Source: a virus (lineage: Duplodnaviria; Heunggongvirae; Uroviricota; Caudoviricetes). Taken from it: a stretch of DNA of 64,000 nt. This document shows, one piece after another, positions 1-64,000 of this stretch (positions within the stretch are counted from its first letter, which is position 1; each line of letters opens with the position of its first letter). Location of the stretch: IMG/VR virus record IMGVR_UViG_3300005253_000053; one strand, given 5' to 3'. Position numbers and translations under genes: made by a program. The notes beneath the pieces are model-generated. The model saw only the letters and a program-made list of their open reading frames with translations, did not search any database and was not told the origin of the DNA.

Positions 1-45
1 GGGCCAGTTCGCCAAAGGCCTCCTCAGGTGTGTCGTACATCGACA

Positions 46-825
46 TCAGCAGCTATCCAATCCCTTGGCCGCCTCTTCGAGCACGCCTGACAGGTCGTCC
101 AAACTCCCGATGATGATTTTCGAGCCGTCCGTTCTGGTGATCATCGACTGCGGCACCCCGATGATGCCCGACAGGTTGTCCAGGTCGGGGATCTCCAAGT
201 CGGACGAGTCGCCCCGGAAGCTGATGTACTTGATCTCCAGGTTCTGCCAGTAGGCTGAGACGCCCATCTGGTCAATCTCTTTGCGCTCGATGACCTCCAT
301 CAGTTGCCGACGCCACAGGAACAGGTCGCCGGACTCGATCTGAAGCGCCCGCTCCTCCAGCATGTAGCGGCCGAGCTTCATGGTGCCGTCGTGGTTGCGG
401 TCCTTCCCGAACTTCGTCAGGTCGGCCTTCACGGTATCGTCCACGAAGCCGAAGATCAGATACGGCCGGTAGACCCGCTGGTCGTGCAGAGCCTCGCGGA
501 AGAAGTCGGGCCTGCTGAACTGGTCGACCGGCTCGAAGGCCTCGTCCGGCGGCTTCGGGTAGGCCTTCCGCTCCAAGTCAGTAGGCAACAGAAAGTTGAC
601 CGGATCGATGTCCGGCGCGTCGACCACACGGGGTGGTAACGTCGGCGGCAATTCTGGATCGAGGTCGACCGGAGCGACGGGCTGAGTGGCCTTCATCAGC
701 TTCCAGTACGGGATCGGCGCGAGCTTCTGTGCCGCGTACTGGATCGTCTGCTCACGATTGAGCCGGATCTTCTTGTCGAAGTTCGGGAACTGCGGAAAGT
801 TGTTGAAGCCCCGGGTGTCAGCCAT
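46..825 (-). CDS. hypothetical protein, tandem paralog of 825..1493
   Basis: 259-aa ORF. Shares N-terminus MAD..F and the ESGDLFL(W/F)RRQL block with the adjacent ORF. Its start overlaps the stop of the upstream gene. Confidence 0.6.
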   Translation of the reverse strand: MADTRGFNNFPQFPNFDKKIRLNREQTIQYAAQKLAPIPYWKLMKATQPVAPVDLDPELPPTLPPRVVDAPDIDPVNFLLPTDLERKAYPKPPDEAFEPVDQFSRPDFFREALHDQRVYRPYLIFGFVDDTVKADLTKFGKDRNHDGTMKLGRYMLEERALQIESGDLFLWRRQLMEVIERKEIDQMGVSAYWQNLEIKYISFRGDSSDLEIPDLDNLSGIIGVPQSMITRTDGSKIIIGSLDDLSGVLEEAAKGLDSC

Positions 826-1493
826 CAGCCTTCCACCGGCTCAGGGAACACGTTCGCAGGAAGATCCGGAAGCTCCAGGTTGGAGGAGTCTCCGTGCCAG
901 TCATTATACGGCACCTCCAACCACGTCCAGTAGTCGGTGCCGCCGATGCGCCTGGACTCCTTGTAGTCCAGGACCTCGCGCAGTTGCCGCCTGAACAGGA
1001 ACAGGTCGCCGGACTCCGGCAGGTACCCGATCTCCTCCAAAAGCCACCGGCATATCCACAGCGTACCGTCATGCTTGTGGACCGTGCCGAAGCGCGTCAG
1101 CGAGATGTCCTGCTTCTCGTCCACCAGCCCGAACGCCAGGAAGGCCAGATACTCACGCTGGTCGTGCTCGGCTTCGCCGAAGATGTTGACCTGGGTCTTG
1201 TTGAGAATGAGATTCCGAAGCTCTTCCGGGGGTTCCGGATATGCCCGCCGCTTCTGCCTGCTGGATAGCTCAAGCTCCTCGTCGGTGGCCGTGGTCACGT
1301 CCACGAAGTCCACCGTGGGCGGAAGCTCGGTCTCCAGGGGAAACGTAGACACTGGCTGCCCAGGCTTGAGCAGCTTCCAGACCGGTACAGGAGCTAGGCG
1401 TTCGCGGGAGTACTGGACAAGCGCCTCGCGGCCAAGCCGGATGAGCTTGTCGATGTCGGGAAACTGAACGAGAGTCTCGAAACGGTCCGCCAC
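825..1493 (-). CDS. hypothetical protein, tandem paralog of 46..825
   Basis: 222-aa ORF, collinear similarity to 46..825 (LAP.P.WKL.K..QPV, ESGDLFLFRRQL). Confidence 0.6.
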   Translation of the reverse strand: MADRFETLVQFPDIDKLIRLGREALVQYSRERLAPVPVWKLLKPGQPVSTFPLETELPPTVDFVDVTTATDEELELSSRQKRRAYPEPPEELRNLILNKTQVNIFGEAEHDQREYLAFLAFGLVDEKQDISLTRFGTVHKHDGTLWICRWLLEEIGYLPESGDLFLFRRQLREVLDYKESRRIGGTDYWTWLEVPYNDWHGDSSNLELPDLPANVFPEPVEG

Positions 1494-1743
1494 ACGGCAT
1501 TCCCTATCGGTTGTTTACGACCAAAACCGCAGCCGCCTTAATCGGCCGCAGCCACAGCCTCGGTGTCGGACTCCTCCGTAACAGATTCGTCGGCGGCTTC
1601 CTCAACTTCATCGTCCATCGCGCAGTCGTCTTCAAGCGAGATAGACACCGGCTTCTTTAAGGTCTTCTTGAACTAGCCTGACAGACAGCCACCTTGATCG
1701 AGTCGAGACGCGCGGCCAAAGTTTTCCAGACGCCATTCACGGT

Positions 1744-2037
1744 CTATTGCCTTTCGGCGCTCAAGTCACCAGGCTTCAGGATATCCGAGACAGCGATCCC
1801 CTTGTCGAGTTCCCACGCGGCATCGAACGCTTCCGCCTCGGTCCCGGTCAGGATCGAGCGCCATCCAACCGTGTCACTTCCGGTCACCTCACCGTACCTG
1901 ATCTTTGCGGAAGTGCACTTTAACTCGCCGTCGAATCGCATGACCACTTCCGAAACGACGCGGTCGGTCGGCTTTAGCGGAGCAATGGCATTCTCGATTG
2001 GTACTTTCTTAATTGTCACGATGTTCTCCTTACGCAT
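1744..2037 (-). CDS. hypothetical small protein
   Basis: 97-aa minus-strand ORF tiling with neighbours. No motif recognised. Confidence 0.4.
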   Translation of the reverse strand: MRKENIVTIKKVPIENAIAPLKPTDRVVSEVVMRFDGELKCTSAKIRYGEVTGSDTVGWRSILTGTEAEAFDAAWELDKGIAVSDILKPGDLSAERQ

Positions 2038-2644
2038 TCCACGTTTTCACGAGAGATTCCACGGTGCTTTGGACAGAAACGTTCAGCCACTTGGTCGCGG
2101 CACCGGCCACGGTCACGTCGATCTCTAAGTCTCCCGCCGCGTCGGTGACGAAAACCGCCGCAGCATTGGCGAGCATGTCCACGATCAACGTACCTTTGGT
2201 TCCGGCCGCGAGTGTGCCGATTGCCACGGCCGCGCCGCGCTCGGTATCGCTCACCCAGGCGTGGATCAGGGTGGGGGAGTTGATGTTGGCCCCGTTTGCC
2301 CCGAGAATGTTCGCAGTGAATCGGATGACGTCGGCCGCCGTGTCGCCTTCGGTGTCACTGGTCAGCGTGTCGGTCCGACGGATACGACTACTCAAGGTCG
2401 CGTCCAGCTTTATGCCGCTGACCTGCGCGTTGCCTAGCTTCAAACTGTTCACCGCCAAGTTGAGGATCTTGCTGGTGGTCACCGCATCGTCGGCGAGTTC
2501 GAGGGTGTCTATCGCATTGTCGGCCATCTTAACGTTCGTTACGGCATTGTCGGCGAGCTTGTCGGTCGTTATCGAACCATCGCCAGGCGCGCCGCCCTGG
2601 CCGCCGAGGACGCCCAGAACTCCGATTATTCTCAATCCGGCCAT
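2030..2644 (-). CDS. fibre-like protein with phage tail-fibre repeats
   Basis: 204 aa. Six tandem ~10-aa units K[LMI]AD[ND]A[VI][TD] (KLADNAVTNV / KMADNAIDTL / ELADDAVTTS / KILNLAVNSL ...), resembling the tail-fibre repeat of coliphage side fibres. Confidence 0.55.
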   Translation of the reverse strand: MAGLRIIGVLGVLGGQGGAPGDGSITTDKLADNAVTNVKMADNAIDTLELADDAVTTSKILNLAVNSLKLGNAQVSGIKLDATLSSRIRRTDTLTSDTEGDTAADVIRFTANILGANGANINSPTLIHAWVSDTERGAAVAIGTLAAGTKGTLIVDMLANAAAVFVTDAAGDLEIDVTVAGAATKWLNVSVQSTVESLVKTWNA

Positions 2645-2654
2645 TCACTTAACC

Positions 2655-3044
2655 TCATGGAATCGGCGGTAGAATGCCGCTCTGGATCGCCAGGGTCAGC
2701 AGGACTTTCACATCCATGGCCACGCCAGCCGAACGCAAGAAGATCTGCTGAACCCACAGTCCTGCCAGAGAGAACGACCGGGCGCTGGCTGGGGCCAAGA
2801 ACCAGACTGTGCTCCCGCTGACCTGAGTCTTCAGAGAGACCTCAAAGTCGTTAGCCGCATCACCCTCCATGTAGAAACCGGTGATGACGACGTTGCTGCC
2901 CACGAGCGTGGTGATATCGAGTGTGGTCTCAACGGCCGGACTGACATCGAGCGACTCAGTCGATGTGAAGGCCGGGCCTTTTCCGTTGATGTGGCTGCCT
3001 TCACGAATGATGACGCCACCTTCTTGTCCTTGTACGTCGGCCAT
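2655..3044 (-). CDS. hypothetical virion-module protein
   Basis: 129-aa ORF in structural gene run, beta-rich composition. Confidence 0.4.
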   Translation of the reverse strand: MADVQGQEGGVIIREGSHINGKGPAFTSTESLDVSPAVETTLDITTLVGSNVVITGFYMEGDAANDFEVSLKTQVSGSTVWFLAPASARSFSLAGLWVQQIFLRSAGVAMDVKVLLTLAIQSGILPPIP

Positions 3045-3057
3045 GTTTGCAATACTC

Positions 3058-3282
3058 CTAGATCCGTGTCAGCTTGTCTTTCCATTTCGTGGCCTTGGAA
3101 GCCACATCCTCAGGCGGGCAGGCATCCAGCAGGGCCTCGATGAAATCCAGGGCTTCCGGCACGCCGATAGGAACGCCTTCTGGAAGCGACTCAGCCAGCT
3201 TCCGGCCCGCTTCGCCAGACTCACGCGTAAGCTGCCTGCGCAGTTTCTCGGTCCAGGTTGCGAAGTCTTCGATCAGTCCCAT
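3058..3282 (-). CDS. hypothetical small protein
   Basis: 74-aa ORF overlapping the next gene by 10 nt. Confidence 0.35.
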   Translation of the reverse strand: MGLIEDFATWTEKLRRQLTRESGEAGRKLAESLPEGVPIGVPEALDFIEALLDACPPEDVASKATKWKDKLTRI

Positions 3283-3974
3283 CGTGGTGCCGCGTAGGCC
3301 TCCGGCATTCGTTCCAAAACGTCCTCGACCTCTTCGAGTTCCTTGGCAGCGAGGTCGGCCTGACGAGCCATATCCGTCTCGATATTACCCGAAGCTCCCG
3401 GAAGTGGCCCAAGTCGATCAAACGCCTGGACCATCTGCTCTCGCGCACGGCTGCGCAACAGCTTCCGAAAGATCCGGAAGCGGTGCCCCTCGATGTCTTC
3501 GAGCGTCGCGCTCCGCATGATGTGGAACGTGAAGTGCTCCTGGCCGCGCGGATTCCACACGTACAGGATTCTCTCGTTCGGGTCCCACTTCTGATCCTCT
3601 TTTCCGCCGAGCAGCCGGGACCACCGCTCGATGGTCTGGTTGATCTCGAACTGGAAGCGCGGCCCCTGAAGGCTCAGCGCGATGATCTGGATCGGGTAGA
3701 ACGGGGTCAGCGTGCGGTGGATGTCGACCGTGGAGTCCGTGTAGTGGAAATCTCCGACGCCAAACTCGCCCTCCTCTTCTGACAGGTCGATCAACAGCAG
3801 ACCGTCTGGTATCTGGACCTCGCGCGCTTCAATGCGCGGCACAAACGAGCCCCAGATATCGAGAGCGTCGCTGAGGGCGACATCCATATCGGCCTCTTCG
3901 AGCGGGACAAAGGCGCGCAGCTTGCCCAGGTCCCGCGTGACGAGGTCGAACCACTCTGGTTTGGTGCGGGGCAT
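3273..3974 (-). CDS. hypothetical virion-module protein
   Basis: 233-aa ORF with protein-like composition. No motif recognised. Confidence 0.5.
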   Translation of the reverse strand: MPRTKPEWFDLVTRDLGKLRAFVPLEEADMDVALSDALDIWGSFVPRIEAREVQIPDGLLLIDLSEEEGEFGVGDFHYTDSTVDIHRTLTPFYPIQIIALSLQGPRFQFEINQTIERWSRLLGGKEDQKWDPNERILYVWNPRGQEHFTFHIMRSATLEDIEGHRFRIFRKLLRSRAREQMVQAFDRLGPLPGASGNIETDMARQADLAAKELEEVEDVLERMPEAYAAPRWD

Positions 3975-3978
3975 AGGC

Positions 3979-4314
3979 TTACTTCAGCAGTCCGGCTGCC
4001 CTCAGCGCGGTCTTCGCATCATCCCTGTCCGAGCCGTGGAAATTGGCCTTGACCGTCTCGAAGACGTGCCGCTTCTCGTAGCTGGTCAGGGCCTTCCGTA
4101 GCTGGTGAGTGGTCCCCGGGTTGTTCCGCGTGAGCGGGTTCGTCCCGAGCCAGTCCAGGATCGCCTCGACGATCTCGTCCCTGACGTTGGAACCGAAGGG
4201 ATTCGACCCACAGCGCTCCACGGCCACATACTCTGACCGGGGCGGTGCCCCGCCACCCACTCCTTCAGAGAGCAGGCTGCCGGGCATAATGGGCTGGGTA
4301 CGCTTATCGGACAT
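3979..4314 (-). CDS. hypothetical protein
   Basis: 111-aa ORF. GGAGGTGACC sits 5 nt before the ATG. Putative promoter and terminator lie upstream. Confidence 0.45.
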   Translation of the reverse strand: MSDKRTQPIMPGSLLSEGVGGGAPPRSEYVAVERCGSNPFGSNVRDEIVEAILDWLGTNPLTRNNPGTTHQLRKALTSYEKRHVFETVKANFHGSDRDDAKTALRAAGLLK

Positions 4315-4377
4315 AGGTCACCTCCGGGCTATGAAGAGAATACTCGAAAGCGGCTCGGCCCAGCAAACGGGGCAGGT

Positions 4378-4410
4378 AAAGACTTTTTATAGGCCTTTCG
4401 ACCACCTTGA
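4378..4410 (-). promoter_or_regulatory. putative promoter (TAGTCA-17-TATAAA) after the terminator
   Basis: mRNA-sense ...GTAGTCAAGGTGGTCGAAAGGCCTATAAAAAGTC lies between the 4449..4488 terminator and the 4314 start. TATAAAAA resembles a -10 element and the T4 late box TATAAATA. Confidence 0.3.
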
Positions 4411-4448
4411 CTACTTCGGGGCAACCTGGAAGGGGTGCGCCCTCCCGA

Positions 4449-4488
4449 AACCAAAAACGGGACGCCCGGTTTCCCGAGCGCCCCGTTT
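4449..4488 (-). terminator. rho-independent terminator after gene 4501..4986
   Basis: mRNA-sense ACGGGGCGC-loop-GGCGTCCCGTTTTTGGTTT: GC-rich imperfect stem followed by a U-tract. Confidence 0.45.
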
Positions 4489-4500
4489 GAACGCGAGTGC

Positions 4501-4986
4501 TTACGTTCCCGGAGGGGCTTGGCTAATCGGCTTCGTTGGCTGAAGCGGATTGGGCACGCTTGCCTGTGCCGGTCCCGGCCGCAGAGACGAAACGATGTTC
4601 GCCGCCATCTCCGGGTCCCGCTCTGCCAGCATGGCCAGGAAACCCTTGATGGCGTTCGGGTCCATGTTCAGCATGTCGTGGATCGTCGGCCCCGTCGGCA
4701 CGTTACTCCCCCTGATCTCCAGGTAGTCCGGAGCGATCTCCTTGGTGATACTACGCTCGATCCGCGTGAAGTGGTCGAAGAACGGATGCGTCTGGTACAT
4801 CCCCGACCGCAGGGTGGTCTTCTCGTCCGGGATCGCCGGAAAGACCGTGAACGAACCTGGATCGACCGGGTCGGGCAGGTGGACCGGGAACTTCTGCCGG
4901 TTCACGTAGATCCACGTTGACCTGCGTGCTGCTTGCTCTGGCGGAGCTTCCGCCGGACTGCCTTCAATCTGTGGTGTGTCTGCCAT
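4501..4986 (-). CDS. hypothetical protein downstream of capsid gene
   Basis: Start moved to MADTPQIEG (AAGGAG 8 nt upstream). The upstream part of the 189-aa track ORF overlaps the capsid terminator. Confidence 0.5.
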   Translation of the reverse strand: MADTPQIEGSPAEAPPEQAARRSTWIYVNRQKFPVHLPDPVDPGSFTVFPAIPDEKTTLRSGMYQTHPFFDHFTRIERSITKEIAPDYLEIRGSNVPTGPTIHDMLNMDPNAIKGFLAMLAERDPEMAANIVSSLRPGPAQASVPNPLQPTKPISQAPPGT

Positions 4987-5065
4987 CGCTCGTGCTCCTT
5001 TTTTAAGCCCACGATGTTCGCAAGACTGCGGGCAGGAGCCGGTCCCCTGCACCTGTGAGTAGAGT

Positions 5066-5096
5066 AACAAAAAAGGGCCAGGATTGCTCCCGGCCC
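5066..5096 (-). terminator. rho-independent terminator after major capsid gene
   Basis: mRNA-sense GGGCCGGGAGCAATCCTGGCCC followed by TTTTTTGTT, immediately 3' of the capsid stop. Confidence 0.55.
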
Positions 5097-5127
5097 TTTC
5101 TGTGTTCGATCCTGATCAGGTTACGGC

Positions 5128-6633
5128 TTAGGGGCCGAATCCTGCGGAGACGGCGACATTCACAACCTCGCCCGTGGCGAAGAAGTTCGTGTCGACCATG
5201 AACTTCGCGTACTCGGTCCAGAGACCGCGCTGCGTGACGCCGAACGGCTGGACGAGCGGCGGCGAGGTGTAGAACGGGATGTACGGCGCGTACACCAACC
5301 CCGCCTTCAGGAAGCCCGGTCCCCGGTAGCCGACCACGAACCGGTTGGGGTTCGTGCCGCCGCCGACATCCGGCATACGGGGGTCGACGACCACGTCCCA
5401 CTGGCCGTCGATCTTTCCGGCCAGGGTCGGGCCTGCGGTGGCCTTCGTGCCGAAGCTCGGGTCCGGCACGAAGCGCGGCGCACCGATGTCGCGCAGGATC
5501 GAGAGCACCTCGGTCCCGCAGACAACGAAGTTCGGCTGGATCTGCTGCGTCGCCTGATAGACGAGATCCGAAGCCTGGATGATGGCACCGATCAGGCCTT
5601 CCTTGTGCCACTTGAAGGCGAACCCGCCGCCCGTGTTCCGGTTGAAGACCACGTTTCCTGCTGTGGCCTCCTGAACCATGAAGTCGATCAGTTCACGGAC
5701 GATTTCCGCCGTGACCGTCTCCGACATGGACACAACCAGTTCCGCGTCGGCGTCGCCACCGTACTGGCTGCGGAAGTCCGCAACCGTCTTGTGGCTGTAC
5801 TCGATCTGGAGGTTGCGCGGCTCGGCCCGAATCAACTGCTGCTGCAATTCGAGCTTGACCTTCGGGATGAGGGGGTTTCCCTCGGAGTCGTACTTGTACG
5901 TCGTGAGGATCGGAAGTGTGACCGCTCCCGTGAAGGTCATGCCCACGACTGCGCCCGTGAGGTAGTCGATGGTTCCGCCGCCGGTCGTGTCACCGACGAG
6001 CGCGCCGTTGCCATCGTCGCGAACGACGAGAGGCGTGGCGGCCGAGTCGAACATCTCGAACGAACCCGGGCGGATCGGGAAGTACGTGCCGACAAGGCTC
6101 GCGGCCTTGGCGAACGGTCCCGGGGTCGTCCCCGTGAAGCGCGCTTCACGGAAGATGACTTCGTCCGAGTAGTGGAAATTGGTGCCCTGGAACCCGGTCG
6201 TCGCGTCGAAGATCCGGCTTCCCCCGACCAGTTCACCCTTGTCGTTCTCGCGGATGATGCTGTAGTAGAAGACGTTCGAGTGCGGACCGGCCATCGGCTG
6301 AACCGAGGCCAGGACGCTGATGATGTCCTCCTGGAACGCTGCGCGAACCATCGGGAACATCCACTGCTCGAAGCTGCCGAGGTTCACCGCCTTCATCGCC
6401 TCATCCATCTGGCTGAGGTAATTGCCGGTGTTCTCCAGAAGCTGAGCGACGACCGCCTGCTTGTAGGGGTCCTCCATCTCGGCGATGAAGTTCGTGGGAC
6501 GCTTGTGGAAGCGCTTGTCCTTGTAGCGGGACCACTTGCGGATCAAGCCCTGGCGAGCGTCGATGAAATTCGTCACCAGGGTCGACTCTTGCGCCTCGTT
6601 GAGAGGCTGAGCGACTGCTGCGGCCGTACTCAT
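5128..6633 (-). CDS. major capsid protein, T4 gp23-like
   Basis: Blocks collinear with T4 gp23 as I recall it: MVRAAF..SVLASVQPM (T4 MVRRAI..DICGVQPM), GGDADAELVVSMSETVTAEI (GMDADAELSGILATEIMLEI), PNFVVCGTEVLSIL (GNFIIASRNVVNVL), FVVGYRGPG..GLVYAPYI (FTVGYKGPN..GIYYAPYV). Start set at MSTAAAV with GGGAGA 9 nt upstream. N-terminal IAE/LLE sites suggest propeptide cleavage. Confidence 0.85.
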   Translation of the reverse strand: MSTAAAVAQPLNEAQESTLVTNFIDARQGLIRKWSRYKDKRFHKRPTNFIAEMEDPYKQAVVAQLLENTGNYLSQMDEAMKAVNLGSFEQWMFPMVRAAFQEDIISVLASVQPMAGPHSNVFYYSIIRENDKGELVGGSRIFDATTGFQGTNFHYSDEVIFREARFTGTTPGPFAKAASLVGTYFPIRPGSFEMFDSAATPLVVRDDGNGALVGDTTGGGTIDYLTGAVVGMTFTGAVTLPILTTYKYDSEGNPLIPKVKLELQQQLIRAEPRNLQIEYSHKTVADFRSQYGGDADAELVVSMSETVTAEIVRELIDFMVQEATAGNVVFNRNTGGGFAFKWHKEGLIGAIIQASDLVYQATQQIQPNFVVCGTEVLSILRDIGAPRFVPDPSFGTKATAGPTLAGKIDGQWDVVVDPRMPDVGGGTNPNRFVVGYRGPGFLKAGLVYAPYIPFYTSPPLVQPFGVTQRGLWTEYAKFMVDTNFFATGEVVNVAVSAGFGP

Positions 6634-6785
6634 GGTAGTAATCTCCCGTTTCAGTGTAGCACCGCCCACAATGGGGATGCTTTGAAGCGGGAAGGCTGGT
6701 GGCTGGAGTGGCCTCGCGGAGGCTCGTACCACTGGATAGGCATCAGTGGGTCCGAGTACCGCCTTCCTTGACGATTCTTATTTTG

Positions 6786-6803
6786 CCCGACTCCCCTCAG
6801 GGA
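6786..6803. other. perfect GC hairpin between protease/scaffold and capsid genes
   Basis: GACTCCC-CTCA-GGGAGTC, 7-bp stem. Not followed by a U-tract on either strand, so probably an RNA processing or stability element rather than a terminator. Confidence 0.3.
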
Positions 6804-6810
6804 GTCAAAT

Positions 6811-9417
6811 CTACGACCCGCGCTTCTTGCGGGCGATCACGTTCTCCATCAGGAGCGATCCGTCGCCTTTCAGCGGCGCGGTCTCCGGATTCCCCATCTG
6901 GGGCGGCTTCTTCTTGGCTCTCCGAACGCCCACGGGCAGTACAGTCTCTTCAAGCTGCCGCTTCCGTGGCGCTGGCGCGGGCTTCCCGCGCTGCGCTGCC
7001 GGGGCTGCCTCGGTCAGATTCTCTTTGCTTCCGCCGGAGGCGCGATTCAAGTTCTCCATCATGGTCTGGAAACCACTCTTGGACTTCTTGCCTTCGACCG
7101 GGTTCATCGGGACCATGACATAGGCCTGGGCGTCCGGCGCGTCGGCGACCTCGGGCGGGACCTCGAACTTCTGCCCTTCACCCTCGCCCGCGCCCTCGCC
7201 CTCGATGTCATCCACGTCCATGCCGAGATCCAGTTCGTCGTCGCCTTCCTCGTCACCTTCCTCGTCACCTTCCTCGTCGCCGAAGAAATCGCCGCCCATG
7301 TCGTCGCCGCCCATGTCGTCGTCGTCGCCATTGACGTAGTCGTCCACGCCGTCTCTCTCGGCGATCTCGGCCATGCCGATGGACTGTTCGTAGTCGACGC
7401 CGTGGGCCTTCGCGAAGGAGGCCGCAATGTCGTTCTCGGCGATGCCCATGGACTGGAGAGCCTTGTACAGGGTGTCGCCGTCGAAGATCTGGCCGTACGC
7501 ATCGCCATTGACGAGCACGCGGTAGAAGCCGTCCTCTTCGAGGCCGATCTCCACGTTGACCTCTTCCTCGTTGTGCATGCGCACGCGGGTGCCCAGCATC
7601 GCCTCGGCCAGCCCGACCATGCCCGAAACATCCTGGGAGGTCTTGAGCGCCGAACGGCACTGCGCGGTGTCCAGCGCCGGGTTGGCTTCGATGATGCGCT
7701 CCATCGAGGTCTTGAACTGTTCCTCGCGGTAGCGCTTCCCGGTGTCGACAGCCAGCGTCTTCGCAGCTTTCAACTGCTTCTTGATGTGCTGGTTTTCGCG
7801 ACGGAGGCCACGATTCTCGTTCACAAGGCCGACGTTCAACCCGGCCAGAGACTCCATGTCCATATCACCCATCTCCTCGTAGTTGTCGTCGTCGTAGCCC
7901 ATCTCGTCGTGAGCGTAATCCATCTCATCCTGAGGCTGACCCATGCCGCCCGGGTGCACTCCACCCATTTCGTCGCGCGGCATCGGACGACCTCGACGAC
8001 GACGGCGACGCATGGGGTGTCCGCCCATGCCCATTTCCTGGACGATTTCCTCGTCGCCATCAGACTGGTCGCTGGCAACGATGCCCTGAAGATCCTTGAC
8101 CTTCTTGCCCCTGCGGCTGGTCTGCTTGTTCTTGGTGTCGTAGGCGACGTGCATGCCCTTCGCGCCGGGGATCTTCTTCGAGCCTTCCTCGTCGAGGTTG
8201 GCTGCACCGCCCTGAGACTCGGTGCCGATGATCTTGCCGTGCTTCTGACCGGTCTCGCCTGCGGGGACCTTGACGCCGGGCTTCACGCCGGGACCCGGAG
8301 GCGTGCCGTCGTTGGACGTGCCTTCGGGATCTTCGATGTGGCCCTGACCTTCTGCGCCGCCGGGGCCGAGGTTCTGGCCCTTCTTGCCGACAGTCGGGAG
8401 CACGTCGAGTTCGTCGATGGACGGAGACGTGGCAACGCTGAGACCCTTCGCGCCCGACAACGGGGTCGGGTCGGCCTCGTTCATGGCCGCCGTGATGACC
8501 TCAAGGATCTCGTCGCGATGGTGCTGGATCTTGCCCTTCATCGAGGCGGCAAGGTCCAGAGCAGCGCTGTCGGTGAGCGCGGAACGGGCCGAGAACAGAC
8601 CTTCATTCAGCGCGTCGAGTTCCTTCAGGTACTCGGTGAGGTTGCCCTTCGGCTGAATGCTGAGACTGCCCAGCTTCGGCTCCAACCGGCTCAGCCTCGT
8701 GCGGATTTCCGTAAGGTCCATCACCGTGTCTCCTCTGTTCGCAGGAAGTGAGTAGTGAGTCCCGGCAGCCTGCTGCTCTTTCAGGAGCTTGCGCCGAGCT
8801 TCCTGCGCCTCGTTGATGGCTTCCCGAACCGCGCGCGGGAATGCCCCGGGCGTGCTCGGACGAGCCACAATATCCCAAACGATGGTTTCGCGGTCAACAT
8901 CGTCCTGGACAATGTCGGCATCCGCCGGGAAGGCCGGATACTTGGCCCCCTCATTCCGGATGACCGAGCCCTGGGCGCGGCTGGATGCGCCCGTCTCGAC
9001 GTTGGCTTCCCACAGAGCCTCAACGATCTTGCCGTCGGGTGTGGGCAGGGCCTCGAACTCGCCGATGATGGCTGTGTCGGGATCTTCGCCCTGGGCGATG
9101 AGTTCTTCACGCATCCCCGGGAACTTGTCGATGTAGCCAACATCGGTGAGCACGACGGCAAATTTGCGCAGGTCCGGTAGACCATCAGAGGGGTGCTCGA
9201 TGTGCCCACATACGGCACGGCGGCCAACGCGGCCCATGAACTCCCCCGACGTCTCAAACAGGTTCTCGAAGAAGCTCTTCGGGTAAACCCGCTTGTTACC
9301 GTTTAGGGTGTCGTACCGCTGGATGATTCCACGGGCTCTGGTAGCCCCGTTTTCCTGCAAGTTCGACTCGACCAGCTTGAATCGCGTCGCTACGGAGTCC
9401 TCTAGCAATGTTCTCAT
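6811..9417 (-). CDS. prohead protease-like N-terminal domain fused to long acidic scaffold-like region
   Basis: 868 aa. The N-terminal ~150 aa (GIIQRYDTLNGNKRVYPKSFFEN...AVCGHIEHP) is compatible with a prohead protease. The rest is coiled-coil and low complexity (RRRRRRGRP, DEEGDEEGDEEGDDE) with many L/I-x-E sites. It sits immediately upstream of the capsid gene, as T4 gp21/gp22 do. Confidence 0.4.
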   Translation of the reverse strand: MRTLLEDSVATRFKLVESNLQENGATRARGIIQRYDTLNGNKRVYPKSFFENLFETSGEFMGRVGRRAVCGHIEHPSDGLPDLRKFAVVLTDVGYIDKFPGMREELIAQGEDPDTAIIGEFEALPTPDGKIVEALWEANVETGASSRAQGSVIRNEGAKYPAFPADADIVQDDVDRETIVWDIVARPSTPGAFPRAVREAINEAQEARRKLLKEQQAAGTHYSLPANRGDTVMDLTEIRTRLSRLEPKLGSLSIQPKGNLTEYLKELDALNEGLFSARSALTDSAALDLAASMKGKIQHHRDEILEVITAAMNEADPTPLSGAKGLSVATSPSIDELDVLPTVGKKGQNLGPGGAEGQGHIEDPEGTSNDGTPPGPGVKPGVKVPAGETGQKHGKIIGTESQGGAANLDEEGSKKIPGAKGMHVAYDTKNKQTSRRGKKVKDLQGIVASDQSDGDEEIVQEMGMGGHPMRRRRRRGRPMPRDEMGGVHPGGMGQPQDEMDYAHDEMGYDDDNYEEMGDMDMESLAGLNVGLVNENRGLRRENQHIKKQLKAAKTLAVDTGKRYREEQFKTSMERIIEANPALDTAQCRSALKTSQDVSGMVGLAEAMLGTRVRMHNEEEVNVEIGLEEDGFYRVLVNGDAYGQIFDGDTLYKALQSMGIAENDIAASFAKAHGVDYEQSIGMAEIAERDGVDDYVNGDDDDMGGDDMGGDFFGDEEGDEEGDEEGDDELDLGMDVDDIEGEGAGEGEGQKFEVPPEVADAPDAQAYVMVPMNPVEGKKSKSGFQTMMENLNRASGGSKENLTEAAPAAQRGKPAPAPRKRQLEETVLPVGVRRAKKKPPQMGNPETAPLKGDGSLLMENVIARKKRGS

Positions 9418-9715
9418 GCTGCTTCTGCTCCGTCATCCGAATCGGCTCGATCTTGTCGTCGGCTTCTGTTTCGCCGAAGAGGTAGAGTGCCTGCCCATTC
9501 TCGCAAGCGAGCCGTAGGCACTGCTCCCAAAGTTCGAGCCGCATGATCTGCGGGCAACGCCCAAAGTCTTCCGCCCAGATCTCGTAACTCCGCTGGTCGT
9601 CTAACTGGATCTTGACCAGTGGGTATTTGGGCTCGAAGTACACGATGAAGAAAGCAGACTGCTTCCGAACATCGGTCGGTGGAAATCTGCTTCCGCTGCC
9701 ATCCATCTGCACCAT
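9296..9715 (-). CDS. hypothetical protein (possible small prohead core protein)
   Basis: 139-aa ORF. The 3' ~120 nt overlap the start of 6811..9417 in another frame, so one of the two boundaries may be wrong. Confidence 0.3.
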   Translation of the reverse strand: MVQMDGSGSRFPPTDVRKQSAFFIVYFEPKYPLVKIQLDDQRSYEIWAEDFGRCPQIMRLELWEQCLRLACENGQALYLFGETEADDKIEPIRMTEQKQHENIARGLRSDAIQAGRVELAGKRGYQSPWNHPAVRHPKR

Positions 9716-9759
9716 GATGCAGGAGACGGGCTAAACCCGTCAAACCCGCGTCCAGACAA

Positions 9760-10218
9760 TCAGATGTGGCCCTGAGTGACATCCACCAACATCGTGCCTG
9801 TTCCGCTCGTGATCCGAAGGCGCAGGGCGTCCGGCGAGCGCGCGTTCGTCAAAGTCGGCCAGTCGACGATCCGGCGCGACCGGCCCAGGGGTACGACTAC
9901 GTCGCTCGCAATCGAATCCCAGGTCGTGGTCGCGTCGACCTCGGTCTGCTCGACGTTTCCGCCCGTGATGCCGATCTGACGGTCTCGGTTGTCAAAGTCG
10001 AACGCGGCCAGGATCTCGACCGTCAGGCTATCCTCCAGATCCTGGTTCTCGTACTCGAAAATCATGGCCGTGTTCAGGAAAGGCCCACGAAAATAGCGGC
10101 CGTCGGGCTCAGTCGTCGGCGGGAACACCTGGGTGCGGATCGTCTCTTCGCTGTGCAGGAAGAAACGCTGGTTGAAAATGTTGGCAGCCTGAGTCTCGAC
10201 ACCAGGAGCGTTACTCAC
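9760..10218 (-). CDS. hypothetical virion-module protein
   Basis: 152 aa, protein-like composition, overlaps the glycosyltransferase stop by 8 nt. Confidence 0.45.
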   Translation of the reverse strand: MSNAPGVETQAANIFNQRFFLHSEETIRTQVFPPTTEPDGRYFRGPFLNTAMIFEYENQDLEDSLTVEILAAFDFDNRDRQIGITGGNVEQTEVDATTTWDSIASDVVVPLGRSRRIVDWPTLTNARSPDALRLRITSGTGTMLVDVTQGHI

Positions 10219-11398
10219 AGTAGATCTCCTCTCGGCTCAGACGAATGAGCACCGAACTGCCCAGGTCGCCATCTCCGACTCTGTCCCCTGAATCATATGC
10301 CAAGGGCGTCACAACGTCGGATTCTAGCTCTGCTTGCTGTAAAAGCCAAGACGACCGTGGCTCCAAGCTGAGCACTGGAACGGCCCGGCCCTGGATCAGA
10401 TCCTCGGCTACGCCTGCCGTAGGGACGAGAGGCTCTTCCAGGGAAATGGTCCTCGCACCGCGCAGCATCATCGAAACCTGCCGCCCAACGTCCACACCCT
10501 CTTTGAACGGGATCAGTTCGACGCGCTGGTGGGAATACTCTTTGCACTCGAACAAGTCCGCGTCCGTCGCCGTAACCTGGGCAGCGATAACTATAGGCTT
10601 CGATGTAACTTGCGAACACCAGCCGCGCACGGCGGCGAGCGCGTCCGGGCTGTCGTACGGGATGACTACGGCAAGCGCCGGGTCGCCCAGACGCTGAATC
10701 GATTCACGCATCAGCCCCTTGCAAGTGTCTTCCAGCAGGGCTGTGTTGCGGCGCGAAGTCTGTAGTTCGTGCTGCCGGTACTCGTAGAGCTTCTGCGGAA
10801 TGTGAACAAACTGGCAGGTCTCGGCCAGCTTGATCACCAGATCAAAATCTTCGGCCGTGGGCAGTGTCGGATTGACACCTGCGGTTCTGTCGTAGGCCGA
10901 CTTGCGCATCATGCGAAACTGAAAAGCGCACAGACCGGACTGCTGCATACGCCGTAGCGAGAACATACGACGGCAGCGCTTCTCGAAGTGGGGATCGTGC
11001 TTGGAGGGTGCGCCGTCCGATTCGACCCTAAGGTAGTCCGAATAGACCACACCGACTTGTTTGGGGCAGCCTTCCAGAGTGTTAAGAGTCATCGAGAGCG
11101 CTTCGGGAACGATCCGGTCGTCGGCGTCGACCTGACAAAAAAACTCCGAGGCCACTTCGCGGTAGGCTTGCGCGACGCGCCCCGGAGTTCCAAGATGTCC
11201 GTTGGTCAGTAGCTGGAAGCGGCTGTCCCTCTCGGCAAAGGACCGTACGATCTCTCTCGTGCGATCCTGCGAGCCGTCGTCGTAGACCTTGCAGACGAAG
11301 TCTGAGAAGCTCTGCTGCTCAACCGAGCGTAAGCAGTCTTCCAGATATTCCTCGGCGTTGTACGCCGGGACAACGACCGTAACGCGGGAACCGCTCAC
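10211..11398 (-). CDS. family-2 (GT-A) glycosyltransferase
   Basis: VVVPAYNAEEYLEDCLRSVEQQSFSDFVCKVYDDGSQDRT plus a DxD motif (QVDADD), typical GT2 N-terminus. Embedded among structural genes. Confidence 0.8.
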   Translation of the reverse strand: MSGSRVTVVVPAYNAEEYLEDCLRSVEQQSFSDFVCKVYDDGSQDRTREIVRSFAERDSRFQLLTNGHLGTPGRVAQAYREVASEFFCQVDADDRIVPEALSMTLNTLEGCPKQVGVVYSDYLRVESDGAPSKHDPHFEKRCRRMFSLRRMQQSGLCAFQFRMMRKSAYDRTAGVNPTLPTAEDFDLVIKLAETCQFVHIPQKLYEYRQHELQTSRRNTALLEDTCKGLMRESIQRLGDPALAVVIPYDSPDALAAVRGWCSQVTSKPIVIAAQVTATDADLFECKEYSHQRVELIPFKEGVDVGRQVSMMLRGARTISLEEPLVPTAGVAEDLIQGRAVPVLSLEPRSSWLLQQAELESDVVTPLAYDSGDRVGDGDLGSSVLIRLSREEIYCE

Positions 11399-11404
11399 GC
11401 ACGG

Positions 11405-11803
11405 TTAGCCAGCGCCGTAGGTGCCGGTCTGCCGGAAGTTGTCCAGCAGGTCCAGGTCGTCGATGGCGACGCGGAGAACGGACGAGCCGCCCGTGCCCGA
11501 CCCGAAGAGACGCAGGACCGGATCGTTGACCAGTCCCGCGAACTCGATGGGCGCTTCGCCACCGGCCACGATGGTTGTGCTGGTACCGGTGACCGTCACG
11601 AAGGCCGCGCCGCCGCCCGTAACCGGGCTCTGCTGCACTTCCAGGGTGACCGGGAACAGACCCAGGTTCCGGACGAACAGACGACGCACGCGCTGGGCGA
11701 ACTGAATGACAGTTCCCAGTGCCTGATTCGTGTCCGCCGGGACCGCGATCTGTACCTCTGCGGCTTCCGGCCCATAACTCCGACGATTGACAGTGTCTGC
11801 CAC
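11405..11803 (-). CDS. hypothetical small structural-like protein
   Basis: 132 aa, Gly/Thr/Val-rich and beta-like. Confidence 0.45.
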   Translation of the reverse strand: MADTVNRRSYGPEAAEVQIAVPADTNQALGTVIQFAQRVRRLFVRNLGLFPVTLEVQQSPVTGGGAAFVTVTGTSTTIVAGGEAPIEFAGLVNDPVLRLFGSGTGGSSVLRVAIDDLDLLDNFRQTGTYGAG

Positions 11804-11815
11804 GGCTTAACCTCC

Positions 11816-12163
11816 TTAGATTGCGAACTGTGGCTCTGACGGACTATCGTTGTCCGTCCGTTGTACTGCGACCTCAATGGCCACATCCCCGAAGCCGGAC
11901 AAGGCTACGAACGGGGAGGTCGATGTTATCAAATAGCTCTGACCTGCGCCAGGGTTCAGAACGGTCGCGGTTCCCGCGATGTCCGTGAAGGTGACGCCGT
12001 CCTGAGACTCCTGCCACTTCACCGTGGCCGGACCGGTGTCGCCCGTCTCGTTCAGGTGCCGAACCGACATGGTGCGCGGGATCGACGCGGACTGAGTCAG
12101 GCGCAAGACCCGAGCTTCCGTGACGGGTAGCTGGATCTTGATGTTTAGATTCCGAACCGACAT
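11816..12163 (-). CDS. hypothetical small structural-like protein
   Basis: 115 aa, beta-rich composition. Confidence 0.45.
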   Translation of the reverse strand: MSVRNLNIKIQLPVTEARVLRLTQSASIPRTMSVRHLNETGDTGPATVKWQESQDGVTFTDIAGTATVLNPGAGQSYLITSTSPFVALSGFGDVAIEVAVQRTDNDSPSEPQFAI

Positions 12164-12181
12164 CTACGGCTTCGTCCTTGA

Positions 12182-14741
12182 TCAGGGAGCGGCTACGGGC
12201 TCCGCTTCCGGCTCCGGTGCGGGCATGGGTGCTGCACCCGACGCGCCCATATTACCCGGAGCGCCGGGCTCTACGCCACCCATGTCATCAGCCGGTTCTA
12301 CACCCATTCCGTTCTGCTGTAGAGAAGACAGTTTGCCGGGGTAGCGGCGGTTAAACTGCCTCTTATGTTTCTCTACAGCCGTGAGAAAATTTGTGAGACT
12401 GTCCTCGATCTCGGAGATGTGATCCATCATCCGCTGAGCCTGGACGATAAATGTGCCACGTCCGTACTTGCTGCCCACCAGCGACTGAACCTTTCCGACT
12501 TTGCTTAGCCGTATATCCATCAGCCGATTGCGAACTTCGCGGATATCCTCTTCGAGTTCCTCCAGGATCATGGCCGCGTCTTCTGCGTCCTTTTCCCGAA
12601 AGTTCTGCTCGACGATTCCGAGCGCCATGTTGGCGGCCTTGGGTGCGAGATCCGGATTGCGCGTCATGCCCTCGATGAGAGCTTCGACATATTCCTCCGG
12701 ATTCTCAGCCCAAGCGCGCGACAGACGCGCCTCTTTCTGGACCAAAGTTTCCTTCGGCGCACTCGCCCGCGAAGATGCGTTGGTTGCAGGGTGAGCCCCT
12801 CCATCCTGGGACTCGGTCGCCGTCGCGCCCGCCGCCGCCCCGGCCGCGCGAGCGTAGATCTCGTGCGCGAGATTCTGAAGGATTCCCGCGACTTCGAGTT
12901 TCTGCCGCACGTCCTCACCGCAGTTCGGACAGGGTACGCCGCCAGCCGTGTCCGCTCCGGCATCCATTCCCGCACCACCCGCCGGAGCGTCGAGAGGAGG
13001 TGCTTCTGCGGACGGTGGAGGAGGTGGCGGTGGAGCGTCGGGCGGAAGCGGAGGCGGTTCTCCCGCTGTGGGCTCCTCGCCCGCCATTTCCTCGCCGCCC
13101 TCCGGTGGCATCGGCTCTTCGTCGCCTTCCGGCGGTGCTTCGCCTGCCAGTTCCGGTTCCAGGTCGTCGTCTTCTTCTTCCTCGTCTTCGTCCCCGGGGA
13201 ACTGCTCCAGGATCGCGATGGCCTGCTCGGTTGAGATGCCTTCGGCCAACTGTTGCAGATCCATCGGGACGAAGCAGTGCGGGCAGATCTGGAGAGACTC
13301 GTGGTGGCTCTCGTCGTCGTCTTCGATCTCGTCCGCGTGCTTCCCGGCGGCGCTCTTCTCGACAGACTTGCCTGCCACACCAACGCCCGTGCCGACAGCC
13401 TTTCCAAGCGCGCCCGCGCCACGTGCTGCGACGCCACCAATGGAACCGGCGGCGCGACCCGCACCCTTGGCGACGTCAGCCGCTGTCCTGCCCGCTTTGG
13501 CAATGACGGCTCCAACGCCTTCCTGGGCCATGCCGTGCTGCGAGACAACCTGACCGCCGGTCTGGCCGACGATGTCGTTCATGTCCCGCGCGGAATCCGG
13601 GATCTCGCCCAGTTCCGAGTCGGTCACAAAGATGGCCGCGCCGATATCCTCGGCACCGGCCGCAACCGTCTGGTCGGCTTCGTTCTGAAGCGCCTGGAGA
13701 TTCTCCGGCGTGTTTTCGAGGGACTTGGAAACCGCCCAGTCCGTGCCCACGCTCTCGCGCGTAAGCAGGATGGCGAAGCGGCCCTGAGGCTCGGCTTCGG
13801 TCATGGACTCCTGGCTGACCGATTTCTTGTAGGCCAGCATGCGCTTCTGATAGTCCGCATTGCTTTCGCCGGGCTTGCGCTCTGGCTTCAGCGGTCCGGC
13901 CTCGACCTTGCCCTTCGCGGTGCGGCCCGGCGTGGTCTTGCCGCCCTTGTAGACACCGGCACGCCTGATGCCGCCGCCAGCCGCCGCGCGCGGGTCGCCC
14001 CCCGGAACGTAGGCTTCACCGAACGCGCTTTCCATCGAAGAGCGCTTGACCGCCATGACGCCCGGTCCGGGACCGGGAATCTTGGCAACGCCCGCCTGCG
14101 CGCCCTGTGTCTTCTCAAGACCGGCCGGGGCCGTGCCGCCCTGTGGGGCCTTGCCGCCACCCTTGCCGGGTCCGAGATTCGAGCCGCTGACCGAGCCGAC
14201 CTTGGTGCCCGTGTAGTTGCTTCCGGGCACGTTCGGCGGGTAGATGTCGGCGACCTCGATGCCGTCGCTGTGACGTCCGCTGTCGTCGCTCGTGTTCGCG
14301 CCCGGGCTCTTACCGCCGCCATGAGCACCGACCGAAGGTCCTTCCGCGCCACTCTTGGTCGAGGGGTGCTTCGGGTCCTCGTTGTTCTTGCCGTGGCTGC
14401 GGTACTCGGGCGGAAGCTCCTTGCCCTTCGTGTCCACCTTGTCACTGCCCGTCAGGTCTCCGGCCTGGGCCTGCTCGCCCGTCTTGACCTTGAACTTCTC
14501 GGAGCCGGTGCCTTCGGTACCCGTGGGAGCCGCGCTGCTGGGCTTGAAGTTGCCGTAGCCCTGCTCGGTGAGCGCTTCGCGAACCTCCGACGGAACGATG
14601 CCGATGGCTTCGCCCTCGGAGTTGCGCACGAAGAGCAACCGCATGCCGCCCCGGTTGGCAACCAATTCGCCCTCCATCTCCTGGACCGTGTAGCCCAGAT
14701 TCTGGAGAACCTCGGGAAGAGTGTCGTACTGAACCTGCATG
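12182..14741 (-). CDS. large low-complexity acidic/proline-rich protein (internal core or scaffold-like candidate)
   Basis: Start set at MQVQYDTLPEV (AAGGAGAG 5 nt upstream, 10 nt after the upstream stop). It has a Gly/Lys-rich tract and a DEDEEEEDDD..PPPPPPP acidic/polyproline tract. The C-terminus is coiled-coil. Confidence 0.5.
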
Positions 14742-14750
14742 GATCTCTCC

Positions 14751-16418
14751 TTAGACTCGTGCAGCGACTGACTTGATCGCCTTGTCGAGTATATCCGCTT
14801 CCGGTGCCGTCGGCATCGGACATGGTTGATCCGCCCTGGGCTCAAAGATCTCATCCAGGTTCGGCTCGACATCGGTCGCGCCGGGCTTGGGAATCCACAT
14901 CACCCACCAGTCTGAATCGGGATCGGTCGGCGTCGAAAGCAGCCGCGTCTCCGGGTACTCGGTCGACATCCCCGTACGGAGGTTCTCGACCTCCTCCATG
15001 GTCATCTGCGGATGCAACATCACGTAGAGCGATTCCGACTTCGTGTCGAAGACCGTATCCTGGAGCGTATCCAGACTGTTGAGCATGTTCAGCTTTTTGA
15101 CGACGCGGTCCACGATCATGTCGACCGAGTCCGCGCGAACCACACCGTACGTGACCGCTTCGGCCAGGACTTCCTGGGTGTCGCGATACCGGCACTGGTC
15201 GATCTGGTAGGCCTGCATCGCCTCGTATCCGGAGAGGCTGTCGAAGACGCAGAACTTCAGCGCCCGCTTGGTGCGGGCAAAGCCGGTCTTCTTCTTTTCC
15301 TGGATGACGATGATGCCTTCCGTCGGGAGGCCCAGGACCATGGTCTTGGCATTGCGCTTCAGCCAGGGCCGTACGGTCTCCATGCCCTCGGTGAGCTTGG
15401 CAAAGTTGATGTGCATGTCGAGCAGGCCCAGCGGACCGTTGTAGGCCCAGACTTCTCTGCCTTCCGTGTACTTGCTGCGCGGCAGCGTTCCCGAACAGAT
15501 CAGCAGCTTGTTCTCGACCAGGATGCACGGGACGCCGCCCACCTCAGTCAGGTCGACTTGGGCGTGGAACCAGGGCTGGCTCTCGTGCTGGGGCTCGCCC
15601 GGCTTCATGTTGATCCGACCGCTGTGGCTGCGGTTGTACCGGCCCAGGGCGCGGTGGAACTTGTCGCCGGTCTGAGAACGGTGCCAGTCGCGAGCGGCCT
15701 GGATACGCCGCCCCATCCCACGCCGGGAGTTGATCCGGCCCTGGATCTCGCGGTCGACATCCTTGGGAGACTCGCGCGGCGGCTTCAGGCTGAAGTACGA
15801 CATGCCCTTCACCTTGCGGTTGCTCCGCTGCGGCGAGTACGTGCCACCCACCATCATGGAGTGCGGATCGTCCGCCATATCCCCCAGGCCAGGAGCCGCC
15901 GTGGCTTCGCGCAGTGCAGTTTCCCAGGTCGGAAGATCCGGGACGCCGAGTTCGGAGATGCGCTCCCACAGTTCTATGAACTGGCCCTCTTCCTCGATCT
16001 CGACCAGGAGACTGCGGATGAGTGCGTGTACCGCATCGGGAGCGTCTGCGAGATTCTCGCCCCAATCCTGGATCAGGGTGTCCAGGGCCTCGCCGCGCAT
16101 AACGCGCGGAGCGATGATGCCTGCACGAGGTTCGGGTGCCGGGGTCAGGCGGGCCGTGATGTCGCCGACCGCGCCCTGGTCGTACTCACGTTTGTCGGGG
16201 TCGCCGAACGTAGCATCGACGTTCTTACGGCTGTTCCAGAGGATGCACCACCAGTCGGCCTTGATGTCGCCACTGACAAGGCGGCATCCAGACGATCCCG
16301 TGCGGGAACCCTGCTTCCCCGTCCAGTGCTCGCAATTCCCGCAGCGTTCGCTATTGGGATTGCGGGCTTTCTGGTACTGAACCTGGGTCTGATTAAAGAC
16401 CTCTTCGAGCCGGGGCAT
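14751..16418 (-). CDS. large head-module protein with N-terminal zinc ribbon (portal position, unverified)
   Basis: Start set at MPRLEEVF (GGAGG 7 nt upstream). Contains CGNCEHW..C..WWC. 555 aa. No recognisable catalytic motif. Portal assignment is by position and size only. Confidence 0.45.
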   Translation of the reverse strand: MPRLEEVFNQTQVQYQKARNPNSERCGNCEHWTGKQGSRTGSSGCRLVSGDIKADWWCILWNSRKNVDATFGDPDKREYDQGAVGDITARLTPAPEPRAGIIAPRVMRGEALDTLIQDWGENLADAPDAVHALIRSLLVEIEEEGQFIELWERISELGVPDLPTWETALREATAAPGLGDMADDPHSMMVGGTYSPQRSNRKVKGMSYFSLKPPRESPKDVDREIQGRINSRRGMGRRIQAARDWHRSQTGDKFHRALGRYNRSHSGRINMKPGEPQHESQPWFHAQVDLTEVGGVPCILVENKLLICSGTLPRSKYTEGREVWAYNGPLGLLDMHINFAKLTEGMETVRPWLKRNAKTMVLGLPTEGIIVIQEKKKTGFARTKRALKFCVFDSLSGYEAMQAYQIDQCRYRDTQEVLAEAVTYGVVRADSVDMIVDRVVKKLNMLNSLDTLQDTVFDTKSESLYVMLHPQMTMEEVENLRTGMSTEYPETRLLSTPTDPDSDWWVMWIPKPGATDVEPNLDEIFEPRADQPCPMPTAPEADILDKAIKSVAARV

Positions 16419-16467
16419 GCAAGAACCTCCGCTGAGGCTGGTGAGAGCGCCGCAACGCAATGACGCG

Positions 16468-16498
16468 AGTATGCCGGATAGCCGCTGAAAGTGTCAAC
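16468..16498 (-). promoter_or_regulatory. putative sigma70-like promoter (TTGACA-19-CATACT) upstream of 14751..16418
   Basis: mRNA-sense TTGACACTTTCAGCGGCTATCCGGCATACT, then an SD-containing leader. Confidence 0.3.
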
Positions 16499-16904
16499 TC
16501 AGCAGGAGTTTACGACGCTGATCCTGGACCTTGAGAAGGCTGTTGATCGAGGTCGTAAGCTCTTCCCCATCCAGTTCTTTGACGATCTCCGAGGTGATCT
16601 CGTCGGGGATTCCCGCGTCCGGGTCCACCAGGACATGCTTCAGGACAGCCATGTGGACCATCAGAAGCTCCTTCGTCTCCTGGCGGCGGAGCCGCAGAAG
16701 CGCATCCTTCTGGGCCTCGTACAGCTTGGTCATGTGCTGGATCGCGTCCATCTCCAGCACCTCGTCCGGCTCAGCGTTCAGGTCGCCCATGACCTTCTTG
16801 AATGCCATCTCGGCATCCGTGAAGGACAGCTTGGCCAGGAAGGTCGTGGTGTACGCCGACCGGGCCAGATACTTCCGAGCAGTCTTGAGCGTTGACGTGG
16901 CCAA
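16494..16904 (-). CDS. hypothetical helical protein
   Basis: 136-aa ORF. Confidence 0.45.
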   Translation of the reverse strand: MATSTLKTARKYLARSAYTTTFLAKLSFTDAEMAFKKVMGDLNAEPDEVLEMDAIQHMTKLYEAQKDALLRLRRQETKELLMVHMAVLKHVLVDPDAGIPDEITSEIVKELDGEELTTSINSLLKVQDQRRKLLLS

Positions 16905-16905
16905 G

Positions 16906-17124
16906 TTAATCCTCCAGCATCTCGCTGGTCTGGCCGCCGAACACTTCCTCGCGCTGCTCGGCCGACATCTTGTCGTAGCGGACCTTCTGACCCTTGTCGA
17001 GCTTGACGATGTACTCGCCGCTCGCCCGCTCGGTGATGGGTGCGCCCGCGCCGCCCAGGCCGTTGTTGACGCCCAAAGCGATGTCGTTCGCCGACTTGTC
17101 TGTCTTCACTACAATCTTGGCCAT
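16906..17124 (-). CDS. hypothetical small protein
   Basis: Start set at MAKIVVKTD (GGAGAG upstream), 72 aa. Confidence 0.4.
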   Translation of the reverse strand: MAKIVVKTDKSANDIALGVNNGLGGAGAPITERASGEYIVKLDKGQKVRYDKMSAEQREEVFGGQTSEMLED

Positions 17125-17134
17125 GCTGCTCTCC

Positions 17135-17827
17135 TCAGTCCAGGCTCCACCCGTGTTTGATAACGTCCATTGTGTAGGCTGCCCCATGGGTGAACAGGCA
17201 GTCCAGGACTGACATGCGTTCTTGGAATCCAGGATATATCTGGGGGTACGAATGGCAACGAAATCTTTGAAAAACTGCTTGCAAGTTGTGCTGGCGGGCG
17301 TGGTCCGGGAGAAGCCGCTGCTTGAATGCCGAACTGCTCAGGATCACCCGGCCACCCGCCGCGCGGGCGACGTTGAGCGAGAGCGTGAGGAAATCGTCCG
17401 TATCGAGGCTCAGCACCTGGGACGAGTGCGCGATCCGGGTCTTGATGCCCAACCAGTCCCGGATGAGCAGGATCAGCGTGTAGTTGAGATCGAAGACCGT
17501 GGCCGAGGTCTTCAGAGCTTCCCGGATCTCCGGCGCGTACTCTTTCCAGTACGCGGTCTCGCCGTATGTCCCGGCCAGAAGCATCCAGGCCATCTCGATC
17601 TCGTGGAACGGCCGGAGCCGCGCCTCGGCGACCCGCTGCTGGGCGACCTGATTGACCGGGATGACCAGCCACGTCCAGTCGGACTCGGTGCGGATACGGT
17701 TCCGGTTCTGGAAGTGGCGCTTGCGAAAGTAGGTTGTATCGGTGAGGACGAACAGATCCGCGTGCAACAATTGATTCCAGAATCCTAACCATGGGATGAA
17801 CTCTGGTTGGTGGACGCCGACGATCAC
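17135..17827 (-). CDS. WbqC-like family protein (O-antigen/sugar-modification associated)
   Basis: N-terminus (M/V)IVGVHQPEFIPWLGFWNQL matches the WbqC-like family start (MKVAI.QP.F.PY.GYF). GTG start with GGAAGGG upstream. Confidence 0.65.
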   Translation of the reverse strand: MIVGVHQPEFIPWLGFWNQLLHADLFVLTDTTYFRKRHFQNRNRIRTESDWTWLVIPVNQVAQQRVAEARLRPFHEIEMAWMLLAGTYGETAYWKEYAPEIREALKTSATVFDLNYTLILLIRDWLGIKTRIAHSSQVLSLDTDDFLTLSLNVARAAGGRVILSSSAFKQRLLPDHARQHNLQAVFQRFRCHSYPQIYPGFQERMSVLDCLFTHGAAYTMDVIKHGWSLD

Positions 17828-17959
17828 ACGAACCCTTCCGGCGCTCTGGCGACACCTGCGCCCACGCCTCCCGGAGTGCGGTGATGATACTAATTATTGT
17901 GTGCCAAAGAAAAACGGGGACCCCGGCCGAGGTCCCCGCTATATCCGAATGGGGTTGAG

Positions 17960-18346
17960 TCACGCAAAAACAGGCGCGGCCATCTCTGGACGCACCACAA
18001 GCCTCTCGATGCCAATCACTCGACCCAAGTCGGCAGCCTTCTGGGATGCGAAGCGTGCAACGCGCTCGTTGGCTTCCCTGGCGATCTCCGCACTGAGTTG
18101 ATCGATATCCAGGCCGGGGAGCGACTCGACTCCCAGCGACTGGGCAATCTGTCTCGAAAGGTGCGCGGCCGACCACACGTCCGGCGTGGGCGCAGGCAGG
18201 CCAACGTAAATCTCAGCACCTGGGGCCAGGGCTTCGGCCATGGAGAACTGACCCAGCGCATCCTCAGGGCTGTCCGCGAAGATAGGCGTCCACGGACCCT
18301 GGGCGAACTGGGAAACGAGGTAGTCTCTGTATGCTGTCCGGACCAT
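17960..18346 (-). CDS. hypothetical protein
   Basis: Start set at MVRTAYRDY (AGAGGAG upstream), 128 aa. Confidence 0.45.
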   Translation of the reverse strand: MVRTAYRDYLVSQFAQGPWTPIFADSPEDALGQFSMAEALAPGAEIYVGLPAPTPDVWSAAHLSRQIAQSLGVESLPGLDIDQLSAEIAREANERVARFASQKAADLGRVIGIERLVVRPEMAAPVFA

Positions 18347-18360
18347 CGGGGCACTCCTCT

Positions 18361-18382
18361 GACACACAACATATTGTGTGTC
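18361..18382 (-). other. 5'-UTR hairpin
   Basis: GACACAC-AACATATT-GTGTGTC between the promoter and the ATG of 17960..18346. Confidence 0.3.
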
Positions 18383-18396
18383 GTGCCTTTGATACA

Positions 18397-18425
18397 ACAA
18401 TACGATGCGCGTTAGGGTATGTCAA
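18397..18425 (-). promoter_or_regulatory. sigma70-type promoter TTGACA-17-TATTGT
   Basis: mRNA-sense TTGACATACCCTAACGCGCATCGTATTGT. Perfect -35, 17-nt spacer, good -10. Confidence 0.45.
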
Positions 18426-18457
18426 CGATGAGTTGGGGACAGCCTGTGGACAATTGC

Positions 18458-18487
18458 CCTAAGTGCATAGGGGAAGTGCACTTAGGG
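18458..18487 (-). terminator. 10-bp GC hairpin after gene 18504..19058 (no U-tract)
   Basis: CCTAAGTGCA-TAGGGGAAG-TGCACTTAGG. Confidence 0.25.
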
Positions 18488-18503
18488 AGGTGAGAAAATT
18501 TTG

Positions 18504-19058
18504 TCAATCTGACTCGGTATGTCGAGTTTCCGCTAAGGTCCGGATGTCGTCCCTCTCACCGGGGGATACAAAATCCAGTCCCAACTCCTCGAACAGGCTC
18601 TTCTCACAGGGAGTTACGAGCTTCACATCTTCACGCTTCAAGCCCGACGCACCGAACTTCAGACCCTTGCTGCCCGCGAAGACCTCTATCATTTTGACAA
18701 ACGGGACCGGCCCGTTGGCGTGGAGCATGGCCGCGCCCAGTTGCTCGGGCGGGATCACCAACCAGGAGACGTTCCCGTCCTCGAATTCGACGTAGTCGTA
18801 GATCTTGAACTTCTTGATCTTGCAGCCAGTGAACTCAACCTCGGCCCGGGACTTGATCTGAGAACGCACGTCGCCGGAGTCGGCCGTCTCGCTGAGAACG
18901 CCTACCACGCATAGCTGCTTCACCTGGGCCTTCTCCGGCAGGCGGTACAGTTCCCCGCACGGGAACGTCTCGATCACGCCGGTCCCCGCCATGCACGACA
19001 TGATCCGTGCCGCGAGCGACTCAGCGCGCTCGCGGCTCCAAGTTGTCTTAGCCGCCAT
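18504..19058 (-). CDS. hypothetical protein
   Basis: Start set at MAAKTTWSR (AGGAGGA 8 nt upstream), 184 aa. The N-terminal extension in the track ORF overlaps the class A promoter. Confidence 0.5.
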   Translation of the reverse strand: MAAKTTWSRERAESLAARIMSCMAGTGVIETFPCGELYRLPEKAQVKQLCVVGVLSETADSGDVRSQIKSRAEVEFTGCKIKKFKIYDYVEFEDGNVSWLVIPPEQLGAAMLHANGPVPFVKMIEVFAGSKGLKFGASGLKREDVKLVTPCEKSLFEELGLDFVSPGERDDIRTLAETRHTESD

Positions 19059-19082
19059 CGGTGTATCCTCCTGTCCCACCCT

Positions 19083-19112
19083 GTATATCGGATTGGGCGG
19101 GCAATTTCCCCA
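19083..19112 (-). promoter_or_regulatory. class A promoter motif (variant with 25-nt SD leader)
   Basis: plus: ctgtatatcggattgggcgggcaatttcc. Confidence 0.5.
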
Positions 19113-19173
19113 ACTTTTCTGCGACCTTGCCGGTTTGACATTCGCCAAGGCGAGGAGGTATAACGACTTGACC

Positions 19174-19563
19174 ATGGCTTACGGCATCGGACTACGTATC
19201 GAAGGGCACGACTGCGGGAACGCCGCGATCCTCCGCGACGAGGAGGCCGTCCAAGAACTGCTGGTGACCGCGATCCAGGTCGCAGACATGACCCTGCTGG
19301 CCGGGCCGTTCTGCACCGAAGAACTGACTCGGGACATCGGCAAGGGTCCCGGCCTCACAGCCTGCGCGATCCTGTACGAGTCCCACGTTGTCATCCACAC
19401 CTATCCGGAACAGCGGTGGTTCCTGTTCGAGATGACCACCTGCAAAGAGTTCGACTCGGTCCGTGTCGTCAATCTCCTGAGAGCCTGGGCCGACTGCAAG
19501 ACGGTCACCGACTGCACCGTCGTGGGCCACATGTTCCCCGAACCCGTTGAAGCGAATGGCTGA
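19174..19563 (+). CDS. speH: S-adenosylmethionine decarboxylase proenzyme (pyruvoyl-dependent, SpeH/SpeD class 1)
   Basis: GPGLTACAILYESHVVIHTYPE matches the AdoMetDC self-processing Glu-Ser site and the following HT(W/Y)PE block. Start set at MAYGIGL. Confidence 0.65.
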   Translation: MAYGIGLRIEGHDCGNAAILRDEEAVQELLVTAIQVADMTLLAGPFCTEELTRDIGKGPGLTACAILYESHVVIHTYPEQRWFLFEMTTCKEFDSVRVVNLLRAWADCKTVTDCTVVGHMFPEPVEANG

Positions 19564-19825
19564 TCTCCGCGAAACCATGCGCCGCGTCATGTGCCCGCTC
19601 ACCGAGCGTATGACACCCACATCCGTCGTTGGGCTGGCCCGAGCACACAGGCTGGCCGTCTCGGACGCTGAGGTGGTTGTGGACGAATACGGCAAGGACA
19701 AGATCACGCTCTTCCTGACGCAGCCCACCGAAGACAAGTACATCCGGGCCTTCAAGCGCGACCTGCGTAAACGCGATCCCCAAGCCGGTCAGGTCACCGT
19801 CCGAAGCCCAGGCGCAAGAAGGTAA
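19557..19825 (+). CDS. hypothetical protein co-oriented with speH
   Basis: ATGA overlap with the speH stop, 89 aa. Confidence 0.35.
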
Positions 19826-19830
19826 CCGCG

Positions 19831-21885
19831 CTACTTCGGTTTTTTGACCCTCGGGATATTCAGGTTCCCCGCGTGGTACTCCTCAGCCGCGATCAACATC
19901 GGTGCCCACTGGAGGTAGCCCGCCCGCGTGCGCGGGTCCTGAAAGAACTGCTTGTAGTCGCCGGGCTTGTACGCATCGACGTTGAACAGCCGGGACTCCG
20001 GAACGGTGACCGTGGTCCTGAGCGGGCTGTCGTCATCCCATCTGTACCGCCGAAACGACCGCCGCTCACGGAACCAGCGAAAGATGGCCTTCTTCGCCCA
20101 GGGCTGCCACTTGTCAATCTTGGCGATGTAGCCGGGACCTGGATTGCCGTACGGCTTGAAACGCTCATGCCGGTAGTCGCTCCGATTCCGCCAGTCACCG
20201 TCCAGGCGGTTGTTCTCTTTCTCCGCCTCCTTTTCCTGCCAGAGGCCGTCCTGGCCGATGACCACGCTGCCCGTCTTCAGCGATTCGTTGCACTTCCGGC
20301 GGTACGCCTCGAAGTCCGGACGCTCGCCCTCGTACAGCGTGTTGGAATCGTCGTAGACAAGTTCGAGGGCCTGCCCGAAACCTTCGGCACTCCAGAGCTT
20401 GACCGGAAGGTGCGGATGTAGAACATCGGAGCGGTCGAACAGACCTTGGACGATCAGCGCGATCCGGTTGTAGTGCTTGACCCGGTCCTCGACTTCCTTG
20501 AGCGCCTCGTCGAAGTACACGGAGGTGGAGTTGAACGGCTCCCACTCGTTTTCCCTGAAGCTGCTATGGAAATGCGTCTCGAAGTACCCGTCGTACGGAG
20601 CCTTGTCGAGAATATCCCTCCGCTCTCTTATCTGAAATTTGTTGAGATTGTGGGAGCTTTTCCGCAACCGCTTCGGCATGTTCTCTTTGAGCCACTTCTT
20701 CCGCCCCACCAGATTCCGTTTATGCGCAGCCTCAGCATCTGCGTGTTCCTTGCAGAGCGCCTTGAACTCACGGACCGGGATCATCTCCTCCACCTTGTCG
20801 AAGCTCATCTTCGCCATCATCGGTTCGGTCGGGTCGAAGATCTTCCCACTGGGAAACAGCATCAGCCCGAACTCCAGGTCGCACCCCATCCAGTAGACGC
20901 GCTCCCCATTTCGGATGTACAAGTAGGTTTTCTTGTCGGCGTTTTCCAACCCCATGTGGATAAATATCTTCTTCGGATCGCCGCCCCAGTCGCGCGCTTT
21001 CTTCTCCCGCCGAACTTTGAACGACACGATGCAGCGAGGGAATGGGAAGACCCGGTTCAAGTTCTCCGGCTCGCACAGCCATTTGTCGAACTTGTCGAGG
21101 CTATCAAAATCCATCCCACCAAGCTGGTAGTTGAGCAAGCACTCCTCGTCCATGTATAGGCGGCGCTGCATCAGATACAGTTTCTCGGAGATGTCAGCAG
21201 GCTCGCCCTTCTGGATCTGTTTCACGTCTTCAGTGAGACCTGCGTAGATGCTGACGTTGAAGATCCGATCCTGAATGTCATCGACGCAGGATTTCATTGC
21301 GCCTGCCATGGCCTCAAGCGGAACGGCCTCGGCCGACAACCACATCGCTAGGTTTTCATTGGCGCTCCTAATCTCGCTAAACAGTTTCGGAAGGTCCTCA
21401 TCCTTTGCCTTGACCAGCGCATTTTCGTACTTCTTGACGTTGTCGGTCCCGGAGAGCGTAACCAGGGCAGTGCTGGAAGACTCGCTGCGCTCTTCAATAC
21501 CGATCCGGCTACTCACACCCAGCCGGGCCGTGAGGGCTTTCACTTCGGCCATCTTCTCTTCGACCAGAGCTTTGTACTTGTGGACATTCCTACCGATTAC
21601 ATCCTTGGGCTTGGGCTCGTGACGCAGTTCATCGAAGAAGTCGTCGAAGTGAACCCGGCAGTGGCTCTGACCCTGGTGACCTCTCGGAGAATGAAGCTCG
21701 ACGTAGTTGGACCCGATCTCTGTGATGCAACCGAGCCACTCGTACTCGTAATCTTCGTATTTGTCAGTCTCTTCGTTGTACCTACTCTTGGTGTGCTTCA
21801 CCCAGTACCACTGACCGACCTCGGCACCACCTTCGGTGTCGAGGCGGTCAGTGACGGGATTGCGCTTGGCGACTTGCTTGGCCAC
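19831..21885 (-). CDS. large hypothetical protein (684 aa), operon partner of the GHKL ATPase
   Basis: K/R/W-rich, no recognisable motif. Its start lies 2 nt after the stop of 21887..23356. Confidence 0.6.
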   Translation of the reverse strand: MAKQVAKRNPVTDRLDTEGGAEVGQWYWVKHTKSRYNEETDKYEDYEYEWLGCITEIGSNYVELHSPRGHQGQSHCRVHFDDFFDELRHEPKPKDVIGRNVHKYKALVEEKMAEVKALTARLGVSSRIGIEERSESSSTALVTLSGTDNVKKYENALVKAKDEDLPKLFSEIRSANENLAMWLSAEAVPLEAMAGAMKSCVDDIQDRIFNVSIYAGLTEDVKQIQKGEPADISEKLYLMQRRLYMDEECLLNYQLGGMDFDSLDKFDKWLCEPENLNRVFPFPRCIVSFKVRREKKARDWGGDPKKIFIHMGLENADKKTYLYIRNGERVYWMGCDLEFGLMLFPSGKIFDPTEPMMAKMSFDKVEEMIPVREFKALCKEHADAEAAHKRNLVGRKKWLKENMPKRLRKSSHNLNKFQIRERRDILDKAPYDGYFETHFHSSFRENEWEPFNSTSVYFDEALKEVEDRVKHYNRIALIVQGLFDRSDVLHPHLPVKLWSAEGFGQALELVYDDSNTLYEGERPDFEAYRRKCNESLKTGSVVIGQDGLWQEKEAEKENNRLDGDWRNRSDYRHERFKPYGNPGPGYIAKIDKWQPWAKKAIFRWFRERRSFRRYRWDDDSPLRTTVTVPESRLFNVDAYKPGDYKQFFQDPRTRAGYLQWAPMLIAAEEYHAGNLNIPRVKKPK

Positions 21886-21886
21886 G

Positions 21887-23356
21887 CTACGCTTCCTTGA
21901 ACTCGACCGGGAAGATCTCCGGCCGCTCCAGTGCGATCATCACCAGCTTCGCGCCCAGGCGCGTGCAGGCGTTGTAGTACCCCTCCGACAGGTGGTCGCT
22001 CTCGAACTCGTGAGCCAACTCGTGGATCACCAAGTCGGTCACCTTCTCCAGGTTGTCCGGGAACGCCTGGAACCACGCCCGTCCCAGGCGTCGCAAGTTG
22101 AACCGCAGATGCTTGCTGCCGTAGCACGCACCGTAGTTCTGCGGGTCGCGTACAATGTCGACCTCCGGCTCGAACCCCAGGAGCGCTTCGCCAACACGCT
22201 TCGTGTAGGCAATGATGGCCGTCATCTCGGACGTGAGATTCTTGACCCTGATGTCATCTCCATCAGCAGAGAAGATGGCCTTGCTGGTCGGGAACAAGAC
22301 CGAGGACGGCTCCATCGTCTCGAAGCGCTTGGCGTTGCCCCACTCTCCTGAACTGAGCGAGCCGCCCGCCAGGACCGAGAAGCCTTCCGACACGCCACGG
22401 CTGTTGGCCTCGGGGTCCTGTACAGACCAACTGGCGATGTCGTCCCCGTGCCGCTTGTGGATGACCTTGTCGAACGCCTCGGCCTCGATGTTCTCGTCGG
22501 ACGTGGCTGCCCGCACCCAGGCCGCGCCCGCATCGTCGTCTTCCAGTTCCTCGTGGAAGTTATTGACGATCTCGACGCGAAGTGCCTGAAGGTAGGACGG
22601 ACTCACGCTGTCACGGTCGCGCGGCAGCGGGACCTTCTGCTGGACATCGACATGCCACTTGTCGTCGGGCAGGTCACAGACGGGGATGCCCAGTTCGTAC
22701 AGACGCGGCGTGTCGCCCTCTTCAACCTCGTAGAGGACCACGCGCGTCTTGCGCCGGGTGCGACGCATATTGCCTTCATCGTCAGCAAGCTCCGTGGGGA
22801 GCGTGGCCGAGAACTCGCCCACCCTCTCAAGTATGGAGAGAGTCTCGCCGTTGATGATCGTGTGTACGCCTTCCGGCTGGATCACCGTGAACAAGACTTC
22901 CAGGGCTTCGGCGACCTCGTCCTTGTTCATGTAAACGTCGCCCTGGAAGATCGTGCCTCGCTCCAGACCCACGGTGCGCTTAACGCGACGCTGGCCGTCG
23001 GCCTTGAATGAAACGGTGCCCGTCACGGTCTCGATGACGGCACTCTTACAAAGCGAAAGGACTTCCTTTTCGCCGATGCAGAACCGCCCGCGCTTGCGCG
23101 GATCGCCGCGCCTTGATGTCCTCCCGTACAGAGTGTAAGAAGCACTCAAGTCCTCAAACCCGCGCGGGTCGTTGTCCGTGACCCGAATGTGCGCGAGGCC
23201 ACGAGACACGTGCTCGAACTCGACAAGTACATCGGTCGCGTCCGTGTCCCACGCATTGCCCAAGAGTTCCAGCGGTAAGAACGCTGACCCCCTTCGCCGG
23301 GCAACCTGGGCCAGCCCGGCCTTGTCCACCTCAAACCACTCGTTCTTCTTCGCCAT
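21887..23356 (-). CDS. GHKL-family ATPase with C-terminal HELAHE metal-binding motif
   Basis: Bergerat-fold motifs: N-box LELLGNAWDTDA, G1 VTDNDPRGF, G2 RGRFCIGEKE. C-terminal VIHELAHEFESDH (HExxH), reminiscent of zincin or the MutL DQHAxxE endonuclease motif. Confidence 0.6.
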   Translation of the reverse strand: MAKKNEWFEVDKAGLAQVARRRGSAFLPLELLGNAWDTDATDVLVEFEHVSRGLAHIRVTDNDPRGFEDLSASYTLYGRTSRRGDPRKRGRFCIGEKEVLSLCKSAVIETVTGTVSFKADGQRRVKRTVGLERGTIFQGDVYMNKDEVAEALEVLFTVIQPEGVHTIINGETLSILERVGEFSATLPTELADDEGNMRRTRRKTRVVLYEVEEGDTPRLYELGIPVCDLPDDKWHVDVQQKVPLPRDRDSVSPSYLQALRVEIVNNFHEELEDDDAGAAWVRAATSDENIEAEAFDKVIHKRHGDDIASWSVQDPEANSRGVSEGFSVLAGGSLSSGEWGNAKRFETMEPSSVLFPTSKAIFSADGDDIRVKNLTSEMTAIIAYTKRVGEALLGFEPEVDIVRDPQNYGACYGSKHLRFNLRRLGRAWFQAFPDNLEKVTDLVIHELAHEFESDHLSEGYYNACTRLGAKLVMIALERPEIFPVEFKEA

Positions 23357-23532
23357 GCGCTTCTCTCCTGCAAGAAGACCATGATGAATCTTGGGAGGCA
23401 GGGTTCCCCGTCGGTTCCCTTCTCAACCTGTCCGAAAGTAGAGTACCACAGTTCTACAGATTTGTCAATGATTTTCCATAACTTTTTATATGAGTCTCCA
23501 CGGGGCGCACTACGCCACCCACATGGCTCTAC

Positions 23533-23566
23533 CATGTATATCGGATTGGACCGGCTATTTCGCCAA
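23533..23566 (-). promoter_or_regulatory. class A promoter motif (about 175-nt leader to GHKL gene)
   Basis: plus: catgtatatcggattggaccggctatttcgcc. Confidence 0.5.
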
Positions 23567-23567
23567 G

Positions 23568-24257
23568 TTATTCGCCAGGGTTTTCCGGAGCGACCACAGG
23601 GGGTTTCTCAGGCGGAGCTTCCTTGGGATCTCCCGGGCTGGTCGCGGCCCGGTACGCAAGGTAGACGCCCAGGATCGCAGCCCCGATCCCACCAAGCCAG
23701 ATCGGGTTGAGGAACCATGGCACACCCAGCTTGCTGTACTTGTCGTCAGCCTTGGGATCGCCACCGTCGCCGGTTCCCTGGGACGGGATGCCCTGGCTCT
23801 GGTGGACCGGGTCCATCGACGGACGCCAGCCTCTCATCATCTCCTGGTTGATCGTCTCCAGGCCCTTCAGCTTCACGTGGATACGCTCGTTGCCAACGTG
23901 AAGCTGAAGGTCTTTCTCAAACTGCTTGATCTCACCTCGGATCTCGACGAAGACCTTCTCGTGCTCCGAGTCACTCATCCGTGATCCATTTTCGATCTCG
24001 CGGTCACGCTTCTCCAGCTTTTCTTCAAGGCGGTCCATCAGATCCTGGAGACGCTGGGCGACTCCGGAGATCTTCTTATCCAGGTCCTTACTCTCACTTT
24101 CGATGCGTGCGTAGAGCTTGCCAACTTCTTCGGTTATCTTCTTGCGGACATCGCGGTCCTCTTCCTCGCGCTCTCGACGTTCCTTGTCGATAGCCTCGCG
24201 AAGAGCCCGCTCCTTCCGCTCGATCTCGTCTCGGCGTTCTCGTTCTTGTCCGTCCAT
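23568..24257 (-). CDS. coiled-coil protein with C-terminal transmembrane helix
   Basis: Start set at MDGQERERRDEIERKERALRE. E/R/K heptad-rich. C-terminal VPWFLNPIWLGGIGAAILGVYLAY. Confidence 0.5.
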   Translation of the reverse strand: MDGQERERRDEIERKERALREAIDKERREREEEDRDVRKKITEEVGKLYARIESESKDLDKKISGVAQRLQDLMDRLEEKLEKRDREIENGSRMSDSEHEKVFVEIRGEIKQFEKDLQLHVGNERIHVKLKGLETINQEMMRGWRPSMDPVHQSQGIPSQGTGDGGDPKADDKYSKLGVPWFLNPIWLGGIGAAILGVYLAYRAATSPGDPKEAPPEKPPVVAPENPGE

Positions 24258-24540
24258 GGTTAGTCTCGCAGGACACAGTCGTCCCCGCCTCGGATTCGAT
24301 TGTAAACGAGATGGAGCCGCACGCCAACCGAAGAGATTATGTTGCGTAAGTAAGACCTTGCTTTTTACGGTCGGCGTTGATCTTGGAAATCTCTTTGTGG
24401 CGCTGCCGACCCTCGGGAGTTTCCTTCCAGGGCGTGCATCCGCCAACGCACCAGTCCGTGTCGACCGCCAGCTTGAGGCTGGCTTTGGCAAGAGCCGCAC
24501 GGGCCTCGTACCCTCCGAAGAGGGTGGAGTTGAGCATTCA

Positions 24541-24598
24541 CGTAGGCCGCAGACACCGTAGACAGCGAAGAAAATCTTCCCACGGTAGTCTGGCGGCC
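24541..24598. other. long imperfect hairpin (about 15 bp stem with 2 bulges)
   Basis: GGCCGCAGACACCGTAG...CACGGTAGTCTGGCGGCC directly 3' of the stop of gene 24610..24870. Confidence 0.35.
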
Positions 24599-24609
24599 TG
24601 CGAGAGCAT

Positions 24610-24870
24610 TCAGTGATCGCCGTTCGCCGAGATAGCGCCGATCTGGCTCAAGACCGTCTCGACGGTATCGGCAACGATCCGGCGGACCGCCCGAGCCTGC
24701 TTGCGCGTCAAGTCGGGCTTGCCTTTGCTCGTGGTCTCACGACGCACGGTCGCAAGCGAAATCTTCTCGATCCTGCTCTGCTGGGCATCGTCGAAGACCG
24801 GTTTCCGTCCACGCCGCTTCTTCTTTTTCCGGGCCATAGCTTTCCCCCCTACAGGTTTGTGCACATCCAT
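24610..24870 (-). CDS. small basic protein (possible DNA-binding)
   Basis: MDVHKPVGGKAMARKKKKRRGRKP..., 86 aa. An alternative start at MARKKKK (24837) has a GGGGGGAAAG SD. Confidence 0.45.
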   Translation of the reverse strand: MDVHKPVGGKAMARKKKKRRGRKPVFDDAQQSRIEKISLATVRRETTSKGKPDLTRKQARAVRRIVADTVETVLSQIGAISANGDH

Positions 24871-24877
24871 GTGCAGG

Positions 24878-24912
24878 ACATACCTGTATTATCGGATTGC
24901 GGGAGCAATTCC
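24878..24912 (-). promoter_or_regulatory. class A promoter motif
   Basis: plus: catacctgtattatcggattgcgggagcaattcc. The motif ATG is out of frame with the CDS here. Confidence 0.55.
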
Positions 24913-24946
24913 TTTAAGGAAAAATGGTGTAAAAATCCTTTTCTTG

Positions 24947-25164
24947 CTACTTTCCGCCGCAGGCCCGGGCTGCGTTGGCCACCGTGACCACCTCACGGAC
25001 CTTGCGAATCGCCACGGTCTGGTCGGCGCTCTCCGGCGTGTGGTCCCGGATAATCGTGGCGAACGTCTTCCCCGCGTCCCGGATCAACTTGTAGGCGACG
25101 ATGTCTTCGTCGTCCGGCGGGTGGTGGGTGAACCAGTTGTCCAGCATCTCGTCAGTGATCACTT
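24947..25164 (-). CDS. hypothetical small protein
   Basis: GTG start with AGGAG 8 nt upstream and a GTGA overlap with the upstream stop. Confidence 0.35.
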
Positions 25165-25785
25165 GATTACTCCTCCTAAAGTTTCCCAGTAGGCTCCGGG
25201 GATTCCATCCTCCGGATCGGGCCACTCCCAGTAGGCCCAAATCTTCCGCCAGTCCGGATGCGTCTGATCCATCCGCCGCTCGGCCATCTCTTTGGCCACC
25301 TCCGGACTGGTTAGGTGCACGGCGGTGCTCGACCAGACCGACTTCCCGTTCTGGTTGTCCGTGATGTCCAGGTACTCGCTGCCGTCGGGACGCTGCTTAC
25401 AGTCGACCGTGTAGCGCGTCGTCAGCCGAATGGCCCAGTTCGTCGTGCCCGTCTCTTCCGGGTAGAGGACGTGACCGCGCTGCGCGCCCCGGTGGCCGAG
25501 CAAGATGCGCGCCTCGTCCTGCTTGGCTATGAACCACCAACCGAGCGGCAGTCCGATAACGTACAGTCCGCCAAACTGAGAGGGGATGCGCAGGAAACCG
25601 CACTCATCGAACGCGTCCGTATCGTTGGTCCGATCCGTGTGCAGTTCCACCAACGGTGCGCATGTGTCGAAAGCGGCCACCCCGTCGTGTGCCTGGAACG
25701 CATAGTTAATCGCTCCCGGCGGAACGCCTGTGAACAGGGCGATCTTGGTAAGACGATCTGGCGGATTGGCCACGGCAACACTCAT
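25159..25785 (-). CDS. hypothetical protein
   Basis: 208 aa ORF. Confidence 0.5.
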   Translation of the reverse strand: MSVAVANPPDRLTKIALFTGVPPGAINYAFQAHDGVAAFDTCAPLVELHTDRTNDTDAFDECGFLRIPSQFGGLYVIGLPLGWWFIAKQDEARILLGHRGAQRGHVLYPEETGTTNWAIRLTTRYTVDCKQRPDGSEYLDITDNQNGKSVWSSTAVHLTSPEVAKEMAERRMDQTHPDWRKIWAYWEWPDPEDGIPGAYWETLGGVIK

Positions 25786-26517
25786 TCAGTCGGCGACCCA
25801 GGGCTTCGTCGCCTTCAGGAACGCCTCGACTTTTCCCAGGTCAAACCGGCGGTCATCATCGGACCGCACATGGGTCTCGACGTCAATCCAGATCGGACCG
25901 TCCTGGCACACGAAGGCGATCTTCTTCAGTTCTTCCTCGATGTTGTCCGGAGACAGGCCGCCTGCATAGCCACAGTAGACGCGGTTGCGCTCGACTTTGG
26001 GCCACTGGCCTGGAAGCACACCTGCGCCTCCGGACTTATCGAACAGTGGGGCCGCGTCGACGCCGTTACGCTGGGCAATGTCGAGCAAGTGGTTGTTCAG
26101 GTTGCCAAGCTGGAAGATCATCTGCGTCACGTTGACCGGGCGCAGGCGGCGCATGGACTCCATGAAGGTCGACGTGTCGATCTTCTTGATGTACGGCGAG
26201 AAGTTCAACTGGATGCGTCTGAACACCGGCCACACGTCGACCAGCCTGGGGTCCTTGATCATCGACCAATCACCCGCGCAGATGCCCCGTACCCACTTCC
26301 CGCAAACATGGGAAGACAGGTTCAGCTTCTCCTGCTTGCCGACCAGCCCCATGAGCCACTCGGCACTGGGAAAGCGGGGCTTGCTGCCCATGCCGCTGTC
26401 CGACATCAGAATGCCCCACTCGACGAACGGGTAGGCTTCCGAGAGTTCGATGAGGCACTTGACCTCCGTGCTGTCGTCGGCTCCCGTGATTGTGACCCGG
26501 TTCAGGATCTTCTTCAT
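25786..26517 (-). CDS. TIM-barrel protein resembling phosphoribosylanthranilate isomerase (TrpF-like)
   Basis: KKILNRVTITGADD..., GGAGVLPGQW, GGLSPDNI, IDVETHVRSDDDRRFDLGKVEAF are collinear with TrpF blocks (VKICGIT, GGTG, GGLNPDNV, VDVSSGVE). Confidence 0.45.
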   Translation of the reverse strand: MKKILNRVTITGADDSTEVKCLIELSEAYPFVEWGILMSDSGMGSKPRFPSAEWLMGLVGKQEKLNLSSHVCGKWVRGICAGDWSMIKDPRLVDVWPVFRRIQLNFSPYIKKIDTSTFMESMRRLRPVNVTQMIFQLGNLNNHLLDIAQRNGVDAAPLFDKSGGAGVLPGQWPKVERNRVYCGYAGGLSPDNIEEELKKIAFVCQDGPIWIDVETHVRSDDDRRFDLGKVEAFLKATKPWVAD

Positions 26518-26519
26518 GG

Positions 26520-26930
26520 TTATCCTTTCAGAATGCCTCGATCCACCAGTTGCTGTAGGCCGTTGAAGCGCGGCGCAGGAACATCATCTCTCCAGATCCA
26601 CTGCGTATGCTTCGTGGACTCCGGATTCTGCGGCAAAATCCCCAAGTACGGCTTCGACTGGAGGATCGCGCACACGAAATCGTTCTCGTAGTCGACGTAG
26701 GTCATCAACGGCCGGTCGATTTCGACCATGATACCTACCTCTTCCAGGACCTCGCGGATGCCGGTCTGCTCGATAGTCTCGGTTCCCTCGACATGACCAC
26801 CGGGAAACTGCCACAAACCGTTGTACGGCTCGGCAATCCGCCTCGAAAGCAGGTGCTTCTCGGCCCTGAAGTCAACGATGCGTACCGCGACACTGACCGT
26901 TTTGCGTACGGGCGGAGGTTTCATACTCAT
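26520..26930 (-). CDS. NUDIX hydrolase
   Basis: Nudix box GGHVEGTETIEQTGIREVLEEVGI. Starts at the class A motif ATG. Confidence 0.75.
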   Translation of the reverse strand: MSMKPPPVRKTVSVAVRIVDFRAEKHLLSRRIAEPYNGLWQFPGGHVEGTETIEQTGIREVLEEVGIMVEIDRPLMTYVDYENDFVCAILQSKPYLGILPQNPESTKHTQWIWRDDVPAPRFNGLQQLVDRGILKG

Positions 26931-26962
26931 TACATCGGATTGGGACGCCTAAATCGGCAGGT
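26928..26962 (-). promoter_or_regulatory. class A promoter motif
   Basis: plus: catactcattacatcggattgggacgcctaaatcggc. Confidence 0.5.
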
Positions 26963-26977
26963 TTTCTATGACCTGGG

Positions 26978-27256
26978 CTATTTTCGGCAGGTGCCGTCGG
27001 CCTTACGACCGTGTTTGCAACGCTTCCGGTCCTTGAACCAGCGCGGATCTGTACCGAAACCCAGTGAAAGTGACGGTGCGGAGATGGCCTTCCCGGAAGT
27101 GCCGCCGGAAGACATGCCGCCGCCGTTCCCCATGCCCCCTCCGCCGCCCATAGACCCACCAGAAGAGGCCCCGGCACCACCACCGGTACCTCCGGTACCC
27201 CCACCTGCGGCCTGTTCTCTGAGCGCCTTGTAGAGCTTTCCACGTGTAATTCGCAT
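26978..27256 (-). CDS. glycine-rich small protein with C-terminal Cys pair
   Basis: GGGTGGTGGGAGASSGG repeats. Leaderless start 7 nt after TATACT. Confidence 0.4.
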   Translation of the reverse strand: MRITRGKLYKALREQAAGGGTGGTGGGAGASSGGSMGGGGGMGNGGGMSSGGTSGKAISAPSLSLGFGTDPRWFKDRKRCKHGRKADGTCRK

Positions 27257-27295
27257 GGCGACAGTATAACAGAGCCAAAAATTTCAGAAAAGGGG
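27257..27295 (-). promoter_or_regulatory. class B-like promoter (TATACT-N6-ATG)
   Basis: mRNA-sense GAAATTTTTGGCTCTGTTATACTGTCGCCATG. Confidence 0.45.
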
Positions 27296-27548
27296 TGTCC
27301 CGGAATTTGTAAGACAGCCTGAGCCAACATGTTACAGAATTTCGACGCGGATTATTTCGGAATCGCTGAAATCTTTGACCTGGGAATTTCCCAGGTGCCT
27401 GGACGCGCTTGAGGAGTAAGTAAAGCGATAGGGGCGACAAAGACCTTATTTACCTTGTCAACTAAGTTGAATCCTGGACAGGACTTGCGCCCACGAAAAG
27501 ATACGGTAAGGTCTTTACGCCACTTGGGGCCTTAACTGCGCCTCTTTC

Positions 27549-27905
27549 TCAGGCCGTCTGGCGGACACGTTCGACCAGGAAGTTCAGGACGCGCAGGAAG
27601 CCCGCCATGTCGGTCCCGGCCGGGTTTGGACCCTGGGACGGCGGCAGCATCTCGCGCGCCACGTTCAGGCAGACGCGCTTCATCTCCTGAACTGCTACGC
27701 CCTGCATCTCAGCCTTCAGCGGGCCGAGCGCCTCCTCCAACGAGTCGAGGTTGACCTGGGCTTCGTCCCGATCCTGGTCCGCCCCGTAAGCGTACAAGAA
27801 CAGTTGGTCAAGCAGATCCTCACCATCGGCCATTGCCATGGTCGGCCGCTCGGCTTCGTCGAAGAACTCTTCGATGCGCTCTTTCGTTGCGTCGTCAATA
27901 GGCAT
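27549..27905 (-). CDS. hypothetical acidic protein
   Basis: 118 aa. 12-bp palindrome TGTGCATGCACA about 45 nt upstream. Confidence 0.45.
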   Translation of the reverse strand: MPIDDATKERIEEFFDEAERPTMAMADGEDLLDQLFLYAYGADQDRDEAQVNLDSLEEALGPLKAEMQGVAVQEMKRVCLNVAREMLPPSQGPNPAGTDMAGFLRVLNFLVERVRQTA

Positions 27906-28446
27906 TGGACTCTACACTCCCTGCCTCAGGTCGAGGCACTTTTTTGTGCATGCACAAATGAATGTCCCTGATCGCCCTTCCGCTGGTCTCGGGGTACGCC
28001 ATCGGAAGGACGCGCCTAACTTCCTCCTCTAACTTTTGTTGCCCTGGCTCACTATCCACGTGGATGGCGTACTCCAACCACGTTCCGTCTTCCCATAAGA
28101 CGTAGAAACGTGCAAGGGTGTAACTCTCTTTGCCAATAGCCTGACCTGGAGGTGGGCCAAGAATCCAGGTGATCGCAGTATTATTTAACTTTGATCGCGT
28201 GCACACTCGTGTCTTTCCTTGGTGTACCGCATTCCACGTATTTGCAAGGTCAGGCAACCGCTTATGCGCGTCGTTGTACGGGTCTTCAACACCAGACTGC
28301 TTCATGTAGAACCCAAGCTCATTAGCCGTGGGAGGTGTTCTCCCCTCATCCATGTACTTGATCAGATACCCCAAAACGCGCGTGCACAAATCCGAAAGGT
28401 TTGGCAGAAGTTTCCGGTAAGCCTCAATGCTGGTCGGTTTAACCAC
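27895..28446 (-). CDS. hypothetical protein
   Basis: 183 aa. Confidence 0.45.
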   Translation of the reverse strand: MVKPTSIEAYRKLLPNLSDLCTRVLGYLIKYMDEGRTPPTANELGFYMKQSGVEDPYNDAHKRLPDLANTWNAVHQGKTRVCTRSKLNNTAITWILGPPPGQAIGKESYTLARFYVLWEDGTWLEYAIHVDSEPGQQKLEEEVRRVLPMAYPETSGRAIRDIHLCMHKKVPRPEAGSVESNAY

Positions 28447-28960
28447 GAGGCTCCCCGTTCGGCGTCTTGGTCAGATCAGGAATCATGTACGGGTTGATCC
28501 GGAACACGGACGTGTCGGCGAGGCCGAAGCGGACCTCCATGAGCGATTCGTTTTCCGGCGTGGGCTCTCCCGTCGTCGGCCGTAGCTGCCACCAGACCCG
28601 ATCCCAGTAGCTGCCGTACTGATCGTTGCCGCCCCACAGATCGTAGTGCCGGTTCCACAGCGCACCCATCCACATGTCGCGCATAGCTTCGTGACCGAAC
28701 GCTTCCTCGGCGTCGTGGTGACCGAAGACCGCGAGGATGAGCGCCTTGTTGTCGTGGAAGTTGTCAGACTCCACGATCCAGTAATTGTGCTGCCAGTCCA
28801 TCCCGTCGACCCAGACCTCGCCGTAGTAGCCACCCTCCGGGTGACCGAAGCGTGCGACCGGGACGGCCGGGTTCTCGCGCGCGAGCCCATTGTACTTTTC
28901 GTACGCGGCCTCGATGAGGTTGTAGCCGTTGGTGAAGTGTGTAGCGAATCTGACGAGCAT
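28439..28960 (-). CDS. hypothetical Trp/His-rich protein
   Basis: 173 aa. Class A motif 12 nt upstream, no SD. Confidence 0.5.
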   Translation of the reverse strand: MLVRFATHFTNGYNLIEAAYEKYNGLARENPAVPVARFGHPEGGYYGEVWVDGMDWQHNYWIVESDNFHDNKALILAVFGHHDAEEAFGHEAMRDMWMGALWNRHYDLWGGNDQYGSYWDRVWWQLRPTTGEPTPENESLMEVRFGLADTSVFRINPYMIPDLTKTPNGEPRG

Positions 28961-29003
28961 GTAAGAGTCCCTACCCGTGTTATCGGATTGGGAAGGCTAT
29001 TTC
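28961..29003 (-). promoter_or_regulatory. class A promoter motif (variant lacking motif ATG)
   Basis: plus: gtaagagtccctacccgtgttatcggattgggaaggctatttcagc. Confidence 0.5.
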
Positions 29004-29011
29004 AGCAATAA

Positions 29012-29449
29012 TTATTGGAGATTCCACGAAACGGCCCACCCGTCGCCCGGTTTGCCTTCTCCGTCGACTTCGTGGTAGCTGGTGGCCGGAATTTCGTCGA
29101 TACTCTCAAACGCGGTCGCGGAGGGCGTCCCAAAGGCCGAGACCAAGGCCCGGTACGACTTTTGAGACGTCACATCCGCTTCGACCGTCTTCACGCCCCA
29201 CTCTTTCAACGACTGGGCTGCTTTTTGGGCCAGGAGCGTACCGTAGCCCCGGCCGCGATGTGCGGGCTTCACAAAAAGGTTGCCCAGGTGGGATTTCGTG
29301 TCGTCGAGAGTCTCAGTCGTCACGTGGCCGACTTCTTCGCCCGCAAGGTAGGCGCGAAGAGTCAGACCGCCCCAGGGAGCCTTCATCACCTGGAAAGTGA
29401 GGCCCCGGGCTTCGTTGAGGACGGTTCGGATGGCGCGTCGGGAATCCAT
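29012..29449 (-). CDS. GNAT acetyltransferase with N-terminal MDxRRAIRxxLxE tag
   Basis: MDSRRAIRTVLNEA... N-terminus, then GNAT motif A HRGRGYGTLL. Confidence 0.65.
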   Translation of the reverse strand: MDSRRAIRTVLNEARGLTFQVMKAPWGGLTLRAYLAGEEVGHVTTETLDDTKSHLGNLFVKPAHRGRGYGTLLAQKAAQSLKEWGVKTVEADVTSQKSYRALVSAFGTPSATAFESIDEIPATSYHEVDGEGKPGDGWAVSWNLQ

Positions 29450-29495
29450 GGCGGAGAGTATACCCGGATCACCAGATCAGGTAAAATAGGTCCCA
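29450..29495 (-). promoter_or_regulatory. class B promoter (GGGTATACT-N7-ATG)
   Basis: mRNA-sense TTTTACCTGATCTGGTGATCCGGGTATACTCTCCGCCATG. Confidence 0.5.
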
Positions 29496-29512
29496 CCGAA
29501 TGGCGTCGTCAG

Positions 29513-29790
29513 TCATTCTTCGTCATGCCCCACAGCCTGGAACTGGCGGTCGCGACAGTACACCCGAACCAAGCTGTCCCTGATAACTTCGCCCGCATGG
29601 TCTGTCCAACGAAAATGGCACTGGGCACACTCCCGAACGGGAATCGACACGATTAACTGCTGTGCGTCCTTACCGGAGCCCTGCTGAAAAATGTCCGGAG
29701 TCCACTCCGTCGAAACTTCAGCACCGAGGCACTGCGGACAATGCAGCATCTCCTCATAATCCGCATTCGATAAATCAACTGGGTTATCCA
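29513..29790 (-). CDS. zinc-ribbon small protein
   Basis: CPQC...CAQC. GTG start with GGAGG 6 nt upstream, overlapping the upstream stop. Confidence 0.4.
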
Positions 29791-30521
29791 CGCTTCCTCC
29801 TCTTCGTCGGCTTGCGACGAAAACTCCACTCGTCGAACCCGCGCTGCTTGATGCGGTCGTCGTTGCCGACCTCGCCCATATCGCGGTCGGCCATGCCAAG
29901 CACGCCGGACAGGTACATGTGGATCTCCTGGCAGGCGGTATACGAGTCCTTGACCTTCATAAAGCCATAGTCTTTGAGTCGCGGATTGAGGATCAGCTTG
30001 CACTTGCTCTTCTTCGATGACCAACCGCTGAACCAGCCCGATAACCCCGCCTTATCTATGTGCAGGAAGCACGGCACGCGGTACCGCACGAACATGGGCA
30101 AGAGGAAGCCCCACGAGTTCAGATCGAAGAAAGTTTTGAAGTCCACGTCGGAAATTCGCCGCCGCCAGGAGAACGCCCGACGGCTGTTGACATGTTCTCG
30201 TTCCTCCGGAAGAATCTCGTCCAAGTAGGCCATCAGCGGTTCCACTGTGTAGAAGAACTGCGTGGGATTATTTTCGATGGTGTCCAGGAGTTGCGTGACC
30301 TGGACATGCGGGTAGATCTCCCCGCAGAACCCCACAACGCGCCATTCGATCACGTAGTTCTTCTGCTTGTGCGAAGAACTGTGCGAGTAGAGCCGCAGGT
30401 GCCGCGCATCATTCAAGGTGACGTTCACCTCGGATTTCTTGCGCTGGTAGACGCACGTCTTGTCGACGCCGTGCGCCAGGGCCGTGTCGTAGTAGTCGTG
30501 GAATTTCGAGATGATCAGCAT
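29784..30521 (-). CDS. hypothetical protein
   Basis: 245 aa, K/Y/F-rich. Confidence 0.5.
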   Translation of the reverse strand: MLIISKFHDYYDTALAHGVDKTCVYQRKKSEVNVTLNDARHLRLYSHSSSHKQKNYVIEWRVVGFCGEIYPHVQVTQLLDTIENNPTQFFYTVEPLMAYLDEILPEEREHVNSRRAFSWRRRISDVDFKTFFDLNSWGFLLPMFVRYRVPCFLHIDKAGLSGWFSGWSSKKSKCKLILNPRLKDYGFMKVKDSYTACQEIHMYLSGVLGMADRDMGEVGNDDRIKQRGFDEWSFRRKPTKRRKRG

Positions 30522-31225
30522 CAGGAGGGTGCGATTTGAAGCACATCCTCGACGCCGCTGCCGTCCTTCTTCTGGCGGCGGGTGACCAGCGCCATAATGG
30601 GCATTCCGAGGGCCTCTTGAACCTCCGCAGCAAACTGACCGCGAGGTCCCTGCATGCCCACAGCAACCGGCCCGAACGGCTCTCCGATCAGCAGGACGGC
30701 CGAGTCATGGATCTTGGTCTTCTGCTCGTCAGTGATCTTCAAATCGTTGTGCACTTCGATCAGCAATCCCGTCGTCTGGTCGCCGGTCACGGGCGGATTG
30801 ACCAGTTCGGGCTCGAACGGAACGAACACGCCGTTGTGCCGGTCTCGGTTGGCCTGCATCTGATCAGCGGTGTATCCGATGATGAAAACACCCTCGACGT
30901 CGTCCATGTAAATGCCGTGCGGGATCACGGCGGTCAGCGGAGTCTTCGATCCGTCGGGAACGCCTTCCGGCCAGATGTAGCCGTACATGAACTCCAGATC
31001 TGGAGGGCATTTTGCGCTCGGCAGCTTGAAGGGACCGACGAAGCCCGGAAGCTGCTGCTCCAGCGGTGGAGCGAATGCGAAGTGCTCGTCGTCCTTGTAC
31101 TTCTCCTGCAAGTCGGCCGCCGTTTGCTCCGGTGTACGGCCCCGGAGACGCTCAATATCTACCCGGCGTTCGTAGACACTATCCGACGAGGAGTACAGGC
31201 GAATGTAAAAAATACCGCGCAGCAT
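30521..31225 (-). CDS. hypothetical protein
   Basis: 234 aa. Confidence 0.5.
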   Translation of the reverse strand: MLRGIFYIRLYSSSDSVYERRVDIERLRGRTPEQTAADLQEKYKDDEHFAFAPPLEQQLPGFVGPFKLPSAKCPPDLEFMYGYIWPEGVPDGSKTPLTAVIPHGIYMDDVEGVFIIGYTADQMQANRDRHNGVFVPFEPELVNPPVTGDQTTGLLIEVHNDLKITDEQKTKIHDSAVLLIGEPFGPVAVGMQGPRGQFAAEVQEALGMPIMALVTRRQKKDGSGVEDVLQIAPS

Positions 31226-31545
31226 CAGAAACGTCTCCCGGTCGGCCTGTCCTCGTTTTTACACGGCAAACGGGAGACCGTGAACGTGTCGATGACCTTC
31301 CCGTCGCGGACGCGGGCGTAGCCCCAGCACTTGGTCGGACCCTCGGCATCGACGCAGGGCCACTCCCAGGTCCAGCACTCGTCCTGGTCGGTGAAAAACA
31401 GTGTGAAGAGGCACCAAACAGGCAGCATGAGCGGGTGCACGGTGTACACCCGGCGCATACGGCCGTTGGTCGCGGCCTCCAGTTTGACCTTAATCCCCAG
31501 GGCCTCGGGAGGAACCACCCCGAACTTTGGTTTCGTGATCTTCAT
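31225..31545 (-). CDS. hypothetical protein with hydrophobic segment
   Basis: Start placed at the class A motif ATG (MKITKPKFG). The track's upstream extension translates the promoter motif (..KSDNIGM). Confidence 0.45.
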   Translation of the reverse strand: MKITKPKFGVVPPEALGIKVKLEAATNGRMRRVYTVHPLMLPVWCLFTLFFTDQDECWTWEWPCVDAEGPTKCWGYARVRDGKVIDTFTVSRLPCKNEDRPTGRRF

Positions 31546-31582
31546 GCCTATATTATCGGATTTGGGAGGCAAAATAGCCAAG
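31543..31582 (-). promoter_or_regulatory. class A promoter motif
   Basis: plus: catgcctatattatcggatttgggaggcaaaatagcc. Confidence 0.55.
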
Positions 31583-31707
31583 TTATTTCAGGCTGGGGCG
31601 ATCAAGTTCGACCCCAGAACTACTAACTTTCCGCAGTTTTATGTCGTAATCCACGCCGGACCTTGTATTTCCCCGCCCAGCCTCGATGACGATTCCGCCG
31701 ACCATTA

Positions 31708-31965
31708 TCAGGCCTCGTGCGGGTGGACGCCGGTCAACCCAATGAACAGTTCGATGGCGTCAGCAAGGATCTCGAATTCAATCTTTCTGCGCTCTTCCTG
31801 GTCGGCCTTGAAGTCCGTCTGGTCGGTGCTGACACGCGGCTGCTGGACAGCGCTGATGTTTTCCATGCACCGCTTGAACAGCTTCTCGGCCCGCCGGATC
31901 TCCGGGCTGTGCCCGTTGCCCATGAAAATCTGGCGAGTCAACTCAGGAAGCTCCGGTGCGTCCAT
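31708..31965 (-). CDS. hypothetical small protein
   Basis: 85 aa, ATGA-coupled to the upstream gene. Confidence 0.4.
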   Translation of the reverse strand: MDAPELPELTRQIFMGNGHSPEIRRAEKLFKRCMENISAVQQPRVSTDQTDFKADQEERRKIEFEILADAIELFIGLTGVHPHEA

Positions 31966-32246
31966 CAGAGGCTGTCCACGATTTCGTCGTGAACCTCGGC
32001 CGGGATCTGCTCAGTCACGCCCAACCGCTTGAAGGTGTTCCAGGCTTGGCGGCCCTCTTCGGAATGGTTAAGGATCTCAGTGCGGTGGCCGTACTCGCTT
32101 TCGCCATACTTGACTTCGACCCAGTCCAGGTACACGTGCGAGCGTTCAGTACAAAGCGCCCGCAGGTATTCGACGAAATGTGCCCGCTGGCCGTCGCCCT
32201 GGTCGCTCTCGGCCCAGCCCTCCTTGCTGCCGTCCGGCGCGACCAT
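31965..32246 (-). CDS. hypothetical small protein
   Basis: 93 aa, AGGAG 5 nt upstream. In frame with the 36-codon leaderless ORF upstream (32277..32384), separated by a TAG. Confidence 0.45.
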   Translation of the reverse strand: MVAPDGSKEGWAESDQGDGQRAHFVEYLRALCTERSHVYLDWVEVKYGESEYGHRTEILNHSEEGRQAWNTFKRLGVTEQIPAEVHDEIVDSL

Positions 32247-32381
32247 GAAGCTCCTGTAGCGATTGACGCCGTCCTAAACGATCTCGGTGACGAGCATGCC
32301 TAATTCAACGGCCTGGGTACGGGCCTTGTCGAGTTGGGCACCGTGGGCCGTCACTACGATAGCGTGGTGGAGAACGTAGCT

Positions 32382-32418
32382 CATACCTGTGTTATCGGAT
32401 TGGGGCAGCTATATCTCT
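32382..32418 (-). promoter_or_regulatory. class A promoter motif
   Basis: plus: catacctgtgttatcggattggggcagctatatctc. Confidence 0.55.
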
Positions 32419-32963
32419 TGGTAATTTTGAAAATTAGTAAACCGAACGGACCCTGACCACCTCCCCGTACTTCGAGGCCTTGTCCCGGGCCTATTCCTCG
32501 CAGTCCGCTTCGACCCGGTAATCGCGAGTGTACTTCGAGTCGGCAGGCTTCACCGTGACCAGGAAGTGGTACCGGATATGCTGACAGTGGATGTCAAGAT
32601 TGGTCAACGCTGCGGTCATTTCTCTATCTCCAAGAAGATCGAAGTGTTCTCTCCAACGTACGCCACAACCACGTTGAAGTCAAAAAATTCGTCCGCAGTT
32701 TTCCTCAGCGACAGCTTGAGTCATCTGCGCGCAAAGTTCTTCCTCGATAGTCGGGCGTGGGCGGACCCAACCCCAGAGCTTCTGGACGTGGACCCAGGAG
32801 CCCTTCCCGACGACGATCTCGTAAACCCTAGACAGGAAGAGGATGGCCCTGTCCTTGAACGTCGTCACGCAGTAGTAGATCTGAAAAGCGGATCAGCCAC
32901 AGTACTCTCCCAGCGCCAGCATCGCAATGCCGATCAGAATCCAGACCCACCCGTAGCTGTCAC

Positions 32964-33116
32964 TCATGGTTTCTTCCAGACCGAGGTCTTGAAGTAGCAC
33001 TTACGCGAGCAGTAGATCCGAATACCCCACTGCTGAATGCTGATACGCAGTTGCTTGCGCGTGAAGCTCTTCTTGCAGACCGGGCAGGTTTTGGTCTCTT
33101 CAATGGTAGTTGTCAT
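32964..33116 (-). CDS. zinc-ribbon mini-protein (50 aa; not in ORF track)
   Basis: MTTTIEETKTCPVCKK...CSRKC. GGAGAA 6 nt upstream. Confidence 0.35.
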   Translation of the reverse strand: MTTTIEETKTCPVCKKSFTRKQLRISIQQWGIRIYCSRKCYFKTSVWKKP

Positions 33117-33130
33117 CAGGTTCTCCTATT

Positions 33131-33454
33131 TTACTCGCGAGCCATCACACCCAACGCTTGCCATACCAGCTTTCCGATCTCGTTCTCAATCTCGTCTTTG
33201 ATCCGCTCGAACAGGGGCTTCTGGTGCCGCCGTCCCCAGCGCCACGCCGTGCGGGCCTGCTGGTGAATACGCTTCTTCCTAATCCGCCGCCGTGCCTGCA
33301 ACTGCGTCCGCTGAACGAAGTTCTCTGGTGGCACCCACAGCAGCGGCCGATGGAAACCATGCAGGATGTAGGACAACTCCCACACCCACCGGAAGCGGCT
33401 GGGGCAGTCGACCATAGGCCACTCACGAGACTTCCATCCCCGGAGGTCATTCAT
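33131..33454 (-). CDS. hypothetical Arg/Trp-rich protein
   Basis: Start at the class A motif ATG (MNDLRGWKS). The track extension translates the motif (..QSDNIGM). Confidence 0.45.
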   Translation of the reverse strand: MNDLRGWKSREWPMVDCPSRFRWVWELSYILHGFHRPLLWVPPENFVQRTQLQARRRIRKKRIHQQARTAWRWGRRHQKPLFERIKDEIENEIGKLVWQALGVMARE

Positions 33455-33488
33455 ACCTATATTATCGGATTGCGGGGGCTGTTTCGGC
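33452..33488 (-). promoter_or_regulatory. class A promoter motif
   Basis: plus: catacctatattatcggattgcgggggctgtttcggc. Confidence 0.55.
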
Positions 33489-33510
33489 AAGAATTTCTGG
33501 ATCGGGCGAG

Positions 33511-34025
33511 TCACGTGGGCAGTTTGGACAGGTTCGGACCCCACTTCCAGTCAAAACCTTTGATCTGGGCACGTCTTATGAGACGGACCAAGGCTCCCAT
33601 CTCGCGCTTCCGGACGGACTCGTCGAACACCCGGCGCTCCGGGCTTTTGCTGGCCGGGACGGTCATCGTCTTCGGAGGCAGGCAGATCTTGCGAATATTC
33701 TTCGGCGTGCAGTACAGCAGGCCCCACCCGTGCTTCTCAACGTCCTCGGCCTCCAGGACGCCCGGCTGGCACATGTACCAGCGTTCCTGGCCGACGCCAA
33801 ATCCTGGGTTACGGTACTTCTTCCTGCGGTCGGAGTAGAAATCCCCCTTGGTCGCCTTGCACTCGACCAGGATCGACCAGCCGTTGCCGAGCCACCCGAA
33901 CGCGTCAGGCTCCTCCCCAGCGTGCATCGGAAACTCAGACGCGACGGCCTTGCAGTGTTGGATGGTGAGCCACTTGATCGCGCGGCGAACCAGTTCGTCG
34001 TGGTCGAGAACTATCGGCTCCGTCA
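33511..34025 (-). CDS. candidate PD-(D/E)xK nuclease
   Basis: Start set at MTEPIVLDH (ATGA-coupled). EEPDAFGW-x9-ILVECKATKGDF fits the PD...(D/E)xK arrangement. Confidence 0.4.
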
Positions 34026-34307
34026 TACAACACTGGCCGGATCGTCTCCGGGGCCGCCCGCGATACGCTTCTCCAGTCGGTCTGCCTGCTCCCGGAGAGC
34101 CTTCATCATGTCCTCGCGGTTGGCGTTGGAAATCCACTGCATGTTCTTGCCGTCGCCGCCGAACTCGAACATCAGTACACAGAATCCCCAGTCTGGAGGG
34201 CAGTAGCTTTCTTCGATGTGGCTGGCGAGCTTCTGAAGACCGGCGCGGACCATCTCGTGGTACAGGTTGAACGCTTTCTTTTTGTCGTCGGTCCTGGGCA
34301 GATACAC
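34023..34307 (-). CDS. hypothetical small protein
   Basis: 94 aa. Confidence 0.4.
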   Translation of the reverse strand: MYLPRTDDKKKAFNLYHEMVRAGLQKLASHIEESYCPPDWGFCVLMFEFGGDGKNMQWISNANREDMMKALREQADRLEKRIAGGPGDDPASVV

Positions 34308-34326
34308 CTCCCGTCACGGTCCGTCA

Positions 34327-34878
34327 TCAGTCCGTATCCTCACGCAGCTTGCGTATGGCGTGGACGGGGAGCTTGCCCTTGTGAACCCAGACCCGCCATT
34401 CGTCTCGATCCAGTCGGAAAGATTTCAGAGCCTGCACGAGGCCGATGTCCACAACCATCTCGTCGACAGGATCGACCGCGTACCGACTCGCAGCTTTTTG
34501 CGCGAGAGTGATAGTGATCGCATGAACATACAAGGTCCCCCACAACCTACCACGCCGGGGGCCGCGCGAACGGTTCAAGCGTACCCAGCCGCTCGCAATC
34601 ACACGGTCGATCAGGAACGGGTTGTACGATCCTGGAAGATGCTGCTCCTCTCGTGGCCGACCCCTCTTCTGCGGATCAGCCTTTGGATGAGCATCGAATT
34701 CTTCGACCTGGGCGGCGGTCAGCCCAAACCGCTCTGGCTGTTCGCGGATGATCTTGGTGTGTTCCGGCCTCGGTTCTCCAGGTGGGCACACCTCGACGCC
34801 GCTGCCCGGATGGTACCAACCGAGCGTCCCGGAAATCTCGGGCGGCGCGTCACAAAGGGTTTGGCGGATAGCGTTCAC
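34327..34878 (-). CDS. hypothetical protein
   Basis: 183 aa. Confidence 0.45.
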   Translation of the reverse strand: MNAIRQTLCDAPPEISGTLGWYHPGSGVEVCPPGEPRPEHTKIIREQPERFGLTAAQVEEFDAHPKADPQKRGRPREEQHLPGSYNPFLIDRVIASGWVRLNRSRGPRRGRLWGTLYVHAITITLAQKAASRYAVDPVDEMVVDIGLVQALKSFRLDRDEWRVWVHKGKLPVHAIRKLREDTD

Positions 34879-35099
34879 CAGTCCACCCGGGTCAGCGTCT
34901 TCTTCAGATCAGACTGCCGGTAGACGTGGTCCTCGACGACACACCCCACGCAGACGAGCTTCTTCCGGCGTAGCCACATGCCGCGATCCCAGCACCAGAT
35001 CTTTCCGTTGCACCCATACCGGCTGCACGGCACATTCTTGGGCTGGTACCCACAGATCCTAGATCGGCCTCTGCGTCTCGTGCGGAGCATACAAGTCAC
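34875..35099 (-). CDS. Cys-rich small protein
   Basis: 74 aa with 9 Cys (CGYQ..CSRYGCNG..CW..CVGC). Confidence 0.4.
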   Translation of the reverse strand: MTCMLRTRRRGRSRICGYQPKNVPCSRYGCNGKIWCWDRGMWLRRKKLVCVGCVVEDHVYRQSDLKKTLTRVDW

Positions 35100-35401
35100 T
35101 CTACCGTACCAATGAAGCCAATGCCAGAAGGTTCCCTGACGGGATCGCGGGCACCCAGGCCCCGTGACACGCCGATTACGTTGGCTACTTCGAGACTCTC
35201 TGGGGTGCCCCGCCGTATGACGAGCCCGTCAAAGAAGTTGGACCTCGATACGTAGACCCGGTCCCCATCCTTGCCTCCCGGCTGAGTGTACCAAGAGCCG
35301 TCGAACTTGAACCGGCCTCCGTTCTTCAGGGTTCTCCAGCCGCTCCAGATTTCCCCTTCGCAGTAGCTGTCGTATTTAGAGACGGCCATCAGAGTCACCA
35401 C
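35096..35401 (-). CDS. hypothetical small protein
   Basis: 101 aa. Confidence 0.45.
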   Translation of the reverse strand: MVTLMAVSKYDSYCEGEIWSGWRTLKNGGRFKFDGSWYTQPGGKDGDRVYVSRSNFFDGLVIRRGTPESLEVANVIGVSRGLGARDPVREPSGIGFIGTVE

Positions 35402-35709
35402 GCAATGTCGATAGTTACGGTCACCTTAACCAGGGCTGGGACCCAGAGATAGGTGACGCCTTCACCTGCCTTAAAAAATACAAACGCAGTCCGAGACTCA
35501 TAATGCGCATTCCGTTCGTGCGCCGCCGGATTGAACGAGATATCCACCGTGTTCAGAAGCGTGAACATCCGGTAGGTGTGCGTACCGGGCATGACAGCGT
35601 GTACACCGACGTTGTCCGGAAACTCCTTGATGTACTTCTTGATCGGGAGCCACGCCACAACGTTCTTGTCCCGGTCGTAGTAGCCGATCTCCTGGTCACT
35701 GAATTTCAT
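35395..35709 (-). CDS. hypothetical small protein
   Basis: 104 aa. Confidence 0.45.
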   Translation of the reverse strand: MKFSDQEIGYYDRDKNVVAWLPIKKYIKEFPDNVGVHAVMPGTHTYRMFTLLNTVDISFNPAAHERNAHYESRTAFVFFKAGEGVTYLWVPALVKVTVTIDIAW

Positions 35710-35714
35710 CTAGG

Positions 35715-35969
35715 TTACCCCGCGTCAAACATGACGTCGCCGTTCGGACTCATCCGTCGCGGTTTGACGGCCTCGAAGTCCCCGTCGAAATCGAGGAAAT
35801 CAAACTTCGGTCGGAAGTCGCCGTCACCATCGGAGTAGATCGCCACCTCGCGACTGCTGCCGATGTTGCCCAGGTACTGCATGTGCTGAAGCATCGACAG
35901 GAAGTCCGGAACCCAGCGCCGACGACAAGTCATCTTGATCGTCACAGTCACATCTTCAGGAGTGGGCAT
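35715..35969 (-). CDS. hypothetical small acidic protein
   Basis: Start set at MPTPEDVTV (ATGA-coupled). The upstream part of the track ORF is an out-of-frame overlap. Confidence 0.4.
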   Translation of the reverse strand: MPTPEDVTVTIKMTCRRRWVPDFLSMLQHMQYLGNIGSSREVAIYSDGDGDFRPKFDFLDFDGDFEAVKPRRMSPNGDVMFDAG

Positions 35970-36241
35970 CAGTCCCTCGCCTTCTTGATTAGTTTCAACA
36001 GCGCCTTGCACCAGCCCATCCATTTGTCGAGACGTTCCTGGGCCTTCTCGATCTGCCACGGGCGGTTCACGTCCGCTGCCTTCGCGTTGTCGAGCCAGCC
36101 CTGAGACTTCGACACCATGCCATGGACGTACCGCATCAGCCCGTCGATGTCGTTCTGCGTCTGCGGCTTCCCGCAGTCCGGACAGTAGAGCGTCGTGCGG
36201 ACCCTGCCGCAGCACCGGTTCCTTGCGCGCTTGCGCACCAT
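35969..36241 (-). CDS. zinc-ribbon small protein
   Basis: Start set at MVRKRARNRCCGR...CPDCG. AAGGAGG upstream. Confidence 0.4.
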   Translation of the reverse strand: MVRKRARNRCCGRVRTTLYCPDCGKPQTQNDIDGLMRYVHGMVSKSQGWLDNAKAADVNRPWQIEKAQERLDKWMGWCKALLKLIKKARD

Positions 36242-36325
36242 CAGACTCGACCCGCCTCCTTGCAACCCTGGCAGTACGCCTTGCGTCGCTTCCAATCGAC
36301 GGACCAACCTTTACGCTGGGCCAGC

Positions 36326-36640
36326 CTAACACTCCTCCCGGTCGCCAGGAATGTCCAGAATTTCCAGGTCCGGGTCAGGCGTGGCGCACGCTTCGTCAAA
36401 ATCCTTTGCCGCCAGACTCAGCAGCCAGTCCAGAAATGACTCCGCGATGGGGTTTCCCCGAACCGCGTCGAGAATGTCGTACATGACCTCAGTGTGTTCC
36501 GGACCCGTGCGGAACGAGACGACCTTCATGTCGATGCCGAGCTTCCGGCACAGCGCAGCGCCCATGGCAACCATACGTTTGGCTTCGTCACTAGCCACTG
36601 TGTCCTGCCTCCCGTACGTACTTGGCGACGTCGTGCTCAA
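36326..36640 (-). CDS. hypothetical small protein
   Basis: 104 aa. Confidence 0.45.
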   Translation of the reverse strand: MSTTSPSTYGRQDTVASDEAKRMVAMGAALCRKLGIDMKVVSFRTGPEHTEVMYDILDAVRGNPIAESFLDWLLSLAAKDFDEACATPDPDLEILDIPGDREEC

Positions 36641-37613
36641 CCATCATCGCCACCAGATCCTCGAACGAAACGTCCGGTCGCCACTGCAAGACCATACGGG
36701 CCTTGGTCGGATTTGCGTGCAGGACGTGAACTTCCGCCGGGCGGAAGAACTCGGGGTCGATGACGATGTACTTCTCGTAGTCCAGATTGACCACTCCGAA
36801 GGCGGCCTTCACGAAATCTCGAACTGAGTAGGTCTTGCCGGAGCCGACCACGTAGTCGTCAGGCTTCTCCTGCTGGAGCATCAGCCACATGGCCTTCACG
36901 TAGTCTCCGGCAAAGCCCCAGTCGCGCTTGGCGTCGAGATTCCCCAAGTGGAGTTTCTCCGCCTTACCTAGACTAATGGCCGCCGCGCCCCTCGTGATCT
37001 TTCGAGTCACGAACTCCACGCCCCGACGAGGGCTCTCATGGTTGAACAGGATGCCCGAACACGCGAACAGTTTGTAGGCTTGTCGGTACATGCGGGTGAA
37101 CTGGAAGCCTGCCACCTTGCTGATCGCGTAGGGTGATTGGGGATCGAGCGGTGTCTCCTCACTTTGTGGGGCGTCGGTCGAAGCGTTCCCGAACATCTCA
37201 CTCGTGCCTGCAAAGTAGAAACGACAGTCCGGTGCGAGATGCCGCAAAGCCTCCAACAGATGCAATGTGCCGACGGCGTTGATCTGGAACGTATCGAACG
37301 GAGAGTCGAACGACTCCTTGACGAAGCTCTGGGCTCCGAGATGGTAGCACTCGTCCGGCATCACGTTCCGCACCACGTCGAATACGCTGGCGTAGACCTG
37401 CAAATCTCCGCTGTGCAACACCAGATCGTTCGCAATGTGGTGGATGCGACCTGCCCGATCTGCCGGGTCTTCGACAGCCGCTCTCCTGACGAGCCCGTGA
37501 ACTTCGTAGCCCTTCTCCAGCAGAAGCTCAGACAGATACGATCCATCCTGCCCCGTGATTCCAGTAATGAATGCTCTCATGGTCGGCCCCAGCCCCTTCG
37601 GCCATCCGGTCAC
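36591..37613 (-). CDS. gmd: GDP-mannose 4,6-dehydratase
   Basis: MRAFITGITGQDGSYLSELLLEKGYEVHGLVRR..., PYAISK, NHESPRRG, DYVVGSG..SVRDFV, FRPAEV are collinear with E. coli Gmd. The start may be at MRAF (37577). Confidence 0.85.
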   Translation of the reverse strand: MTGWPKGLGPTMRAFITGITGQDGSYLSELLLEKGYEVHGLVRRAAVEDPADRAGRIHHIANDLVLHSGDLQVYASVFDVVRNVMPDECYHLGAQSFVKESFDSPFDTFQINAVGTLHLLEALRHLAPDCRFYFAGTSEMFGNASTDAPQSEETPLDPQSPYAISKVAGFQFTRMYRQAYKLFACSGILFNHESPRRGVEFVTRKITRGAAAISLGKAEKLHLGNLDAKRDWGFAGDYVKAMWLMLQQEKPDDYVVGSGKTYSVRDFVKAAFGVVNLDYEKYIVIDPEFFRPAEVHVLHANPTKARMVLQWRPDVSFEDLVAMMVEHDVAKYVREAGHSG

Positions 37614-37936
37614 CCCGGCGGCATGTCGTCCGGCTCTCCAGTGTTTAGATCGAGGTGCTCGCCTTCGCCCTCATCTGGATACTCGGACAGACCCGCAGTC
37701 CCATGGACGCGCAGATCGGTTTCGTGGACCAGCTTGTAGAACTCCGCCCACATCGACTCCTCGTACTCCTCGGCCGACATGTCGTCAGGCGGAGCGGTCT
37801 GAGCCCCGATCTTCTGATTCGGCGTGCCGGTCTTCTCGTCGTGGTAATCCGCGAAGGCACGCAGCGCCTCGCTGAGACCGCCCTCGAAATCGTCGGGCAG
37901 TCTGAAGTACAGCATGCCGAAGTGAAGGATCTTCAT
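37610..37936 (-). CDS. hypothetical acidic protein
   Basis: Start set at MKILHFGMLYF (shares one nucleotide with the upstream stop), 108 aa. Confidence 0.45.
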   Translation of the reverse strand: MKILHFGMLYFRLPDDFEGGLSEALRAFADYHDEKTGTPNQKIGAQTAPPDDMSAEEYEESMWAEFYKLVHETDLRVHGTAGLSEYPDEGEGEHLDLNTGEPDDMPPG

Positions 37937-38229
37937 CACGCCTTCTCCAGGTTCATCAGCATCTCGATGGCCTCGCTCAGCAGCGACCTCGGGATCGACG
38001 TATCTTCCCACCAGCCGTCTGCATCCTCCAGCATCGACACGCCCAGCACAAAGCCGTTTGGCTCGCCCCGGGTGAGGCAGGGCCTCGGGTAGGTGCCAAT
38101 AGACAGCAGCGGCCACTCCGCGTCGCTTGGACGGTAGATCCGCTTCTCCAACATCTGGTCGAGTGACTTCACCGGCCGGGCCAGGATGTCCAGGTCCTCA
38201 ACTTTGACGCGGGTCCACTCGATGCTCAT
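37936..38229 (-). CDS. hypothetical small protein
   Basis: Starts at the class A motif ATG (MSIEWTRVKVEDL). Confidence 0.4.
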   Translation of the reverse strand: MSIEWTRVKVEDLDILARPVKSLDQMLEKRIYRPSDAEWPLLSIGTYPRPCLTRGEPNGFVLGVSMLEDADGWWEDTSIPRSLLSEAIEMLMNLEKA

Positions 38230-38262
38230 ACCCATGTTATCGGGACGGAGGGGCTATTCGGG
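38227..38262 (-). promoter_or_regulatory. class A promoter motif (degenerate)
   Basis: plus: catacccatgttatcgggacggaggggctattcggg. Confidence 0.45.
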
Positions 38263-38271
38263 CAGGTAAAT

Positions 38272-38787
38272 TTACACGGCGGCTTTTCTACCTCGCTTTC
38301 GCTTGGCCTTGATACGGTCGATGGCGTCGAAAACGATCCGAAGCTCATCGAGGTGCTTCCAGCGTTCGCGCCACTGCTCGGCCTCCTGCAACGCAATTGC
38401 CAACAGGTTCGCGCGCCGATCCGCGTCGCTGAGGATCTCCACGGTGGGAAAGTACGCCCCGCCCTGGGACGTGGGATTCTCCGTGTAGAACGCGCGCACG
38501 ACTGTGGGCTCCTGCTTCCCCATGGGCTTGCGGTAGATCGTGACTTCGATGTTCCGGATGAGGAGCCGCGCCTGCTCCAAGCGATGATCGTTGGCTGCGC
38601 TATGATTATCCCAAGTGAAGAAACTGTGCATCGGACTCTTCTTCGCGTGTGCTCGTCGCAGAACCTCCTCGGGGAGAATCCCGCCCTCGTCTTTCCGGAT
38701 GGTTTCGAGTTCCTGACCGATGTCGTTGGCCAGCGCTTTCTGTACCTTCGTGTACCGAGATCCCTTTTTGAAATTGTACTTCGCCAT
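38272..38787 (-). CDS. hypothetical protein
   Basis: Start set at MAKYNFKKG (GGAGG 7 nt upstream), 171 aa. Confidence 0.45.
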   Translation of the reverse strand: MAKYNFKKGSRYTKVQKALANDIGQELETIRKDEGGILPEEVLRRAHAKKSPMHSFFTWDNHSAANDHRLEQARLLIRNIEVTIYRKPMGKQEPTVVRAFYTENPTSQGGAYFPTVEILSDADRRANLLAIALQEAEQWRERWKHLDELRIVFDAIDRIKAKRKRGRKAAV

Positions 38788-38852
38788 GATGACCTCCAGG
38801 AAAAAGTTGGAGGGAGGACCCCTCCATGGAGCCCTCCCTCGCAACCAAGAAA

Positions 38853-39079
38853 CTACCCAGCCGCAGCGCTGTGCGACTTACGTGTCTTGCCGCCGCTGGC
38901 GACCTGGAAGCCGCCCCACGTGCCGCCCTTCTCCGTACGCCATTCGCCGAGGCCGACGGAGATACCCGCTTCCGCCAGCAAGTTCACGATGGTCGTCTCG
39001 TCGATACGATCCGCGTTGAACAGGATCGACACATTGGTCTTCCATCCCGCAGGGAACTCCCCTCGGTAGCGAAGATCCA
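38853..39079 (-). CDS. hypothetical small protein
   Basis: MDLRYRGEFPAGW..., start uncertain. Confidence 0.3.
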
Positions 39080-39180
39080 TTGGACGTGCCGGGCCTACCG
39101 ATCCATGCCTAACTGCCACTTCTGTCAAACCAACCCTCAACGCTGGAGACACAGCGCTGCCTACCCAACCCAAATTCAGA

Positions 39181-39672
39181 TCATTCCCCTTCCGGCGGAA
39201 TAATGGCGGCTATCAACATCTCTCCAAGTTTTGGCCAGTACTCCTTAAATTTGGAGCCGCCTTTGATATACGTTATCCTGTAGCCACTATCCTCAGCCGA
39301 GTTCGTAGGCCCATTTTTAATGGCGACCCACCCATGCGCCTCCCAGCACTTCAACACCTCGACACGCTGCAAAGTTCGCAACTCAAACTCCGCCACGGCC
39401 AACTGATTGTGGCTGAAGTAGCAGTCGTTATCTTCGCGCCACAGGCAAGTTCGTTTGATGACGTCCAGGATGACGTTCTCTCTCAGCATTCCAACCAAGA
39501 GAGGCATTGCCATAAGACTGGTCAGGATATCGATCTGCTGCTGCTTGTCTGTTGTGAATTTGTGCTCCGCCAAGATATCCAACACAGCGCGAGTCAGACT
39601 CAACGCAGCGAGCCGACGCGTAGAGCCGCTGTTCAGAGGGACCTTGGTAACCGTGATACTGTCTCTACCCAT
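39181..39672 (-). CDS. hypothetical protein, paralog of 46126..46608
   Basis: EVLKCWEAHGWVAIKNG...EYWPKLGEMLIAAIIP matches EVLKYWESKGWVELHAK...EYWPKLLEMLRAVTLP. Starts at the class A motif ATG. Confidence 0.5.
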   Translation of the reverse strand: MGRDSITVTKVPLNSGSTRRLAALSLTRAVLDILAEHKFTTDKQQQIDILTSLMAMPLLVGMLRENVILDVIKRTCLWREDNDCYFSHNQLAVAEFELRTLQRVEVLKCWEAHGWVAIKNGPTNSAEDSGYRITYIKGGSKFKEYWPKLGEMLIAAIIPPEGE

Positions 39673-39705
39673 AATAATATCATCGGATTGGCCGAGCATC
39701 CTGCT
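39670..39705 (-). promoter_or_regulatory. class A promoter motif
   Basis: plus: cataataatatcatcggattggccgagcatcc. Confidence 0.5.
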
Positions 39706-39749
39706 CAGACCAAATCCGAAAAATATTTGGAGACCGCTGAATTTTAGGA

Positions 39750-40142
39750 TCAGCGCAACCTGCGCCCGGTGCCGCCACGGTCCAGTTCTCCCCAGGGGAA
39801 GTACCAGATCTCGAAGTCGTCCGGGAGGTGCTCCGCCAGCCGCTTCGCGACGTGATTTGCCTTCCGGGCGGCCATACGCTGCTCGAAAGCCCACGGCGTG
39901 AGGCTGGCCATGCGCTTCGTAACGTCGATGCGCCCGGCAAACTGCGGGGGTCCTTCCATGCCAACGTCGAGGTGGTAGGTGTCCGGATCGACACCTTCCT
40001 GGCTGGCGAAGCTGAACTGACCATCTGACCACTTCCAGGCGTCGAAGTCCTTGGAGCCGCTGCGGTAGTGGCCGATGTCGGTGTAGTGCTGAGGAGCGGC
40101 CTCGCAGAGCAGCTTACGGATGACTTGGCGGGTGGAGTCCAT
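39750..40142 (-). CDS. MDxTRxAIRxxLxE-tagged protein (candidate packaged internal protein)
   Basis: MDSTRQVIRKLLCEA... The C-terminal module (EGVDP..H....F.GR.D....AARKA..V.KRL...P....WYF) is shared with 40142..41107. Confidence 0.6.
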   Translation of the reverse strand: MDSTRQVIRKLLCEAAPQHYTDIGHYRSGSKDFDAWKWSDGQFSFASQEGVDPDTYHLDVGMEGPPQFAGRIDVTKRMASLTPWAFEQRMAARKANHVAKRLAEHLPDDFEIWYFPWGELDRGGTGRRLR

Positions 40143-41107
40143 CAGTACATTCTCTGCCCAGGCCTGCCGCGTTGCTGCCCGCTGAAGTACCAGACCGCCT
40201 CGACCTCGGGGAACCGGTCGACGAGCCGCTTCACGACGACCTTCGCTTTCCGTGCAGCGATGGGATTGTCGAGCAGGTCCCAGGCCGTGATGCTGGCCTC
40301 GCGCCGCTGAGGGTCGTAGCGTCCGCCGAAGTCAGGAGCGCCCTGAGTGTCGTAAATCAGGTTGTGGAACTTGTTCGGATCGACGCCTTCATCGCTGGCA
40401 ACGCGCAGCCGACCTTCGTCCCAGATCCACGCGTCGGTACCTTCGCCGTGGCCGACGGTGAGGTAGTTGGCGGGGGCTTCGTCCAGGACCGCCTCGGCCC
40501 GGACCAGGGATTTGTCCTGGATCTCGTAGCCCTCAACGGCACCGACGTTCGCATAGTCGAAGCCTTGCAGGACCGCAACTTTCTGTTCGGCGAACCGACC
40601 GTGGACGATGTAGTAGGCAGCCTGCCCAACGACCTCGGTGAACAGCGCAGGCCGGGCTTCCACGGTAGCCAGCTTGGCGTGCGTGTTGTACGCGGCGAGT
40701 TCCCCACGGAGTGTGAACGGCTGACCGCGGGCGATGTGCGTGAAGTAATCGTGGACGGTCCGGAATAGCAGATTGTCCTCGACGCTGAAGACCGGGTGCT
40801 CAGAATCTCCGCTGTAGATTTTTAGAACGCCTGTCTCGCGGAAGTCCCGCTGCATTTCTTCAGACGACTCGTACGGGTCCTCGTCCGTGTACTCGACACG
40901 GGACCGGCCCAGGAACCGGCGAAACAGAATTTTGTTGCTGCTGTTGAGCGCCTCCCAGTGGCGGGCCGCGTCCGGGTCGTAACTGGGAGCCTCCTCGTAG
41001 GCGTCAGCGACGAGCCGCGCGTACTCGTTAAAATCTTTAAGTTCGAGCTTCTCGCGCACGTCCGCTTCGAGAAGCAGCTTCCGGATGGCTGTGCGGGTAG
41101 CGTCCAT
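40142..41107 (-). CDS. MDxTRxAIRxxLxE-tagged protein, 321 aa
   Basis: MDATRTAIRKLLLEA... Its C-terminal ~70 aa are paralogous to 39750..40142. ATGA-coupled. Confidence 0.6.
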   Translation of the reverse strand: MDATRTAIRKLLLEADVREKLELKDFNEYARLVADAYEEAPSYDPDAARHWEALNSSNKILFRRFLGRSRVEYTDEDPYESSEEMQRDFRETGVLKIYSGDSEHPVFSVEDNLLFRTVHDYFTHIARGQPFTLRGELAAYNTHAKLATVEARPALFTEVVGQAAYYIVHGRFAEQKVAVLQGFDYANVGAVEGYEIQDKSLVRAEAVLDEAPANYLTVGHGEGTDAWIWDEGRLRVASDEGVDPNKFHNLIYDTQGAPDFGGRYDPQRREASITAWDLLDNPIAARKAKVVVKRLVDRFPEVEAVWYFSGQQRGRPGQRMY

Positions 41108-41481
41108 CAGATCTTCACGTCCTTCCGCAACGAAATGTGGACACCGGGGTTGATCTCGTCCAGCTTCAACCTGAGCTTGATGACCTCGACCTGATGCGGC
41201 CTGAGATTACGATCCCGCGCGGCGTAGAACGCGGCGTCCTTCGGGCTGTCAGCAACATACGTACCTGCCCGCAGAACGTCGTAATCACTGCGCTTCGGAC
41301 GACCGTGATACAGTTCGACGGTCCCATCGAGCAGGATCGGGATGCCGTGGCGCTCCAGGTACTCGCCTACGGTTTCCTTGCCGAGAACCGGGTGGTCGAG
41401 CCAGACGCGGTTCAGACCCCCCTCGTCGTCGGCATCAGCCTCGTAGAGGATCTTCCGGATGGCTTGGCGGGTGGCGTCCAT
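41107..41481 (-). CDS. MDxTRxAIRxxLxE-tagged protein, 124 aa
   Basis: MDATRQAIRKILYEA... Confidence 0.6.
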   Translation of the reverse strand: MDATRQAIRKILYEADADDEGGLNRVWLDHPVLGKETVGEYLERHGIPILLDGTVELYHGRPKRSDYDVLRAGTYVADSPKDAAFYAARDRNLRPHQVEVIKLRLKLDEINPGVHISLRKDVKI

Positions 41482-41957
41482 CAGCGGCCCTCGATCTTGT
41501 CCGCGACGTTCACCATCTGCGAGAGCATGTTCCGGTAGCCGCCGCCGTGTTCGATGTTGGGGACGTCCGCGCTGTGAACCGCATCGATCTCGGTCTCACC
41601 GCGCTGAAGCGCCTCAATCGCCCGGTGGTGACCGTCCAGTATGAACCAGGCAGCGCGCTTTTCGAGCTTGCTGACCAGGAGCGGACTCTTAGCAGCATGG
41701 TAGGATAACTCCCCTTTCTCGATTTCACTGAAGGTTTTATCAATCTTCGGTTCCCAGGCGTACAGGCTGCGCAGCCGGACGCGCCAGGGTTTTCCCTTGA
41801 TCGCGGCCTCAGCCAACAGACGCTTCACAAGATCGGGTGGGTAGCCCCGGTCAGAGCAGCCAGGAGGGGGTGCGGAGATCGAGCCGTCGCCGACCTGTTG
41901 GAAGACGCCGCGACCCTCGTTGAGGATGGAGCGAATGGCTTTGCGGGTGGGGTCCAT
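41481..41957 (-). CDS. MDxTRxAIRxxLxE-tagged ParB-like nuclease domain protein
   Basis: MDPTRKAIRSILNEG... plus AAWFILDGHHRAIEAL (ParB/Srx DGHHR motif). Confidence 0.65.
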   Translation of the reverse strand: MDPTRKAIRSILNEGRGVFQQVGDGSISAPPPGCSDRGYPPDLVKRLLAEAAIKGKPWRVRLRSLYAWEPKIDKTFSEIEKGELSYHAAKSPLLVSKLEKRAAWFILDGHHRAIEALQRGETEIDAVHSADVPNIEHGGGYRNMLSQMVNVADKIEGR

Positions 41958-42026
41958 CAGTCGTTTAGCATCCGCCGGGATTGTCCTCGTGGAATGAACT
42001 CGTCAGGTCGGCGTAGTGCATCGCAG

Positions 42027-42464
42027 TCAGTCTTCCTTGCCACCGCATACGAGGGCGTTGTAGGTCAGCGCCACAGTCAGCAGGTTGTTGTGCTCGTAGG
42101 ACAGCTTGGGGATCTCCAGCGACCGGAGGGTCATCTGCGGCTCGCCGTCGATGTAGAGCATCCATCGGCCGGTGCGCACCGGCTCCCAGTCCGGGGAGTC
42201 CGGGCTGGTCTCGATGAGGTCGTTGCCGTCCCGGTCGAGGAACTTCAGCACCATCTCGGGGACACGGCTCAGCAGGATCTGCCGGAACGAGACGGGCACC
42301 TCGAAGGCGACCCCCTCGTCGCGCATGTACTGGAGGACTTTCTCAGTGGCCTCTTCACCGATCCGGTCAGCGAGGTTCTGCGCCCACGGGTGGTCCATGG
42401 TCATCAGGTCGTAGGGCGCAGCGTCGAGGATCTGGAAGACGTTGCTGGGCTTCGGGAAGGGCAT
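42027..42464 (-). CDS. hypothetical protein
   Basis: 145 aa. Confidence 0.5.
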   Translation of the reverse strand: MPFPKPSNVFQILDAAPYDLMTMDHPWAQNLADRIGEEATEKVLQYMRDEGVAFEVPVSFRQILLSRVPEMVLKFLDRDGNDLIETSPDSPDWEPVRTGRWMLYIDGEPQMTLRSLEIPKLSYEHNNLLTVALTYNALVCGGKED

Positions 42465-42530
42465 GGCAGGTCTCCTGGTAGGTGGCAGATAGTATACCCG
42501 ACCACCGGACAGGAGGCCAACAGTCAGATA

Positions 42531-43109
42531 TCAGGTCCCGATCTGGTCGGCGTCCACGTACTTGACCTGCTGTCCGCAGCCGATGCAACGGTCGAGCATC
42601 TCGATCCGTCCGTCGTCATCCCGGCGGAGCAGCAGTGTGCCCACCACGCAGAACGGACACTCCCGCGAGAACGAGTCTGCCCGCACCGGCTCCAGGTCAG
42701 CGTAGTAGATCCGGAGGATAGGCTTCTCGATGTTACTTGGCTTCGTCGGCTCAAGTTTCGTCGAAATCAGCACCCGGCTGTAATAGTCGCCCCGGAACCC
42801 CTCAGAGTCGAAACGGGTCCGCTTGGGATCGATAGCATCCGTCGGGTCCATGTAACCCACCCGAGCGCCTGCGTCCTCCAGATGACCGCCGATGATACGA
42901 GCCAAGGTGGTCTTCCCGCAGCCGAGGATACCGCTCAAGGAGATCTCGACCATGCCGTGGCCTTCGACGTTGCAATCTTTCACGAGCGCATCCACCTTCT
43001 CGGCCATCTCCGGAGAGAAGACCTCGTTCCCACGAACAGTGCTCTCCAGGATCTCGTCCTGCGCGCCGTACACGCGGTCTACCAGCTTCTTCCTGTGATC
43101 GTCGTCCAT
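42531..43109 (-). CDS. P-loop nucleotide kinase-like protein with C-terminal zinc ribbon
   Basis: Walker A SGILGCGKTTLARII. CPFC...CIGCG. Possibly two genes, with the kinase starting at MVEISL (about 42953). Confidence 0.5.
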   Translation of the reverse strand: MDDDHRKKLVDRVYGAQDEILESTVRGNEVFSPEMAEKVDALVKDCNVEGHGMVEISLSGILGCGKTTLARIIGGHLEDAGARVGYMDPTDAIDPKRTRFDSEGFRGDYYSRVLISTKLEPTKPSNIEKPILRIYYADLEPVRADSFSRECPFCVVGTLLLRRDDDGRIEMLDRCIGCGQQVKYVDADQIGT

Positions 43110-43153
43110 CGCTACTCCAAGTTGATCGGATCTTCAAGGTCATTCATAGTCAG

Positions 43154-43642
43154 TTACTCCTCAAGAATCTCCGGGTCGTCCAGAACCAAGCCGACGGCGA
43201 CCCCGGCGGCCAGCCCCCACTTGAACTCGTCCATAAACTCAGGCATCTCAGCGTCACGCGCGAGAAGATCCGTCTGCGGGTACACCGCTTCAAGCGCATC
43301 GAACATCCGGATCATCGCCAAACTTTGCTTGGCGTCCGGCCCGTACAGCCCGATCCCGTTGAGGCTAAGGCGAACCATGTCGAGCGCAGCTTCGATGATG
43401 TGGGTAGTCGCCCTGTCCCCGTACTGCTCACGGAATGCCTGCATCGCCTTCTCAGCGACCTGGATTACCATCTTCTTCCCGCTGGTCAAGGTGACGATCC
43501 GGCACGTGGACGGCAGGACTAAGTTCCCGTCAGCGTCAAAAGATGACTGGTTGAGCTTGCAATCCCACAGAGCGATGATCCGCTCGAAGTCCTTCAGCGT
43601 GAAAGTGAGGGGGTTAGTGGTATCAGCCGCTGTACCGCTCAT
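43154..43642 (-). CDS. hypothetical protein
   Basis: 162 aa. Confidence 0.5.
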   Translation of the reverse strand: MSGTAADTTNPLTFTLKDFERIIALWDCKLNQSSFDADGNLVLPSTCRIVTLTSGKKMVIQVAEKAMQAFREQYGDRATTHIIEAALDMVRLSLNGIGLYGPDAKQSLAMIRMFDALEAVYPQTDLLARDAEMPEFMDEFKWGLAAGVAVGLVLDDPEILEE

Positions 43643-43821
43643 CGGGGTGTCTCCTTCTTCCTCAACGCCAGCATACCGCCCGTCGACGAGAGCAGAATCA
43701 GCATCGACGCTCCAAAGCCTGTGAGCAAGTGACTCTCCAACGACTGGCCCGTGGCTCCCAGGTACAGGAAGAACACGGCCATGAGCGTCAGCATGGTGAC
43801 GTTAATTTTGACCAGCAGCAT
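43639..43821 (-). CDS. small membrane protein (2 TM)
   Basis: Start set at MLLVKINVTMLTLMAVFFLYLG... GGAGG 5 nt upstream. Confidence 0.4.
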   Translation of the reverse strand: MLLVKINVTMLTLMAVFFLYLGATGQSLESHLLTGFGASMLILLSSTGGMLALRKKETPR

Positions 43822-44072
43822 CACGCCTCCAGTGGAATCGCCGGGACCCAGGCCCCATGACGGTGAGCCTCGGTATGGGAGCCGTCCGACTTGGCCAGAC
43901 GCTTCTCCCAGACCCGGATGGTGCGCTCCAGCAGCTTCTTGCCGCCCGCGTCCCATTGCCGGAGGCAGTCGACGGCACAGACGACCCCGCGCTCGTCGCC
44001 TTTGTACTCAGCGATCTTTTGGGCAAGATCAGCGATGGCGGCAGCCGGGTTTTTACCGAAACAGATTCTCAT
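43821..44072 (-). CDS. hypothetical small protein
   Basis: 83 aa, ATGA-coupled. Confidence 0.4.
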   Translation of the reverse strand: MRICFGKNPAAAIADLAQKIAEYKGDERGVVCAVDCLRQWDAGGKKLLERTIRVWEKRLAKSDGSHTEAHRHGAWVPAIPLEA

Positions 44073-44284
44073 CAGTCCTTCTCCATGTGCTCGCGGACAC
44101 TCAGTTCTTCTTTAAGCACGTCGTAGTGATCCTGCCACGTGGACGAGTCCTTCGTGAGAAGCTGCGCGGTGTCCACAGGGTTGTCCCAACTGGGATTCTC
44201 CCGGCACGCAAGCAGCCGTTTGCGATAGGCCAGCAGGCGAGGCGTAGTGAGTTTTTTGAGTTCGTCAGCCGTGAGGAGCTTCAT
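44072..44284 (-). CDS. hypothetical small protein
   Basis: Start set at MKLLTADELKK. ATGA-coupled. Confidence 0.4.
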   Translation of the reverse strand: MKLLTADELKKLTTPRLLAYRKRLLACRENPSWDNPVDTAQLLTKDSSTWQDHYDVLKEELSVREHMEKD

Positions 44285-44778
44285 CAGAGCCCCACATCCA
44301 GGGCTTCCTGATGCCGACAGTGATAACAAGTCGAAACCTGCGGATACTGCGTCCAGTGATGGTCTTTATGCCACTCGCGCGGGACGCCCTCCATGCCGCA
44401 CAACGCCTTACCGTGGTAGAGGATGTGGACGATCAGGAACGAACGGGGCTTGGATGTCAAACCGTGCATGCGGGTGGCCGTCTCCAGGTCGTCGGCGAAC
44501 GGCTGAACCAAGCGGTAGCCCACCGACTCACCGCCGCCGGACTGCGTCCCGTCGAGGGCAATCTTGAATATCACAGCGGAAGCGCCATGAGATTGGACCC
44601 GGATCAGGCCCCGGAGGCTCCTTTCACGGTCGTAGGTCGTCATCTCCATGTCGCCGTCGGGCATCGGGTCGTCGGTGAACGGGATCTCGGCGCGGGCCTG
44701 CTCGCAGGCCGCAACAAGCTCGCGGAGGGTCGTCTCGGTGAGAAGAACCCGGGCGGCGTTGATTTGGATCTCAGACAT
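44284..44778 (-). CDS. hypothetical protein with C-terminal Cys/His cluster
   Basis: 164 aa, ...CYHCRH. Confidence 0.5.
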   Translation of the reverse strand: MSEIQINAARVLLTETTLRELVAACEQARAEIPFTDDPMPDGDMEMTTYDRERSLRGLIRVQSHGASAVIFKIALDGTQSGGGESVGYRLVQPFADDLETATRMHGLTSKPRSFLIVHILYHGKALCGMEGVPREWHKDHHWTQYPQVSTCYHCRHQEALDVGL

Positions 44779-45020
44779 CAGGCATCCCTATCCAGGTCGA
44801 CCGCGTCAGCTTCCAGGTACCGCTTAGCGAAGTCGATGACCTCCAGAGTCGTGTTGAACACGAAGCGCTCAGTCGTCGCTTCCTTGCGGATCTTCTCGTC
44901 GAACCCGCGAGTTTTCTTGAGCACCTTGATATCCACGGTGAAGCCATTCTCCACGCGCTTGATCTTGATCTCCCGGTGGGAGGGAGGACCGACCTCAGGC
45001 ATTATGCTAGCATTGGCCAT
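44778..45020 (-). CDS. hypothetical small protein
   Basis: Start set at MANASIMPE. Confidence 0.4.
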   Translation of the reverse strand: MANASIMPEVGPPSHREIKIKRVENGFTVDIKVLKKTRGFDEKIRKEATTERFVFNTTLEVIDFAKRYLEADAVDLDRDA

Positions 45021-45283
45021 CAGGAGTTCTCCTCGATCTCGGCAATGCGCTCCCAGACCCAGTCGGCGTGACAATGATGGGTCGTGTGCGGTCCGGTCAC
45101 GTGGTAGCGCCGCCCATGCTCATGGATCTTCTGGCCCGGCTCTCGCCCTTTGGCCTCCCGGCACCGCTTACACAGGCGGGCGGCGGGACGCTTCAGTTCA
45201 TCAATCCGAACCCGCGTCTCAAGCAACCTGTCCCGCTCCGCTTGGTTCGCCTCGTCTTGTTCTGCGCGCAGGTCAACCACCAT
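45020..45283 (-). CDS. small Cys/His-rich protein
   Basis: 87 aa, CKRC..HHCH. Confidence 0.4.
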   Translation of the reverse strand: MVVDLRAEQDEANQAERDRLLETRVRIDELKRPAARLCKRCREAKGREPGQKIHEHGRRYHVTGPHTTHHCHADWVWERIAEIEENS

Positions 45284-45879
45284 CAGGATTCCTTATTTTT
45301 CTCGTGCACCACTCTGGCGATGGCAATCGGGCATTCGTCGTCGTGTTCCAACTCCTCAGGGTTCACAGACCGGTTGTTGCAGAACTTGCAGGACCAGCCC
45401 CGGACCATTGACTCGATACCCTTGGGGTCCAACTCCAGCCAATCGATATCCGCACTGCCCTTGAGATCGACAAAGACACCTTCGTACCTCGCGGCCACGT
45501 CGAACAGGTTGCTGCACTCCAGGGACATGTGATCCAGGGCGCGAAGGATCTGGTCCCGGACGATCCGCTCGATCTGCGGGCCGTCGTCCACGTCCACGTC
45601 GTTATCTTCGACGAGACCCCTGATCTCACGAGACGCTTCCTCGACGCAAGCCTGGACAACGACGTCCCGCTCGGTCAGAGTCCGGACACGCGTCACACGT
45701 TCGAGCAGTTCGGCGTACTCAGGGATCGCGCTATGTGCGGGCGGCAGCCGCATCACCACTTCGCGCAGGGGCGTCTCTCGTGGCTTGACCTCGGACCCCG
45801 GTGTGACAACGGGTTTCTTGGTCGTGGAGAACACGATGTGTTCGTAATCATCGACCCCTTTGAATTCGTCAGGCATCAA
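45283..45879 (-). CDS. hypothetical acidic protein with C-terminal zinc ribbon
   Basis: 198 aa, CKFC...ECP. Confidence 0.5.
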   Translation of the reverse strand: MMPDEFKGVDDYEHIVFSTTKKPVVTPGSEVKPRETPLREVVMRLPPAHSAIPEYAELLERVTRVRTLTERDVVVQACVEEASREIRGLVEDNDVDVDDGPQIERIVRDQILRALDHMSLECSNLFDVAARYEGVFVDLKGSADIDWLELDPKGIESMVRGWSCKFCNNRSVNPEELEHDDECPIAIARVVHEKNKES

Positions 45880-46091
45880 TCAGGCCTCCTGGACCCCTGA
45901 CCGAAGCCCTTCTCCGGCTCGGCCCCTTCCGCGTGGAAAGTGTGGTCCTGGCGAATCGCGGCAGGCAGGACCACGGTGGAGAGCCACTTGATGGCGTCTG
46001 CGACCGCGCGAGCGTGGCCATGGTCCATGGCCGAGAACGTCTCCTTGCGCTGCGGAAAGCTGCCCATTGTCTCGATTTTGATCAGACCCAT
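45876..46091 (-). CDS. hypothetical small protein
   Basis: 71 aa. Confidence 0.35.
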   Translation of the reverse strand: MGLIKIETMGSFPQRKETFSAMDHGHARAVADAIKWLSTVVLPAAIRQDHTFHAEGAEPEKGFGQGSRRPD

Positions 46092-46125
46092 CGCAGTTCC
46101 TCTTCGGCCTCGAACTCCACGTCAA

Positions 46126-46608
46126 TCACGCAATGGCAGGAAGCGTGACAGCGCGGAGCATCTCCAGGAGTTTGGGCCAATACTCCTCAACTGGAGATCC
46201 ATCTTCGATGTACCGCATGCAGTACACGAAATCCTCTTCGGAGCGTTTGGCATGCAACTCGACCCAACCCTTCGACTCCCAGTACTTTAGAACCTCAATA
46301 CGCTGCAAATACACCAACTCTGTGTGCAGCGCTTCCAACCGGCTTTGAGTGAAGTGGTGGCTATCCACAGTACTCAGCAGGCAGTTCCGGTCAACGACTT
46401 CCAGAATGGTCTCCAGGCTGAGCGTACCGACCAGGGCAGGTAGCTTCTTCAGCTTGTTCATAATCTCCAAGACCTGCTCATCGCGTACCGAGAAATCCCA
46501 GTCTTCCAGGATTCCCTGCACTGCGGTTCCCAGACTAGCTGCGGCCGTAAGCCGGTAGGCCTCCTCACAACGGGGCATCAGAATCCTGTCGTCATCTGGT
46601 CTGCTCAT
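46126..46608 (-). CDS. hypothetical protein, paralog of 39181..39672
   Basis: Starts at the class A motif ATG. Confidence 0.55.
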   Translation of the reverse strand: MSRPDDDRILMPRCEEAYRLTAAASLGTAVQGILEDWDFSVRDEQVLEIMNKLKKLPALVGTLSLETILEVVDRNCLLSTVDSHHFTQSRLEALHTELVYLQRIEVLKYWESKGWVELHAKRSEEDFVYCMRYIEDGSPVEEYWPKLLEMLRAVTLPAIA

Positions 46609-46645
46609 AACAGTATTATCGGATCGGGGCGGCTATTTAGCCAAG
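46606..46645 (-). promoter_or_regulatory. class A promoter motif (canonical: TTGGCT-N18-GATAAT-N6-ATG)
   Basis: plus: cataacagtattatcggatcggggcggctatttagccaa. Confidence 0.55.
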
Positions 46646-46650
46646 GAAAA

Positions 46651-48564
46651 TTATCCGGCAGCGTTTAACCGCTCAACCGCCTTGGAGAACGCAAGAACAC
46701 GTAAGTAGGTAGTGTCTCTCACTTTTCCTGAAATCGCCTCGATGATCTTTTTTGCAGTACACTCGGCGATCCTGGCCCCTCTGGACAGTTCCTTCACAGA
46801 GTATCCCGCACACAGCGAGCGCATCACATGCGTGTCGACGAACACGGGAAGGTCCTCCCAGTGCCGGAGGCATACCTGCATCAGCATCCGCTTAAACAAA
46901 TCCTTTTCCACACTGACCTGGGCACGCGCTATGCCGGAGACAAGCGCGCTGCCCTTCCGAGCCCTAGGTTGCCGTGGGCGATTTACCTTCGGACGCTTGA
47001 CCACGCGAGTCCTCGCCTCTTTCAAGGCCTCGGCCGCTTGCGTGATCTGATCAGCCCAGTGCTGCCGAACCCGACGGCCGGGCTTGTCCAAGTCGTAGAG
47101 GTACTCGTAAATGGTGTACCGTTTCATCCCGGTCACTTCCGCTACAACGCTGGCGGCCATCCCTCGAATCAGTGGCGCAATCTCCGAGAGCAGCACCGAC
47201 CGTATAGGATTACAACGCAGTTGTACTTCCCGAGCCACCTTCGCTGCACAAGCACCCACGCAGTACCGGGACCGCCAGTTGAGCGGGAGGTCCGCCTTGC
47301 AGACGCAACACGCACGATAAGCCAGGGGCAGGTCTGGGCGAACGGTACCAAAAGCTGCCTGACTCACACGAACAATTCCCACGCTGACCTCGGCCACAAC
47401 CTTTTGCTGCGTCTGCCCGGCGGCGTAGCGTTCGCGGATATCGCGGATGAGATCGTCATCGTCGAACCAATCCGGCTTTGGCTCTCGCAGCAACGCCTGT
47501 AACCGATACCGCTCCTTCTGCTTGGCTTCTACGAATTTCTCCAAACATTTCGTAGAACAATAAACCCAGCGACTGGGCGGCAAAGGAGACTTCCCACACT
47601 GCTTACATACGGTGCCAACCTGACTTTCCTTCCGCTCCTTCTTTAGCTCCCTCGACCGCCGAACCCCAGCGACCGCGCGCACCTGGGCGTGTCCCGCCGC
47701 GACACACTCACCCGTACAGTACTTGATGTACTTTCTTGGTCTTCCGAATCGGACGTAGAAGCGGTTGCATTTCGCACACCGTGGAGCGACCCGACCGCGA
47801 CGCGTTCGCTGCTTCTTGCTTGGTGTAACCGGTTTATTGCCTATGAGGAAGTTTGCCGCATCTGCCTGCATTCCGTCGTAAGCGACGTCCAGCGCGGCTT
47901 TGCGAAGACGCACGCGCATAGCCTTCTGCCCACAGCCCCTACGCTGCGTCGAGCTTGGGCAGAACAGGGGCAGCTTGCCACCCTTCGGCGGTCGGCGAGC
48001 TTTGAATGTTTTTTCACAGTGCGCACAGACGATACTGATTGCACGAAGCGGGATCAGGGGAAGGTGCTTGTACGTCTTTCCAACCGCGACAGCGTATACC
48101 GATGCCGAGCAGACATCGAACTCCTCGGCCAGGGAATAGGATGTCTGACCATCCGCCCAACGATCCCGGACTTCCATTACCTCGGCGTCGCTAAACAGTC
48201 CTCTACTGCCCCGACGACTCCGCCCTCTCGGGATAGTCCTTGCCCGGACGTCGTTTTCTATGGCACGCGCCTTACGGATTGCATACTTGGACGCGGCCTC
48301 ACCGATCTGAGGGTACAGCGCCCGGTAGCTCCGCTTCTTAACGACGTCTTTGCAGGCGTCGTCACAGTACTGCTGATTGTAATTCTCGGCGTAAAAAGGC
48401 CCCTCGCAGGCGTTACACTCTCGGGCAGTGTCCCAGGCCCAGGTCTTACCCCGCAAAATATTACCGACGCAGGACTTATCTACGCTGTACGTCTTCGCAA
48501 TACGTGCCCGGCTCCACCCCTGCCGGGCGCGCTTCCGAATCAGATCCGCCCGGCGGCGAGTCAT
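46651..48564 (-). CDS. multi-HTH / multi-zinc-finger DNA-binding protein
   Basis: Three repeats of R(W/Y)A.GQT...(I/V)A......V....V (HTH-like). More than six CxxC pairs. Start set at MTRRRADLIRK (ATGA-coupled). Confidence 0.5.
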   Translation of the reverse strand: MTRRRADLIRKRARQGWSRARIAKTYSVDKSCVGNILRGKTWAWDTARECNACEGPFYAENYNQQYCDDACKDVVKKRSYRALYPQIGEAASKYAIRKARAIENDVRARTIPRGRSRRGSRGLFSDAEVMEVRDRWADGQTSYSLAEEFDVCSASVYAVAVGKTYKHLPLIPLRAISIVCAHCEKTFKARRPPKGGKLPLFCPSSTQRRGCGQKAMRVRLRKAALDVAYDGMQADAANFLIGNKPVTPSKKQRTRRGRVAPRCAKCNRFYVRFGRPRKYIKYCTGECVAAGHAQVRAVAGVRRSRELKKERKESQVGTVCKQCGKSPLPPSRWVYCSTKCLEKFVEAKQKERYRLQALLREPKPDWFDDDDLIRDIRERYAAGQTQQKVVAEVSVGIVRVSQAAFGTVRPDLPLAYRACCVCKADLPLNWRSRYCVGACAAKVAREVQLRCNPIRSVLLSEIAPLIRGMAASVVAEVTGMKRYTIYEYLYDLDKPGRRVRQHWADQITQAAEALKEARTRVVKRPKVNRPRQPRARKGSALVSGIARAQVSVEKDLFKRMLMQVCLRHWEDLPVFVDTHVMRSLCAGYSVKELSRGARIAECTAKKIIEAISGKVRDTTYLRVLAFSKAVERLNAAG

Positions 48565-49202
48565 CTTTTGCGTTTTTTGCTTGCCTTGGTGCGCAATAGC
48601 TGTTGGATCTTCTTGATCACGGTGCCCCGAGTGACGCGGTACCGCGTTCCGGTCGACATAATGGCCCATACGACGCCCTTGTCATCCAGTTCCGCGTCCG
48701 CGACGAACGGGACGGTCTTGCGGGTCCGGTTGAGCGGCAGCTTCGGCCTAGTGAACCCGAGCGCATCCGACAGAGGACGCGGGTCGGCGATCTCCAGGGC
48801 TTTGTCGATGGCCTTGTCGATCTTGACCCGGGTGATGCCGCCCTGGTTCTGCTTGACCCGCAGCATGTTCAGGTAGCTCGCACCGATCCCGCGCATCATG
48901 GCCACCTTGAGCGACTTGTCGGGCAGGTTCCCCCGGCCGACTTCGAGCATCACCTTGAGGTGCTCCAGGCTGCGGAACAGGACGCCGTGCTCGACGAGGC
49001 AGCGGTCCGTGAACTTGACGAACTCCTCGGGGGGCAGCTTATCAGACACTTCGACCATGATGTACGAGACCTCCAGAAGGAAGTCGGACTCGGCCTCCCC
49101 GTACTGGTCGATGATGCGCATCGCGGCGGCTGCGGACTTGACTGCGCGGATCTCCTTCATCGTGGTGTAGGACAGCTTGCGGCGCGTTTTAACTTTGGGC
49201 AC
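48561..49202 (-). CDS. hypothetical basic protein
   Basis: 213 aa. Confidence 0.5.
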   Translation of the reverse strand: MPKVKTRRKLSYTTMKEIRAVKSAAAAMRIIDQYGEAESDFLLEVSYIMVEVSDKLPPEEFVKFTDRCLVEHGVLFRSLEHLKVMLEVGRGNLPDKSLKVAMMRGIGASYLNMLRVKQNQGGITRVKIDKAIDKALEIADPRPLSDALGFTRPKLPLNRTRKTVPFVADAELDDKGVVWAIMSTGTRYRVTRGTVIKKIQQLLRTKASKKRKR

Positions 49203-49635
49203 GGTGCTTCTCCTTGTGTGGAGGTAACATTTTGTACGTAGATTCCATCAGGTCCACCTCGACCAGCTTCGCCAGTTCGTCCGGTAGGGCCATGATGCTC
49301 GTGATGATGTCAAAGTGGTCGGTGACGCCTTCTGCGGTGATGCCATCAGACATGCCGTCCGCGATCCAGTCCATCAGGATCAGGAAGTCCGTCAGATCGT
49401 AGGCAAACCCACTGTCTGCGTGTCGACGCTCCCAATAGCGATCCAGGTACTTCTCGGCGCGGACAACTGCCCCAGCATCGCACAGGGAGGGGTACGCATC
49501 GCAGTGCTGAACGGTCATCTGCTCGACGGTGGCCGTCAGCCACTGCTTGATCTCGTAGCCAGTGCAGATATCAGCGATCTGGGGTACTTCGGCGTCCATA
49601 CCTGTATCATCGGGGTGGCCGGAATCGAAGCTCAT
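49189..49635 (-). CDS. hypothetical acidic protein
   Basis: Starts at the class A motif ATG. Confidence 0.5.
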   Translation of the reverse strand: MSFDSGHPDDTGMDAEVPQIADICTGYEIKQWLTATVEQMTVQHCDAYPSLCDAGAVVRAEKYLDRYWERRHADSGFAYDLTDFLILMDWIADGMSDGITAEGVTDHFDIITSIMALPDELAKLVEVDLMESTYKMLPPHKEKHRAQS

Positions 49636-49671
49636 AATAGTACTATCGGATTCGGACAGCTATTTGGTCAG
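49633..49671 (-). promoter_or_regulatory. class A promoter motif
   Basis: plus: cataatagtactatcggattcggacagctatttggtca. Confidence 0.55.
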
Positions 49672-49684
49672 GTAATTTTGTGGG

Positions 49685-50194
49685 TCAAGCCATCGCCTCC
49701 ACGCAGTTGTACCACCGGCAGGAGCCCTGAGCAATGCCCGACAGCGGCAGTCCACACCCAGGGCAGGGCCTCAACGCGGGCCGGTCCAGTTGGAACTCAG
49801 ACTCCAGGCCGCTCGCCTCGTAGATGCTGCCAGTCAGCAGGTACGGCGGCACCCAGCCCGTACCCCGGCGACCCTCCTCGAAGCCCTTCATCTCGCAGTC
49901 GGAAGGGATCTCCTCGTGAAGAACCGTGAGCCGGTGGGCCGTCACGGGGCACCAATCGTGGATCTTGGCGGCCAGCCGCGCGAACCATTCGATGGGCTGT
50001 GTTTCCTCCAGGTCCTCGGGCTCGATTACGTCCTCCAGGATCATCGTGTCGGCCAGAGCCTGCGGGGTGGAACCGATGTCGTCCAGCGTGAAGTAGCGGA
50101 CCTTGGTAGGGAAATGACTGTGCCATATCCACTTGCCGAGATTGAATAGCTCGCTGTTGTCGATATTGAGAAGGTAGCAGATGTTGGCCCTCAC
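49685..50194 (-). CDS. hypothetical protein with C-terminal zinc ribbon
   Basis: 169 aa, CPGCG...CRWYNC. Confidence 0.45.
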   Translation of the reverse strand: MRANICYLLNIDNSELFNLGKWIWHSHFPTKVRYFTLDDIGSTPQALADTMILEDVIEPEDLEETQPIEWFARLAAKIHDWCPVTAHRLTVLHEEIPSDCEMKGFEEGRRGTGWVPPYLLTGSIYEASGLESEFQLDRPALRPCPGCGLPLSGIAQGSCRWYNCVEAMA

Positions 50195-50267
50195 GCCTTC
50201 TCCAGACTACCCGTTTTCGTCACAGAGCCAGCAGGAGCGGCAAGTTGAATAGTCATCCCGATTCCGT

Positions 50268-50594
50268 TCAGTGGACGAGGGATATGGACTGGAGTAATTC
50301 AGCGGTTTCGTGGATGTCCTTGTTGCGGGTGACGATATGATGTGCGGAAGCGTGCGCGGTCTGCTGACGGGCGAGGGGGAGTTCTCGGTAGACGTGAACG
50401 ACGTATCCATTACTTCCCTTCTTCAGACCCCGGTGGGCCAACGTCGTGACGATGCCATTGTGAAAAGTCAGAAAGAAGCAGTTTTCCGCGCGGGGTCCAT
50501 TGTGGGGGAGGGTAGTCTCTGCCACGGCTGCACGGGTCTTCTGTACGTCGTCAAGTTCAGACCACCTCTTCCAGTCTTTCGTCGGGCGCTTCAT
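50268..50594 (-). CDS. hypothetical small protein
   Basis: 108 aa. Confidence 0.4.
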   Translation of the reverse strand: MKRPTKDWKRWSELDDVQKTRAAVAETTLPHNGPRAENCFFLTFHNGIVTTLAHRGLKKGSNGYVVHVYRELPLARQQTAHASAHHIVTRNKDIHETAELLQSISLVH

Positions 50595-50640
50595 GTCGGG
50601 TCCTCGTCTGACGTCTCCTAAATCATAAAGAGGTAGCAGA

Positions 50641-50748
50641 TGTTACCCATCAGCCTTCATCTGGTCCTTGGCTTTCTTGCGTTCCTTACGACGCGCCTGC
50701 CTGCGGCGCTTCTGAGACGCACTCGCATGTCTGATCTTTGTCCTGGCC
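50641..50748 (-). CDS. very basic 35-aa peptide (not in ORF track)
   Basis: MARTKIRHASASQKRRRQARRKERKKAKDQMKADG. GGAGAGGA 4 nt upstream. Confidence 0.3.
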
Positions 50749-50824
50749 ATTTATCCTCTCCAATGTTCGGCCGCGAAGAGCCGGGCAAGACCAACGAGTA
50801 TCCAAACCCACCAGTACTTGTCGC

Positions 50825-51163
50825 TCACGTCGGCCTCTTCAGCAGGCCCGGCTCCATGCGATTGTACCCGGAGTGCGGGTAGGCGCAGATGCGGCAGCTT
50901 AGCTGCGGAATGACCGACGTATGGCCGCAGTTGGGACAGTCAAAGAACCGGTTCAAGTCGGCCTCCGCCGCCTTTCTCACGGTTTCTTCGTAGCGCGCCT
51001 CCATCAGGTCCTGCGCAGCCTCAAACGCTTCCATTGCCTCAAGAATCTGGCGATACTCCGCATCGCTGAACTCACACAAGGTTCCGTGGGACTCGTCTTC
51101 CTCATCCTCGATCACCGAGAAATGCGGGTAGTGCTCGTCGCAGTCGATTGAGATCTTGGGCAT
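50825..51163 (-). CDS. zinc-ribbon protein
   Basis: Start set at MPKISIDCDEH (AGGAGAGGAG upstream). CPNCG...CRIC. Confidence 0.45.
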   Translation of the reverse strand: MPKISIDCDEHYPHFSVIEDEEDESHGTLCEFSDAEYRQILEAMEAFEAAQDLMEARYEETVRKAAEADLNRFFDCPNCGHTSVIPQLSCRICAYPHSGYNRMEPGLLKRPT

Positions 51164-51195
51164 GGGACGCGCTCCTCTCCTACCCTGTGGCATCT

Positions 51196-51414
51196 TCAGG
51201 CCACGTGGCCTGTCGGTTTCTTGATGGACTCCTCCAGGACGGCCTTCACCTCGATGCGCCAGCGCCCGTGCCAACCGCACTTGTCACAATCCAGAGTCAG
51301 ATCCTCGTCGCGACCCATGTGCCCGCAGTCTACGCTGAACTTCGAGCCGCAGCCCGGACAGGTGGCCCTCACGTGCATGTGGCTAATTTCGCAGTAGTCG
51401 ATCTTGACGTCCAT
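51196..51414 (-). CDS. zinc-ribbon mini-protein
   Basis: CPGCG..C..CDKCG. Starts at the class A motif ATG. Confidence 0.5.
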   Translation of the reverse strand: MDVKIDYCEISHMHVRATCPGCGSKFSVDCGHMGRDEDLTLDCDKCGWHGRWRIEVKAVLEESIKKPTGHVA

Positions 51415-51451
51415 AACAGTGTTATCGGATCGGGACGGCTATTTGGTCAGA
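51412..51451 (-). promoter_or_regulatory. class A promoter motif
   Basis: plus: cataacagtgttatcggatcgggacggctatttggtca. Confidence 0.55.
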
Positions 51452-51487
51452 TAATTTTGCGGGTCAGAGGAGGGAGAGAAATTTCGC

Positions 51488-51823
51488 TTAGTTGCCCCTC
51501 GTACGCGGCTGCCGCGTCTCGGGGTCCATCTCGTACGTCATCACTTCGTTGCAGAAAGTAATCGTCCCGCCGCCAGACAGTTTGCCGTCCCACACCTTGC
51601 CCCACGTCTCGTCTTCCCGCGAGCCAGTGATTGTGACACGGAACCCTACGTGTTCGCCTTCAGCGAGAACCCATGATGCCCCCGTCCAGTCTACACCTTC
51701 CGCCGGTTCCGCAACCCGCTGTCCCAGCGGATAACACAGCACCGTCTTGTTGCTAGGCATGGGAGTCTCGTCTTCAGGAGCCTCAGTGAGGAGGTGTCGG
51801 AGAGCTTTGCGGGTCTGATCCAT
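51488..51823 (-). CDS. MDxTRxAIRxxLxE-tagged protein, 111 aa
   Basis: MDQTRKALRHLLTEA... The track ORF extends upstream through the promoter. Confidence 0.6.
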   Translation of the reverse strand: MDQTRKALRHLLTEAPEDETPMPSNKTVLCYPLGQRVAEPAEGVDWTGASWVLAEGEHVGFRVTITGSREDETWGKVWDGKLSGGGTITFCNEVMTYEMDPETRQPRTRGN

Positions 51824-51885
51824 GGGCAGCAGTATACCTGGATATTCGAGGATTGCGAAATTGAAACGGGCAAAAATTTTGTGTG
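51824..51885 (-). promoter_or_regulatory. class B promoter (GGTATACT-N7-ATG) with upstream AAAATTTT element
   Basis: mRNA-sense CACACAAAATTTTTGCCCGTTTCAATTTCGCAATCCTCGAATATCCAGGTATACTGCTGCCCATG. Confidence 0.5.
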
Positions 51886-51887
51886 GC

Positions 51888-52376
51888 TCAGGTCTGTAGG
51901 TCCAGGCGCAGGAAGATGGCTTCGTAATTCTCCCGGGACTCGCGATGCGTCTCCACAAAGCCAAAACGCTCGTACAAGTGGTGGGCCGCCCGCTCGTCGT
52001 CGAGATCAGACGTAAACAGCTTGAGGCACTCGTAGCCCTCATCCTTGGCCCGCTGAATCGTGAAGCGCAGCAAATCGGTCCCCAGGCCCTGCTTCCGGTG
52101 GTCGGGATGAACGCAGAACCAACCGACCCAGATCGCCTCGGGCGTAGGAATCTCGTTGTAGAAGCCAGTAACCCCAGTGACCACACCGTTTTCAATAGCA
52201 ACCCAGTAGCGAATGTCGGAGCACTCGTGGGCTTCCATGAAATCGGTGTGGGACCCAGGACGGGTGGCCTCCTCAAAGCAGCGCTTGATGGATTCCTGGT
52301 CATCGTCCTTGAACACCTGCTGCGTCAACAGCATGGCCTGATCGGCGAACTCAGCGGTGAGCGGCAAGGGCTTCAC
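51888..52376 (-). CDS. GNAT acetyltransferase
   Basis: VHPDHRKQGLGTDLL (motif A). Start placed at the class A motif GTG. Confidence 0.6.
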   Translation of the reverse strand: MKPLPLTAEFADQAMLLTQQVFKDDDQESIKRCFEEATRPGSHTDFMEAHECSDIRYWVAIENGVVTGVTGFYNEIPTPEAIWVGWFCVHPDHRKQGLGTDLLRFTIQRAKDEGYECLKLFTSDLDDERAAHHLYERFGFVETHRESRENYEAIFLRLDLQT

Positions 52377-52410
52377 AACAGTATTATTGGATCGGAAGGC
52401 CTGTTTACCC
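52374..52410 (-). promoter_or_regulatory. class A promoter motif (GTG variant)
   Basis: plus: cacaacagtattattggatcggaaggcctgtttaccc. Confidence 0.45.
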
Positions 52411-52917
52411 AAGGAAATCCGACTCGGGAAACCTCTTCGCGCGTCGCATGAGAGCCTCAGGCGTCATCCGGGGGTGCATCAGGTCGGTGACATCGACCTT
52501 GATGGCCTCCCGCTGATCCCAGACGTCGAGGTAGACCGTGTCGCCCAGCGTCAGGCCGGGCAGCAGGACGCGCAGGCGATTCAGAACCTCGGAGTCGAGC
52601 GTGGGCACCGTAATCCCGTCGTCGTAGCCGCGAATCCAGCCGTGTTCTAGCGCTTCGGCCTCAACCCGTTGGCGGTCGTGGGGATCGTCGGAAACCGTGC
52701 TCACCTCGTCCAGCAACTCCTCGATGCCCGGGTCGCCAGGGTACATCTCAGGAAAGCGCCTCAAGGCCTCAGCGGCGTGCGTCGTCCAGCCACTCCCAGT
52801 CCAGCCACTCCCAATGTTGATGTACTCGCCGTCGGGCAGGAGCCACCAGCGGCCCAGCCATGTGGACTCGCGGGCCTCGGTGAGGATGGAACGGATGGCG
52901 TGACGGGTGGAATCCAT
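52405..52917 (-). CDS. MDxTRxAIRxxLxE-tagged protein, paralog of 52917..53441
   Basis: MDSTRHAIRSILTEA... WWLLPDGEYINIGSGW and HGWIRGYDDG blocks shared with the neighbour. Confidence 0.6.
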   Translation of the reverse strand: MDSTRHAIRSILTEARESTWLGRWWLLPDGEYINIGSGWTGSGWTTHAAEALRRFPEMYPGDPGIEELLDEVSTVSDDPHDRQRVEAEALEHGWIRGYDDGITVPTLDSEVLNRLRVLLPGLTLGDTVYLDVWDQREAIKVDVTDLMHPRMTPEALMRRAKRFPESDFLG

Positions 52918-53441
52918 TAGGCCTGCCGCGTGACTTGGGCAGGATGCTTTGCCAGCAGAACCGTCTCCACATCGGCGTACATGTACCCACTGCCATATTC
53001 GAGCAGGATTTTGCCCTTCGTGGCACCCCGGTCGAGCAGGAACGTCTGTATACGCCTCAGCGACTCAGCATCGAACTCCAGCATGTCGAAGCCGCCGGTA
53101 TCGGTTACACGAATCCAGCCATCCCGGATCGCCACCTGCTCAGGGTTGTTCATGTAGCGCGCGACGAAGTCAGGCTTCTTGGCGTACTCCCGAGCAATAT
53201 CGGCGTGGACGTCGTACCAGGGGCCGTCGAAGGTCTCGTCCATGATGTCCTGCTCAGAGGCCGACAGGAACCCCCAGTCGATCTCAGCAGCGACGGCCAG
53301 AGCAGCCGCCTCGTGATTCCAGCCACTGTCTTCAACAGTCACAACCTCGCCATCAGGCAGAATCCAGTAATCAGCACGGAGCACGTCGGCAGCATCGGAC
53401 TCAGTGAGCAGCTTTCGGATGGCGTGACGGGTCTGATCCAT
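52917..53441 (-). CDS. MDxTRxAIRxxLxE-tagged protein, paralog of 52405..52917
   Basis: MDQTRHAIRKLLTES... YWILPDGEVVTVEDSGW, DGWIRVTDTG. Confidence 0.6.
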   Translation of the reverse strand: MDQTRHAIRKLLTESDAADVLRADYWILPDGEVVTVEDSGWNHEAAALAVAAEIDWGFLSASEQDIMDETFDGPWYDVHADIAREYAKKPDFVARYMNNPEQVAIRDGWIRVTDTGGFDMLEFDAESLRRIQTFLLDRGATKGKILLEYGSGYMYADVETVLLAKHPAQVTRQA

Positions 53442-53505
53442 GGCGAAAACATCATATCAGGGAATCCGGGGATCTCGAAATTGAAACGGCCCAAAATTTT
53501 GTGTG
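53442..53505 (-). promoter_or_regulatory. class B promoter variant (TATGAT-N9-ATG) with AAAATTTT element
   Basis: mRNA-sense GAACACACAAAATTTTGGGCCGTTTCAATTTCGAGATCCCCGGATTCCCTGATATGATGTTTTCGCCATG. Confidence 0.45.
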
Positions 53506-53511
53506 TTCGGA

Positions 53512-54041
53512 TCAGGCCTCATCCCGTTGGATAGCCTCGTCAAGCGCCTTTACCCAGCCCGACCACTTGTTGTGCCTGCGCTGCGTTGTTTCGAGAGACG
53601 TCTCGGCACGCCGGATCTGTCTGGTGTCGGCCTCCTTACGGGCCTTGTTAAGCCACTCTTGAGCGTTGCGAAGGCGGGTCTCAGTCTGCACCTGATATTT
53701 GTAGCAGTAGCCGCGCAGGCTCGCCAGAGGGGAGGTGTGCAGTTCCATACCGCAGTGCGGACAGAAGCGGGTGTCTCGGTTTTGTCCGCAACAGAAACGA
53801 CGTCCGGCCATGGGGAGAGGACCGATCATACCACGTGCCCAGGTACTGATCTCGGCCTCCGTCGCCGAACCGCAGCGGGGGCGCGCGAGCAAGCGAACAG
53901 ACAAGGCCTCGCGCGGGTGCTCGCCGTCAAGCAGGTCGCGGCCGACTTTTATGTCAGATGAGGATAAGACATTCTTCGCCCCGGTAGTCAGGTCGTCGAA
54001 GCCCGGCAAGTCTCGCACAGGTGTGTCCAGCGGGACGTCCA
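53512..54041 (-). CDS. zinc-ribbon protein
   Basis: Start at the class A motif ATG (MDVPLDTPV). CCGQNRDTRFCPHCG. Confidence 0.5.
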
Positions 54042-54076
54042 TAACAGTATTATCGGCCTGCGAGGGCAATTTGGGC
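54039..54076 (-). promoter_or_regulatory. class A promoter motif
   Basis: plus: cataacagtattatcggcctgcgagggcaatttgggc. Confidence 0.5.
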
Positions 54077-54085
54077 AGGTGAAAA

Positions 54086-54811
54086 TCAGGAAACCAGGAT
54101 CTTAATGCCCAGCCCGGCCTCCAGCTTCTCAACGGTAGAGCGACGAACAGCCTTCTTGCTCTGATAGAATATGTGATAGATCGTGTCTTCCGGCACGCCA
54201 CAAGTCCGCGCAGTCTCGGCCAGATTTCGATCACGCAGAACTTCTCGGACGACCTCAACTGGAACGTTGCGGCCTGCATCCGGACGTGGCATGTCCTCGG
54301 AGGCGTGACGTTTTCCATGACAGTCGGAGCAGAGCCAAAGCACATCCAGGCGACGGCTGTAGTCCTCGTGGTGAGCCTCCAGCCGCCCATCGGCACCACA
54401 CTCCGAACAGCAGTCCGGTTTGACCATACGGCCACGCAGAACAGCGCTCTCAACCGCACTGCGCGCCAGATAGCGGTCACGGTGCTTGGCATACGAACGG
54501 TTCCTGTACTCGCGTTGCTGCTTGTTGATGTGCTCTCGATTATTCGTGGCGTAGGCCTTCGCAGAAGAATTACGACAGTCCCGGCACTGATTCGCGAGAC
54601 CGTCGGCCTTCTTTCGATTTCGATGGTGGGCAGAGATGGGTTGGGTCTGGCGGCACTTCGAGCAACGCTTTACAGCCACGTCCTTACAGTGCGGACACAA
54701 AGTCAGGCCCTCGTCTATCGCATCAGCGAGACGTATGATCCTTGGCTCAGCCATGCAGCTTGCGATCACGTGGTAGTGCTCGTCTTGGCCAGCGAAGTAG
54801 GAAATAAGCAT
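54086..54811 (-). CDS. HNH endonuclease with zinc-binding cysteines
   Basis: CRDCRNSSAKAYATNNREHINKQQREYR and GRLEAHHEDYSRRLDVLWLCSDCHGKRH (HNH H-N-H), plus CPHC/CSKC pairs. Confidence 0.7.
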   Translation of the reverse strand: MLISYFAGQDEHYHVIASCMAEPRIIRLADAIDEGLTLCPHCKDVAVKRCSKCRQTQPISAHHRNRKKADGLANQCRDCRNSSAKAYATNNREHINKQQREYRNRSYAKHRDRYLARSAVESAVLRGRMVKPDCCSECGADGRLEAHHEDYSRRLDVLWLCSDCHGKRHASEDMPRPDAGRNVPVEVVREVLRDRNLAETARTCGVPEDTIYHIFYQSKKAVRRSTVEKLEAGLGIKILVS

Positions 54812-54895
54812 AATGTATCCTCAAAACGTATCTTCTCCAACGTACCAGGAAATTAGGCGATTTCAAAGAGTAAAGGTGAAAAATTTCTGTGTGTT
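54812..54895 (-). promoter_or_regulatory. class B-related upstream region with AAAAATTTC element
   Basis: mRNA-sense GAACACACAGAAATTTTTCACC...TTGAGGATACATTATG, shared with the 51.8 and 53.5 kb copies. Confidence 0.35.
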
Positions 54896-54920
54896 CGCCT
54901 GGGCCACCCCCACCCACCCC

Positions 54921-54964
54921 CTTTCTATCCCACAGGGGACCCCTGATATCCAAGGGATAGAAAG
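54921..54964. repeat. perfect 11-bp inverted repeat with 22-nt spacer
   Basis: CTTTCTATCCC-acaggggacccctgatatccaa-GGGATAGAAAG, with an internal GGGGACCCC palindrome. Confidence 0.5.
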
Positions 54965-55124
54965 GACCCCCCTCCCAGGGGCCGGTGTACCGGCCTGGGG
55001 CGTCACTGGGCTGCCCACCGGCCCGCAGAGCGGGCTTGTGGGTCACAGGTGGCTGGGAGTGAGCGACAACAGGTGTTGAGGTGCACAGGTGAGCGGCAAC
55101 GATGTTCCACGGGGAACAAAGCGG

Positions 55125-55154
55125 CCCCTGATTGCGAGACATGGCAATCAGGGG
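55125..55154. repeat. perfect 11-bp inverted repeat
   Basis: CCCCTGATTGC-gagacatg-GCAATCAGGGG. Confidence 0.45.
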
Positions 55155-55476
55155 CCGCTGGTGTATTGAGGCCGGAAGGCCGAGGTCAGACCACAGCCCT
55201 CCGGCTGGACAGGACCTGCTCGTCTCTGGTGGACGGGTGCAGGAGCTTGGGCTCACTCTACCTCTGGCTGATGGGCGTGTCAACCCTAGCGTTGGGCTGG
55301 CAGTCAGGCTGGCTGACCGAATAGAACCCCTCCGTTGATAGCGCTTCGCTAGGCCTCTCTTATAGAGAGAGTCTAGCGAGAGGCTGTACCCAGATAAAGA
55401 TCATCCAGCGCTCCTTAGCTCTTGACAGACAGAGCCACAGAGTATAAGCTCCCTGAACCAGTTACGGAGAGCCAGA

Positions 55477-56004
55477 ATGGAAGAGCAGTGGAGGGTTATC
55501 CCCAGCGTCCCGTACTACGAGATCAGCGACCATGGTAGGGTTAGACGACTGGTGCCAGCTATTGGTACCTGGGTTGGCAGGGTCAAGACACCCTACGTCA
55601 CAGCCAACGGCTACCTGAAGATCTCGTTGTCCGTGGACAAGAAGAGGTTCCAGCGCTTCGTCCACAGGTTGGTGGCAGAGGCGTTCATCGGTCCGATCCC
55701 AGACCTGCACCACGTCCATCACCTGGACCACGACAAGCAGAACAACCGGGCCACGAACCTGGAATGCCTGTCCCGCCGCCAGAACCAGCAGCTTACCCAC
55801 ACCACGCCGGTCAAGCGCAGCGCCATGGGCGGCATCCCTGAGATGCTGGTCCAGGCCTGGGCCAGGGGCTGGATGTTATGCGACGTGGCCGCTCAGCTTG
55901 AAGTGGACGAGGCACAGCTTAGCCGCTGGCTGCTACGGGAGGAGCTACCCAACGGTCGGCAGGCTGAGATCAGCCAGCGCCTGTGGTCGCTCGTGATAGG
56001 CTAG
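55477..56004 (+). CDS. HNH homing-endonuclease-like protein (NUMOD4-type N-terminus)
   Basis: WRVIPSVPYYEISDHGRVRRL (NUMOD4-like), HRLVAEAFIGPIPDLHHVHHLDHDKQNN (HNH). Confidence 0.75.
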   Translation: MEEQWRVIPSVPYYEISDHGRVRRLVPAIGTWVGRVKTPYVTANGYLKISLSVDKKRFQRFVHRLVAEAFIGPIPDLHHVHHLDHDKQNNRATNLECLSRRQNQQLTHTTPVKRSAMGGIPEMLVQAWARGWMLCDVAAQLEVDEAQLSRWLLREELPNGRQAEISQRLWSLVIG

Positions 56005-56231
56005 GCTACGAGGAGGACCAGCGCTGTGACAAGACCCACGCCAACCACGCCCAGGAATGCTAGGAGGATCAGGAGCCAGAACCCCAGGTACGCCATCATC
56101 GCCGCGAAGATGATCTTCTCCAGGAAGCGCAGCATCAGGCCACTCCCGTTAAGAAGCAGTAGATCCCCACGGCCACGATGAGGACGATCAGGAACAGGGT
56201 GAGGTCGTCGAGTTGGGGCTCGTGCATCAGG
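56001..56231 (-). CDS. two tandem hydrophobic mini-peptides (30 and 44 aa), merged feature
   Basis: MHEPQLDDLTLFLIVLIVAVGIYCFLTGVA (ATGA-coupled to the 329-aa gene), then MLRFLEKIIFAAMMAYLGFWLLILLAFLGVVGVGLVTALVLLVA. Not in the ORF track. Confidence 0.25.
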   Translation of the reverse strand, partial: PDARAPTRRPHPVPDRPHRGRGDLLLLNGSGLMLRFLEKIIFAAMMAYLGFWLLILLAFLGVVGVGLVTALVLLVA

Positions 56232-57216
56232 CCACCGCCTCGACCAGACGGCCAGGGCCGGTGGGCTCAGTTACGAGGTCGCCGCCGAACAGCGCGTGGT
56301 ACCGCGTCGTCGCCTCGACCCAGGCCTCAGCCACGTGGCAGTTGGGAATGCGCTTGCCCTTCACGCCGCTGAGGTAGCGGGCCAGGGCCTTCAGGTCGAA
56401 GCAGGCCGGGGTCGGCCGCACGGTCAGTTGTTCGTACTCGCCATGGTAGCCGTCGCTGAGAACGATCAGCTTGAACTCGAACTCCAGCCTCCACATATCG
56501 GTATCATCTGACACGGTCATATTGCCATGGCTGGTCTCTATGACACCCCCGGCCAGTGGCCCCTCCCACGTTATGGTGTAGCCAGTCGAGGTGTAGCCCT
56601 CACGCGGCTCCACATTCATGCGTGAGAGGCCGTAGCGTTCCTGTGACGCCACGATCTCCACGTCACCATAGGCTCGCTTGGTCCGCTGGCTGAGGAAGTT
56701 CTCCTGAAGCGCAGCGGGCGGGTTGAGCAGTACGTCGATGATCCGGCGGGCCAGTGGCCGCAAGCCGTCACGATACTGATCCACCCGGTCGATGCTGGCG
56801 TAGTCGACCTCGTAGTTGTTGAGCGTATCCATGTAGCCGATTTGCCCGCGACCGTCCGGACGGTCGCTGATCTCGTTGTTCACGTTCCAGGTCTTCCCGG
56901 CATCGCGCCCCTCGGCCCGGGTTGTCTCCCACATGTCGTCCATGCGCCGCTGGCAGAAGATCTGGACGAACTTCTCCAGGTGGTTCTCGTCGCTCGCCAG
57001 CATGGCCAGGGTCTCCGGCCGGTGGCCCGAGATCCACTCCAGCAGGACCATCACGCCGTATTGGTAGTAATCATCCTGGCACAGGGACGGGTCGCGCGTG
57101 ATCCTGGCGAAGCGGGCCGCCACGCGGCCGATGATGATATCGCTGCGCGACAGCACATCTGAGAGGACAGCGTCGGATGACACCGGCGCGTCCGGCAACG
57201 GGAATTTAGGTGGCAT
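56227..57216 (-). CDS. hypothetical protein
   Basis: 329 aa, AGGAGAG 9 nt upstream. Confidence 0.55.
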   Translation of the reverse strand: MPPKFPLPDAPVSSDAVLSDVLSRSDIIIGRVAARFARITRDPSLCQDDYYQYGVMVLLEWISGHRPETLAMLASDENHLEKFVQIFCQRRMDDMWETTRAEGRDAGKTWNVNNEISDRPDGRGQIGYMDTLNNYEVDYASIDRVDQYRDGLRPLARRIIDVLLNPPAALQENFLSQRTKRAYGDVEIVASQERYGLSRMNVEPREGYTSTGYTITWEGPLAGGVIETSHGNMTVSDDTDMWRLEFEFKLIVLSDGYHGEYEQLTVRPTPACFDLKALARYLSGVKGKRIPNCHVAEAWVEATTRYHALFGGDLVTEPTGPGRLVEAVA

Positions 57217-57499
57217 GGGGTGGGGCTCTCCTGCACTCGGGTCCTATCCGCCAGTCACCATACCGGGACGCGCCACGCGCGTCAAGGACTTTTCGTGAGA
57301 TTTGCTACATTTTCTTGTGGGAGTTTATCAACAGGTCGTCAACAACGCCTCCTCCGCCCGGCCGCCAGCGTAGTCAGAGCCAATACCTGTGTAGCATACG
57401 TCCAGTCTCACCGGGGTGGAGCGGAGGAGGGGCCAACGAAGTGTTCAGAAACTCGCGGAAATCTCGCGTGCCAGCGTGACCCCTCGCACCCCCGACACT

Positions 57500-57600
57500 T
57501 ATCTTCTGTCTATGTGTAGGCTATCACTACACTTAGTTGTGTAACACGTTACATTGCTACATATAGCATGCTACATCCTTCTCACCTGCCCGATCCCCAG
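57500..57600. repeat. AT-richer noncoding segment with direct and inverted GCTACAT / TGTGTA repeats
   Basis: tgtgtaggctatcactacacttagttgtgtaacacgttacattgctacatatagcatgctacatcc lies in a 770-bp intergenic gap between divergent genes. Confidence 0.4.
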
Positions 57601-57984
57601 GTCGCTGCACCGTGACCACCCGACATCTGTGTCCGCCGGTGGCGGCTGGTGACTCTGTAACCCGTTGGCCTCATTGACCTCACTCATTGTTGCACTTTTG
57701 TTGCAGTCTTATTTCAATGGGCTGCCGGTAGCCGCTGTCCAAGTTGAGCCGCTGTCTGGACTGGGGGCGCTGGGCTGTCCACATCTTGGACTGCCAGCTT
57801 ATCCACATACTGTCAACATGACCATGTCGTTATGGCGCAGTGACACACCTAACGCATCCCAATCCAGTTCAATTTGGAGCCTATTATTTACATTGAGCCG
57901 TTGTTGTTGCAGTTATTTACAGTTACTGCGTTGAGGGCACCGGCCGCACGGCGGCCCGGCCCATGGGAGGGTGGGAGGATTTAC

Positions 57985-59019
57985 ATGACCAAAAAGCCGT
58001 CCGAATCCGATAATACCTGTATGACCACCGCAGCGACCACCGACGTAGACACGCTCTTCAACCGGTTCGCCAAGATGGCCTCGGACACGTTCAAGCCCAC
58101 CGGCCTGTACCCGGACAGTGCAGTGCTGTCGATGCTTCAGCGGGCTGAGGTGTTCTGCTTCCCCTCCATGCTCACCGCTGAAGAGAGGCCCGAAAGCGCC
58201 ACGATCCTGAAGACTCGCCTGCCCCATAAGGCCTGTGCTATGGTCTCCCCTCGGGCAGTCACAGTGTTCGGTGGTCAAACCTTACACCACGGTCGCCAAG
58301 GCATCGATATCGATACAATCGAGAACCTGGACTCAGCGTGGGGTGCTAGGCTCAAGCGAATCGCTGACAGTACGCAAACAGATCTCAACACGAGTCTCGA
58401 CAGCGTAAAGCTCTGGACAGGGTTCGACTCTGTCGTCATGTACTACCCGGGCGAGAAGACGAGTGGCGACCTGTTGGCCTACGGGTGGGCGTTGCTGGTT
58501 GAGGACGACACCAGTGGTGGTGCAACGAGGATAATCATGCCGCCAAAAGTGGTGATCATGCGTACCGGCAGGAAGCCCGAGCTACTGGTGAGCGACAGGC
58601 AGGACCACGGGATGTCTCATCAGGACGTTAAACTCGTGATAGAGAGCATGGAGCGCCACGCCATGATCGGTATGGGAGAGGTGGCTGTAGCCTCCGCTCC
58701 AATCAGTCGTGTCGTCCTGCGGGAACGTCCTGTCAAGAAGCCCAAGCGTCCTAGCCGGTACATCGGCCGGGTGGGCGAGAAGCCGAGGACCATCCTCATC
58801 GATCCCAGTAACCGTGAGTCCATTCAATACGTTGGTTTGGGTGGGCATCGTGGTCCGCTGCTCGAAGGCCACAAGCGCCGTGGCCACCACCGGACTTACC
58901 GGTCTGAGCGCTATAAGAAGATGCGGGGCAAAACCGCCTGGGTAAAGCCGACGTGGATCGGACCCCGAAACTGGACGGACCATGGACGCGTCTACATCGT
59001 ACAGGTAGTAGGAGGATGA
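57985..59019 (+). CDS. hypothetical protein
   Basis: Start set at MTKKPSESD (GGGAGGA 5 nt upstream), 344 aa. Confidence 0.5.
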   Translation: MTKKPSESDNTCMTTAATTDVDTLFNRFAKMASDTFKPTGLYPDSAVLSMLQRAEVFCFPSMLTAEERPESATILKTRLPHKACAMVSPRAVTVFGGQTLHHGRQGIDIDTIENLDSAWGARLKRIADSTQTDLNTSLDSVKLWTGFDSVVMYYPGEKTSGDLLAYGWALLVEDDTSGGATRIIMPPKVVIMRTGRKPELLVSDRQDHGMSHQDVKLVIESMERHAMIGMGEVAVASAPISRVVLRERPVKKPKRPSRYIGRVGEKPRTILIDPSNRESIQYVGLGGHRGPLLEGHKRRGHHRTYRSERYKKMRGKTAWVKPTWIGPRNWTDHGRVYIVQVVGG

Positions 59020-59023
59020 CAAC

Positions 59024-59326
59024 GTGACTGAGATCAACTGGCGTAGTGCCGACGAGCACATGATTGCTGATGTGGATGACGTGAAGCTGACCGCCTACAA
59101 CCCTATCAACCAGTCTGCCTGGAACGTGGTGGCCAAGCGCCCCGCGTTCGAGGTCGACTACGATGATGTGAAGCGGCAGAGGATTCAGGAAGTCGAAGTC
59201 ACGATGAAGGTCGTTGCTCAGGGTGCCGACACCGAGTCCCTGAACAGTGTGGGGCAGCGGGCTCTGGATGCTCTGGAAGGGATGCGCCGCCGTCTGGAGA
59301 CCGATGTTACTACGGTAGGCGTGTGA
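59024..59326 (+). CDS. hypothetical small protein
   Basis: GTG start with GGAGGA 8 nt upstream, 100 aa. Confidence 0.45.
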   Translation: MTEINWRSADEHMIADVDDVKLTAYNPINQSAWNVVAKRPAFEVDYDDVKRQRIQEVEVTMKVVAQGADTESLNSVGQRALDALEGMRRRLETDVTTVGV

Positions 59327-59342
59327 GGGTCAGAGGCGGGTA

Positions 59343-59756
59343 CTACCGGCCAGTAACTACGTAGCGGCTCTTGAGTTCGTCCCCGTCAACACTGGGATGG
59401 CTGTAGTAGACGCCTCCCTCGGAGGTGTACAGATCCACGTCGAGGGTACTGGTGAACTGGTCTACCGTAGGATCTAGGATGTGACTGCCGACGATCACCC
59501 ATGTGTGGTCCCACTCCTCAAGCTCCTCGAATCCGGGCCGGTCTCCTGTGACTGTGATGAACTGGCCGCCTTGGATCTTTGCCTGGATTCCTTTGGCGCG
59601 GAGAAGTTTGACGAGTCCCTCGGCGGTCTCGCTGCAATCCCCGAACTGGGCAACGTCGCACACGAACTGCTTACGGGCCTGCTTGGCAAGATCAATGGTG
59701 GCGTCCGTGATCGACTCAGTGAGCATCCTGCGTATGACTGTTCTGGTGGAGTCCAT
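59343..59756 (-). CDS. MDxTRxAIRxxLxE-tagged protein, 137 aa
   Basis: MDSTRTVIRRMLTES... ATGA-coupled to the upstream family member. Confidence 0.55.
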   Translation of the reverse strand: MDSTRTVIRRMLTESITDATIDLAKQARKQFVCDVAQFGDCSETAEGLVKLLRAKGIQAKIQGGQFITVTGDRPGFEELEEWDHTWVIVGSHILDPTVDQFTSTLDVDLYTSEGGVYYSHPSVDGDELKSRYVVTGR

Positions 59757-60148
59757 CACATGGCTCTCAACTTCTCAATGAACTCTACGACTTCCAGGTC
59801 TGCGAATTCCCTGTCCTGAAGCCACTCGTACGTGTCGCAGGGGACCTCGTAAGCCATAATGGACCGCGCACCCGACATCATTCTGGCAATCAGCCTGTGG
59901 TGTCCGTCCAGGAGTTTGCCGCACGCGATCCAGATCGGCGGAATGTCTTTGGCCTGCCGGAGCGCCGCGATCTTCTCCGGGTCCTGGTGTAGCTCGTAGG
60001 TCAGTATCTGCCTTGGGTCCTCTTCAACCAATTCGGCGGTCAGGTCGATCCCGGCTGCGCGGGCTTCGTCAACGACCTCCCGTTCCCAGTCCTTGAGAGG
60101 GTCGGCCTCGGTGAGCATCCTGCGTATGGCTGTTCTGGTTGGGTCCAC
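59756..60148 (-). CDS. MDxTRxAIRxxLxE-tagged ParB-like nuclease domain protein
   Basis: (GTG)DPTRTAIRRMLTEA... plus ACGKLLDGHHRLIARM (DGHHR). Leaderless GTG 7 nt after TATACT. Confidence 0.6.
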   Translation of the reverse strand: MDPTRTAIRRMLTEADPLKDWEREVVDEARAAGIDLTAELVEEDPRQILTYELHQDPEKIAALRQAKDIPPIWIACGKLLDGHHRLIARMMSGARSIMAYEVPCDTYEWLQDREFADLEVVEFIEKLRAM

Positions 60149-60200
60149 GGCAGGCAGTATACCCGGTGGGCCTCAGCATGGCGAGTAGAGCCTCTTAGGT
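60149..60200 (-). promoter_or_regulatory. class B promoter (GGGTATACT-N7-GTG)
   Basis: mRNA-sense GCTTGACTCACCTAAGAGG...CCACCGGGTATACTGCCTGCCGTG. Confidence 0.45.
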
Positions 60201-60203
60201 GAG

Positions 60204-60518
60204 TCAAGCCTGCGGCAGGGTGGGTCTGCGTGCCTCTTCAGACCACAGAAGGTTGTAGATGGACCCCCTGTCCAGGATCTCGCTCTGTTCGTACTCCTCG
60301 CCATACCACAGCAGGACGTCGTCGTCGCCCTCTTTACAAAGCGCCAGCAGTTCGTATCTTTGCTCCTGATGGCGTAGCATCGTCACCCTGATGTAGTAGG
60401 CCGTGTATCCGTCTTCAAAGTCATCCGGCGGATCGCTGCATTCCACCTTGAAGTCGTCGCCCCATTGGTTGAGGGCTGTCTCGAAGGCCTCGATTACGTC
60501 GTCAGTCCGGTCAGTCAT
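60204..60518 (-). CDS. hypothetical acidic protein
   Basis: Start set at MTDRTDDVIE (GGAGG upstream). Confidence 0.4.
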   Translation of the reverse strand: MTDRTDDVIEAFETALNQWGDDFKVECSDPPDDFEDGYTAYYIRVTMLRHQEQRYELLALCKEGDDDVLLWYGEEYEQSEILDRGSIYNLLWSEEARRPTLPQA

Positions 60519-60691
60519 ACCATGGGCCTCCGTACCTGGGGTCACGTCGCTTCTCCTTGGCTCGCTTCGCCTTCTGGTCCCTGAGTCGCTTGAGATCCTT
60601 CAGCGTGAACTGTGGCTTCTCGCCGCCCGCCTTGCAGATCTTCACGTAGTTCGCGTAGATCTCGGTCAGCAACTTGTCGCTCTCGATCACG
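60511..60691 (-). CDS. hypothetical small basic protein
   Basis: GTG start, GTGA-coupled. The track N-terminal extension looks out of frame. Confidence 0.3.
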
Positions 60692-60919
60692 GCTGTGGGT
60701 CCTGCGGCCGGGCGAACTCTAACGCAACGCAGGTGTCGCAGACGTCGACGAAGGTCCATTTGTACTCATGGGTTCTGGCCATCCGGTACTCCCACCCGTG
60801 GTGCTTGGCCTCCGCTCTCAACTGGGCTGCCCCGAAGTTGGGCTGCTGGAGACCGCCGAAGTCTGAGAACTGGCGGCCGCAGTGGTCACACAGCAGGTGA
60901 ACGGGGCGCTGGATCATCA
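60687..60919 (-). CDS. zinc-finger mini-protein
   Basis: Start set at MIQRPVHLLCDHCGRQF...CDTC. Confidence 0.4.
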
Positions 60920-61153
60920 GGCCGCCTTCGAGCGTGCCGTTATCAGCAGACACCCGTGCTTGAAGTCGGCTCCGGTGTTCCGCAGCATGTCGGCCATGTG
61001 AGCGAGGTTGATCGTTTCGGCAAGGGCACAGGTGGCTACCGTGGGCACCTCGTAGTAGATGTAACCCGGCCCTTCCTCCACGCCATACGTCACGACCACC
61101 ACAGCCTCGTCGGGAAGGTCTCCGATTGCCGCCTTCAATTCTCCCACGTTCAT
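60917..61153 (-). CDS. hypothetical small protein
   Basis: Start set at MNVGELKAAIG. ATGA-coupled. Confidence 0.4.
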   Translation of the reverse strand: MNVGELKAAIGDLPDEAVVVVTYGVEEGPGYIYYEVPTVATCALAETINLAHMADMLRNTGADFKHGCLLITARSKAA

Positions 61154-61731
61154 ACCTGCTCCCTGATCTTCTTCTGGCCGGAGCCGAGACAGACAGGACA
61201 CTGTACAGTCCCATCGTCACGGGGGCCTGCAAGGATCTGAATCTCCCCACTCCCTTTGCACCGCTCGCACTTACTGACTTCCTTGATACCTTTCCGTAGC
61301 GTCACCGGCGCGGGCATACGCAACGCCGAGAGCGGCACTGACTGCTCGTCGATGTGCTCCCGTACCCTATCGATGTGGTCCCGGATCGCGTACATGGCCT
61401 CGCAGCGCATCTTCGCAGTAGCGTGGGCCATCTTGAAATCAAGGGAGTAGTTGCCCCATTGTGGTCCCTCTAGTTCACTGGCTGCCCGGATTAACTCGTC
61501 CATGTATTCGTCGCACAATCCCATTTCCGCAATCTTCACCTCGGCTTGCGCGACGGCGTCACGCGAGTGACAGAAGTCAGGAAGATGGTCGTCCCCTATC
61601 GACTCGCCACGGCCACGCCCATACGGATGCCAGAGTCGCCAGCCGTGCGGGTTCGCGTCGAACTCCCACTGCATGACGTGTTCGGCCACGAATTGGTTGT
61701 ACTCCCACGTCTCCATCTTCTTGTCAATCAC
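61150..61731 (-). CDS. hypothetical protein, paralog of 62484..62848
   Basis: AHATAKMRCEAMYAIRDHIDRVRE matches VTATARERCEAMYAMREQIERARA. C-terminal CERCKGSG..CPVCLGSG. Confidence 0.5.
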   Translation of the reverse strand: MIDKKMETWEYNQFVAEHVMQWEFDANPHGWRLWHPYGRGRGESIGDDHLPDFCHSRDAVAQAEVKIAEMGLCDEYMDELIRAASELEGPQWGNYSLDFKMAHATAKMRCEAMYAIRDHIDRVREHIDEQSVPLSALRMPAPVTLRKGIKEVSKCERCKGSGEIQILAGPRDDGTVQCPVCLGSGQKKIREQV

Positions 61732-61771
61732 TGCTGGTTCTCCTTCAGAGCCGGTAGTTGGTCACGCTGGA

Positions 61772-62014
61772 TCATGCCGTCACGCCCATCTCCTTCAGCT
61801 TTTCAAAGACATCCTCGGGGATCTTCTCCCAGAAGACGATGTGCCGGAGCTTGTAGCCGCCCTGCTGAGGTTTATGGAGCCAGAGCAGCGGGTGCTTGCT
61901 AGTGATGAGGCTGCGGAAGGCGGGGCCTTGGACATGCCCGCCGTGGTCAGGCGTGCTCAGGTAGTACTGCGTCTCTTCGGTGTAGCAGACGTAGTATCGG
62001 GTCCGGCTGGGCAT
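61772..62014 (-). CDS. hypothetical small protein
   Basis: 80 aa. Confidence 0.4.
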   Translation of the reverse strand: MPSRTRYYVCYTEETQYYLSTPDHGGHVQGPAFRSLITSKHPLLWLHKPQQGGYKLRHIVFWEKIPEDVFEKLKEMGVTA

Positions 62015-62487
62015 CAGTAAAATCCTCCGTCTGGACTGTCAGCGCCATCCTCGACCCTCAAATTGTTGGTCCTCGTTGAGGGTGTGAACGTCTGCCCGCA
62101 CCCGATACACTGAATCTCTCCTGACAATCCCGACATATCATCCTTCCACTTGTAGATCGGAGCGAATACGACCTCGGCGCTGTTGGCCCCACAGTGGGGA
62201 CATATTTCATCGGGATGCTTGGGGTCCTTCTCCTCCGGCCACGTCTCGCCCTTGGGGTCGGCTGGATACTTCAGGTCGCCCTGGGGGTAGGTGAAATGGT
62301 CCATGCGGTCGACGGCCTCCTTCAGTCTGGCCTCTGACCGCTTCAGCCGCTCGCCCTGCATCTTGGCGATCTCCGCGCGGGCTGCCTTCATCGCGTTGTC
62401 GACTCCCTCGGCGCGGCCGATGCGGTAGCCGACCGCTATGCCCACCACGTGGGCGATCAGTATGTAGACCAGAGTCTCGATCATCAT
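62014..62487 (-). CDS. membrane-anchored protein with C-terminal zinc ribbon
   Basis: N-terminal TM (IETLVYILIAHVVGIAVGY). CPHCG...CIGCG. Confidence 0.45.
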   Translation of the reverse strand: MMIETLVYILIAHVVGIAVGYRIGRAEGVDNAMKAARAEIAKMQGERLKRSEARLKEAVDRMDHFTYPQGDLKYPADPKGETWPEEKDPKHPDEICPHCGANSAEVVFAPIYKWKDDMSGLSGEIQCIGCGQTFTPSTRTNNLRVEDGADSPDGGFY

Positions 62488-62848
62488 GCTGCCCTCGCTC
62501 TCTCAATCTGTTCCCGCATGGCGTACATGGCCTCGCAGCGCTCGCGGGCGGTGGCTGTAACCATTGCGAGTTTGGCACGCACGGTCAACTCCTTCAGTCC
62601 CAGGGCACTGAGAATAACGTCGCGCAGCGAGAGCCAGTATCGAGCAGGAATCCCCATCCTTGCGATCTTCGCCTCGGCTCGCGCGGCGGCGTTGAGGTCG
62701 GTGGTGAACAAGGGACAAGTAGGCGCATTAACCCAGGCTCTGCCTTTGGGGTCGTTTTCATCCTTCTTCCAAGCGCGGTTGCCAATCATCACGGACTCGA
62801 CGCCAAAGACGGCGTTCCAGACCCACGCATCCAGTTCGGAGTCAGTCA
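62484..62848 (-). CDS. hypothetical protein, paralog of 61150..61731
   Basis: Start set at MTDSELDAWVWNAVFG (compare METWEYNQFVAEHV). Confidence 0.5.
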
Positions 62849-63121
62849 TTTCAAGGCCTCGTCGATCTGCTCCGGCGTGAAGCTCTCCGGTGCGCGGTCG
62901 GCCTGCTTCCAAAGGGCACGACCTACCTCCTTCAGCCGCTCGATCTCGTCCAGCAGGGTCGCGGTCCTGTAGGCCAGATCGTGCGCCCGTGTCACGCACA
63001 ACTCCCGGTTGCCTTGGCTCCGGTGACGTTGGTAGGATGCCAACAGTTCCCTCGTTCTCGCCAGATCGGTTTCGGTCAGGTGGTCAGTCCTCATAGTGCC
63101 GGTTCTCCTTGCTTCGGTCAC
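62846..63121 (-). CDS. hypothetical small protein
   Basis: 91 aa. Confidence 0.4.
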   Translation of the reverse strand: MTEARRTGTMRTDHLTETDLARTRELLASYQRHRSQGNRELCVTRAHDLAYRTATLLDEIERLKEVGRALWKQADRAPESFTPEQIDEALK

Positions 63122-63321
63122 GTCTTCTCCTCGACGACAGACAGTTCCAGAGAATCGCCCAGAAGCCTCGCTGTGACGGTATTGGACGTATGCGTCGTGT
63201 CCCAGTCTCTGCTGGCCAAATCCAACAACGCCTCCTCGGCGAGACGAACAGCTTCGTCTTTGGATTTGGCCATGACGTTTACATCGACAAGCACATTGAA
63301 TGTGACCCGGTATCTAGCCAT
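63118..63321 (-). CDS. hypothetical small protein
   Basis: 67 aa. Confidence 0.4.
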   Translation of the reverse strand: MARYRVTFNVLVDVNVMAKSKDEAVRLAEEALLDLASRDWDTTHTSNTVTARLLGDSLELSVVEEKT

Positions 63322-63763
63322 CGTGGGCTGCCATCTGGTCGGCCTCTTCCCGGCTGGTCACCGAGTCGCAGTTCTTGCCGTCGTATCGCTCGGCGTGCTC
63401 GCAGCAAACATCGTACTCGGCCACCACGCCCCAGCAGTTGACGTCGATCCGCTTCGTGGCTCGCTCGTGGCAGCAGTAGCACTGCTGGTCGAAGTCGAGA
63501 AGGCCGGTCTTCTTCGTGTAGCTCGTGTGCCACATGCGACCGTACCGTTCGTTGAGGTAGGCCTCGCGATTCTCCTGCTCGGCCCGGTGAATGTGGTTCT
63601 GCTCTACCTGACAGAAGCAGCGGGTGGCCTCCGGGTCGACGTGGTGCCAGCCGTCATCTTGCTTCTCGACGTCCCAGCCATCGCCGCACTGCTTGCAGCG
63701 GCTCCAGGTCAGCGACTTGATCCCGTCGGCCCGGCCACGGTAGTAGTCCTGAGACTCAGGCAT
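63314..63763 (-). CDS. Cys-rich protein
   Basis: Start set at MPESQDYYRG. CKQCG, CFC, CYCCH, CCEH clusters. Confidence 0.45.
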   Translation of the reverse strand: MPESQDYYRGRADGIKSLTWSRCKQCGDGWDVEKQDDGWHHVDPEATRCFCQVEQNHIHRAEQENREAYLNERYGRMWHTSYTKKTGLLDFDQQCYCCHERATKRIDVNCWGVVAEYDVCCEHAERYDGKNCDSVTSREEADQMAAHDG

Positions 63764-64000
63764 CGGTGGGCTCCGGCTCGAACAGAGCGTCGCTGGCTTG
63801 TCGACGAGGACACGTACTCCGATGCGTCGATAGAGGTTCACTGTGCAGCAGGACAGGACACTGGCATGTGCCGTTCCGGATCGTGGTCAGGATCTTGCGA
63901 AGGCGGTCGTTCTCAGCGTCCCGGGCCTTGATCTGTAGTACGTTCATGGCGTTGCCCGTCAGATCCAAGGCCGCCTTCAGCGATTGAACCTTGTCCTTCA
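63756..64000 (-). CDS. partial ORF running off the window end (C-terminal part)
   Basis: The reading frame is open to position 64000: ...KDKVQSLKAALDLTGNAMNVLQIKARDAENDRLRKIL... Confidence 0.3.
   Translation of the reverse strand, partial: KDKVQSLKAALDLTGNAMNVLQIKARDAENDRLRKILTTIRNGTCQCPVLLHSEPLSTHRSTCPRRQASDALFEPEPTDA

Follow-up and report, generated by a model that had tools for sequence, protein, structure and literature searches.

Ordinary bacterial-type promoters of a phage probably abut the start codons of its tagged-protein genes and give leaderless messages

The ordinary bacterial-type promoters of this phage probably abut the start codons of genes for tagged proteins, yielding leaderless messages. 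The elements concerned, termed class B, are likely sigma-70-family promoters with a near-consensus -10 element, which lies beside five starts lacking a Shine-Dalgarno (SD) sequence, and they likely serve as a module for packaged proteins. The arrangement is a new example of a known strategy, and a new mechanism is not claimed.

The source phage is huge and uncultured, from marine sediment. The window analysed is a stretch of 64,000 nucleotides of its DNA.

Anatomy of the class B promoters

Class B comprises seven elements with -10 hexamers of the form TAnnnT (TATACT in five, TATGAT in one, TACGTT in one). The six elements listed in a preliminary description of the window were all found where it had placed them, on the minus strand; the seventh was absent from it. 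The general formula proposed there, GGTATACT-N7-ATG, was exact at 29447-29464 and 51821-51838 and too narrow elsewhere. All elements and genes given below lie on the minus strand.

Promoter 1 (27254..27291) has a weak -35 element (TTTTCT), 17 nt, TGT-TATACT (27263-27268), N6 and the ATG at 27256, thus reading GTTATACT-N6-ATG from 27263. Promoter 2 (29447..29485) consists of TTTACC, 17 nt, GGG-TATACT (29457-29462), N7 and the ATG at 29449. Promoter 3 (42462..42520), the newly added site, carries GGTATACT at 42491-42498; TTGGCC, 18 nt, GGG-TATACT (42491-42496) and ATCTGCC are followed by a predicted +1 A at 42483 and a 19-nt leader with AGGAG before the ATG at 42464. This site heads the operon running from 42464 to 39750, which contains four tagged genes.

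Promoter 4 (51821..51885) is composed of CACAC-AAAATTTTT (51872-51880), TTCGCA, 17 nt, AGG-TATACT (51831-51836), N7 and the ATG at 51823. Promoter 5 (53439..53505) has CACAC-AAAATTTT (53493-53500), TTCGAG or TCGAGA, 16-17 nt, TGA-TATGAT (53451-53456), N9 and the ATG at 53441. The class B variant (54809..54893) comprises CACACAG-AAATTTTT (54879-54886), TTGAAA (54861-54866), 16 nt, TGG-TACGTT (54839-54844) and a leader that is about 21 nt long, contains a GAGGA SD and ends at the ATG at 54811 of an untagged gene. Promoter 7 (60146..60184) contains TCGCCA, 17 nt, GGG-TATACT (60156-60161), N7 and a leaderless GTG at 60148, and two tagged genes follow.

The octamer GGTATACT occurred four times against 0.30 expected, a number reached in none of 100 shuffles, and all four copies were intergenic and on the gene strand. 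TATACT was found seven times on the gene strand and never on the opposite one, and an ATG or GTG stood N6-7 behind it in four of the seven cases (5.8% background; p = 3e-4). Because the class B sites are partly paralogous, these counts and the p-values given here and below overstate independence. In the 10 kb covered outside the window, neither TATACT nor tags were found. All four sites with GGTATACT, as well as the one with TATGAT, were recovered by an independent consensus scan.

At 16-18 nt from the -10 element, at least four of six matches to TTGACA were present in six of the seven sites, compared with a 9.3% background (p = 4e-6). No class B -35 element exceeded four matches, and one site had three. 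G(-14) was found in all seven sites (p = 3e-4), and the full TGn of an extended -10 element in three, T(-15) being missing in the other four. All five leaderless sites have C at -1 and a purine (A or G) at +1, and so does the predicted start of the 42491 site, which has a leader; at the leaderless sites the purine +1 is the first base of the start codon.

None of the five leaderless starts (27256, 29449, 51823, 53441 and 60148) had an SD sequence at a distance of up to 20 nt; 52 of 105 genes possess one. The distance from the -10 element to the SD-less ATG or GTG in these five copies was 6-7 nt, and 9 nt in one of them, so that RNA polymerase should initiate at the start codon or at most 3 nt from it, and a leaderless mRNA would result. 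The TATGAT copy with its 9-nt gap may have a 2-3-nt leader instead of giving a truly leaderless RNA. The most economical reader of class B would be the host sigma-A holoenzyme.

The -10-to-ATG architecture is retained in two diverged relatives. The first, L006 (82-90% nucleotide identity), keeps GGTATACT-N7-ATG at promoter 2, while the N7 bases and the entire upstream sequence have changed; at promoter 1 it keeps ATTTTTGGCyCTGTTATACTG, with N6 altered to N7 and a different discriminator. The second, L007, has TTGACC-N18-GGG-TAGAAT-N8-ATG ahead of a tagged gene (MDRTRHVMRRILL). Because TAGAAT takes this place in L007, the -10 word appears generic and TATACT no special word. The predicted leaderless promoters of the preliminary description were supported by all available sequence-level tests, namely the -10 distance, the -35 element, G(-14), the -1/+1 bases and the two relatives.

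A non-promoter role, with the palindromic GTATAC core as a restriction or methylation site, or as a protein-binding or RNA-processing site in intergenic DNA, is very improbable. GTATAC is mildly over-represented (seven copies against 2.8 expected; one of 100 shuffles reached seven), but it is missing from the copies at 27263 and in L007, and neither the 7:0 strand bias of TATACT nor the fixed start-codon distance, the -35 element and G(-14) would be expected of a symmetric site.

Tagged genes and their units

The tag is N-terminal and 13-15 residues long, with the consensus MDxTRxAIRxxLxE and an (L/I)xE end in every case; 11 copies occur in 34 kb. The earlier statement that four of six elements directly precede tagged genes was correct, and the gene at 26978..27256, the first of unit 1, additionally has a degenerate tag-like N-terminus (MRITRGKLYKALRE). 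This leaderless gene encodes a Gly-rich protein of 92 aa, and comparison with L006 showed an in-frame 9-nt indel, which supports coding. The enrichment itself turned out stronger than first described: every one of the 11 tagged genes belongs to one of six class B units, and not one of the 11 copies of class A, the other stereotyped leaderless promoter of the phage, stands in front of a tagged gene (Fisher p = 4e-4).

The leaderless tagged gene at 29012..29449 (MDSRRAIRTVLNEA) has a GNAT acetyltransferase as cargo, the Pfam match being obtained on its L006 orthologue. Four consecutive tagged genes (39750..41957; starts at 41957, 41481, 41107 and 40142) lie downstream of promoter 3, and one (MDQTRKALRHLLTEA) at 51488..51823. 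The first two genes of the promoter 5 unit (52405..53441) are tagged, 52917-53441 with its start at 53441 and 52405-52917 with its start at 52917, as are the two at 59343..60148, which start with GTG 60148 and ATG 59756.

The tag is well supported as a capsid-targeting sequence, a reading that had been put forward conditionally. The evidence consists of the (L/I)xE ends, the presence in the window of a gene for an S77 prohead protease (6811..9417; Peptidase_S77 / phrog_207) and the N-termini of homologues: P0056 and P0072, homologues of the 321-aa tagged protein, have similar N-termini, and a homologue in L009 is located between Peptidase_S77 and Gp23. As a T4-style capsid-targeting sequence, for which precedent exists in T4 (PMC3012670, PMC5694885), the tag would be cut off by the S77 protease, and class B would represent an apparent expression module for packaged proteins.

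A leaderless gene would be translated solely from its own transcript and would therefore need a private promoter; its output would track that promoter, even without intergenic terminators. The downstream tagged genes of the units, mostly joined by TGATG or TAATG overlaps, are presumably translated by termination-reinitiation, the starts at 41481, 41107 and 40142 each overlapping the preceding stop (TGATG). Upstream of the start at 41957 there is a 69-nt SD-less gap, with no stop/start overlap and no convincing promoter. The portal and capsid genes of the phage have long SD leaders, and the leaderless starts, of classes A and B, are in the small-gene region.

The likeness among the sites could also be mostly inherited, a cassette of promoter, ATG and tag having been duplicated and fused to new cargo, so that class B would be the paralogues of one ordinary promoter, with no distinct function as a class, and its upstream block would be common by descent. 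We regard this as possible, though rather unlikely. Three copies with CACACA and the A/T tract lie within 3.1 kb; the 51.8-kb and 53.5-kb copies agree in their upstream block and in each of the first five codons (ATGGATCAGACCCG); GCC or CCC stands immediately 5' of the start codon in all leaderless copies; and the tag codons are very alike at the DNA level. The divergence is patterned, however: the 51.8-kb and 53.5-kb copies are near-identical in the UP/-35 block but scrambled in spacer and discriminator, and the four other sites have nothing in common upstream of -15 but keep the -10 element, G(-14) and the spacing. Furthermore, the architecture is preserved in L006 and L007 despite other flanks, and operon-internal tags were duplicated without a promoter.

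Timing and the upstream A/T-tract block

Class B might instead be a dedicated late or middle class, read with the help of a phage sigma factor or activator, or favoured once a phage factor has disabled -35-dependent transcription, and co-timed with head assembly; late timing was what the preliminary description expected if the tag targets the capsid. Such a class would make sense for cargo with capsid-targeting peptides, which must be on hand at prohead formation. Class B is also systematically different from the 11-copy class A (GATAAY, C(-14), conserved spacer), in which two copies form a divergent pair at the boundary of a gene cluster, an arrangement typical of early regions. The conserved portal promoter has G(-14)/G(-13) in common with class B, as well as a YATNCT-like -10 element. 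Parallels exist in phage P23-45, which expresses its middle and late genes from promoters of the extended -10 type that escape gp39 inhibition (PMC7403470), and in phiYS40, most of whose middle and late mRNAs lack leaders (PMC3594737).

Nevertheless, this reading is doubtful. The significant presence of -35-like hexamers sets class B apart from late classes that need no -35 element, the tagged gene of L007 combines TAGAAT with a strong TTGACC -35 element, and the T4 late word TATAAATA was searched for and not found. The search for a phage sigma factor or activator suggested in the preliminary description gave no Pfam domain of a sigma factor, of RNA polymerase or of an AsiA- or gp39-like protein in the window; for sigma factors about 74 kb were covered, the genome being at least 225 kb long. 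A T4-type late promoter was rejected, given the two-part sigma-70-type anatomy and the absence of TATAAATA.

Of three look-alikes that had been noted in the head module, only CATACT before 16418 held up. The promoter of the portal-like gene (16468..16497) reads TTGACA-N18-GG-CATACT, and its leader, about 45 nt long, contains GGAGG; TTGACA-N18-CATACT is kept in the relative L001, where the leader has diverged. As promoter elements, GATATACT at 14788 was rejected, being intragenic Asp-Ile-Leu codons and absent in L002, and CTACACT before the capsid gene was rejected for lack of conservation.

The upstream block was confirmed as common to three copies, whereas the perfect palindrome CAAAATTTTG described for it was present in the 53.5-kb copy alone. 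The tract AAAATTTTT occupies -57 to -49, in register with the distal subsite of a UP element. In the consensus published for UP elements, -59 NNAAAWWTWTTTTNNAAAANNN -38, an A-tract spans -57 to -54 and is followed by a T-tract from -53 to -47 (PMC5664571). The block matches nine of the 11 distal-subsite positions in exact register, although this consensus is that of E. coli. Class A promoters, numbered with the ATG as +1, have AAAA at -44 to -41, which is the register of the proximal subsite.

The three-copy block, an A4-T5 tract at -57 to -49 and thus in the distal-subsite register, therefore most likely recruits the alpha C-terminal domain, which would compensate for the weak -35 element. 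The canonical register makes a UP-element-like distal subsite a better explanation than the bent-DNA or regulator site first suggested. A UP element does not account for the conserved CACACA on the 5' side of the A/T tract.

That the AAAATTTTT / CAAAATTTTG block is the operator of a dimeric phage regulator, or intrinsically bent DNA, and no UP element is considered unlikely. The block is near-palindromic, and perfectly so in one copy, its CACACA flank lies outside the UP consensus, and a related CACAAAATTA adjoins the -35 element of two class A promoters, suggesting a shared word in two registers. Against this, the palindrome is imperfect in two of the three copies, the A-tracts in both registers match the two UP subsites if +1 is the start codon, and a search of the window found no DNA-binding regulator. 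A phage-protein footprint on CACACAAAATTTT would favour an operator over the UP-like subsite preferred here.

Comparison with known systems

In leaderless genes of Deinococcus-Thermus and Actinobacteria, the -10 element (TANNNT) abuts the open reading frame, and a -35 element at 17 bp, if present, boosts expression (PMC12340547). In class B, too, the -10 hexamer and the SD-less start codon are a few bp apart; in contrast, class B occurs in a phage, has a near-invariant TATACT with G(-14) and is tied to one protein family. Leaderless GTG starts fit leaderless-proficient hosts, as in mycobacterial work, and the leaderless GTG at 60148 agrees with this.

The Thermus phage phiYS40 is a large myovirus in which most middle and late mRNAs are leaderless and come from host-type promoters; timing and 5' ends were measured, and an IF2/IF3 shift was reported (PMC3594737). 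In class B, by contrast, leaderlessness is predicted from the DNA; the long SD leaders of the portal and capsid genes are a further difference. With the extended -10 promoters of P23-45 middle and late genes (PMC7403470), class B shares an invariant G(-14) and a weak -35 element; it differs in that T(-15) is absent in four of seven sites, -35-like hexamers are enriched and the window contains no gp39/AsiA analogue.

The block resembles the E. coli UP distal subsite, its A4 covering -57 to -54 and its T residues beginning at -53. Unlike the E. coli UP element, class B has no proximal A-tract and has the conserved CACACA flank.

As with T4 late promoters (gp55/gp33), a T4-type capsid protein is present and a conserved 8-bp word of the -10 region precedes genes for virion-associated proteins, but TATAAATA is missing, -35-like elements are present and no gp55-like protein was found in the window. 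The identity of the capsid protein to that of any cultured phage is no higher than 26-30%.

The tag is comparable to those of the T4 internal proteins and Alt, which likewise have a short conserved N-terminal peptide with a Glu cleavage motif at its end, unrelated cargo and a gp21-family protease. The capsid-targeting sequence of T4 is MKTYQEFIAE, whereas the tag here is MDxTRxAIRxxLxE; its cargo includes a GNAT acetyltransferase, and the tagged genes are scattered among others instead of being grouped in the head module.

Architecture and conservation of the class B promoters

All six class B elements of the preliminary description, a set of TATACT-like promoter sites, were located where it had placed them. 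The formula assigned to them, GGTATACT-N7-ATG, was exact at two sites, while the others deviated from it: a GTG start replaces ATG at 60156, the 27263 site reads GTTATACT-N6, the 53451 site reads TGA-TATGAT-N9, and the 54839 site reads TGG-TACGTT, with a leader of ~21 nt bearing a Shine-Dalgarno (SD) site. A fourth exact GGTATACT, overlooked in that description, was found at 42491. Here, an A lies 7 nt downstream in a CTGCC-A context, as in the leaderless copies, and opens a 19-nt leader with AGGAG, followed by gene 42027-42464.

The octamer GGTATACT was observed four times against 0.30 expected, a count reached in 0 of 100 shuffles, and all four copies are intergenic and on the gene strand. 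The hexamer TATACT has seven copies on the gene strand and none on the opposite strand; in 4/7 of the gene-strand copies, ATG or GTG follows at 6-7 nt (background 5.8%, p = 3e-4).

The seven class B sites were aligned on the -10 hexamer. The hexamer was TATACT in five cases, TATGAT in one and TACGTT in one; its second base was always A and its sixth T. A TTGACA-like -35 with at least 4/6 matches at 16-18 nt was present at six of the seven sites, against a background of 9.3% determined at random positions within this window (binomial p = 4e-6), although these are weak matches (4-5 of 6). An independent consensus scanner called the TATGAT site sigma-70-like, and likewise each of the four GGTATACT sites. 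G at -14 was found in every site (7/7, p = 3e-4) and T at -15 in three, which gives these three the full TGn extended -10 motif. No motif upstream of -15 common to all class B sites was seen on visual comparison of the alignment.

The predicted start is a purine preceded by C at each of the five leaderless sites and likewise at the leadered site 42491. A pyrimidine followed by a purine occurs 7-8 nt past the hexamer in six sites (27268, 29462, 42496, 51836, 54844 and 60161); in the 53456 copy, the A of the start codon is the 10th base after the hexamer. Half of all window genes have an SD within 20 nt, and none was found at the five leaderless starts (27256, 29449, 51823, 53441 and 60148), where the -10 stands at N6-9. 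The 42496 and 54844 sites have SD-bearing leaders and hence are not leaderless. Taken together, the -35 matches, scanner calls, G(-14), start-site bases and absence of SD identify class B, at the level of sequence, as sigma-70-type promoters built of two elements, in which a strong -10 with an extended -10-like G is paired with a weak -35. Transcription is predicted to begin on the first base of the start codon; in the TATGAT copy, +1 would lie within ~3 nt of this base. An archaeal TATA box was rejected by inference: the element lies at -13 to -8 and not at about -26, and SD sites and intrinsic terminators occur in the phage.

Footprinting of class B was based on two diverged loci, L006 and L007, and that of the head module on L001 and L002. 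A homologue search with the 173-aa protein (28439-28960) yielded a single relative, L006, which comes from another metagenome, is 82-90% identical and spans two class B sites. At the 29.4-kb site, GGTATACT-N7-ATGGAT is intact though the seven spacer bases have changed, and the upstream gene reaches to 4 nt from the motif. At the 27.2-kb site, ATTTTTGGCyCTGTTATACTG is retained and the discriminator is rewritten, from 6 to 7 nt. The more distant L007 carries TTGACC-N18-GGG-TAGAAT-N8-ATG ahead of a gene starting MDRTRHVMRRILL, next to which a second tagged gene follows with an ATGA overlap.

Judging from these comparisons, the architecture is conserved (GG, -10, about 7 nt, GCC and the ATG-tag), but the hexamer word is not. 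Because this word varies, a generic sigma-70 -10 is favoured over a special recognition sequence. Scanning viral_contigs and metagenome_contigs for tag-based DNA patterns gave no match, nor did scans for the class A promoter block in the metagenome, genome and viral collections. The more distant loci L008 (35% GC) and L009, which encode the phrog_3170 domain of the 321-aa tagged protein, are without clear -10-adjacent starts, so the leaderless arrangement is not general to the phrog_3170 family.

Other promoters and the upstream A/T block

Class A, the other leaderless promoter family, is a stereotyped module of ~45 nt with the form A/T tract - cTTGnc - ccAAATAGCCnnCCCnATCC - GATAAY - N6 - ATG. 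Eleven copies lie in the window, on the minus strand at 24886-24895, 28977-28986, 31550-31559, 32389-32398, 33459-33468, 38234-38243, 46613-46622, 49640-49649, 51419-51428 and 54047-54056, and on the plus strand at 58007-58016. Three more lie just outside it, on L010 at 1240 and 4360 (-) and at 4411 (+), two of them forming a back-to-back divergent pair at a gene-cluster boundary. The ATG stands exactly 6 nt past the hexamer in nearly all copies, and nearly all are predicted to be leaderless. This ATG fits a gene start in 10/11 window copies; at 24893, the exception, it is not in the frame of the called ORF. The 28986 copy instead carries a ~20-nt leader (13-14 nt transcribed, by prediction). 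Conservation of the 18-20 nt spacer is unusually high and points to binding by a regulator or to some special recognition.

The -10-N6-ATG rule shifts starts downstream of the longest-ORF start at 26924, 31543, 33452, 38229 and 54040 (-) and at 58021 (+), for instance from TTG 31572 to ATG 31543 (MKITKPK) and from TTG 54069 to ATG 54040 (MDVPLD). Standard gene callers would mis-start the genes that this rule covers.

A third promoter group, to which the portal-like and capsid genes and others belong, has consensus -35 elements (TTGACA, TTGACT, TTGACG), weaker -10s and long SD-bearing leaders. Similar elements had previously been noted ahead of head-module genes. The portal one proved to be a real conserved promoter, TTGACA-N18-GG-CATACT, which is kept in L001 although its leader has diverged. 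The other two were rejected: GATATACT at 14788 is coding, specifying Asp-Ile-Leu with a synonymous change in L002, and CTACACT before the capsid gene is kept in neither L001 nor L002. The TTGACT upstream of the capsid gene is kept in both of these relatives. It lies ~150 nt upstream (6780-6810, -) and overlaps a hairpin, GACTCCC-TGAG-GGGAGTC, kept in three phages (window, L001 and L002); the L002 version differs by a change that looks compensatory. The leader of the capsid gene is thus long and conserved.

Sigma-70-like matches were enriched in the head region, at 10 against 3.4 +/- 1.8. This enrichment and the conserved -35s of the portal and capsid genes argue that the structural genes are not on a T4-style late promoter. 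A promoter of the T4 late type was rejected on three counts: exact TATAAATA is absent from the window, -35-like hexamers are present, and no sigma or RNA polymerase domain was detected by Pfam among the 105 window proteins.

The preliminary description had also assigned a palindromic upstream block to three class B copies. The block CACACA(A/G)AAATTTT..TTTC..TTTCG is indeed common to the neighbouring copies at 51.8, 53.5 and 54.9 kb, but the palindrome is perfect in one copy only. With +1 at the A of ATG 51823, AAAA occupies -57 to -54, followed by TTTTT from -53 to -49; relative to the -10, the block of 53456 has the same position as that of 51836, and that of 54844 is off by 1 nt. The published UP consensus runs from -59 NNAAA(A/T)(A/T)T(A/T)TTTTNNAAAANNN to -38, its distal A-tract spanning -57 to -54 and its T-tract -53 to -47 (PMC5664571). 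The block matches it at 9/11 positions in exact register, the consensus being that of E. coli. A UP-like sequence was found in only 3/7 class B sites.

In class A, AAAA at -44 to -41 falls in the register of the proximal subsite when +1 is put at the ATG. As the registers of the two classes agree independently on the same assumed +1, they lend modest support to a leaderless start and to a UP-like role of the block. A regulator site is a possible alternative, because a UP element leaves the conserved CACACA unaccounted for. A/T runs of 8 nt or more cluster strongly in the non-coding ~11.5% of the window. The 27.2-kb class B site is preceded, ~110 nt upstream, by a perfect 17-bp palindrome, CCTGGGAAATTCCCAGG (27379-27395). 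L006 keeps this palindrome nearly intact amid otherwise diverged intergenic DNA, and it may be an operator or a hairpin.

The phage and its tagged proteins

The window has a G+C content of ~60%, with nearly all genes on the minus strand. Among its products are a T4-type major capsid protein (Pfam Gp23, 7e-43) and a prohead protease of 868 aa at 6811-9417 (-), assigned to phrog_207 with a weak Peptidase_S77 match, and it also carries genes for sugar-modifying enzymes and homing endonucleases, besides numerous small ORFs. The 321-aa protein (40142-41107) shares 100% identity with LCGC14_0163390 [marine sediment metagenome], which is encoded on a 224.8-kb contig, and near-identical contigs occur in the estuary-sediment runs SRR1555743 and SRR1555744. 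Searches of the cultured-phage and IMG/VR collections by DNA, the 852-aa protein and capsid-protein patterns returned no close relatives, and the best cultured-phage matches to the capsid protein reached just 26-30% identity. The phage is an uncultured huge phage.

A Pfam Acb2_Tad1_hairpin match (3.6e-9), an anti-CBASS/Thoeris sponge fold, was found in one of the 105 window proteins; further matches were to NUDIX, WbqC and the DNA polymerase beta thumb domain, and an AdoMet decarboxylase match lies at 19135-19563 (+). The compact gene array is broken by two HNH-type homing endonuclease genes, 46651-48669 (-), an ORF of 672 aa with a low coding score, and 55477-56004 (+), of the HNH/NUMOD4 type. 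The latter adjoins ~350 nt without an ORF (54905-55283, -), 3' of a strong sigma-70-like promoter, TTGACA-17-TAGAGT (55283-55255). This stretch, with an MFE of -186 kcal/mol (z = -5.5 vs shuffles), terminator-like hairpins inside and no Rfam match, may be a structured non-coding RNA. Rfam and tRNA scans gave no match.

The N-terminal tag MDxTRxAIRxxLxE occurs in ten clear copies and one degenerate copy. The ten proteins with a clear tag are encoded within 29012-29449, 39750-41957, 51488-51823, 52405-53441 and 59343-60148 (-), and combine the common peptide with unrelated bodies, a GNAT acetyltransferase being one tagged cargo and the phrog_3170 domain another. All 11 tagged genes lie within six units, each headed by a class B site: 27268, 29462 and 51836 head one tagged gene each, 53456 and 60161 two each, and 42496 one untagged gene and then four tagged. 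Not one of the 11 class A promoters stands ahead of a tagged gene (Fisher p = 4e-4, or 2.5e-3 for first genes only), and the 10 kb past the window's right end hold three class A copies, 0 TATACT and 0 tags. Although real, the association of class B with the tag owes part of its strength to paralogy; the first five codons are identical in the 51.8-kb and 53.5-kb copies.

Operon-internal tagged genes mostly overlap the preceding stop as TGATG or TAATG and lack an SD, so the class B units are largely SD-free. Long gene chains with TGATG/ATGA stop-start overlaps and no SD were also seen at 39750-41481 and 43639-46091 (-), which suggests heavy termination-reinitiation coupling.

In T4, head proteins bear N-terminal targeting propeptides of 10-20 residues and proteases of the gp21 family cut after Glu (PMC5694885); the T4 internal proteins are diverse, with a capsid-targeting sequence as their only common feature (PMC3012670). 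The present tag is likewise a short N-terminal peptide on unrelated cargo, every copy ends in (L/I)xE, and a gp21-family protease is encoded in the window. Homologues of the 321-aa protein in other phages have similar N-termini, for example MTRDTIKKLLNE and MTDARAVIRRMLTE, and in L009 one homologue of the phrog_3170 protein lies between Peptidase_S77 and Gp23. By analogy with T4, the reading of the tag as a capsid-targeting sequence is well supported, and the tagged proteins look like a large capsid-targeted family, probably injected.

Proposed mechanism, timing and comparison with known systems

In the proposed mechanism, a sigma-A-type holoenzyme would bind the -10 and G(-14), aided by the weak -35, and in three copies contact of the alpha C-terminal domain with the A/T block would give extra help. 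Transcription would begin at the start codon and yield a 5'-AUG or 5'-GUG mRNA for SD-less translation, with most downstream tagged genes translated via termination-reinitiation. The N-terminal peptide would carry the products into the prohead, where the S77 protease would then cut it off. A leaderless gene would be silent on read-through transcripts; such a need of each leaderless gene for its own promoter would explain the dense interleaving of class A and class B promoters without terminators.

Class B promoters may be late promoters, as originally suggested. The cargo is needed at prohead assembly, class B contrasts with the early-looking class A, and GG-YATNCT features are common to class B and the portal promoter; yet class B has -35 elements, the tagged gene in L007 stands behind a strong -35, and a phage transcription factor was not found among the 105 window proteins. 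There is precedent for late use in phiYS40, whose middle and late mRNAs are mostly leaderless (PMC3594737), and in P23-45, where middle and late promoters of the extended -10 type escape the sigma-4 binder gp39 (PMC7403470).

We consider it rather unlikely that some phage factor switches RNA polymerase from class A to class B, coupled to promoter-tag cassettes that load effectors. Class A would then be -35- and spacer-dependent, and class B, extended -10-like, would be reserved for capsid-targeted effectors. If such a switch were true, leaderless translation would perhaps be switched too, SD-less packaged proteins would be made only at prohead assembly, and promoter-plus-tag cassettes would serve to load the virion with diverse enzymes, GNAT acetyltransferases for example.

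Considered on its own, the mechanism is textbook, and leaderless-mRNA phages are already known. Actinobacteria express leaderless mRNAs from a -10 hexamer abutting the ORF. For Deinococcus-Thermus, too, the same arrangement has been established (PMC12340547). The novelty lies in the instance: a lineage of uncultured huge phages that has two sharply delimited, putatively leaderless promoter families, one dedicated to capsid-tagged proteins. It provides a sequence rule (-10 hexamer, 6-7 nt, start codon) for true gene starts and transcription units in a huge sediment phage clade, and ties one promoter architecture to the full complement of capsid-tagged proteins, which are probably injected. Should the distinction between class A and class B be temporal, it would supply compact promoter-tag cassettes to package foreign proteins, and the idea of timing by leaderless and extended -10 promoters, known from phiYS40 and P23-45, would reach a new lineage.

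Follow-up and report, generated by a model that had tools for sequence, protein, structure and literature searches.

[quoted passage not shown] Within the T4 CTS, targeting resides in the N-terminal part and processing depends on the residues at P3 and P1 (PMC9026906). Two of the T4 proteins, IPII and IPIII, begin MKTYQEFIAE↓A (arrows mark known or candidate cuts), but IPI has a 19-residue peptide ending in ITE, and the original prediction, which gave IPI-III one common 10-residue peptide ending in IAE, is thus right for two of the three. In the work of Repoila et al. (1994), as relayed by PMC3012670 and PMC9026906, the polymorphic internal-protein loci of T-even phages hold diverse, fast-exchanged genes in which the CTS alone is conserved, a diversity interpreted there as an arms race against restriction by the host. 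The proteins gp53 and gp54 of SPN3US have identical 15-residue N-termini, which the authors compared to a CTS (PMC5694885).

Here we describe a tag family in a large uncultured marine-sediment phage, represented by a 225-kb contig from Loki's Castle sediment, of which a stretch of 64,000 nucleotides forms the window. Ten genes of the window, all on the minus strand, open with MDxTRx(A/V)(I/L)Rxx-L-x-E-(A/S/G), and this 14-residue N-terminal tag is carried by at least 16 small proteins whose bodies are otherwise unrelated. On circumstantial evidence, the peptide, M-D-x-T-R-x-(A/V)-(I/L)-R-x-h-L-x-E, is probably a capsid-targeting propeptide.

Extent and specificity of the tag family

The coordinates predicted for the ten genes are all correct, and 'at least 10' proved to be an undercount, as the same contig carries six further tagged genes 15-25 kb past the right window edge. 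A search of all six frames of the window with the regular expression D..R...R..L.E returned none besides the ten ORF starts; a local tag HMM scored the ten copies at 25-36 bits and the next-best window match at 8 bits; and a degenerate DNA pattern of the tag gave 8 matches versus 0 in 100 shuffles. The GC1/GC2/GC3 coding signature is present in all ten tagged ORFs. Neither Pfam nor PHROG holds a family that matched the tag, and a check across other genomes and proteins found it in close phage relatives and not in non-phage proteins.

Tagged genes and their operons

Gene 1 (29012..29449, minus strand, as are all the features located below; 145 aa; tag MDSRRAIRTVLNE↓A at 29411-29449) carries a tag one residue shorter (MD-SRRAIR; 25 bits with the tag HMM) before a GNAT acetyltransferase body, has an orthologue in P0113, and is the first gene after a GGTATACT motif (29457..29464) located 7 nt upstream of its start codon. 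Genes 5, 4, 3 and 2, with 1-nt TGATG overlaps between them, belong to an operon headed by an untagged 145-aa gene (42027-42464), upstream of which GGTATACT occurs again (42491..42498). Gene 5 (41481..41957; 158 aa; tag MDPTRKAIRSILNE↓G at 41916-41957) encodes a ParB/Srx-like body with DGHHR and, at about aa 40-48, another site that resembles the tag, LVKRLLAE↓A; its counterparts are the orthologue P0115 and one module of the fused ORF P0112. The body of gene 4 (41107..41481; 124 aa; tag MDATRQAIRKILYE↓A at 41440-41481) has no match in Pfam or PHROG, gene 3 (40142..41107; 321 aa; tag MDATRTAIRKLLLE↓A at 41066-41107) joins a phrog_3170 domain (aa ~27-200) to a shared C-terminal module (aa ~225-320), and that of gene 2 (39750..40142; 130 aa; tag MDSTRQVIRKLLCE↓A at 40101-40142) is this module only.

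Gene 6 (51488..51823; 111 aa; tag MDQTRKALRHLLTE↓A at 51782-51823) is likewise first after GGTATACT (51831..51838, 7 nt upstream of the start codon); its mechanical ORF reaches 52303, but the start was set at 51823, where tag, promoter-like motif and coding signal all place it. First after a GATATGAT motif (53451..53458), 9 nt upstream of its start codon, comes gene 8 (52917..53441; 174 aa; tag MDQTRHAIRKLLTE↓S at 53400-53441; orthologue P0114), and the 40 nt upstream are common to it and the promoter region at 51838. Gene 7 (52405..52917; 170 aa; tag MDSTRHAIRSILTE↓A at 52876-52917; orthologue P0119) has a body paralogous to that of gene 8 (E 7e-4). An untagged GNAT gene (51888..52412; Pfam Acetyltransf_1 4.4e-18; N-terminus MGKQAFRS) sits within a tagged operon, so that the tag is specific to genes and not an operon property. 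Gene 9 (59343..59756; 137 aa) bears the tag MDSTRTVIRRMLTE↓S at 59715-59756. Gene 10 (59756..60148; 130 aa, GTG start; tag (V)DPTRTAIRRMLTE↓A at 60107-60148; ParB/Srx-like body with DGHHR) is the first after a GGTATACT motif (60156..60163) that lies 7 nt upstream of its start codon and is -10-like without a -35, a leaderless arrangement; in the public annotation the gene begins 10 codons further in, so that the tag is missed.

Tagged genes have no Shine-Dalgarno sites, in contrast to the head genes, and are placed among non-structural genes. These two features count against a propeptide, as do the lack of similarity to the T4 CTS and a Peptidase_S77 score below cut-off. Also against it is a sigma-70-like TTGACT-N18-TAAGAT promoter upstream of the six-gene tagged operon outside the window, which suggests early rather than late expression.

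Unrelated bodies behind one tag

The tag was predicted to precede unrelated bodies, and indeed just 3 homologous pairs were found among 16. The GNAT assignment of gene 1 was borne out (Pfam Acetyltransf_1 1.3e-11), as was the shared C-terminal module, which the 130-aa protein has in common with the C-terminus of the 321-aa one (E 2e-22) and which occurs in at least four tagged proteins of the phage plus P0022 of a relative. For the two proposed ParB-like nucleases, support comes from the DGHHR motif and from the top PDB profile matches, all of the ParB/Srx fold, but these matches are weak (E 0.06-1.8); a ParB-like domain is also contained in a 608-aa paralogue. In a relative, ART-PolyVal modules bear the tag. 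The phrog_3170 domain of gene 3 recurs in P0077, joined to a SAM lyase, and in gp205 of Rhodococcus phage E3, annotated 'structural protein'. Together with the ParB-like domain of the 608-aa paralogue, these occurrences would link the bodies to virions and counter-defence. Family and fold searches left 6 of the 10 window bodies without any match, and for most tagged bodies an effector function is weakly supported.

Conservation at the peptide level

Does the conserved element act as a peptide or as nucleic acid? The tag had been described as conserved in DNA too, which is partly so (mean identity 68%), but the same amino acid uses the same codon in only 49% of cases. Were the element a leaderless or coupled translation signal, a repressor site or a recombination hotspot, with the peptide incidental, one could account for the -10-like motif 7-9 nt from the start of operon-first tagged genes, which lack a Shine-Dalgarno sequence (the rest overlap the upstream stop by 1 nt), for the codons of residues T4, R5 and L12, which vary less than genome usage predicts, and for DNA identity being highest between adjacent tags (84% for 59756 vs 60148, also 40142 vs 41481). 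It is nevertheless very improbable that the DNA is what matters: synonymous sites of D2, R9 and E14 vary freely, at genome-wide frequencies; Arg5 is encoded by CGC, CGT, CGA and AGA; tags internal to long ORFs are fully conserved at a distance from start codons; other leaderless genes of the phage carry no tag; and untagged genes occur within the same operons. To judge by its codons, selection on the tag is exerted at the peptide level rather than on DNA, and recombination at tags may well be a consequence and not the function.

Predicted structure of the tag

In an AF2 model of the 321-aa protein of gene 3, a helix (residues 2-14) is followed by a disordered linker (14-18; pLDDT below 50) and then by two confidently predicted domains; the tag is modelled as an isolated helix with a flexible linker to the body. 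The helix is amphipathic (muH 0.42-0.72) and mildly basic. A helix of this character, set off by a linker, might instead remain uncleaved and dock its proteins on a common non-capsid partner (a hub or chaperone of the phage, a machine of the host, or a compartment), and the position of the tagged genes amid non-structural genes, with a sigma-70-like promoter before at least one operon, would suit such a role. We consider this unlikely, as it leaves unexplained both the constant L-x-E-(A/S/G) ending of the helix and the confinement of the motif, in two phages, to the capsid propeptide region, the protease-scaffold and one more head protein; no candidate hub was found, and one of the body domains is shared with a protein annotated as structural in a virion.

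Head module and distribution of the cleavage motif

The gp23-like capsid protein invoked in the original prediction is present (5128..6633; 501 aa; start in agreement with the public gene call), as judged by Pfam Gp23 (6.5e-43) and alignment to T4 gp23; its identity to that of any cultured phage is at most 30%. It has candidate processing sites close to the N-terminus (PLNE↓A) and on either side of the position that aligns with the LTE↓A cut of T4 gp23 (LLE↓N and MDE↓A). The N-terminal L(N/T)E(S/A/G) is kept in most relatives of 75-95% identity, and (L/M)LEN and (M/L)(D/N)E(A/V/T) are invariant in 30 of 30 relatives. A prohead protease-scaffold fusion (6811..9417; 868 aa) combines a gp21/S77-like part (aa ~1-200) with an acidic scaffold-like region; it matches phrog_207 (6.8e-20), keeps the catalytic His and Ser (His85 and Ser140) in alignment with T4 gp21, and scores 21.8 bits against Pfam Peptidase_S77, under the curated cut-off. 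It has four (I/L/M)-(N/T)-E-(A/G) sites, and one of them, AVREAINE↓AQEA, sits where the protease domain ends and resembles the tag. An 896-aa head-module protein (12182..14872), for which family and PDB searches returned no match, contains one SMTE↓AE site, the orthologue in a relative having NLTE↓GS. On these sequence features, the phage possesses a T4-type head module with an apparently active protease.

The tag itself ends in (L/I/M)-(N/T)-E-(A/G/S). With the tags set aside, the three head proteins hold 6 copies of (I/L/M)(N/T)E(A/G/S) in 2,298 aa, and other proteins 0 in 16,137 aa (Fisher p=3.7e-6), the restriction to N/T at P2 having been picked after inspection of the tags; for the looser (I/L/M)xE(A/G/S), head proteins are only 2.4-fold enriched (p=0.005). 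Tail-region proteins hold the stricter motif once in 2,784 aa. In a relative with 77% capsid-protein identity, four of five motif sites fall in the capsid protein, the protease-scaffold and the g18 orthologue.

Internal tags in fused ORFs

Close relatives are tagged as well, some copies lying within fused ORFs. P0112 of a relative reads, in a single ORF, tag-ART-tag-ParB-like-tag-GNAT; fully conserved internal tags number three in this ORF and one each in the 608-aa and 558-aa proteins and P0022, and they sit precisely at module boundaries. Neither a start codon nor a free N-terminus is therefore required, which fits a processing site. Could the tag then be merely a protease site or inter-domain linker from an ancestral polyprotein (a 'polyvalent protein'), with head entry directed otherwise, for instance by the recurrent C-terminal module? 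The boundary positions and the recurrence of that module would agree with this, and a T4-type cut requires L12 and E14 only (PMC9026906). A cleavage site, however, takes up 3-4 residues, yet D2, T4, R5, I8 and R9 are as invariant as L12 and E14 over 16 copies, and in the T4 CTS it is the N-terminal part that targets (PMC9026906); the majority of tagged proteins consist of one module, with no neighbour from which to be released, and the C-terminal module is absent from most. A linker origin is, on balance, quite unlikely.

A capsid-targeting propeptide, by contrast, is well supported by the head module, the motif distribution, peptide-level selection and the helix-linker model, and all computational tests capable of contradicting prohead targeting and protease removal came out favourably, for a case that is circumstantial. 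We infer a course of docking, cleavage, virion retention and ejection, after which the cargo would act against host defences or in host takeover. Residues 2-14, the amphipathic helix, would dock cargo on the assembling prohead core, probably on that portion of the protease-scaffold fusion which forms the acidic scaffold. Upon shell closure, the gp21-like protease would cut after the invariant Glu14, with the invariant Leu12 at P3, using the same (L/I/M)-x-E motif as on the capsid protein and scaffold, and the mature cargo would remain in the head and enter the host along with the DNA. The predicted injected set comprises the GNAT, ParB/Srx-like and phrog_3170 domains and several unknown folds, with ART-PolyVal modules in relatives.

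Comparison with known systems

As in T4, where the CTS of IPI, IPII, IPIII (and Alt) is removed by gp21, a short N-terminal peptide precedes unrelated bodies and ends in a hydrophobic residue, any residue and Glu, then Ala (FIAE↓A and ITE↓A in T4, L-x-E↓A here), a gp23-type capsid goes with a gp21-type protease, and the same motif recurs on scaffold and capsid protein. Counter-defence-type proteins are among the T4 cargo (PMC3012670, PMC9026906, PMC5694885), and are predicted to be among the cargo here. In contrast to the acidic, 10-residue MKTYQEFIAE of T4, the tag MDxTRxAIRxxLxE is 14 residues long, mildly basic and without sequence similarity to it; it marks at least 16 genes instead of 3-4 and mostly enzyme-like domains (GNAT, ParB-like, and ART in relatives) instead of small basic cargo, and it also occurs internally in fused ORFs, in a phage whose protease is fused to the scaffold. 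Whereas the T-even loci, as relayed in the two papers cited above, are single, small and found in close T4 relatives, the tagged genes belong to a distant lineage, are spread across some 55 kb in five or more transcription units, and, unlike those loci as so relayed, show gene fusion and fission at tag boundaries.

Polyvalent proteins (Iyer et al. 2017, PMC5512222) are likewise predicted to travel in the head and to be injected as arrays of effector domains, ART-PolyVal and ParB-like ones among them. Most modules here are encoded singly, each gene having a tag of its own, and the family may therefore be seen as an 'unbundled' version of them, in which none of the MuF, zincin-like peptidase or helicase-methylase modules of polyvalent proteins was detected; processing was proposed there to be by an intrinsic metallopeptidase (PMC5512222) and is proposed here to be by the prohead protease. 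In phage P1, an N-terminal segment of DarB, which belongs to an anti-restriction cargo, suffices to send a protein or reporter into the capsid (PMC9024508), but that signal has about 30 residues, belongs to one protein of another capsid lineage, forms no repeated family and has no demonstrated protease-site ending. In phiKZ-like giant phages (PMC5694885), a gp21-like protease also cuts after Glu and paralogous head proteins have conserved N-termini; their motif is, however, (A/S/G)-x-E, their propeptides mostly exceed 100 residues, and the shared N-terminus is on two paralogues as against about 16 unrelated bodies here. The claim that such a family was undescribed holds for the tag family and its scale, but not for a conserved CTS on diverse internal proteins as such, which is known in T-even phages (PMC3012670, PMC9026906); the principle being that of the T4 internal proteins, the tag family is therefore best regarded as an unusually large new variant of it.

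Tag family and its extent

The ten minus-strand ORFs proposed to share an N-terminal tag, spread over 29012-60148, lie exactly where the original prediction placed them and start with the peptides it listed. They account for all tag copies in the window, exactly ten: the pattern D..R...R..L.E, searched in six frames, occurs solely at their starts, and a local tag HMM gives them 25-36 bits as against 8 bits for the next best window match in any frame. At the DNA level, the degenerate tag pattern has eight matches in the window versus none in 100 dinucleotide-preserving shuffles. All ten ORFs show GC1 > GC2 << GC3, as genuine genes do in this genome of 60% GC, and public-data orthologues exist for several tagged genes (database proteins P0113, P0114, P0115 and P0119). 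The consensus of 15 aligned copies reads M-D-x-T-R-x-(A/V)-(I/L/M)-R-x-(I/L/M/V)-L-(T/N/..)-E-(A/S/G/Q), with D2, R5, R9, L12 and E14 invariant.

How far does the family extend beyond the window? The tagged 321-aa protein (40142..41107) has an identical counterpart, a hypothetical protein of the LCGC14 marine sediment metagenome encoded on a 224,854-bp contig, and exact-protein look-ups of this kind provided the flanks of the window. The tag is absent from the left tail-gene region and from the first ~9 kb past the right edge; some 15-25 kb past that edge, however, lies an operon of six consecutive genes (152, 608, 558, 207, 330 and 143 aa), every one of them tagged. The genome therefore holds at least 16 tagged genes, a count that covers about 104 kb of the contig, so that the earlier count of at least ten was right for the window and too low for the phage. 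Among the bodies of these 16 genes only three pairs are homologous by BLASTP; the tag is a short peptide, within the 10-20 aa range, at the N-termini of proteins with otherwise unrelated sequences. Public gene calls for 59756-60148 (minus strand) begin at Met11 (120 aa) and not at the GTG at 60148 (130 aa), which halves the tag, and automated annotation will therefore under-count such tags. An NAD+ salvage pair, a NUDIX hydrolase gene and a NAMPT/NAPRTase gene (15933-16862 and 14579-15961 of L010, a public contig of the same genome to the right of the window), lies in the interval that separates the window from the second tagged operon, with an OMP decarboxylase gene and a T4_Y13H-family gene nearby.

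Relatives of the phage are represented by short contigs from other samples. One of them (L005, Logan ERR10503156) carries three tagged genes side by side, and another (L009, Logan ERR10503159) carries a 498-aa ORF, P0112, with one N-terminal and two internal tags, behind which lie ART-PolyVal-like, ParB-like and GNAT-like modules. Internal tag-like copies at module boundaries are also present in the 608- and 558-aa proteins and in the database protein P0022.

The profile search that the original prediction had called for was run exhaustively with HMMER over 1.84 billion representative proteins and gave nine matches with E-values up to 0.001. Two of these (P0116 and P0117) are repeat-protein artefacts and the remaining seven belong to this phage or its close relatives, so that in that search the tag is confined to one lineage. 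A word-indexed search of 5.8 billion proteins with the tag profile, a query too short and weak for such an index, returned no match, nor did the tag DNA pattern against IMG/VR viral contigs at the stringency of the pattern; its single match in JGI metagenomes is an out-of-frame chance match within a larger gene. No Pfam or PHROG family matched the tag. Among 50,697 phage records, none matched a 5-kb part of the window by megablast, and no description of the family was found in the searchable literature, in keeping with the claim that it is undescribed.

Selection on the peptide

The first ~45 nt of the tagged genes had been described as conserved also as DNA, and one might ask whether the tag is in fact a nucleic-acid element. 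Some excess DNA similarity does exist (ACC at residue 4, a threonine, and CTC at L12), and neighbouring tags are the most alike in DNA, which together would fit duplication or gene conversion. The codons, by contrast, largely vary: at the invariant D2, R9 and E14 synonymous codons are used in the same proportions as genome-wide, CGC, CGT, CGA and AGA all encode Arg5, and across all tag pairs identical amino acids have identical codons in only 49% of cases. Moreover, the internal copies are conserved far from any start codon, which argues that selection acts on the peptide. Synonymous variation and internal copies thus both contradict a nucleic-acid element, which we regard as very improbable; of the proposed DNA conservation only the limited excess just described stands.

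Genomic setting and expression

The tagged genes occupy 29-60 kb of the window, amid small genes without annotated function. Those that come first in a transcription unit carry GGTATACT (or GATATGAT) 7-9 nt upstream of the start codon, without a Shine-Dalgarno site; the remaining ones share one base (TGATG) with the stop codon of the gene before. Because untagged genes occur within tagged operons (42027-42464, and a GNAT gene at 51888-52412), the tag is gene-specific. The GGTATACT motif, which lacks a -35 element, is unlike the sigma-70-like promoter class of the phage and unlike the head genes with their Shine-Dalgarno sites; the six-gene operon outside the window has a sigma-70-like promoter.

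A second class of promoter-like sequence, aaATTttcCTTGnCnAAATAGCCnCCC..ATCCGATAAT with an ATG 6 nt later, is highly conserved and sigma-70-like (TTGnCn-N17-GATAAT), and is found at 54055, 51427, 46621, 38242, 33467, 32397, 31558 and 24894 on the minus strand and at 58008 on the plus strand. Transcription is thus predicted to begin at or beside the start codon, and leaderless genes appear to be numerous in this phage. Read in the wrong frame, the same class yields recurring 'SDNIGM'-like peptides in ORF lists. Two further genes of the region are an HNH_3/NUMOD4 homing-endonuclease-like gene (55477-56004, plus strand, 4e-18), which lies on the opposite strand between tagged operons, and the gene of a 672-aa protein (46651-48669, minus strand) with several weak matches to HNH/HTH endonuclease PHROGs and many CxxC pairs.

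Head module and protease

A T4-type structural module takes up the left third of the window, with sheath and baseplate genes further left of the head genes. The gp23-like capsid named in the original prediction was recovered: the major capsid protein (5128-6633) belongs to the gp23 family (Pfam, 6.5e-43), with at most 30% identity to that of any cultured phage. The first ~200 residues of an 868-aa protein (6811-9417, minus strand) match the head maturation protease family phrog_207 at 6.8e-20; its Pfam Peptidase_S77 match is weak (21.8 bits versus a cut-off of 27), and alignment to T4 gp21 shows the equivalents of His85 (EHP) and Ser140 (GASSR) to be conserved. A serine protease of the gp21 (S77) family and a capsid protein of the gp23 family are thus both encoded in the genome. 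The remaining ~650 residues of the 868-aa protein form an acidic, low-complexity, scaffold-like region with D/E/G runs and a basic RRRRRRGR patch. In T4, protease and scaffold are separate genes, whereas here, and likewise in the relative L015 (894 aa), they are fused in one protein. Searched by sequence against the PDB, the 896-, 684- and 489-aa proteins of the structural region gave no informative match.

Sugar-modification genes are also present. A family-2 glycosyltransferase (10211-11398, minus strand, 6.8e-23) lies between the protease and the 896-aa head-module protein (12182-14872) and is kept at the equivalent position in L015; a WbqC-like protein (17135-17827, minus strand, 2.6e-43) is encoded inside the structural block, and a GDP-mannose 4,6-dehydratase (1e-120) further on, at 36591-37613 on the minus strand. 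Glycosylation of the virion or of DNA is possible.

Tag ending and protease motif

T4 gp21 and related proteases cleave after Glu, and the residue at P3 depends on the lineage, being L/I in T4 and A/S/G in phiKZ and SPN3US (PMC5694885). The tag ends in L-x-E, usually L-(T/N)-E-(A/S/G), and its P3 is always Leu. The motif (I/L/M)(N/T)E(A/G/S) was counted over all predicted window proteins, tags and one Met1 set aside. It occurs once in the N-terminal region of the capsid protein (PLNE↓A), four times in the protease-scaffold fusion and once in the 896-aa head-module protein; one of the four, AVREAINE↓AQEA, where the protease domain ends, looks like the A-I-R-x-x-L-x-E-A of the tag. The other window proteins have none in 16,137 residues (Fisher p=3.7e-6, where the N/T at P2 was derived from the tags and not from the head proteins, yet was picked after inspection of the data), and the tail region has one further site in 2,784 residues. 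With P2 unrestricted, the motif is 2.4-fold enriched in head proteins (p=0.005).

The pattern recurs in L015, whose capsid protein is 77% identical: sites are found in the capsid protein (MELTE↓S), twice in the protease-scaffold, in the orthologue of the 896-aa protein and once in a glycosyltransferase, and none in the L015 tail genes. Among 30 relatives compared, L(N/T)E(S/A/G) near the capsid protein N-terminus is kept in most close ones, and (L/M)LEN and (M/L)(D/N)E(A/V/T) are invariant, flanking the position aligned with the T4 gp23 cut (LTE↓AEIGG). The tag thus ends in a predicted prohead-protease motif that is also present in the capsid protein and scaffold of the same phage. Could the tag be an uncleaved helix that docks on some partner other than the capsid? 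This seems unlikely, as it would leave both the protease-motif ending and the head-restricted distribution of the motif unexplained.

Tag geometry

An AlphaFold2 model of the 321-aa protein, built on a 71-sequence alignment, has a helix at residues 2-14 (pLDDT about 74), a stretch with pLDDT below 50 at residues 14-18 and, beyond residue 18, a confident domain (27-200), a second linker and a C-terminal module. In this model the predicted scissile bond would lie at the end of the helix adjoining a flexible linker, as a processing site requires. The tag helix is amphipathic (muH 0.42-0.72), with a net charge of 0 to +2. A secretion signal, named beforehand as a finding that would speak against capsid targeting, does not fit: read from the sequences, the tag has no hydrophobic stretch, where a Sec/Tat signal has a basic N-terminal region, a hydrophobic core of at least 7 residues and a small-x-small cleavage site; it carries charged residues at positions 2, 5, 9 and 14, and has a mean hydrophobicity of -0.1 to -0.6.

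A predicted capsid-targeting propeptide

The best-supported reading, and that of the original prediction, is that the tag acts as a capsid-targeting propeptide. It would dock cargo proteins on the prohead core and be removed by the gp21-like protease with a cut after Glu14, whereupon the mature cargo would enter the host together with the DNA. Roles may be divided as in T4, D2, the threonine at position 4, R5 and R9 serving targeting, and L12 and E14 processing; T4 mutagenesis assigns targeting to the N-terminal part of the capsid targeting sequence (CTS) of the internal proteins and processing to P3 and P1 (PMC9026906). A tag that is only a cleavage site or linker would leave its conserved N-terminal half unexplained, and we consider it rather improbable. 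All three alternatives, namely a cleavage site or linker, a docking helix and a nucleic-acid element, are less likely than a capsid-targeting propeptide. If the protease cuts every tag, fusion and fission of genes at tag boundaries would be neutral, which would explain the internal copies.

Candidate cargo bodies

Eight of the ten window tagged genes have a single body module; multi-module tagged proteins are the 321-aa protein in the window and, outside it, the 608- and 558-aa proteins and P0112. Six of the ten window bodies lack any match. Among the ten, one GNAT was confirmed, and the proposal of two ParB-like DGHHR proteins (41481..41957 and 59756..60148) is weakly backed, at E-values of 0.06-1.8: PDB profile matches to SbnI, sulfiredoxin and ParB in that range group them, as ParB/Srx-like, with a 143-aa protein bearing NGRHR and with the central part of the 608-aa protein, which also matches phrog_1033 (1.6e-5) and Pfam ParB_N (2.2e-4). 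The 321-aa protein shares its phrog_3170 domain with gp205 of Rhodococcus phage E3, which bears the annotation 'structural protein', and in the database protein P0077 the domain is joined to a SAM lyase. ART-PolyVal-like modules occur with the tag in the relative L009 (4.6e-5 and 8.5e-6, below cut-off), and no ART signal was detected in window proteins. The 124-aa window protein (41107..41481) and the 152- and 558-aa proteins, considered by eye as ADP-ribosyltransferases from a 'YHG...SP' pattern, were dropped, the idea finding no support in Pfam at E up to 10 or in phmmer/jackhmmer against the ART modules of the relative.

The shared C-terminal module was verified, and recurs in the 130-, 321-, 608- and 558-aa proteins and in P0022 with the pattern GHG...W.W..G... 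then (G/K)G(R/H)(Y/F)(D/E)...S; BLAST backs the pairs 130/321 and 608/558, and between the pairs the link was made by eye alone. It is the sole body behind the tag in the 130-aa protein (39750-40142), and forms the C-terminal third of the 321-aa protein (40142-41107), the C-terminal ~150 aa of two proteins on L010 (6489-8315 and 8320-9996) and the C-terminus of one on L005 (506-1735). Its AF2 fold (pLDDT 72-85) has no significant match in the PDB.

A wider pattern

In other uncultured phages, proteins homologous to the phrog_3170 body start with different short peptides that also end in (L/I)xE, dozens of them with MKLLLENWRxFINE↓K. An analogous layout with another tag, known here from N-termini, is seen in an unrelated AT-rich marine phage (contig L003, 8805-18294; JGI Ga0497141_002391), the genes of which recur in L004, a 185-kb contig. 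There, unrelated bodies follow a common start, MKLLLE(N/T)W..(F/Y)(I/L)NE, in the neighbouring genes at 10001, 11055, 14003, 16249 and 16978 (perhaps also 17454), and the genes at 8805 and 17959 start M(K/R)(L/I)TKxxL(I/K)K(I/V)IKEE(L/I). Tblastn of the MKLLLENWR-type N-terminus against cultured phages gave no match, and a literature search for such motif strings returned irrelevant matches only.

Tags of this kind, each particular to its lineage, may on the evidence of these N-termini be common. It is conceivable, if somewhat short of an even bet, that N-terminal 'address labels' ending in a prohead-protease site are a general, sequence-readable device of gp23/gp21-type phages, each lineage using its own tag to mark its whole repertoire of head-packaged, injected effectors. 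Were this so, a search of metagenomes for tags would allow the anti-defence arsenals that phages inject to be catalogued. Proteins that enter the host along with phage DNA act ahead of phage gene expression and form the first line against restriction and other defences, and they are very hard to recognise by sequence; to our knowledge, except in T4, P1 and a small number of giant phages, only virion proteomics has revealed them. With a tag that can be recognised in silico and is linked to the protease motif of the phage itself, the injected repertoire would become readable from the genome, and here the tag nominates at least 16 candidate injected proteins, most with unknown folds, in an uncultured 225-kb phage. 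The T4 CTS has already been used for loading foreign proteins into capsids, and the 14-residue peptide might serve the same end.

Comparison with known systems

A CTS common to diverse internal proteins is established in T-even phages (PMC3012670, PMC9026906), P1 DarB has an N-terminal packaging signal (PMC9024508), and SPN3US gp53 and gp54 share an N-terminus that has been likened to a CTS (PMC5694885). The present tag is homologous to none of these. Compared directly with T4 IPI, IPII and IPIII (CTS MKTYQEFIAE), it has no similarity past the h-x-E-A ending; it has the architecture of a T4-type CTS, its function being predicted, and is an analogue of the T4 CTS, not a homologue. Propeptides of phiKZ/SPN3US differ in being longer than 100 aa and cut at (A/S/G)-x-E (PMC5694885), whereas the tag has 14 aa and Leu at P3.

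Neutral fusion and fission at tag boundaries would also tie this system to the 'polyvalent proteins', for which packaging in the head is predicted (PMC5512222), and suggest how polyvalent effectors and single-domain cargo interconvert. Polyvalent proteins bear 2-15 effector domains per polypeptide, drawn from a repertoire of ART-PolyVal, DdrB-like ParB, MuF, zincin-like peptidase and other domains (Iyer et al. 2017), whereas most window tagged genes are single-module; among the tagged proteins MuF and peptidase domains gave no matches and ParB-like matches are weak. With fusion and fission at its tag boundaries, the window system would in effect be a polyvalent protein broken up into modules that each have their own address. 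What is new, then, is the tag family itself and its size of at least 16 genes, its enzyme-domain cargo and the internal tag copies in fused ORFs, and its setting in a distant, uncultured gp23-type jumbo phage.

Follow-up and report, generated by a model that had tools for sequence, protein, structure and literature searches.

A recurrent 14-residue N-terminal tag on a four-gene cassette of a T4-like giant phage, a probable analogue of the T4 capsid targeting sequence

The cassette is located in a window of 64 kb (the whole stretch of DNA analysed) from a 225-kb marine-sediment phage contig, which belongs to an uncultured T4-like giant phage. As proposed by an earlier sequence-only reading, four ORFs are present at this locus, all on the minus strand, from 41957 to 39750, and their codon-position composition is coding-like, with a GC3 of 0.76-0.82 compared to a GC2 of 0.37-0.47. 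The locus has the following features:

41481..41957, minus strand: gene 1, 158 aa, tag MDPTRKAIRSILNE followed by G
41107..41481, minus strand: gene 2, 124 aa, tag MDATRQAIRKILYE followed by A; a small domain, family not assigned
40142..41107, minus strand: gene 3, 321 aa, tag MDATRTAIRKLLLE followed by A; an N-domain and a C-module
39750..40142, minus strand: gene 4, 130 aa, tag MDSTRQVIRKLLCE followed by A; the C-module in single copy
41916-41957, 41440-41481, 41066-41107 and 40101-40142, minus strand: 14-codon tags of genes 1-4, respectively, located by sequence and PSSM
42491..42520, minus strand: promoter-like site, TTGGCC-18-TATACT, which includes GGTATACT

At the three internal junctions, the start of one gene overlaps the stop of the preceding one by a single shared base (TGATG). 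The same overlap had been claimed for the first gene, where it does not involve a real gene: the TGA overlapped at the start of gene 1 closes only a mini-ORF of four codons (ATG CTA AAC GAC TGA), and the real upstream gene ends at 42027, 70 nt away. The octamer CTGATGGAC occurs seven times in the window, compared to 0.8 expected, with four of the seven sites inside the cassette. It was considered as part of the tag and rejected, since its other sites (24041, 31968 and 49377) begin untagged genes, which identifies it as a general coupling junction. The promoter-like site lies upstream of the untagged gene 42027-42464, the head of the transcription unit holding genes 1-4, and a search for the exact motif GGTATACT ahead of the capsid gene gave no match. 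No match to positions 39000-43000 was obtained by blastn against 50,697 phage records.

Each gene of the cassette opens with the pattern MDxTRxxIRxxLxE, confirming the constant leader peptide of the sequence-only reading. In the 64-kb window, the tag is present on 10 ORFs, genes 1-4 and at least six others, besides one further decayed copy. When scored with a PSSM, nine copies reach 41.7-47.3 bits and the tenth (29449), bearing a one-residue deletion, 14.1 bits, the best non-tag match being 13.1; a tag-like segment within 14751-16460 scores just 13. In all ten copies the last residues are L-x-E, and the next residue is A, S or G. The tagged genes outside the cassette and the decayed copy are:

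59756..60148, minus strand: tagged gene with a second DGHHR, 130 aa, GTG start
59343..59756, minus strand: tagged gene, 137 aa, TGATG overlap with 59756..60148; weak transglutaminase-like match
52917..53441, minus strand: tagged gene, 174 aa, paralogue of 52405-52917 (E 2e-4)
52405..52917, minus strand: tagged gene, 170 aa
51488..51823, minus strand: tagged gene, 111 aa
29012..29449, minus strand: tagged GNAT acetyltransferase, 145 aa, the tag with a one-residue deletion
34327..34878, minus strand: decayed-tag gene, opening with MNAIRQTLCD followed by A

Residues 2-14 of the tag form a predicted helix in the AF2 model of gene 3. The tag is not hydrophobic and therefore not a signal peptide. 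The mature cargo is mostly acidic, with a pI of 4.3-6.2, gene 1 alone being basic (8.7). A degenerate DNA pattern of the tag gave no match in IMG/VR; among JGI metagenome contigs, its single match (L003) lies in a non-coding frame and was rejected as chance.

In gene 1, the tag is followed by an N-segment that varies between lineages, and then by a ParB/Srx-like core (aa 59-128). The DGHHR motif, previously read as being of ParB/sulfiredoxin type, is present at residues 108-112 (41622-41636), with D108, G109, H110, H111 and R112 invariant in a seven-sequence alignment (A3) and G109, H111 and R112 still invariant in one of eight sequences (A1). For the family assignment, there are sub-threshold matches only, all of them within the ParB/Srx superfamily: the profiles DUF1015 (E 0.045), ParBc_2 (0.05) and SerK (0.06) and, from PDB, the free serine kinase 5x0e and 1vk1 (E 0.3-1.8), aligned on PLLVSKL..WFILDGHHR. 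In UniRef, the protein is named ParB/Sulfiredoxin domain protein. The AF2 model of gene 1, built from seven sequences, has a mean pLDDT of 36.9, and none of genes 1-3 had a significant match when PDB sequences were searched with phmmer. The sub-threshold matches weakly suggest that gene 1 may be a member of the ParB/Srx superfamily. Its homologues (P0113-P0117) share 62-69% identity and have a variable N-terminal architecture.

For gene 2, no match was found in Pfam, PHROG, NCBIfam or PDB, and in Pfam none even at E 10. A mini ADP-ribosyltransferase (LYHGRP...YVADSP) is a tentative candidate for it: the genes neighbouring gene 2 in relatives have weak Tpt1, PARP and ART-PolyVal matches (E 0.01-0.05), but gene 2 aligns with them via the tag only and lacks a Pfam match of its own. 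Its orthologue P0119 (74% identity) carries the same tag, and P0120 (64% identity) has a different N-terminal peptide, MKFKTWLESE.

The C-terminal similarity between genes 3 and 4 withstood pairwise alignment and is highly significant, as residues 12-129 of gene 4 align with residues 207-320 of gene 3 at 39% identity (BLASTP E 3e-24), but the module spans about 115 aa and not the roughly 70 first proposed. Thus, once its tag is removed, gene 4 corresponds over its full length to the C-terminal 115 aa of gene 3. Within gene 3, the C-module (aa 207-320, nt 40148-40489) is preceded by the N-domain (aa 20-190, nt 40538-41050), which matches phrog_3170 (E 1.9e-22), and VLDE followed by A is found at the domain junction (40478-40489). 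Homologues of gene 4 are only eight among 1.84 billion representatives searched, some of them stand-alone and tagged, others repeats within proteins of 474-1961 aa, and a search of viral contigs for loci related to gene 4 found none. Two domains have no close solved structure: one is elsewhere fused to a SAM lyase, and the second is repeated in a protein with DNA ligase and primase-polymerase domains.

Gene 4 and the C-module of gene 3 are true paralogues, as are 52917-53441 and 52405-52917, and such pairs would fit a locus made entirely of tandem-duplication paralogues, whose shared N-terminus is residual homology with no addressing role. This origin is barely credible for the set, because most pairs have no similarity detectable by BLASTP beyond the tag, and because an established, unrelated family is represented among the cargo at least once, by the GNAT protein 29012-29449, which scores 45.2 bits on Pfam Acetyltransf_1 against a cut-off of 20.7 (E 1.3e-11) and has an orthologue in L008. 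Moreover, the tag is far better conserved than the bodies and is kept in divergent relatives with other cargo.

Related phages indeed retain the tag while content, order and fusions vary (L005-L008, P0113-P0123), in agreement with the domain swapping behind a constant leader suggested earlier. In P0116, the tag is followed by an N-domain homologous to 34327-34878 (38% identity, E 2e-24) and then by the ParB-like half of gene 1, whereas in P0114 and P0115 this half alone follows the tag. In P0022, the tag precedes an unrelated domain, which is followed by an internal fossil tag and the module of genes 3 and 4. Relatives, then, fuse modules that stand as separate genes in the window. In addition, in an unrelated phage contig of 42% GC, five or more neighbouring genes share a tag of their own, MKxxxENWxxFxNE.

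The family of gene 3 is larger, with 111 homologues found. Its AF2 model (pLDDT 89) matches, by Foldseek against BFVD, proteins of 620-1480 aa (E 1e-10 to 3e-6), where the N-domain lies within large phage proteins annotated as MuF head-morphogenesis, ART-PolyVal, LPD and NAT/NAT_SF. A homologue of this domain is also contained in Rhodococcus phage E3 gp205, annotated as 'structural protein', whose gene adjoins a tail-fibre gene. In 45 of 59 N-terminally extended homologues of the N-domain, which are mutually related and thus not independent, [LIVMF]-x-E is placed precisely at the junction, compared to a background of 0.023 per position. The N-terminal peptides of these 59 differ from each other, and [LIVMF]-x-E is also seen at internal junctions of longer proteins with this domain.

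The conserved 5' coding sequence might instead act as RNA, as an initiation enhancer for leaderless or coupled starts, or as a recombination hotspot, the peptide itself being functionless. Three tagged genes start exactly 7 nt past GGTATACT, a spacing suggestive of leaderless mRNAs, in which the 5' coding sequence could have a role, and the tagged starts have no clear Shine-Dalgarno sequences. This is nevertheless very improbable, as conserved tag residues use different codons (GAC/GAT; CGC/CGT/CGA/CGG/AGA; ATC/ATT/ATA), with 122 synonymous codon differences among tags in pairwise comparison, indicating that the constraint acts on the peptide. The tag is as conserved on the internal coupled genes 2-4, away from the mRNA 5' end; fossil tags survive as peptide motifs inside fusions, such as P0022; and in other lineages the peptides differ while the terminal L-x-E is the same.

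Head genes of T4 type are encoded in the same window:

5128..6732, minus strand: T4 gp23-type major capsid protein, likely start 6633 (Pfam Gp23, E 6.5e-43; phrog_138; tblastn)
6811..9417, minus strand: gp21-type prohead protease (phrog_207, E 6.8e-20)

For the latter, Pfam Peptidase_S77 gives E 1.5e-4 and 21.8 bits, under the curated cut-off of 27, and by tblastn the protein is similar to gp21 in 471 records of T4-like phages, the best at E 3e-8. The protease occupies the N-terminal ~220 aa and is fused to a long acidic scaffold-like tail. The protein begins with MRTLLE followed by D and carries 24 [LI]xE motifs, twice the average density; it is presumed to be the tag-processing enzyme.

In T4, the motif recognised by gp21 is L/I-X-E, with the cut after the Glu (a Glu-Ala bond in the case of gp22), and gp21 itself has LIE-9 (PMC9026906), while the capsid targeting sequence (CTS) MKTYQEFIAE, of 10 residues, is sufficient for packaging (PMC9026906, PMC8442874). 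As the tag ends in this gp21 cleavage motif, L-x-E followed by A, S or G, and the phage has a gp23-type capsid and a gp21-type protease, the tag is probably the lineage-specific functional equivalent of the T4 CTS, which would load its cargo into the prohead and then be removed. The evidence points to a cleavable T4-type capsid-targeting propeptide rather than a secretion leader. Compared directly, the tag and the T4 CTS have no likeness except the terminal motif, so the tag would be an analogue or a highly diverged variant, and a different peptide.

Another possibility is that the tag docks onto some other shared partner, such as a regulator or chaperone, a site on the tail or baseplate, or a membrane or export machine, with L-x-E being incidental. 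Both the acidity of most of the cargo, unlike T4 internal proteins, and the position of the E3 gp205 homologue beside a tail-fibre gene would agree with such docking. We consider it unlikely, however, since L-x-E with a small residue occurs in 10 of 10 tags and again at domain junctions across a large family, a pattern predicted for a gp21-type site and hard to explain by a simple docking helix, and since the phage encodes a gp21-type protease.

Under the capsid-targeting reading, the route that we infer for the cassette proteins runs through scaffold binding, cleavage, packaging and ejection to effector roles. Genes 1-4 would share one transcript, begun at a GGTATACT-type promoter, with stop/start coupling of their translation. 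The tag, as a 14-residue N-terminal amphipathic helix, would bind the assembling scaffold core, which would include the gp21-type protease with its very acidic tail. After shell assembly, the protease would cut past L-x-E14, freeing the mature enzymes in the head, and probably make a second cut at the VLDE|A junction within gene 3. The mature enzymes would then be ejected with the DNA and act ahead of any phage gene expression. The candidate cargo of the cassette would be a ParB/Srx-like NTPase or nuclease, two unknown-fold domains and one small unknown domain. As every module has the same 42-nt address, modules could be gained, lost, duplicated or fused without losing delivery, and this delivery-safe exchange would account for the shuffled architectures.

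A wider hypothesis, which we find quite possible but somewhat short of probable, is that large T4-related phages load the head with a dozen or more independently evolving enzymes by means of lineage-specific cleavable N-terminal 'zip codes', with interchange between monovalent and polyprotein forms and an own GGTATACT-driven regulon. The monovalent form may be one tag with one domain, and the polyprotein form may be fusions with internal fossil tags, cut by the prohead protease. The regulon, for its part, may be marked by the GGTATACT promoter 7 nt ahead of the start codon.

Phage proteins injected with the DNA precede phage gene expression, and the sets of T4 and P1 include counter-defence factors. 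In uncultured phages such proteins are hard to recognise because their sequences are so diverse. A cleavable address peptide would provide a genome-wide listing rule, giving at least 10 genes in the 64-kb window and another tag in an unrelated contig, and would explain the diversification of such loci. If the hypothesis is true, the tag is a sequence handle by which all the injected effectors of uncultured phages can be listed, new folds among them, for example the N-domain of gene 3 and the module of genes 3 and 4. The two domains without a close solved structure are flagged as candidate early-acting effectors.

Among known systems, polyvalent proteins are proposed to be virion-packaged and injected (PMC5512222), and delivery together with DNA is proposed for both. 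Part of the domains are shared: large phage proteins annotated as MuF, ART-PolyVal, LPD and NAT contain the gene 3 N-domain, and the tagged set and its relatives include ParB-like, GNAT, ART-like and NlpC/P60-like cargo, with weak matches only for the last three. In contrast to polyvalent proteins, with 2-15 domains per polypeptide, most of the cargo here comes from small individual genes that each carry an address (one domain each in genes 1, 2 and 4, two in gene 3), and a MuF or portal fusion is absent. The fusions gene 3, P0022 and P0116 keep L-x-E at their junctions and so may be cut apart again.

In phiKZ, 201phi2-1 and SPN3US, a gp21-related protease also cuts after the Glu of a three-residue motif, and the paralogous head proteins gp53 and gp54 of SPN3US have an identical N-terminal 15-mer, MANFVKSKLARESVE (PMC5694885). 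However, the motifs of these phages are A/S/G-x-E, not L-x-E, most propeptides exceed 100 residues, there is no gp23-type T4 kinship in sequence, and no tag shared by about 10 unrelated cargo proteins is reported from them. In phage P1, an N-terminal peptide suffices to route DarB, and likewise a reporter, into the capsid, the delivery serving to counter host restriction, but this peptide has 30 residues and one large cargo, within a stepwise Dar assembly and with no shared cleavable tag (PMC9024508).

The closest parallel is T4 itself, where the CTS, on IPI/IPII/IPIII and Alt, together with gp21, provides the same arrangement of a short N-terminal peptide common to unrelated proteins, ending in L/I-x-E and a small residue. 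T-even internal proteins are diverse, the CTS alone being conserved (PMC3012670), and both systems have gp23-type capsid and gp21-type protease genes, with cargo that varies and a tag that is kept (PMC3012670, PMC9026906, PMC8442874). Furthermore, the protease start MRTLLE parallels LIE-9 of T4 gp21 (PMC9026906). The tag differs in being unrelated in sequence and longer (14 compared to 10 residues), in being carried by at least 10 genes in 64 kb compared to about four in T4, and in its mostly acidic, enzyme-like or multi-domain cargo, that of T4 being small and basic. The predicted translationally coupled arrays and the predicted fusion of the protease to an acidic scaffold-like tail are further differences. 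As the addressing principle is already established for phage T4, these observations extend known biology without overturning it, and what is new here is the tag sequence and its cargo.

The cassette comprises four genes on the minus strand, which carries nearly all genes of the window:

41957-41481, minus strand: gene 1, 158-aa ORF
41481-41107, minus strand: gene 2, 124-aa ORF
41107-40142, minus strand: gene 3, 321-aa ORF
40142-39750, minus strand: gene 4, 130-aa ORF

Their codon-position GC is coding-like, with a GC3 of 0.76-0.82 against a GC2 of 0.37-0.47 in a window of 60% GC. The overlap of each start with the preceding stop, proposed in the sequence-only reading, holds for the three internal junctions, where one base is common to both codons (TGATG), but at gene 1 the only stop is the TGA of a mini-ORF, the true upstream gene being 42464-42027, which ends 70 nt from gene 1. 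The junction CTGATGGAC occurs seven times in the window compared to 0.8 expected, four of them inside the cassette; as the remaining three are starts of untagged genes, it represents a general coupling junction of the phage, outside the tag. The mini-ORF (41957-41971, minus strand; four codons, ATG CTA AAC GAC TGA) overlaps the gene 1 start, recreating the CTGATGGAC coupling junction with no real gene ending there. Directly 3' of gene 4, a 172-aa ORF (39181-39699, minus strand) of ~52% GC, compared to ~62% in its flanks, has no Pfam match and may be a recent acquisition within the transcription unit of the cassette.

Genes 1-4 share the N-terminus MD[PAS]TR[KQT][AV]IR[SK][IL]L.E, here called the tag. 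When all six frames were scanned with a position-specific matrix, nine copies emerged in the window, scoring 41.7-47.3, and a tenth, with a one-residue deletion, on a GNAT gene (score 14.1, the top non-tag segment reaching 13.1). All ten tags end in L-x-E, followed by A (seven), S (two) or G (one). An eleventh gene, 34878-34327 (minus strand), opens with the decayed tag MNAIRQTLCD/A (the slash marks the presumed cleavage position), where D-x-T-R is gone and the residue at the cleavage position is Asp rather than Glu; a T4 capsid targeting sequence (CTS) that ends in Asp still targets its protein but is not processed (PMC9026906). The conserved tag residues, D2, R5, I8, R9, L12 and E14, use varied synonymous codons, with 122 synonymous pairwise codon differences at tag residues, which argues that selection targets the peptide and not an RNA element. 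A role of the tag region at the RNA level is thus contradicted by this variation, as well as by the fossil tags found within proteins. In the high-confidence model of gene 3, tag residues 2-14 form a predicted helix, followed by a flexible linker.

Regarding the front domain of gene 3 (N-domain, aa ~20-190), it corresponds to phrog_3170 (E 1.9e-22) and has 111 homologues. Among those aligned, 59 are extended at the N-terminus, and in 45 of these [LIVMF]-x-E lies exactly at the junction, directly ahead of the conserved K[LM]xL start, compared to a motif background of 0.023 per position; as the homologues are mutually related, the nominal P of 1e-61 exaggerates their independence. The N-terminal peptides before the domain are very dissimilar (e.g., MKLLLENWREYLNE, MKNIRDYSSFVSE and MILSFDEFINE), and [LIVMF]-x-E also precedes the N-domain when it is located within longer proteins; in these alignments, the junction motif clearly persists longer than the sequence of the peptide. 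The near-invariant residues Y79, H104, R116, H119, D120, E136, E158, Q162 and K176 suggest that the N-domain is an enzyme. The 469-aa homologue P0077 joins it to a domain of the S-adenosylmethionine lyase family (Pfam PF23780, E 1.1e-6), a class of enzyme with which phage T3 counters restriction.

A common C-terminal module of roughly 70 aa had been proposed for genes 3 and 4. The similarity is real, with gene 4 residues 12-129 aligning to gene 3 residues 207-320 (39% identity, E 3e-24), but this span makes the module ~115 aa long, equivalent to the whole mature gene 4. Moreover, the interdomain junction VLDE/A of gene 3 aligns with LCE/A, where the gene 4 tag ends, and the gene 3 protein may therefore be split at this position. 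The module is rare, with eight matches among 1.84 billion representatives. P0127 (474 aa) contains it as four tandem copies, P0125 (1263 aa) has a single copy C-terminal to a gene 3-type N-domain, and P0126 (1961 aa) has four copies or more alongside domains of the ATP-dependent DNA ligase and LigD primase-polymerase types; this last association hints at a nucleic-acid-related role.

The phage carries T4-type head genes, and the gene 3 protein is identical to one on a 224,854-bp marine-sediment metagenome contig (LCGC14). The head genes and two sugar-related genes are as follows:

5128-6732, minus strand: T4 gp23-type major capsid protein (Pfam Gp23, E 6.5e-43; phrog_138)
6811-9417, minus strand: gp21-type prohead protease, N-terminal ~220 aa of an 868-aa protein (phrog_207, E 6.8e-20)
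10211-11398, minus strand: family-2 glycosyltransferase adjoining the head genes (Pfam, E 6.8e-23)
36591-37613, minus strand: nucleotide-sugar epimerase (phrog_540, E 1.9e-81)

The major capsid protein has only 25-30% identity to that of any sequenced phage. The protease matches gp21 annotations of 471 T4-like phage records (tblastn, best E 3e-8), its match to Pfam Peptidase_S77 being under the cut-off (E 1.5e-4). It opens with MRTLLE/D, the T4 gp21 counterpart of this start being LIE-9 (PMC9026906), and contains 24 [LI]xE motifs, double the average for the window. The remainder is a very acidic, scaffold-like tail of ~640 aa that includes poly-acidic runs (DDDDMGGDDMGGDFFGDEEGDEEGDEEGDD) as well as coiled-coil-like stretches, and the protein may be a protease-scaffold fusion. 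The glycosyltransferase and the epimerase may form a virion or DNA glycosylation pathway.

In T4, the CTS alone suffices for a protein, even a foreign one, to be packaged in the prohead core, and it is removed by gp21, which cuts after L/I-X-E (PMC8442874, PMC9026906); the internal proteins of T-even phages have been described as a diverse counter-defence set with the CTS as the sole conserved part (PMC3012670). Because of the invariant L-x-E ends, the MRTLLE start of the protease, the helix and the peptide-level selection, it is fairly probable that the tag is the version of the CTS used by this lineage. The tag would then bind the prohead core and be cleaved off, and the tagged proteins would be kept in the head and later ejected. 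Alternatively, but less probably, the tag could be a docking peptide for another partner, which leaves unexplained the invariant protease-type motif at the tag ends and domain junctions.

The cargo behind the putative targeting tag belongs to unrelated families, contradicting simple paralogy of the tagged genes. The DGHHR motif described for gene 1 is present at residues 108-112, and it occurs also in a second tagged protein (60148-59756, minus strand). The gene 1 core, PLLVSKL..WFILDGHHRAIEAL, has the ParB/Srx active-site pattern, and its weak matches all belong to this superfamily (DUF1015, 0.045; ParBc_2, 0.05; archaeal serine kinase SerK, 0.06), none being significant, as is also the case for PDB 5x0e and 1vk1 (E 0.3-1.8). 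UniRef names the protein ParB/Sulfiredoxin domain protein, and the AF2 model, built from only seven sequences, has a mean pLDDT of 36.9. Membership in the ParB/Srx superfamily is plausible from these patterns; a role as NTP-regulated DNases has been proposed for the ParB-like domains of injected polyvalent proteins (PMC5512222). Family searches with gene 2 gave no match, and its ART-like motif is no more than a lead. Of the tagged proteins outside the cassette, that of 29012-29449 is a genuine GNAT, distinct from the following gene, whose L005 orthologue lies at 7361-7849 of that related contig:

51888-52412, minus strand: untagged GNAT acetyltransferase within the tagged-gene cluster (Pfam, E 4.4e-18)

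Relatives found via protein searches retain the tag and differ in cargo. L005 has three consecutive tagged genes; L006 has, in this order, a ParB_N-like gene, the gene 4 orthologue, a 180-aa protein weakly similar to Tpt1/PARP and the fusion P0116; in L007, P0022 follows a tagged gene that weakly resembles NlpC/P60; and L008 has, in this order, a tagged 166-aa gene, the gene 2 orthologue and an untagged weak ART-PolyVal-like protein, with a tagged GNAT further on. The recombination of modules behind a constant leader, as previously suggested, is borne out by the architectures of five homologues. P0114 and P0115 consist of the tag and the ParB-like half of gene 1 only, P0116 places between these a domain that shares 38% identity (E 2e-24) with the window gene 34327-34878, P0022 combines the tag, an unrelated domain, an internal fossil tag (IRGVMRNILTE/R) and the gene 3/gene 4 module (75% identity), and P0123 is this module as a stand-alone tagged gene. 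In addition, in the unrelated phage contig L010 (42% GC; region 8805-18294, JGI Ga0497141_002391, also within the 185-kb contig Ga0496899_00025), five or more neighbouring genes of 159-825 aa bear a tag of their own, MKxxxENWxxFxNE, and three further genes a second common N-terminus, xxQLKxIIKEEL; on such sequence evidence, the tagging principle is widespread and the tag sequence lineage-specific.

Four of the tagged units also share an upstream element, GGTATACT, found four times in the window compared to 0.3 expected:

29457-29464, minus strand: GGTATACT, exactly 7 nt before the tagged start codon at 29449
42491-42498, minus strand: GGTATACT, within TTGGCC-18-TATACT, upstream of gene 42464-42027
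51831-51838, minus strand: GGTATACT, exactly 7 nt before the tagged start codon at 51823
60156-60163, minus strand: GGTATACT, exactly 7 nt before the tagged start codon at 60148

Genes 1-4 belong to the unit that begins with gene 42464-42027. In a fifth tagged unit (53441), the sequence 9 nt upstream is TATGAT, and in L008 (1599-1606) GGTATACT-N7-ATG lies ahead of a tagged gene. This arrangement suggests a dedicated promoter class that yields mRNAs with little or no leader ahead of the first gene of each tagged unit, and stop/start coupling for the later ones. A GC-rich hairpin of 13 bp with a T-tract after it (38810-38840, minus strand) may be the terminator of the cassette unit; since it falls inside the longest-ORF call of 38272-38844, the true start of this gene is probably a downstream ATG (MAKYNFKKG...). 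Another element, TCCGATAAYAC (up to one mismatch), has 11 sites in the window compared to one expected, e.g., 24886-24896, 28977-28987, 46613-46623, 49640-49650 and 51419-51429 on the minus strand and 58006-58016 on the plus strand. Where checked, it lies just upstream of non-tagged gene starts (24870, 28960, 46608 and 49635), often with AAATAGCC ~20 nt further upstream, and it seems to represent a second promoter class, separate from that of GGTATACT.

Compared to the T4 CTS/internal-protein system, the proposed one shares all features tested here except homology of the tag sequence. It differs in the sequence and length of the tag, in having at least ten tagged genes in 64 kb and in its mostly acidic, enzyme-like cargo, with which the domain repertoire of polyvalent proteins overlaps. 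Moreover, coupled gene arrays, fusions with cleavage motifs at the junctions and an apparent dedicated promoter distinguish this phage from T4.
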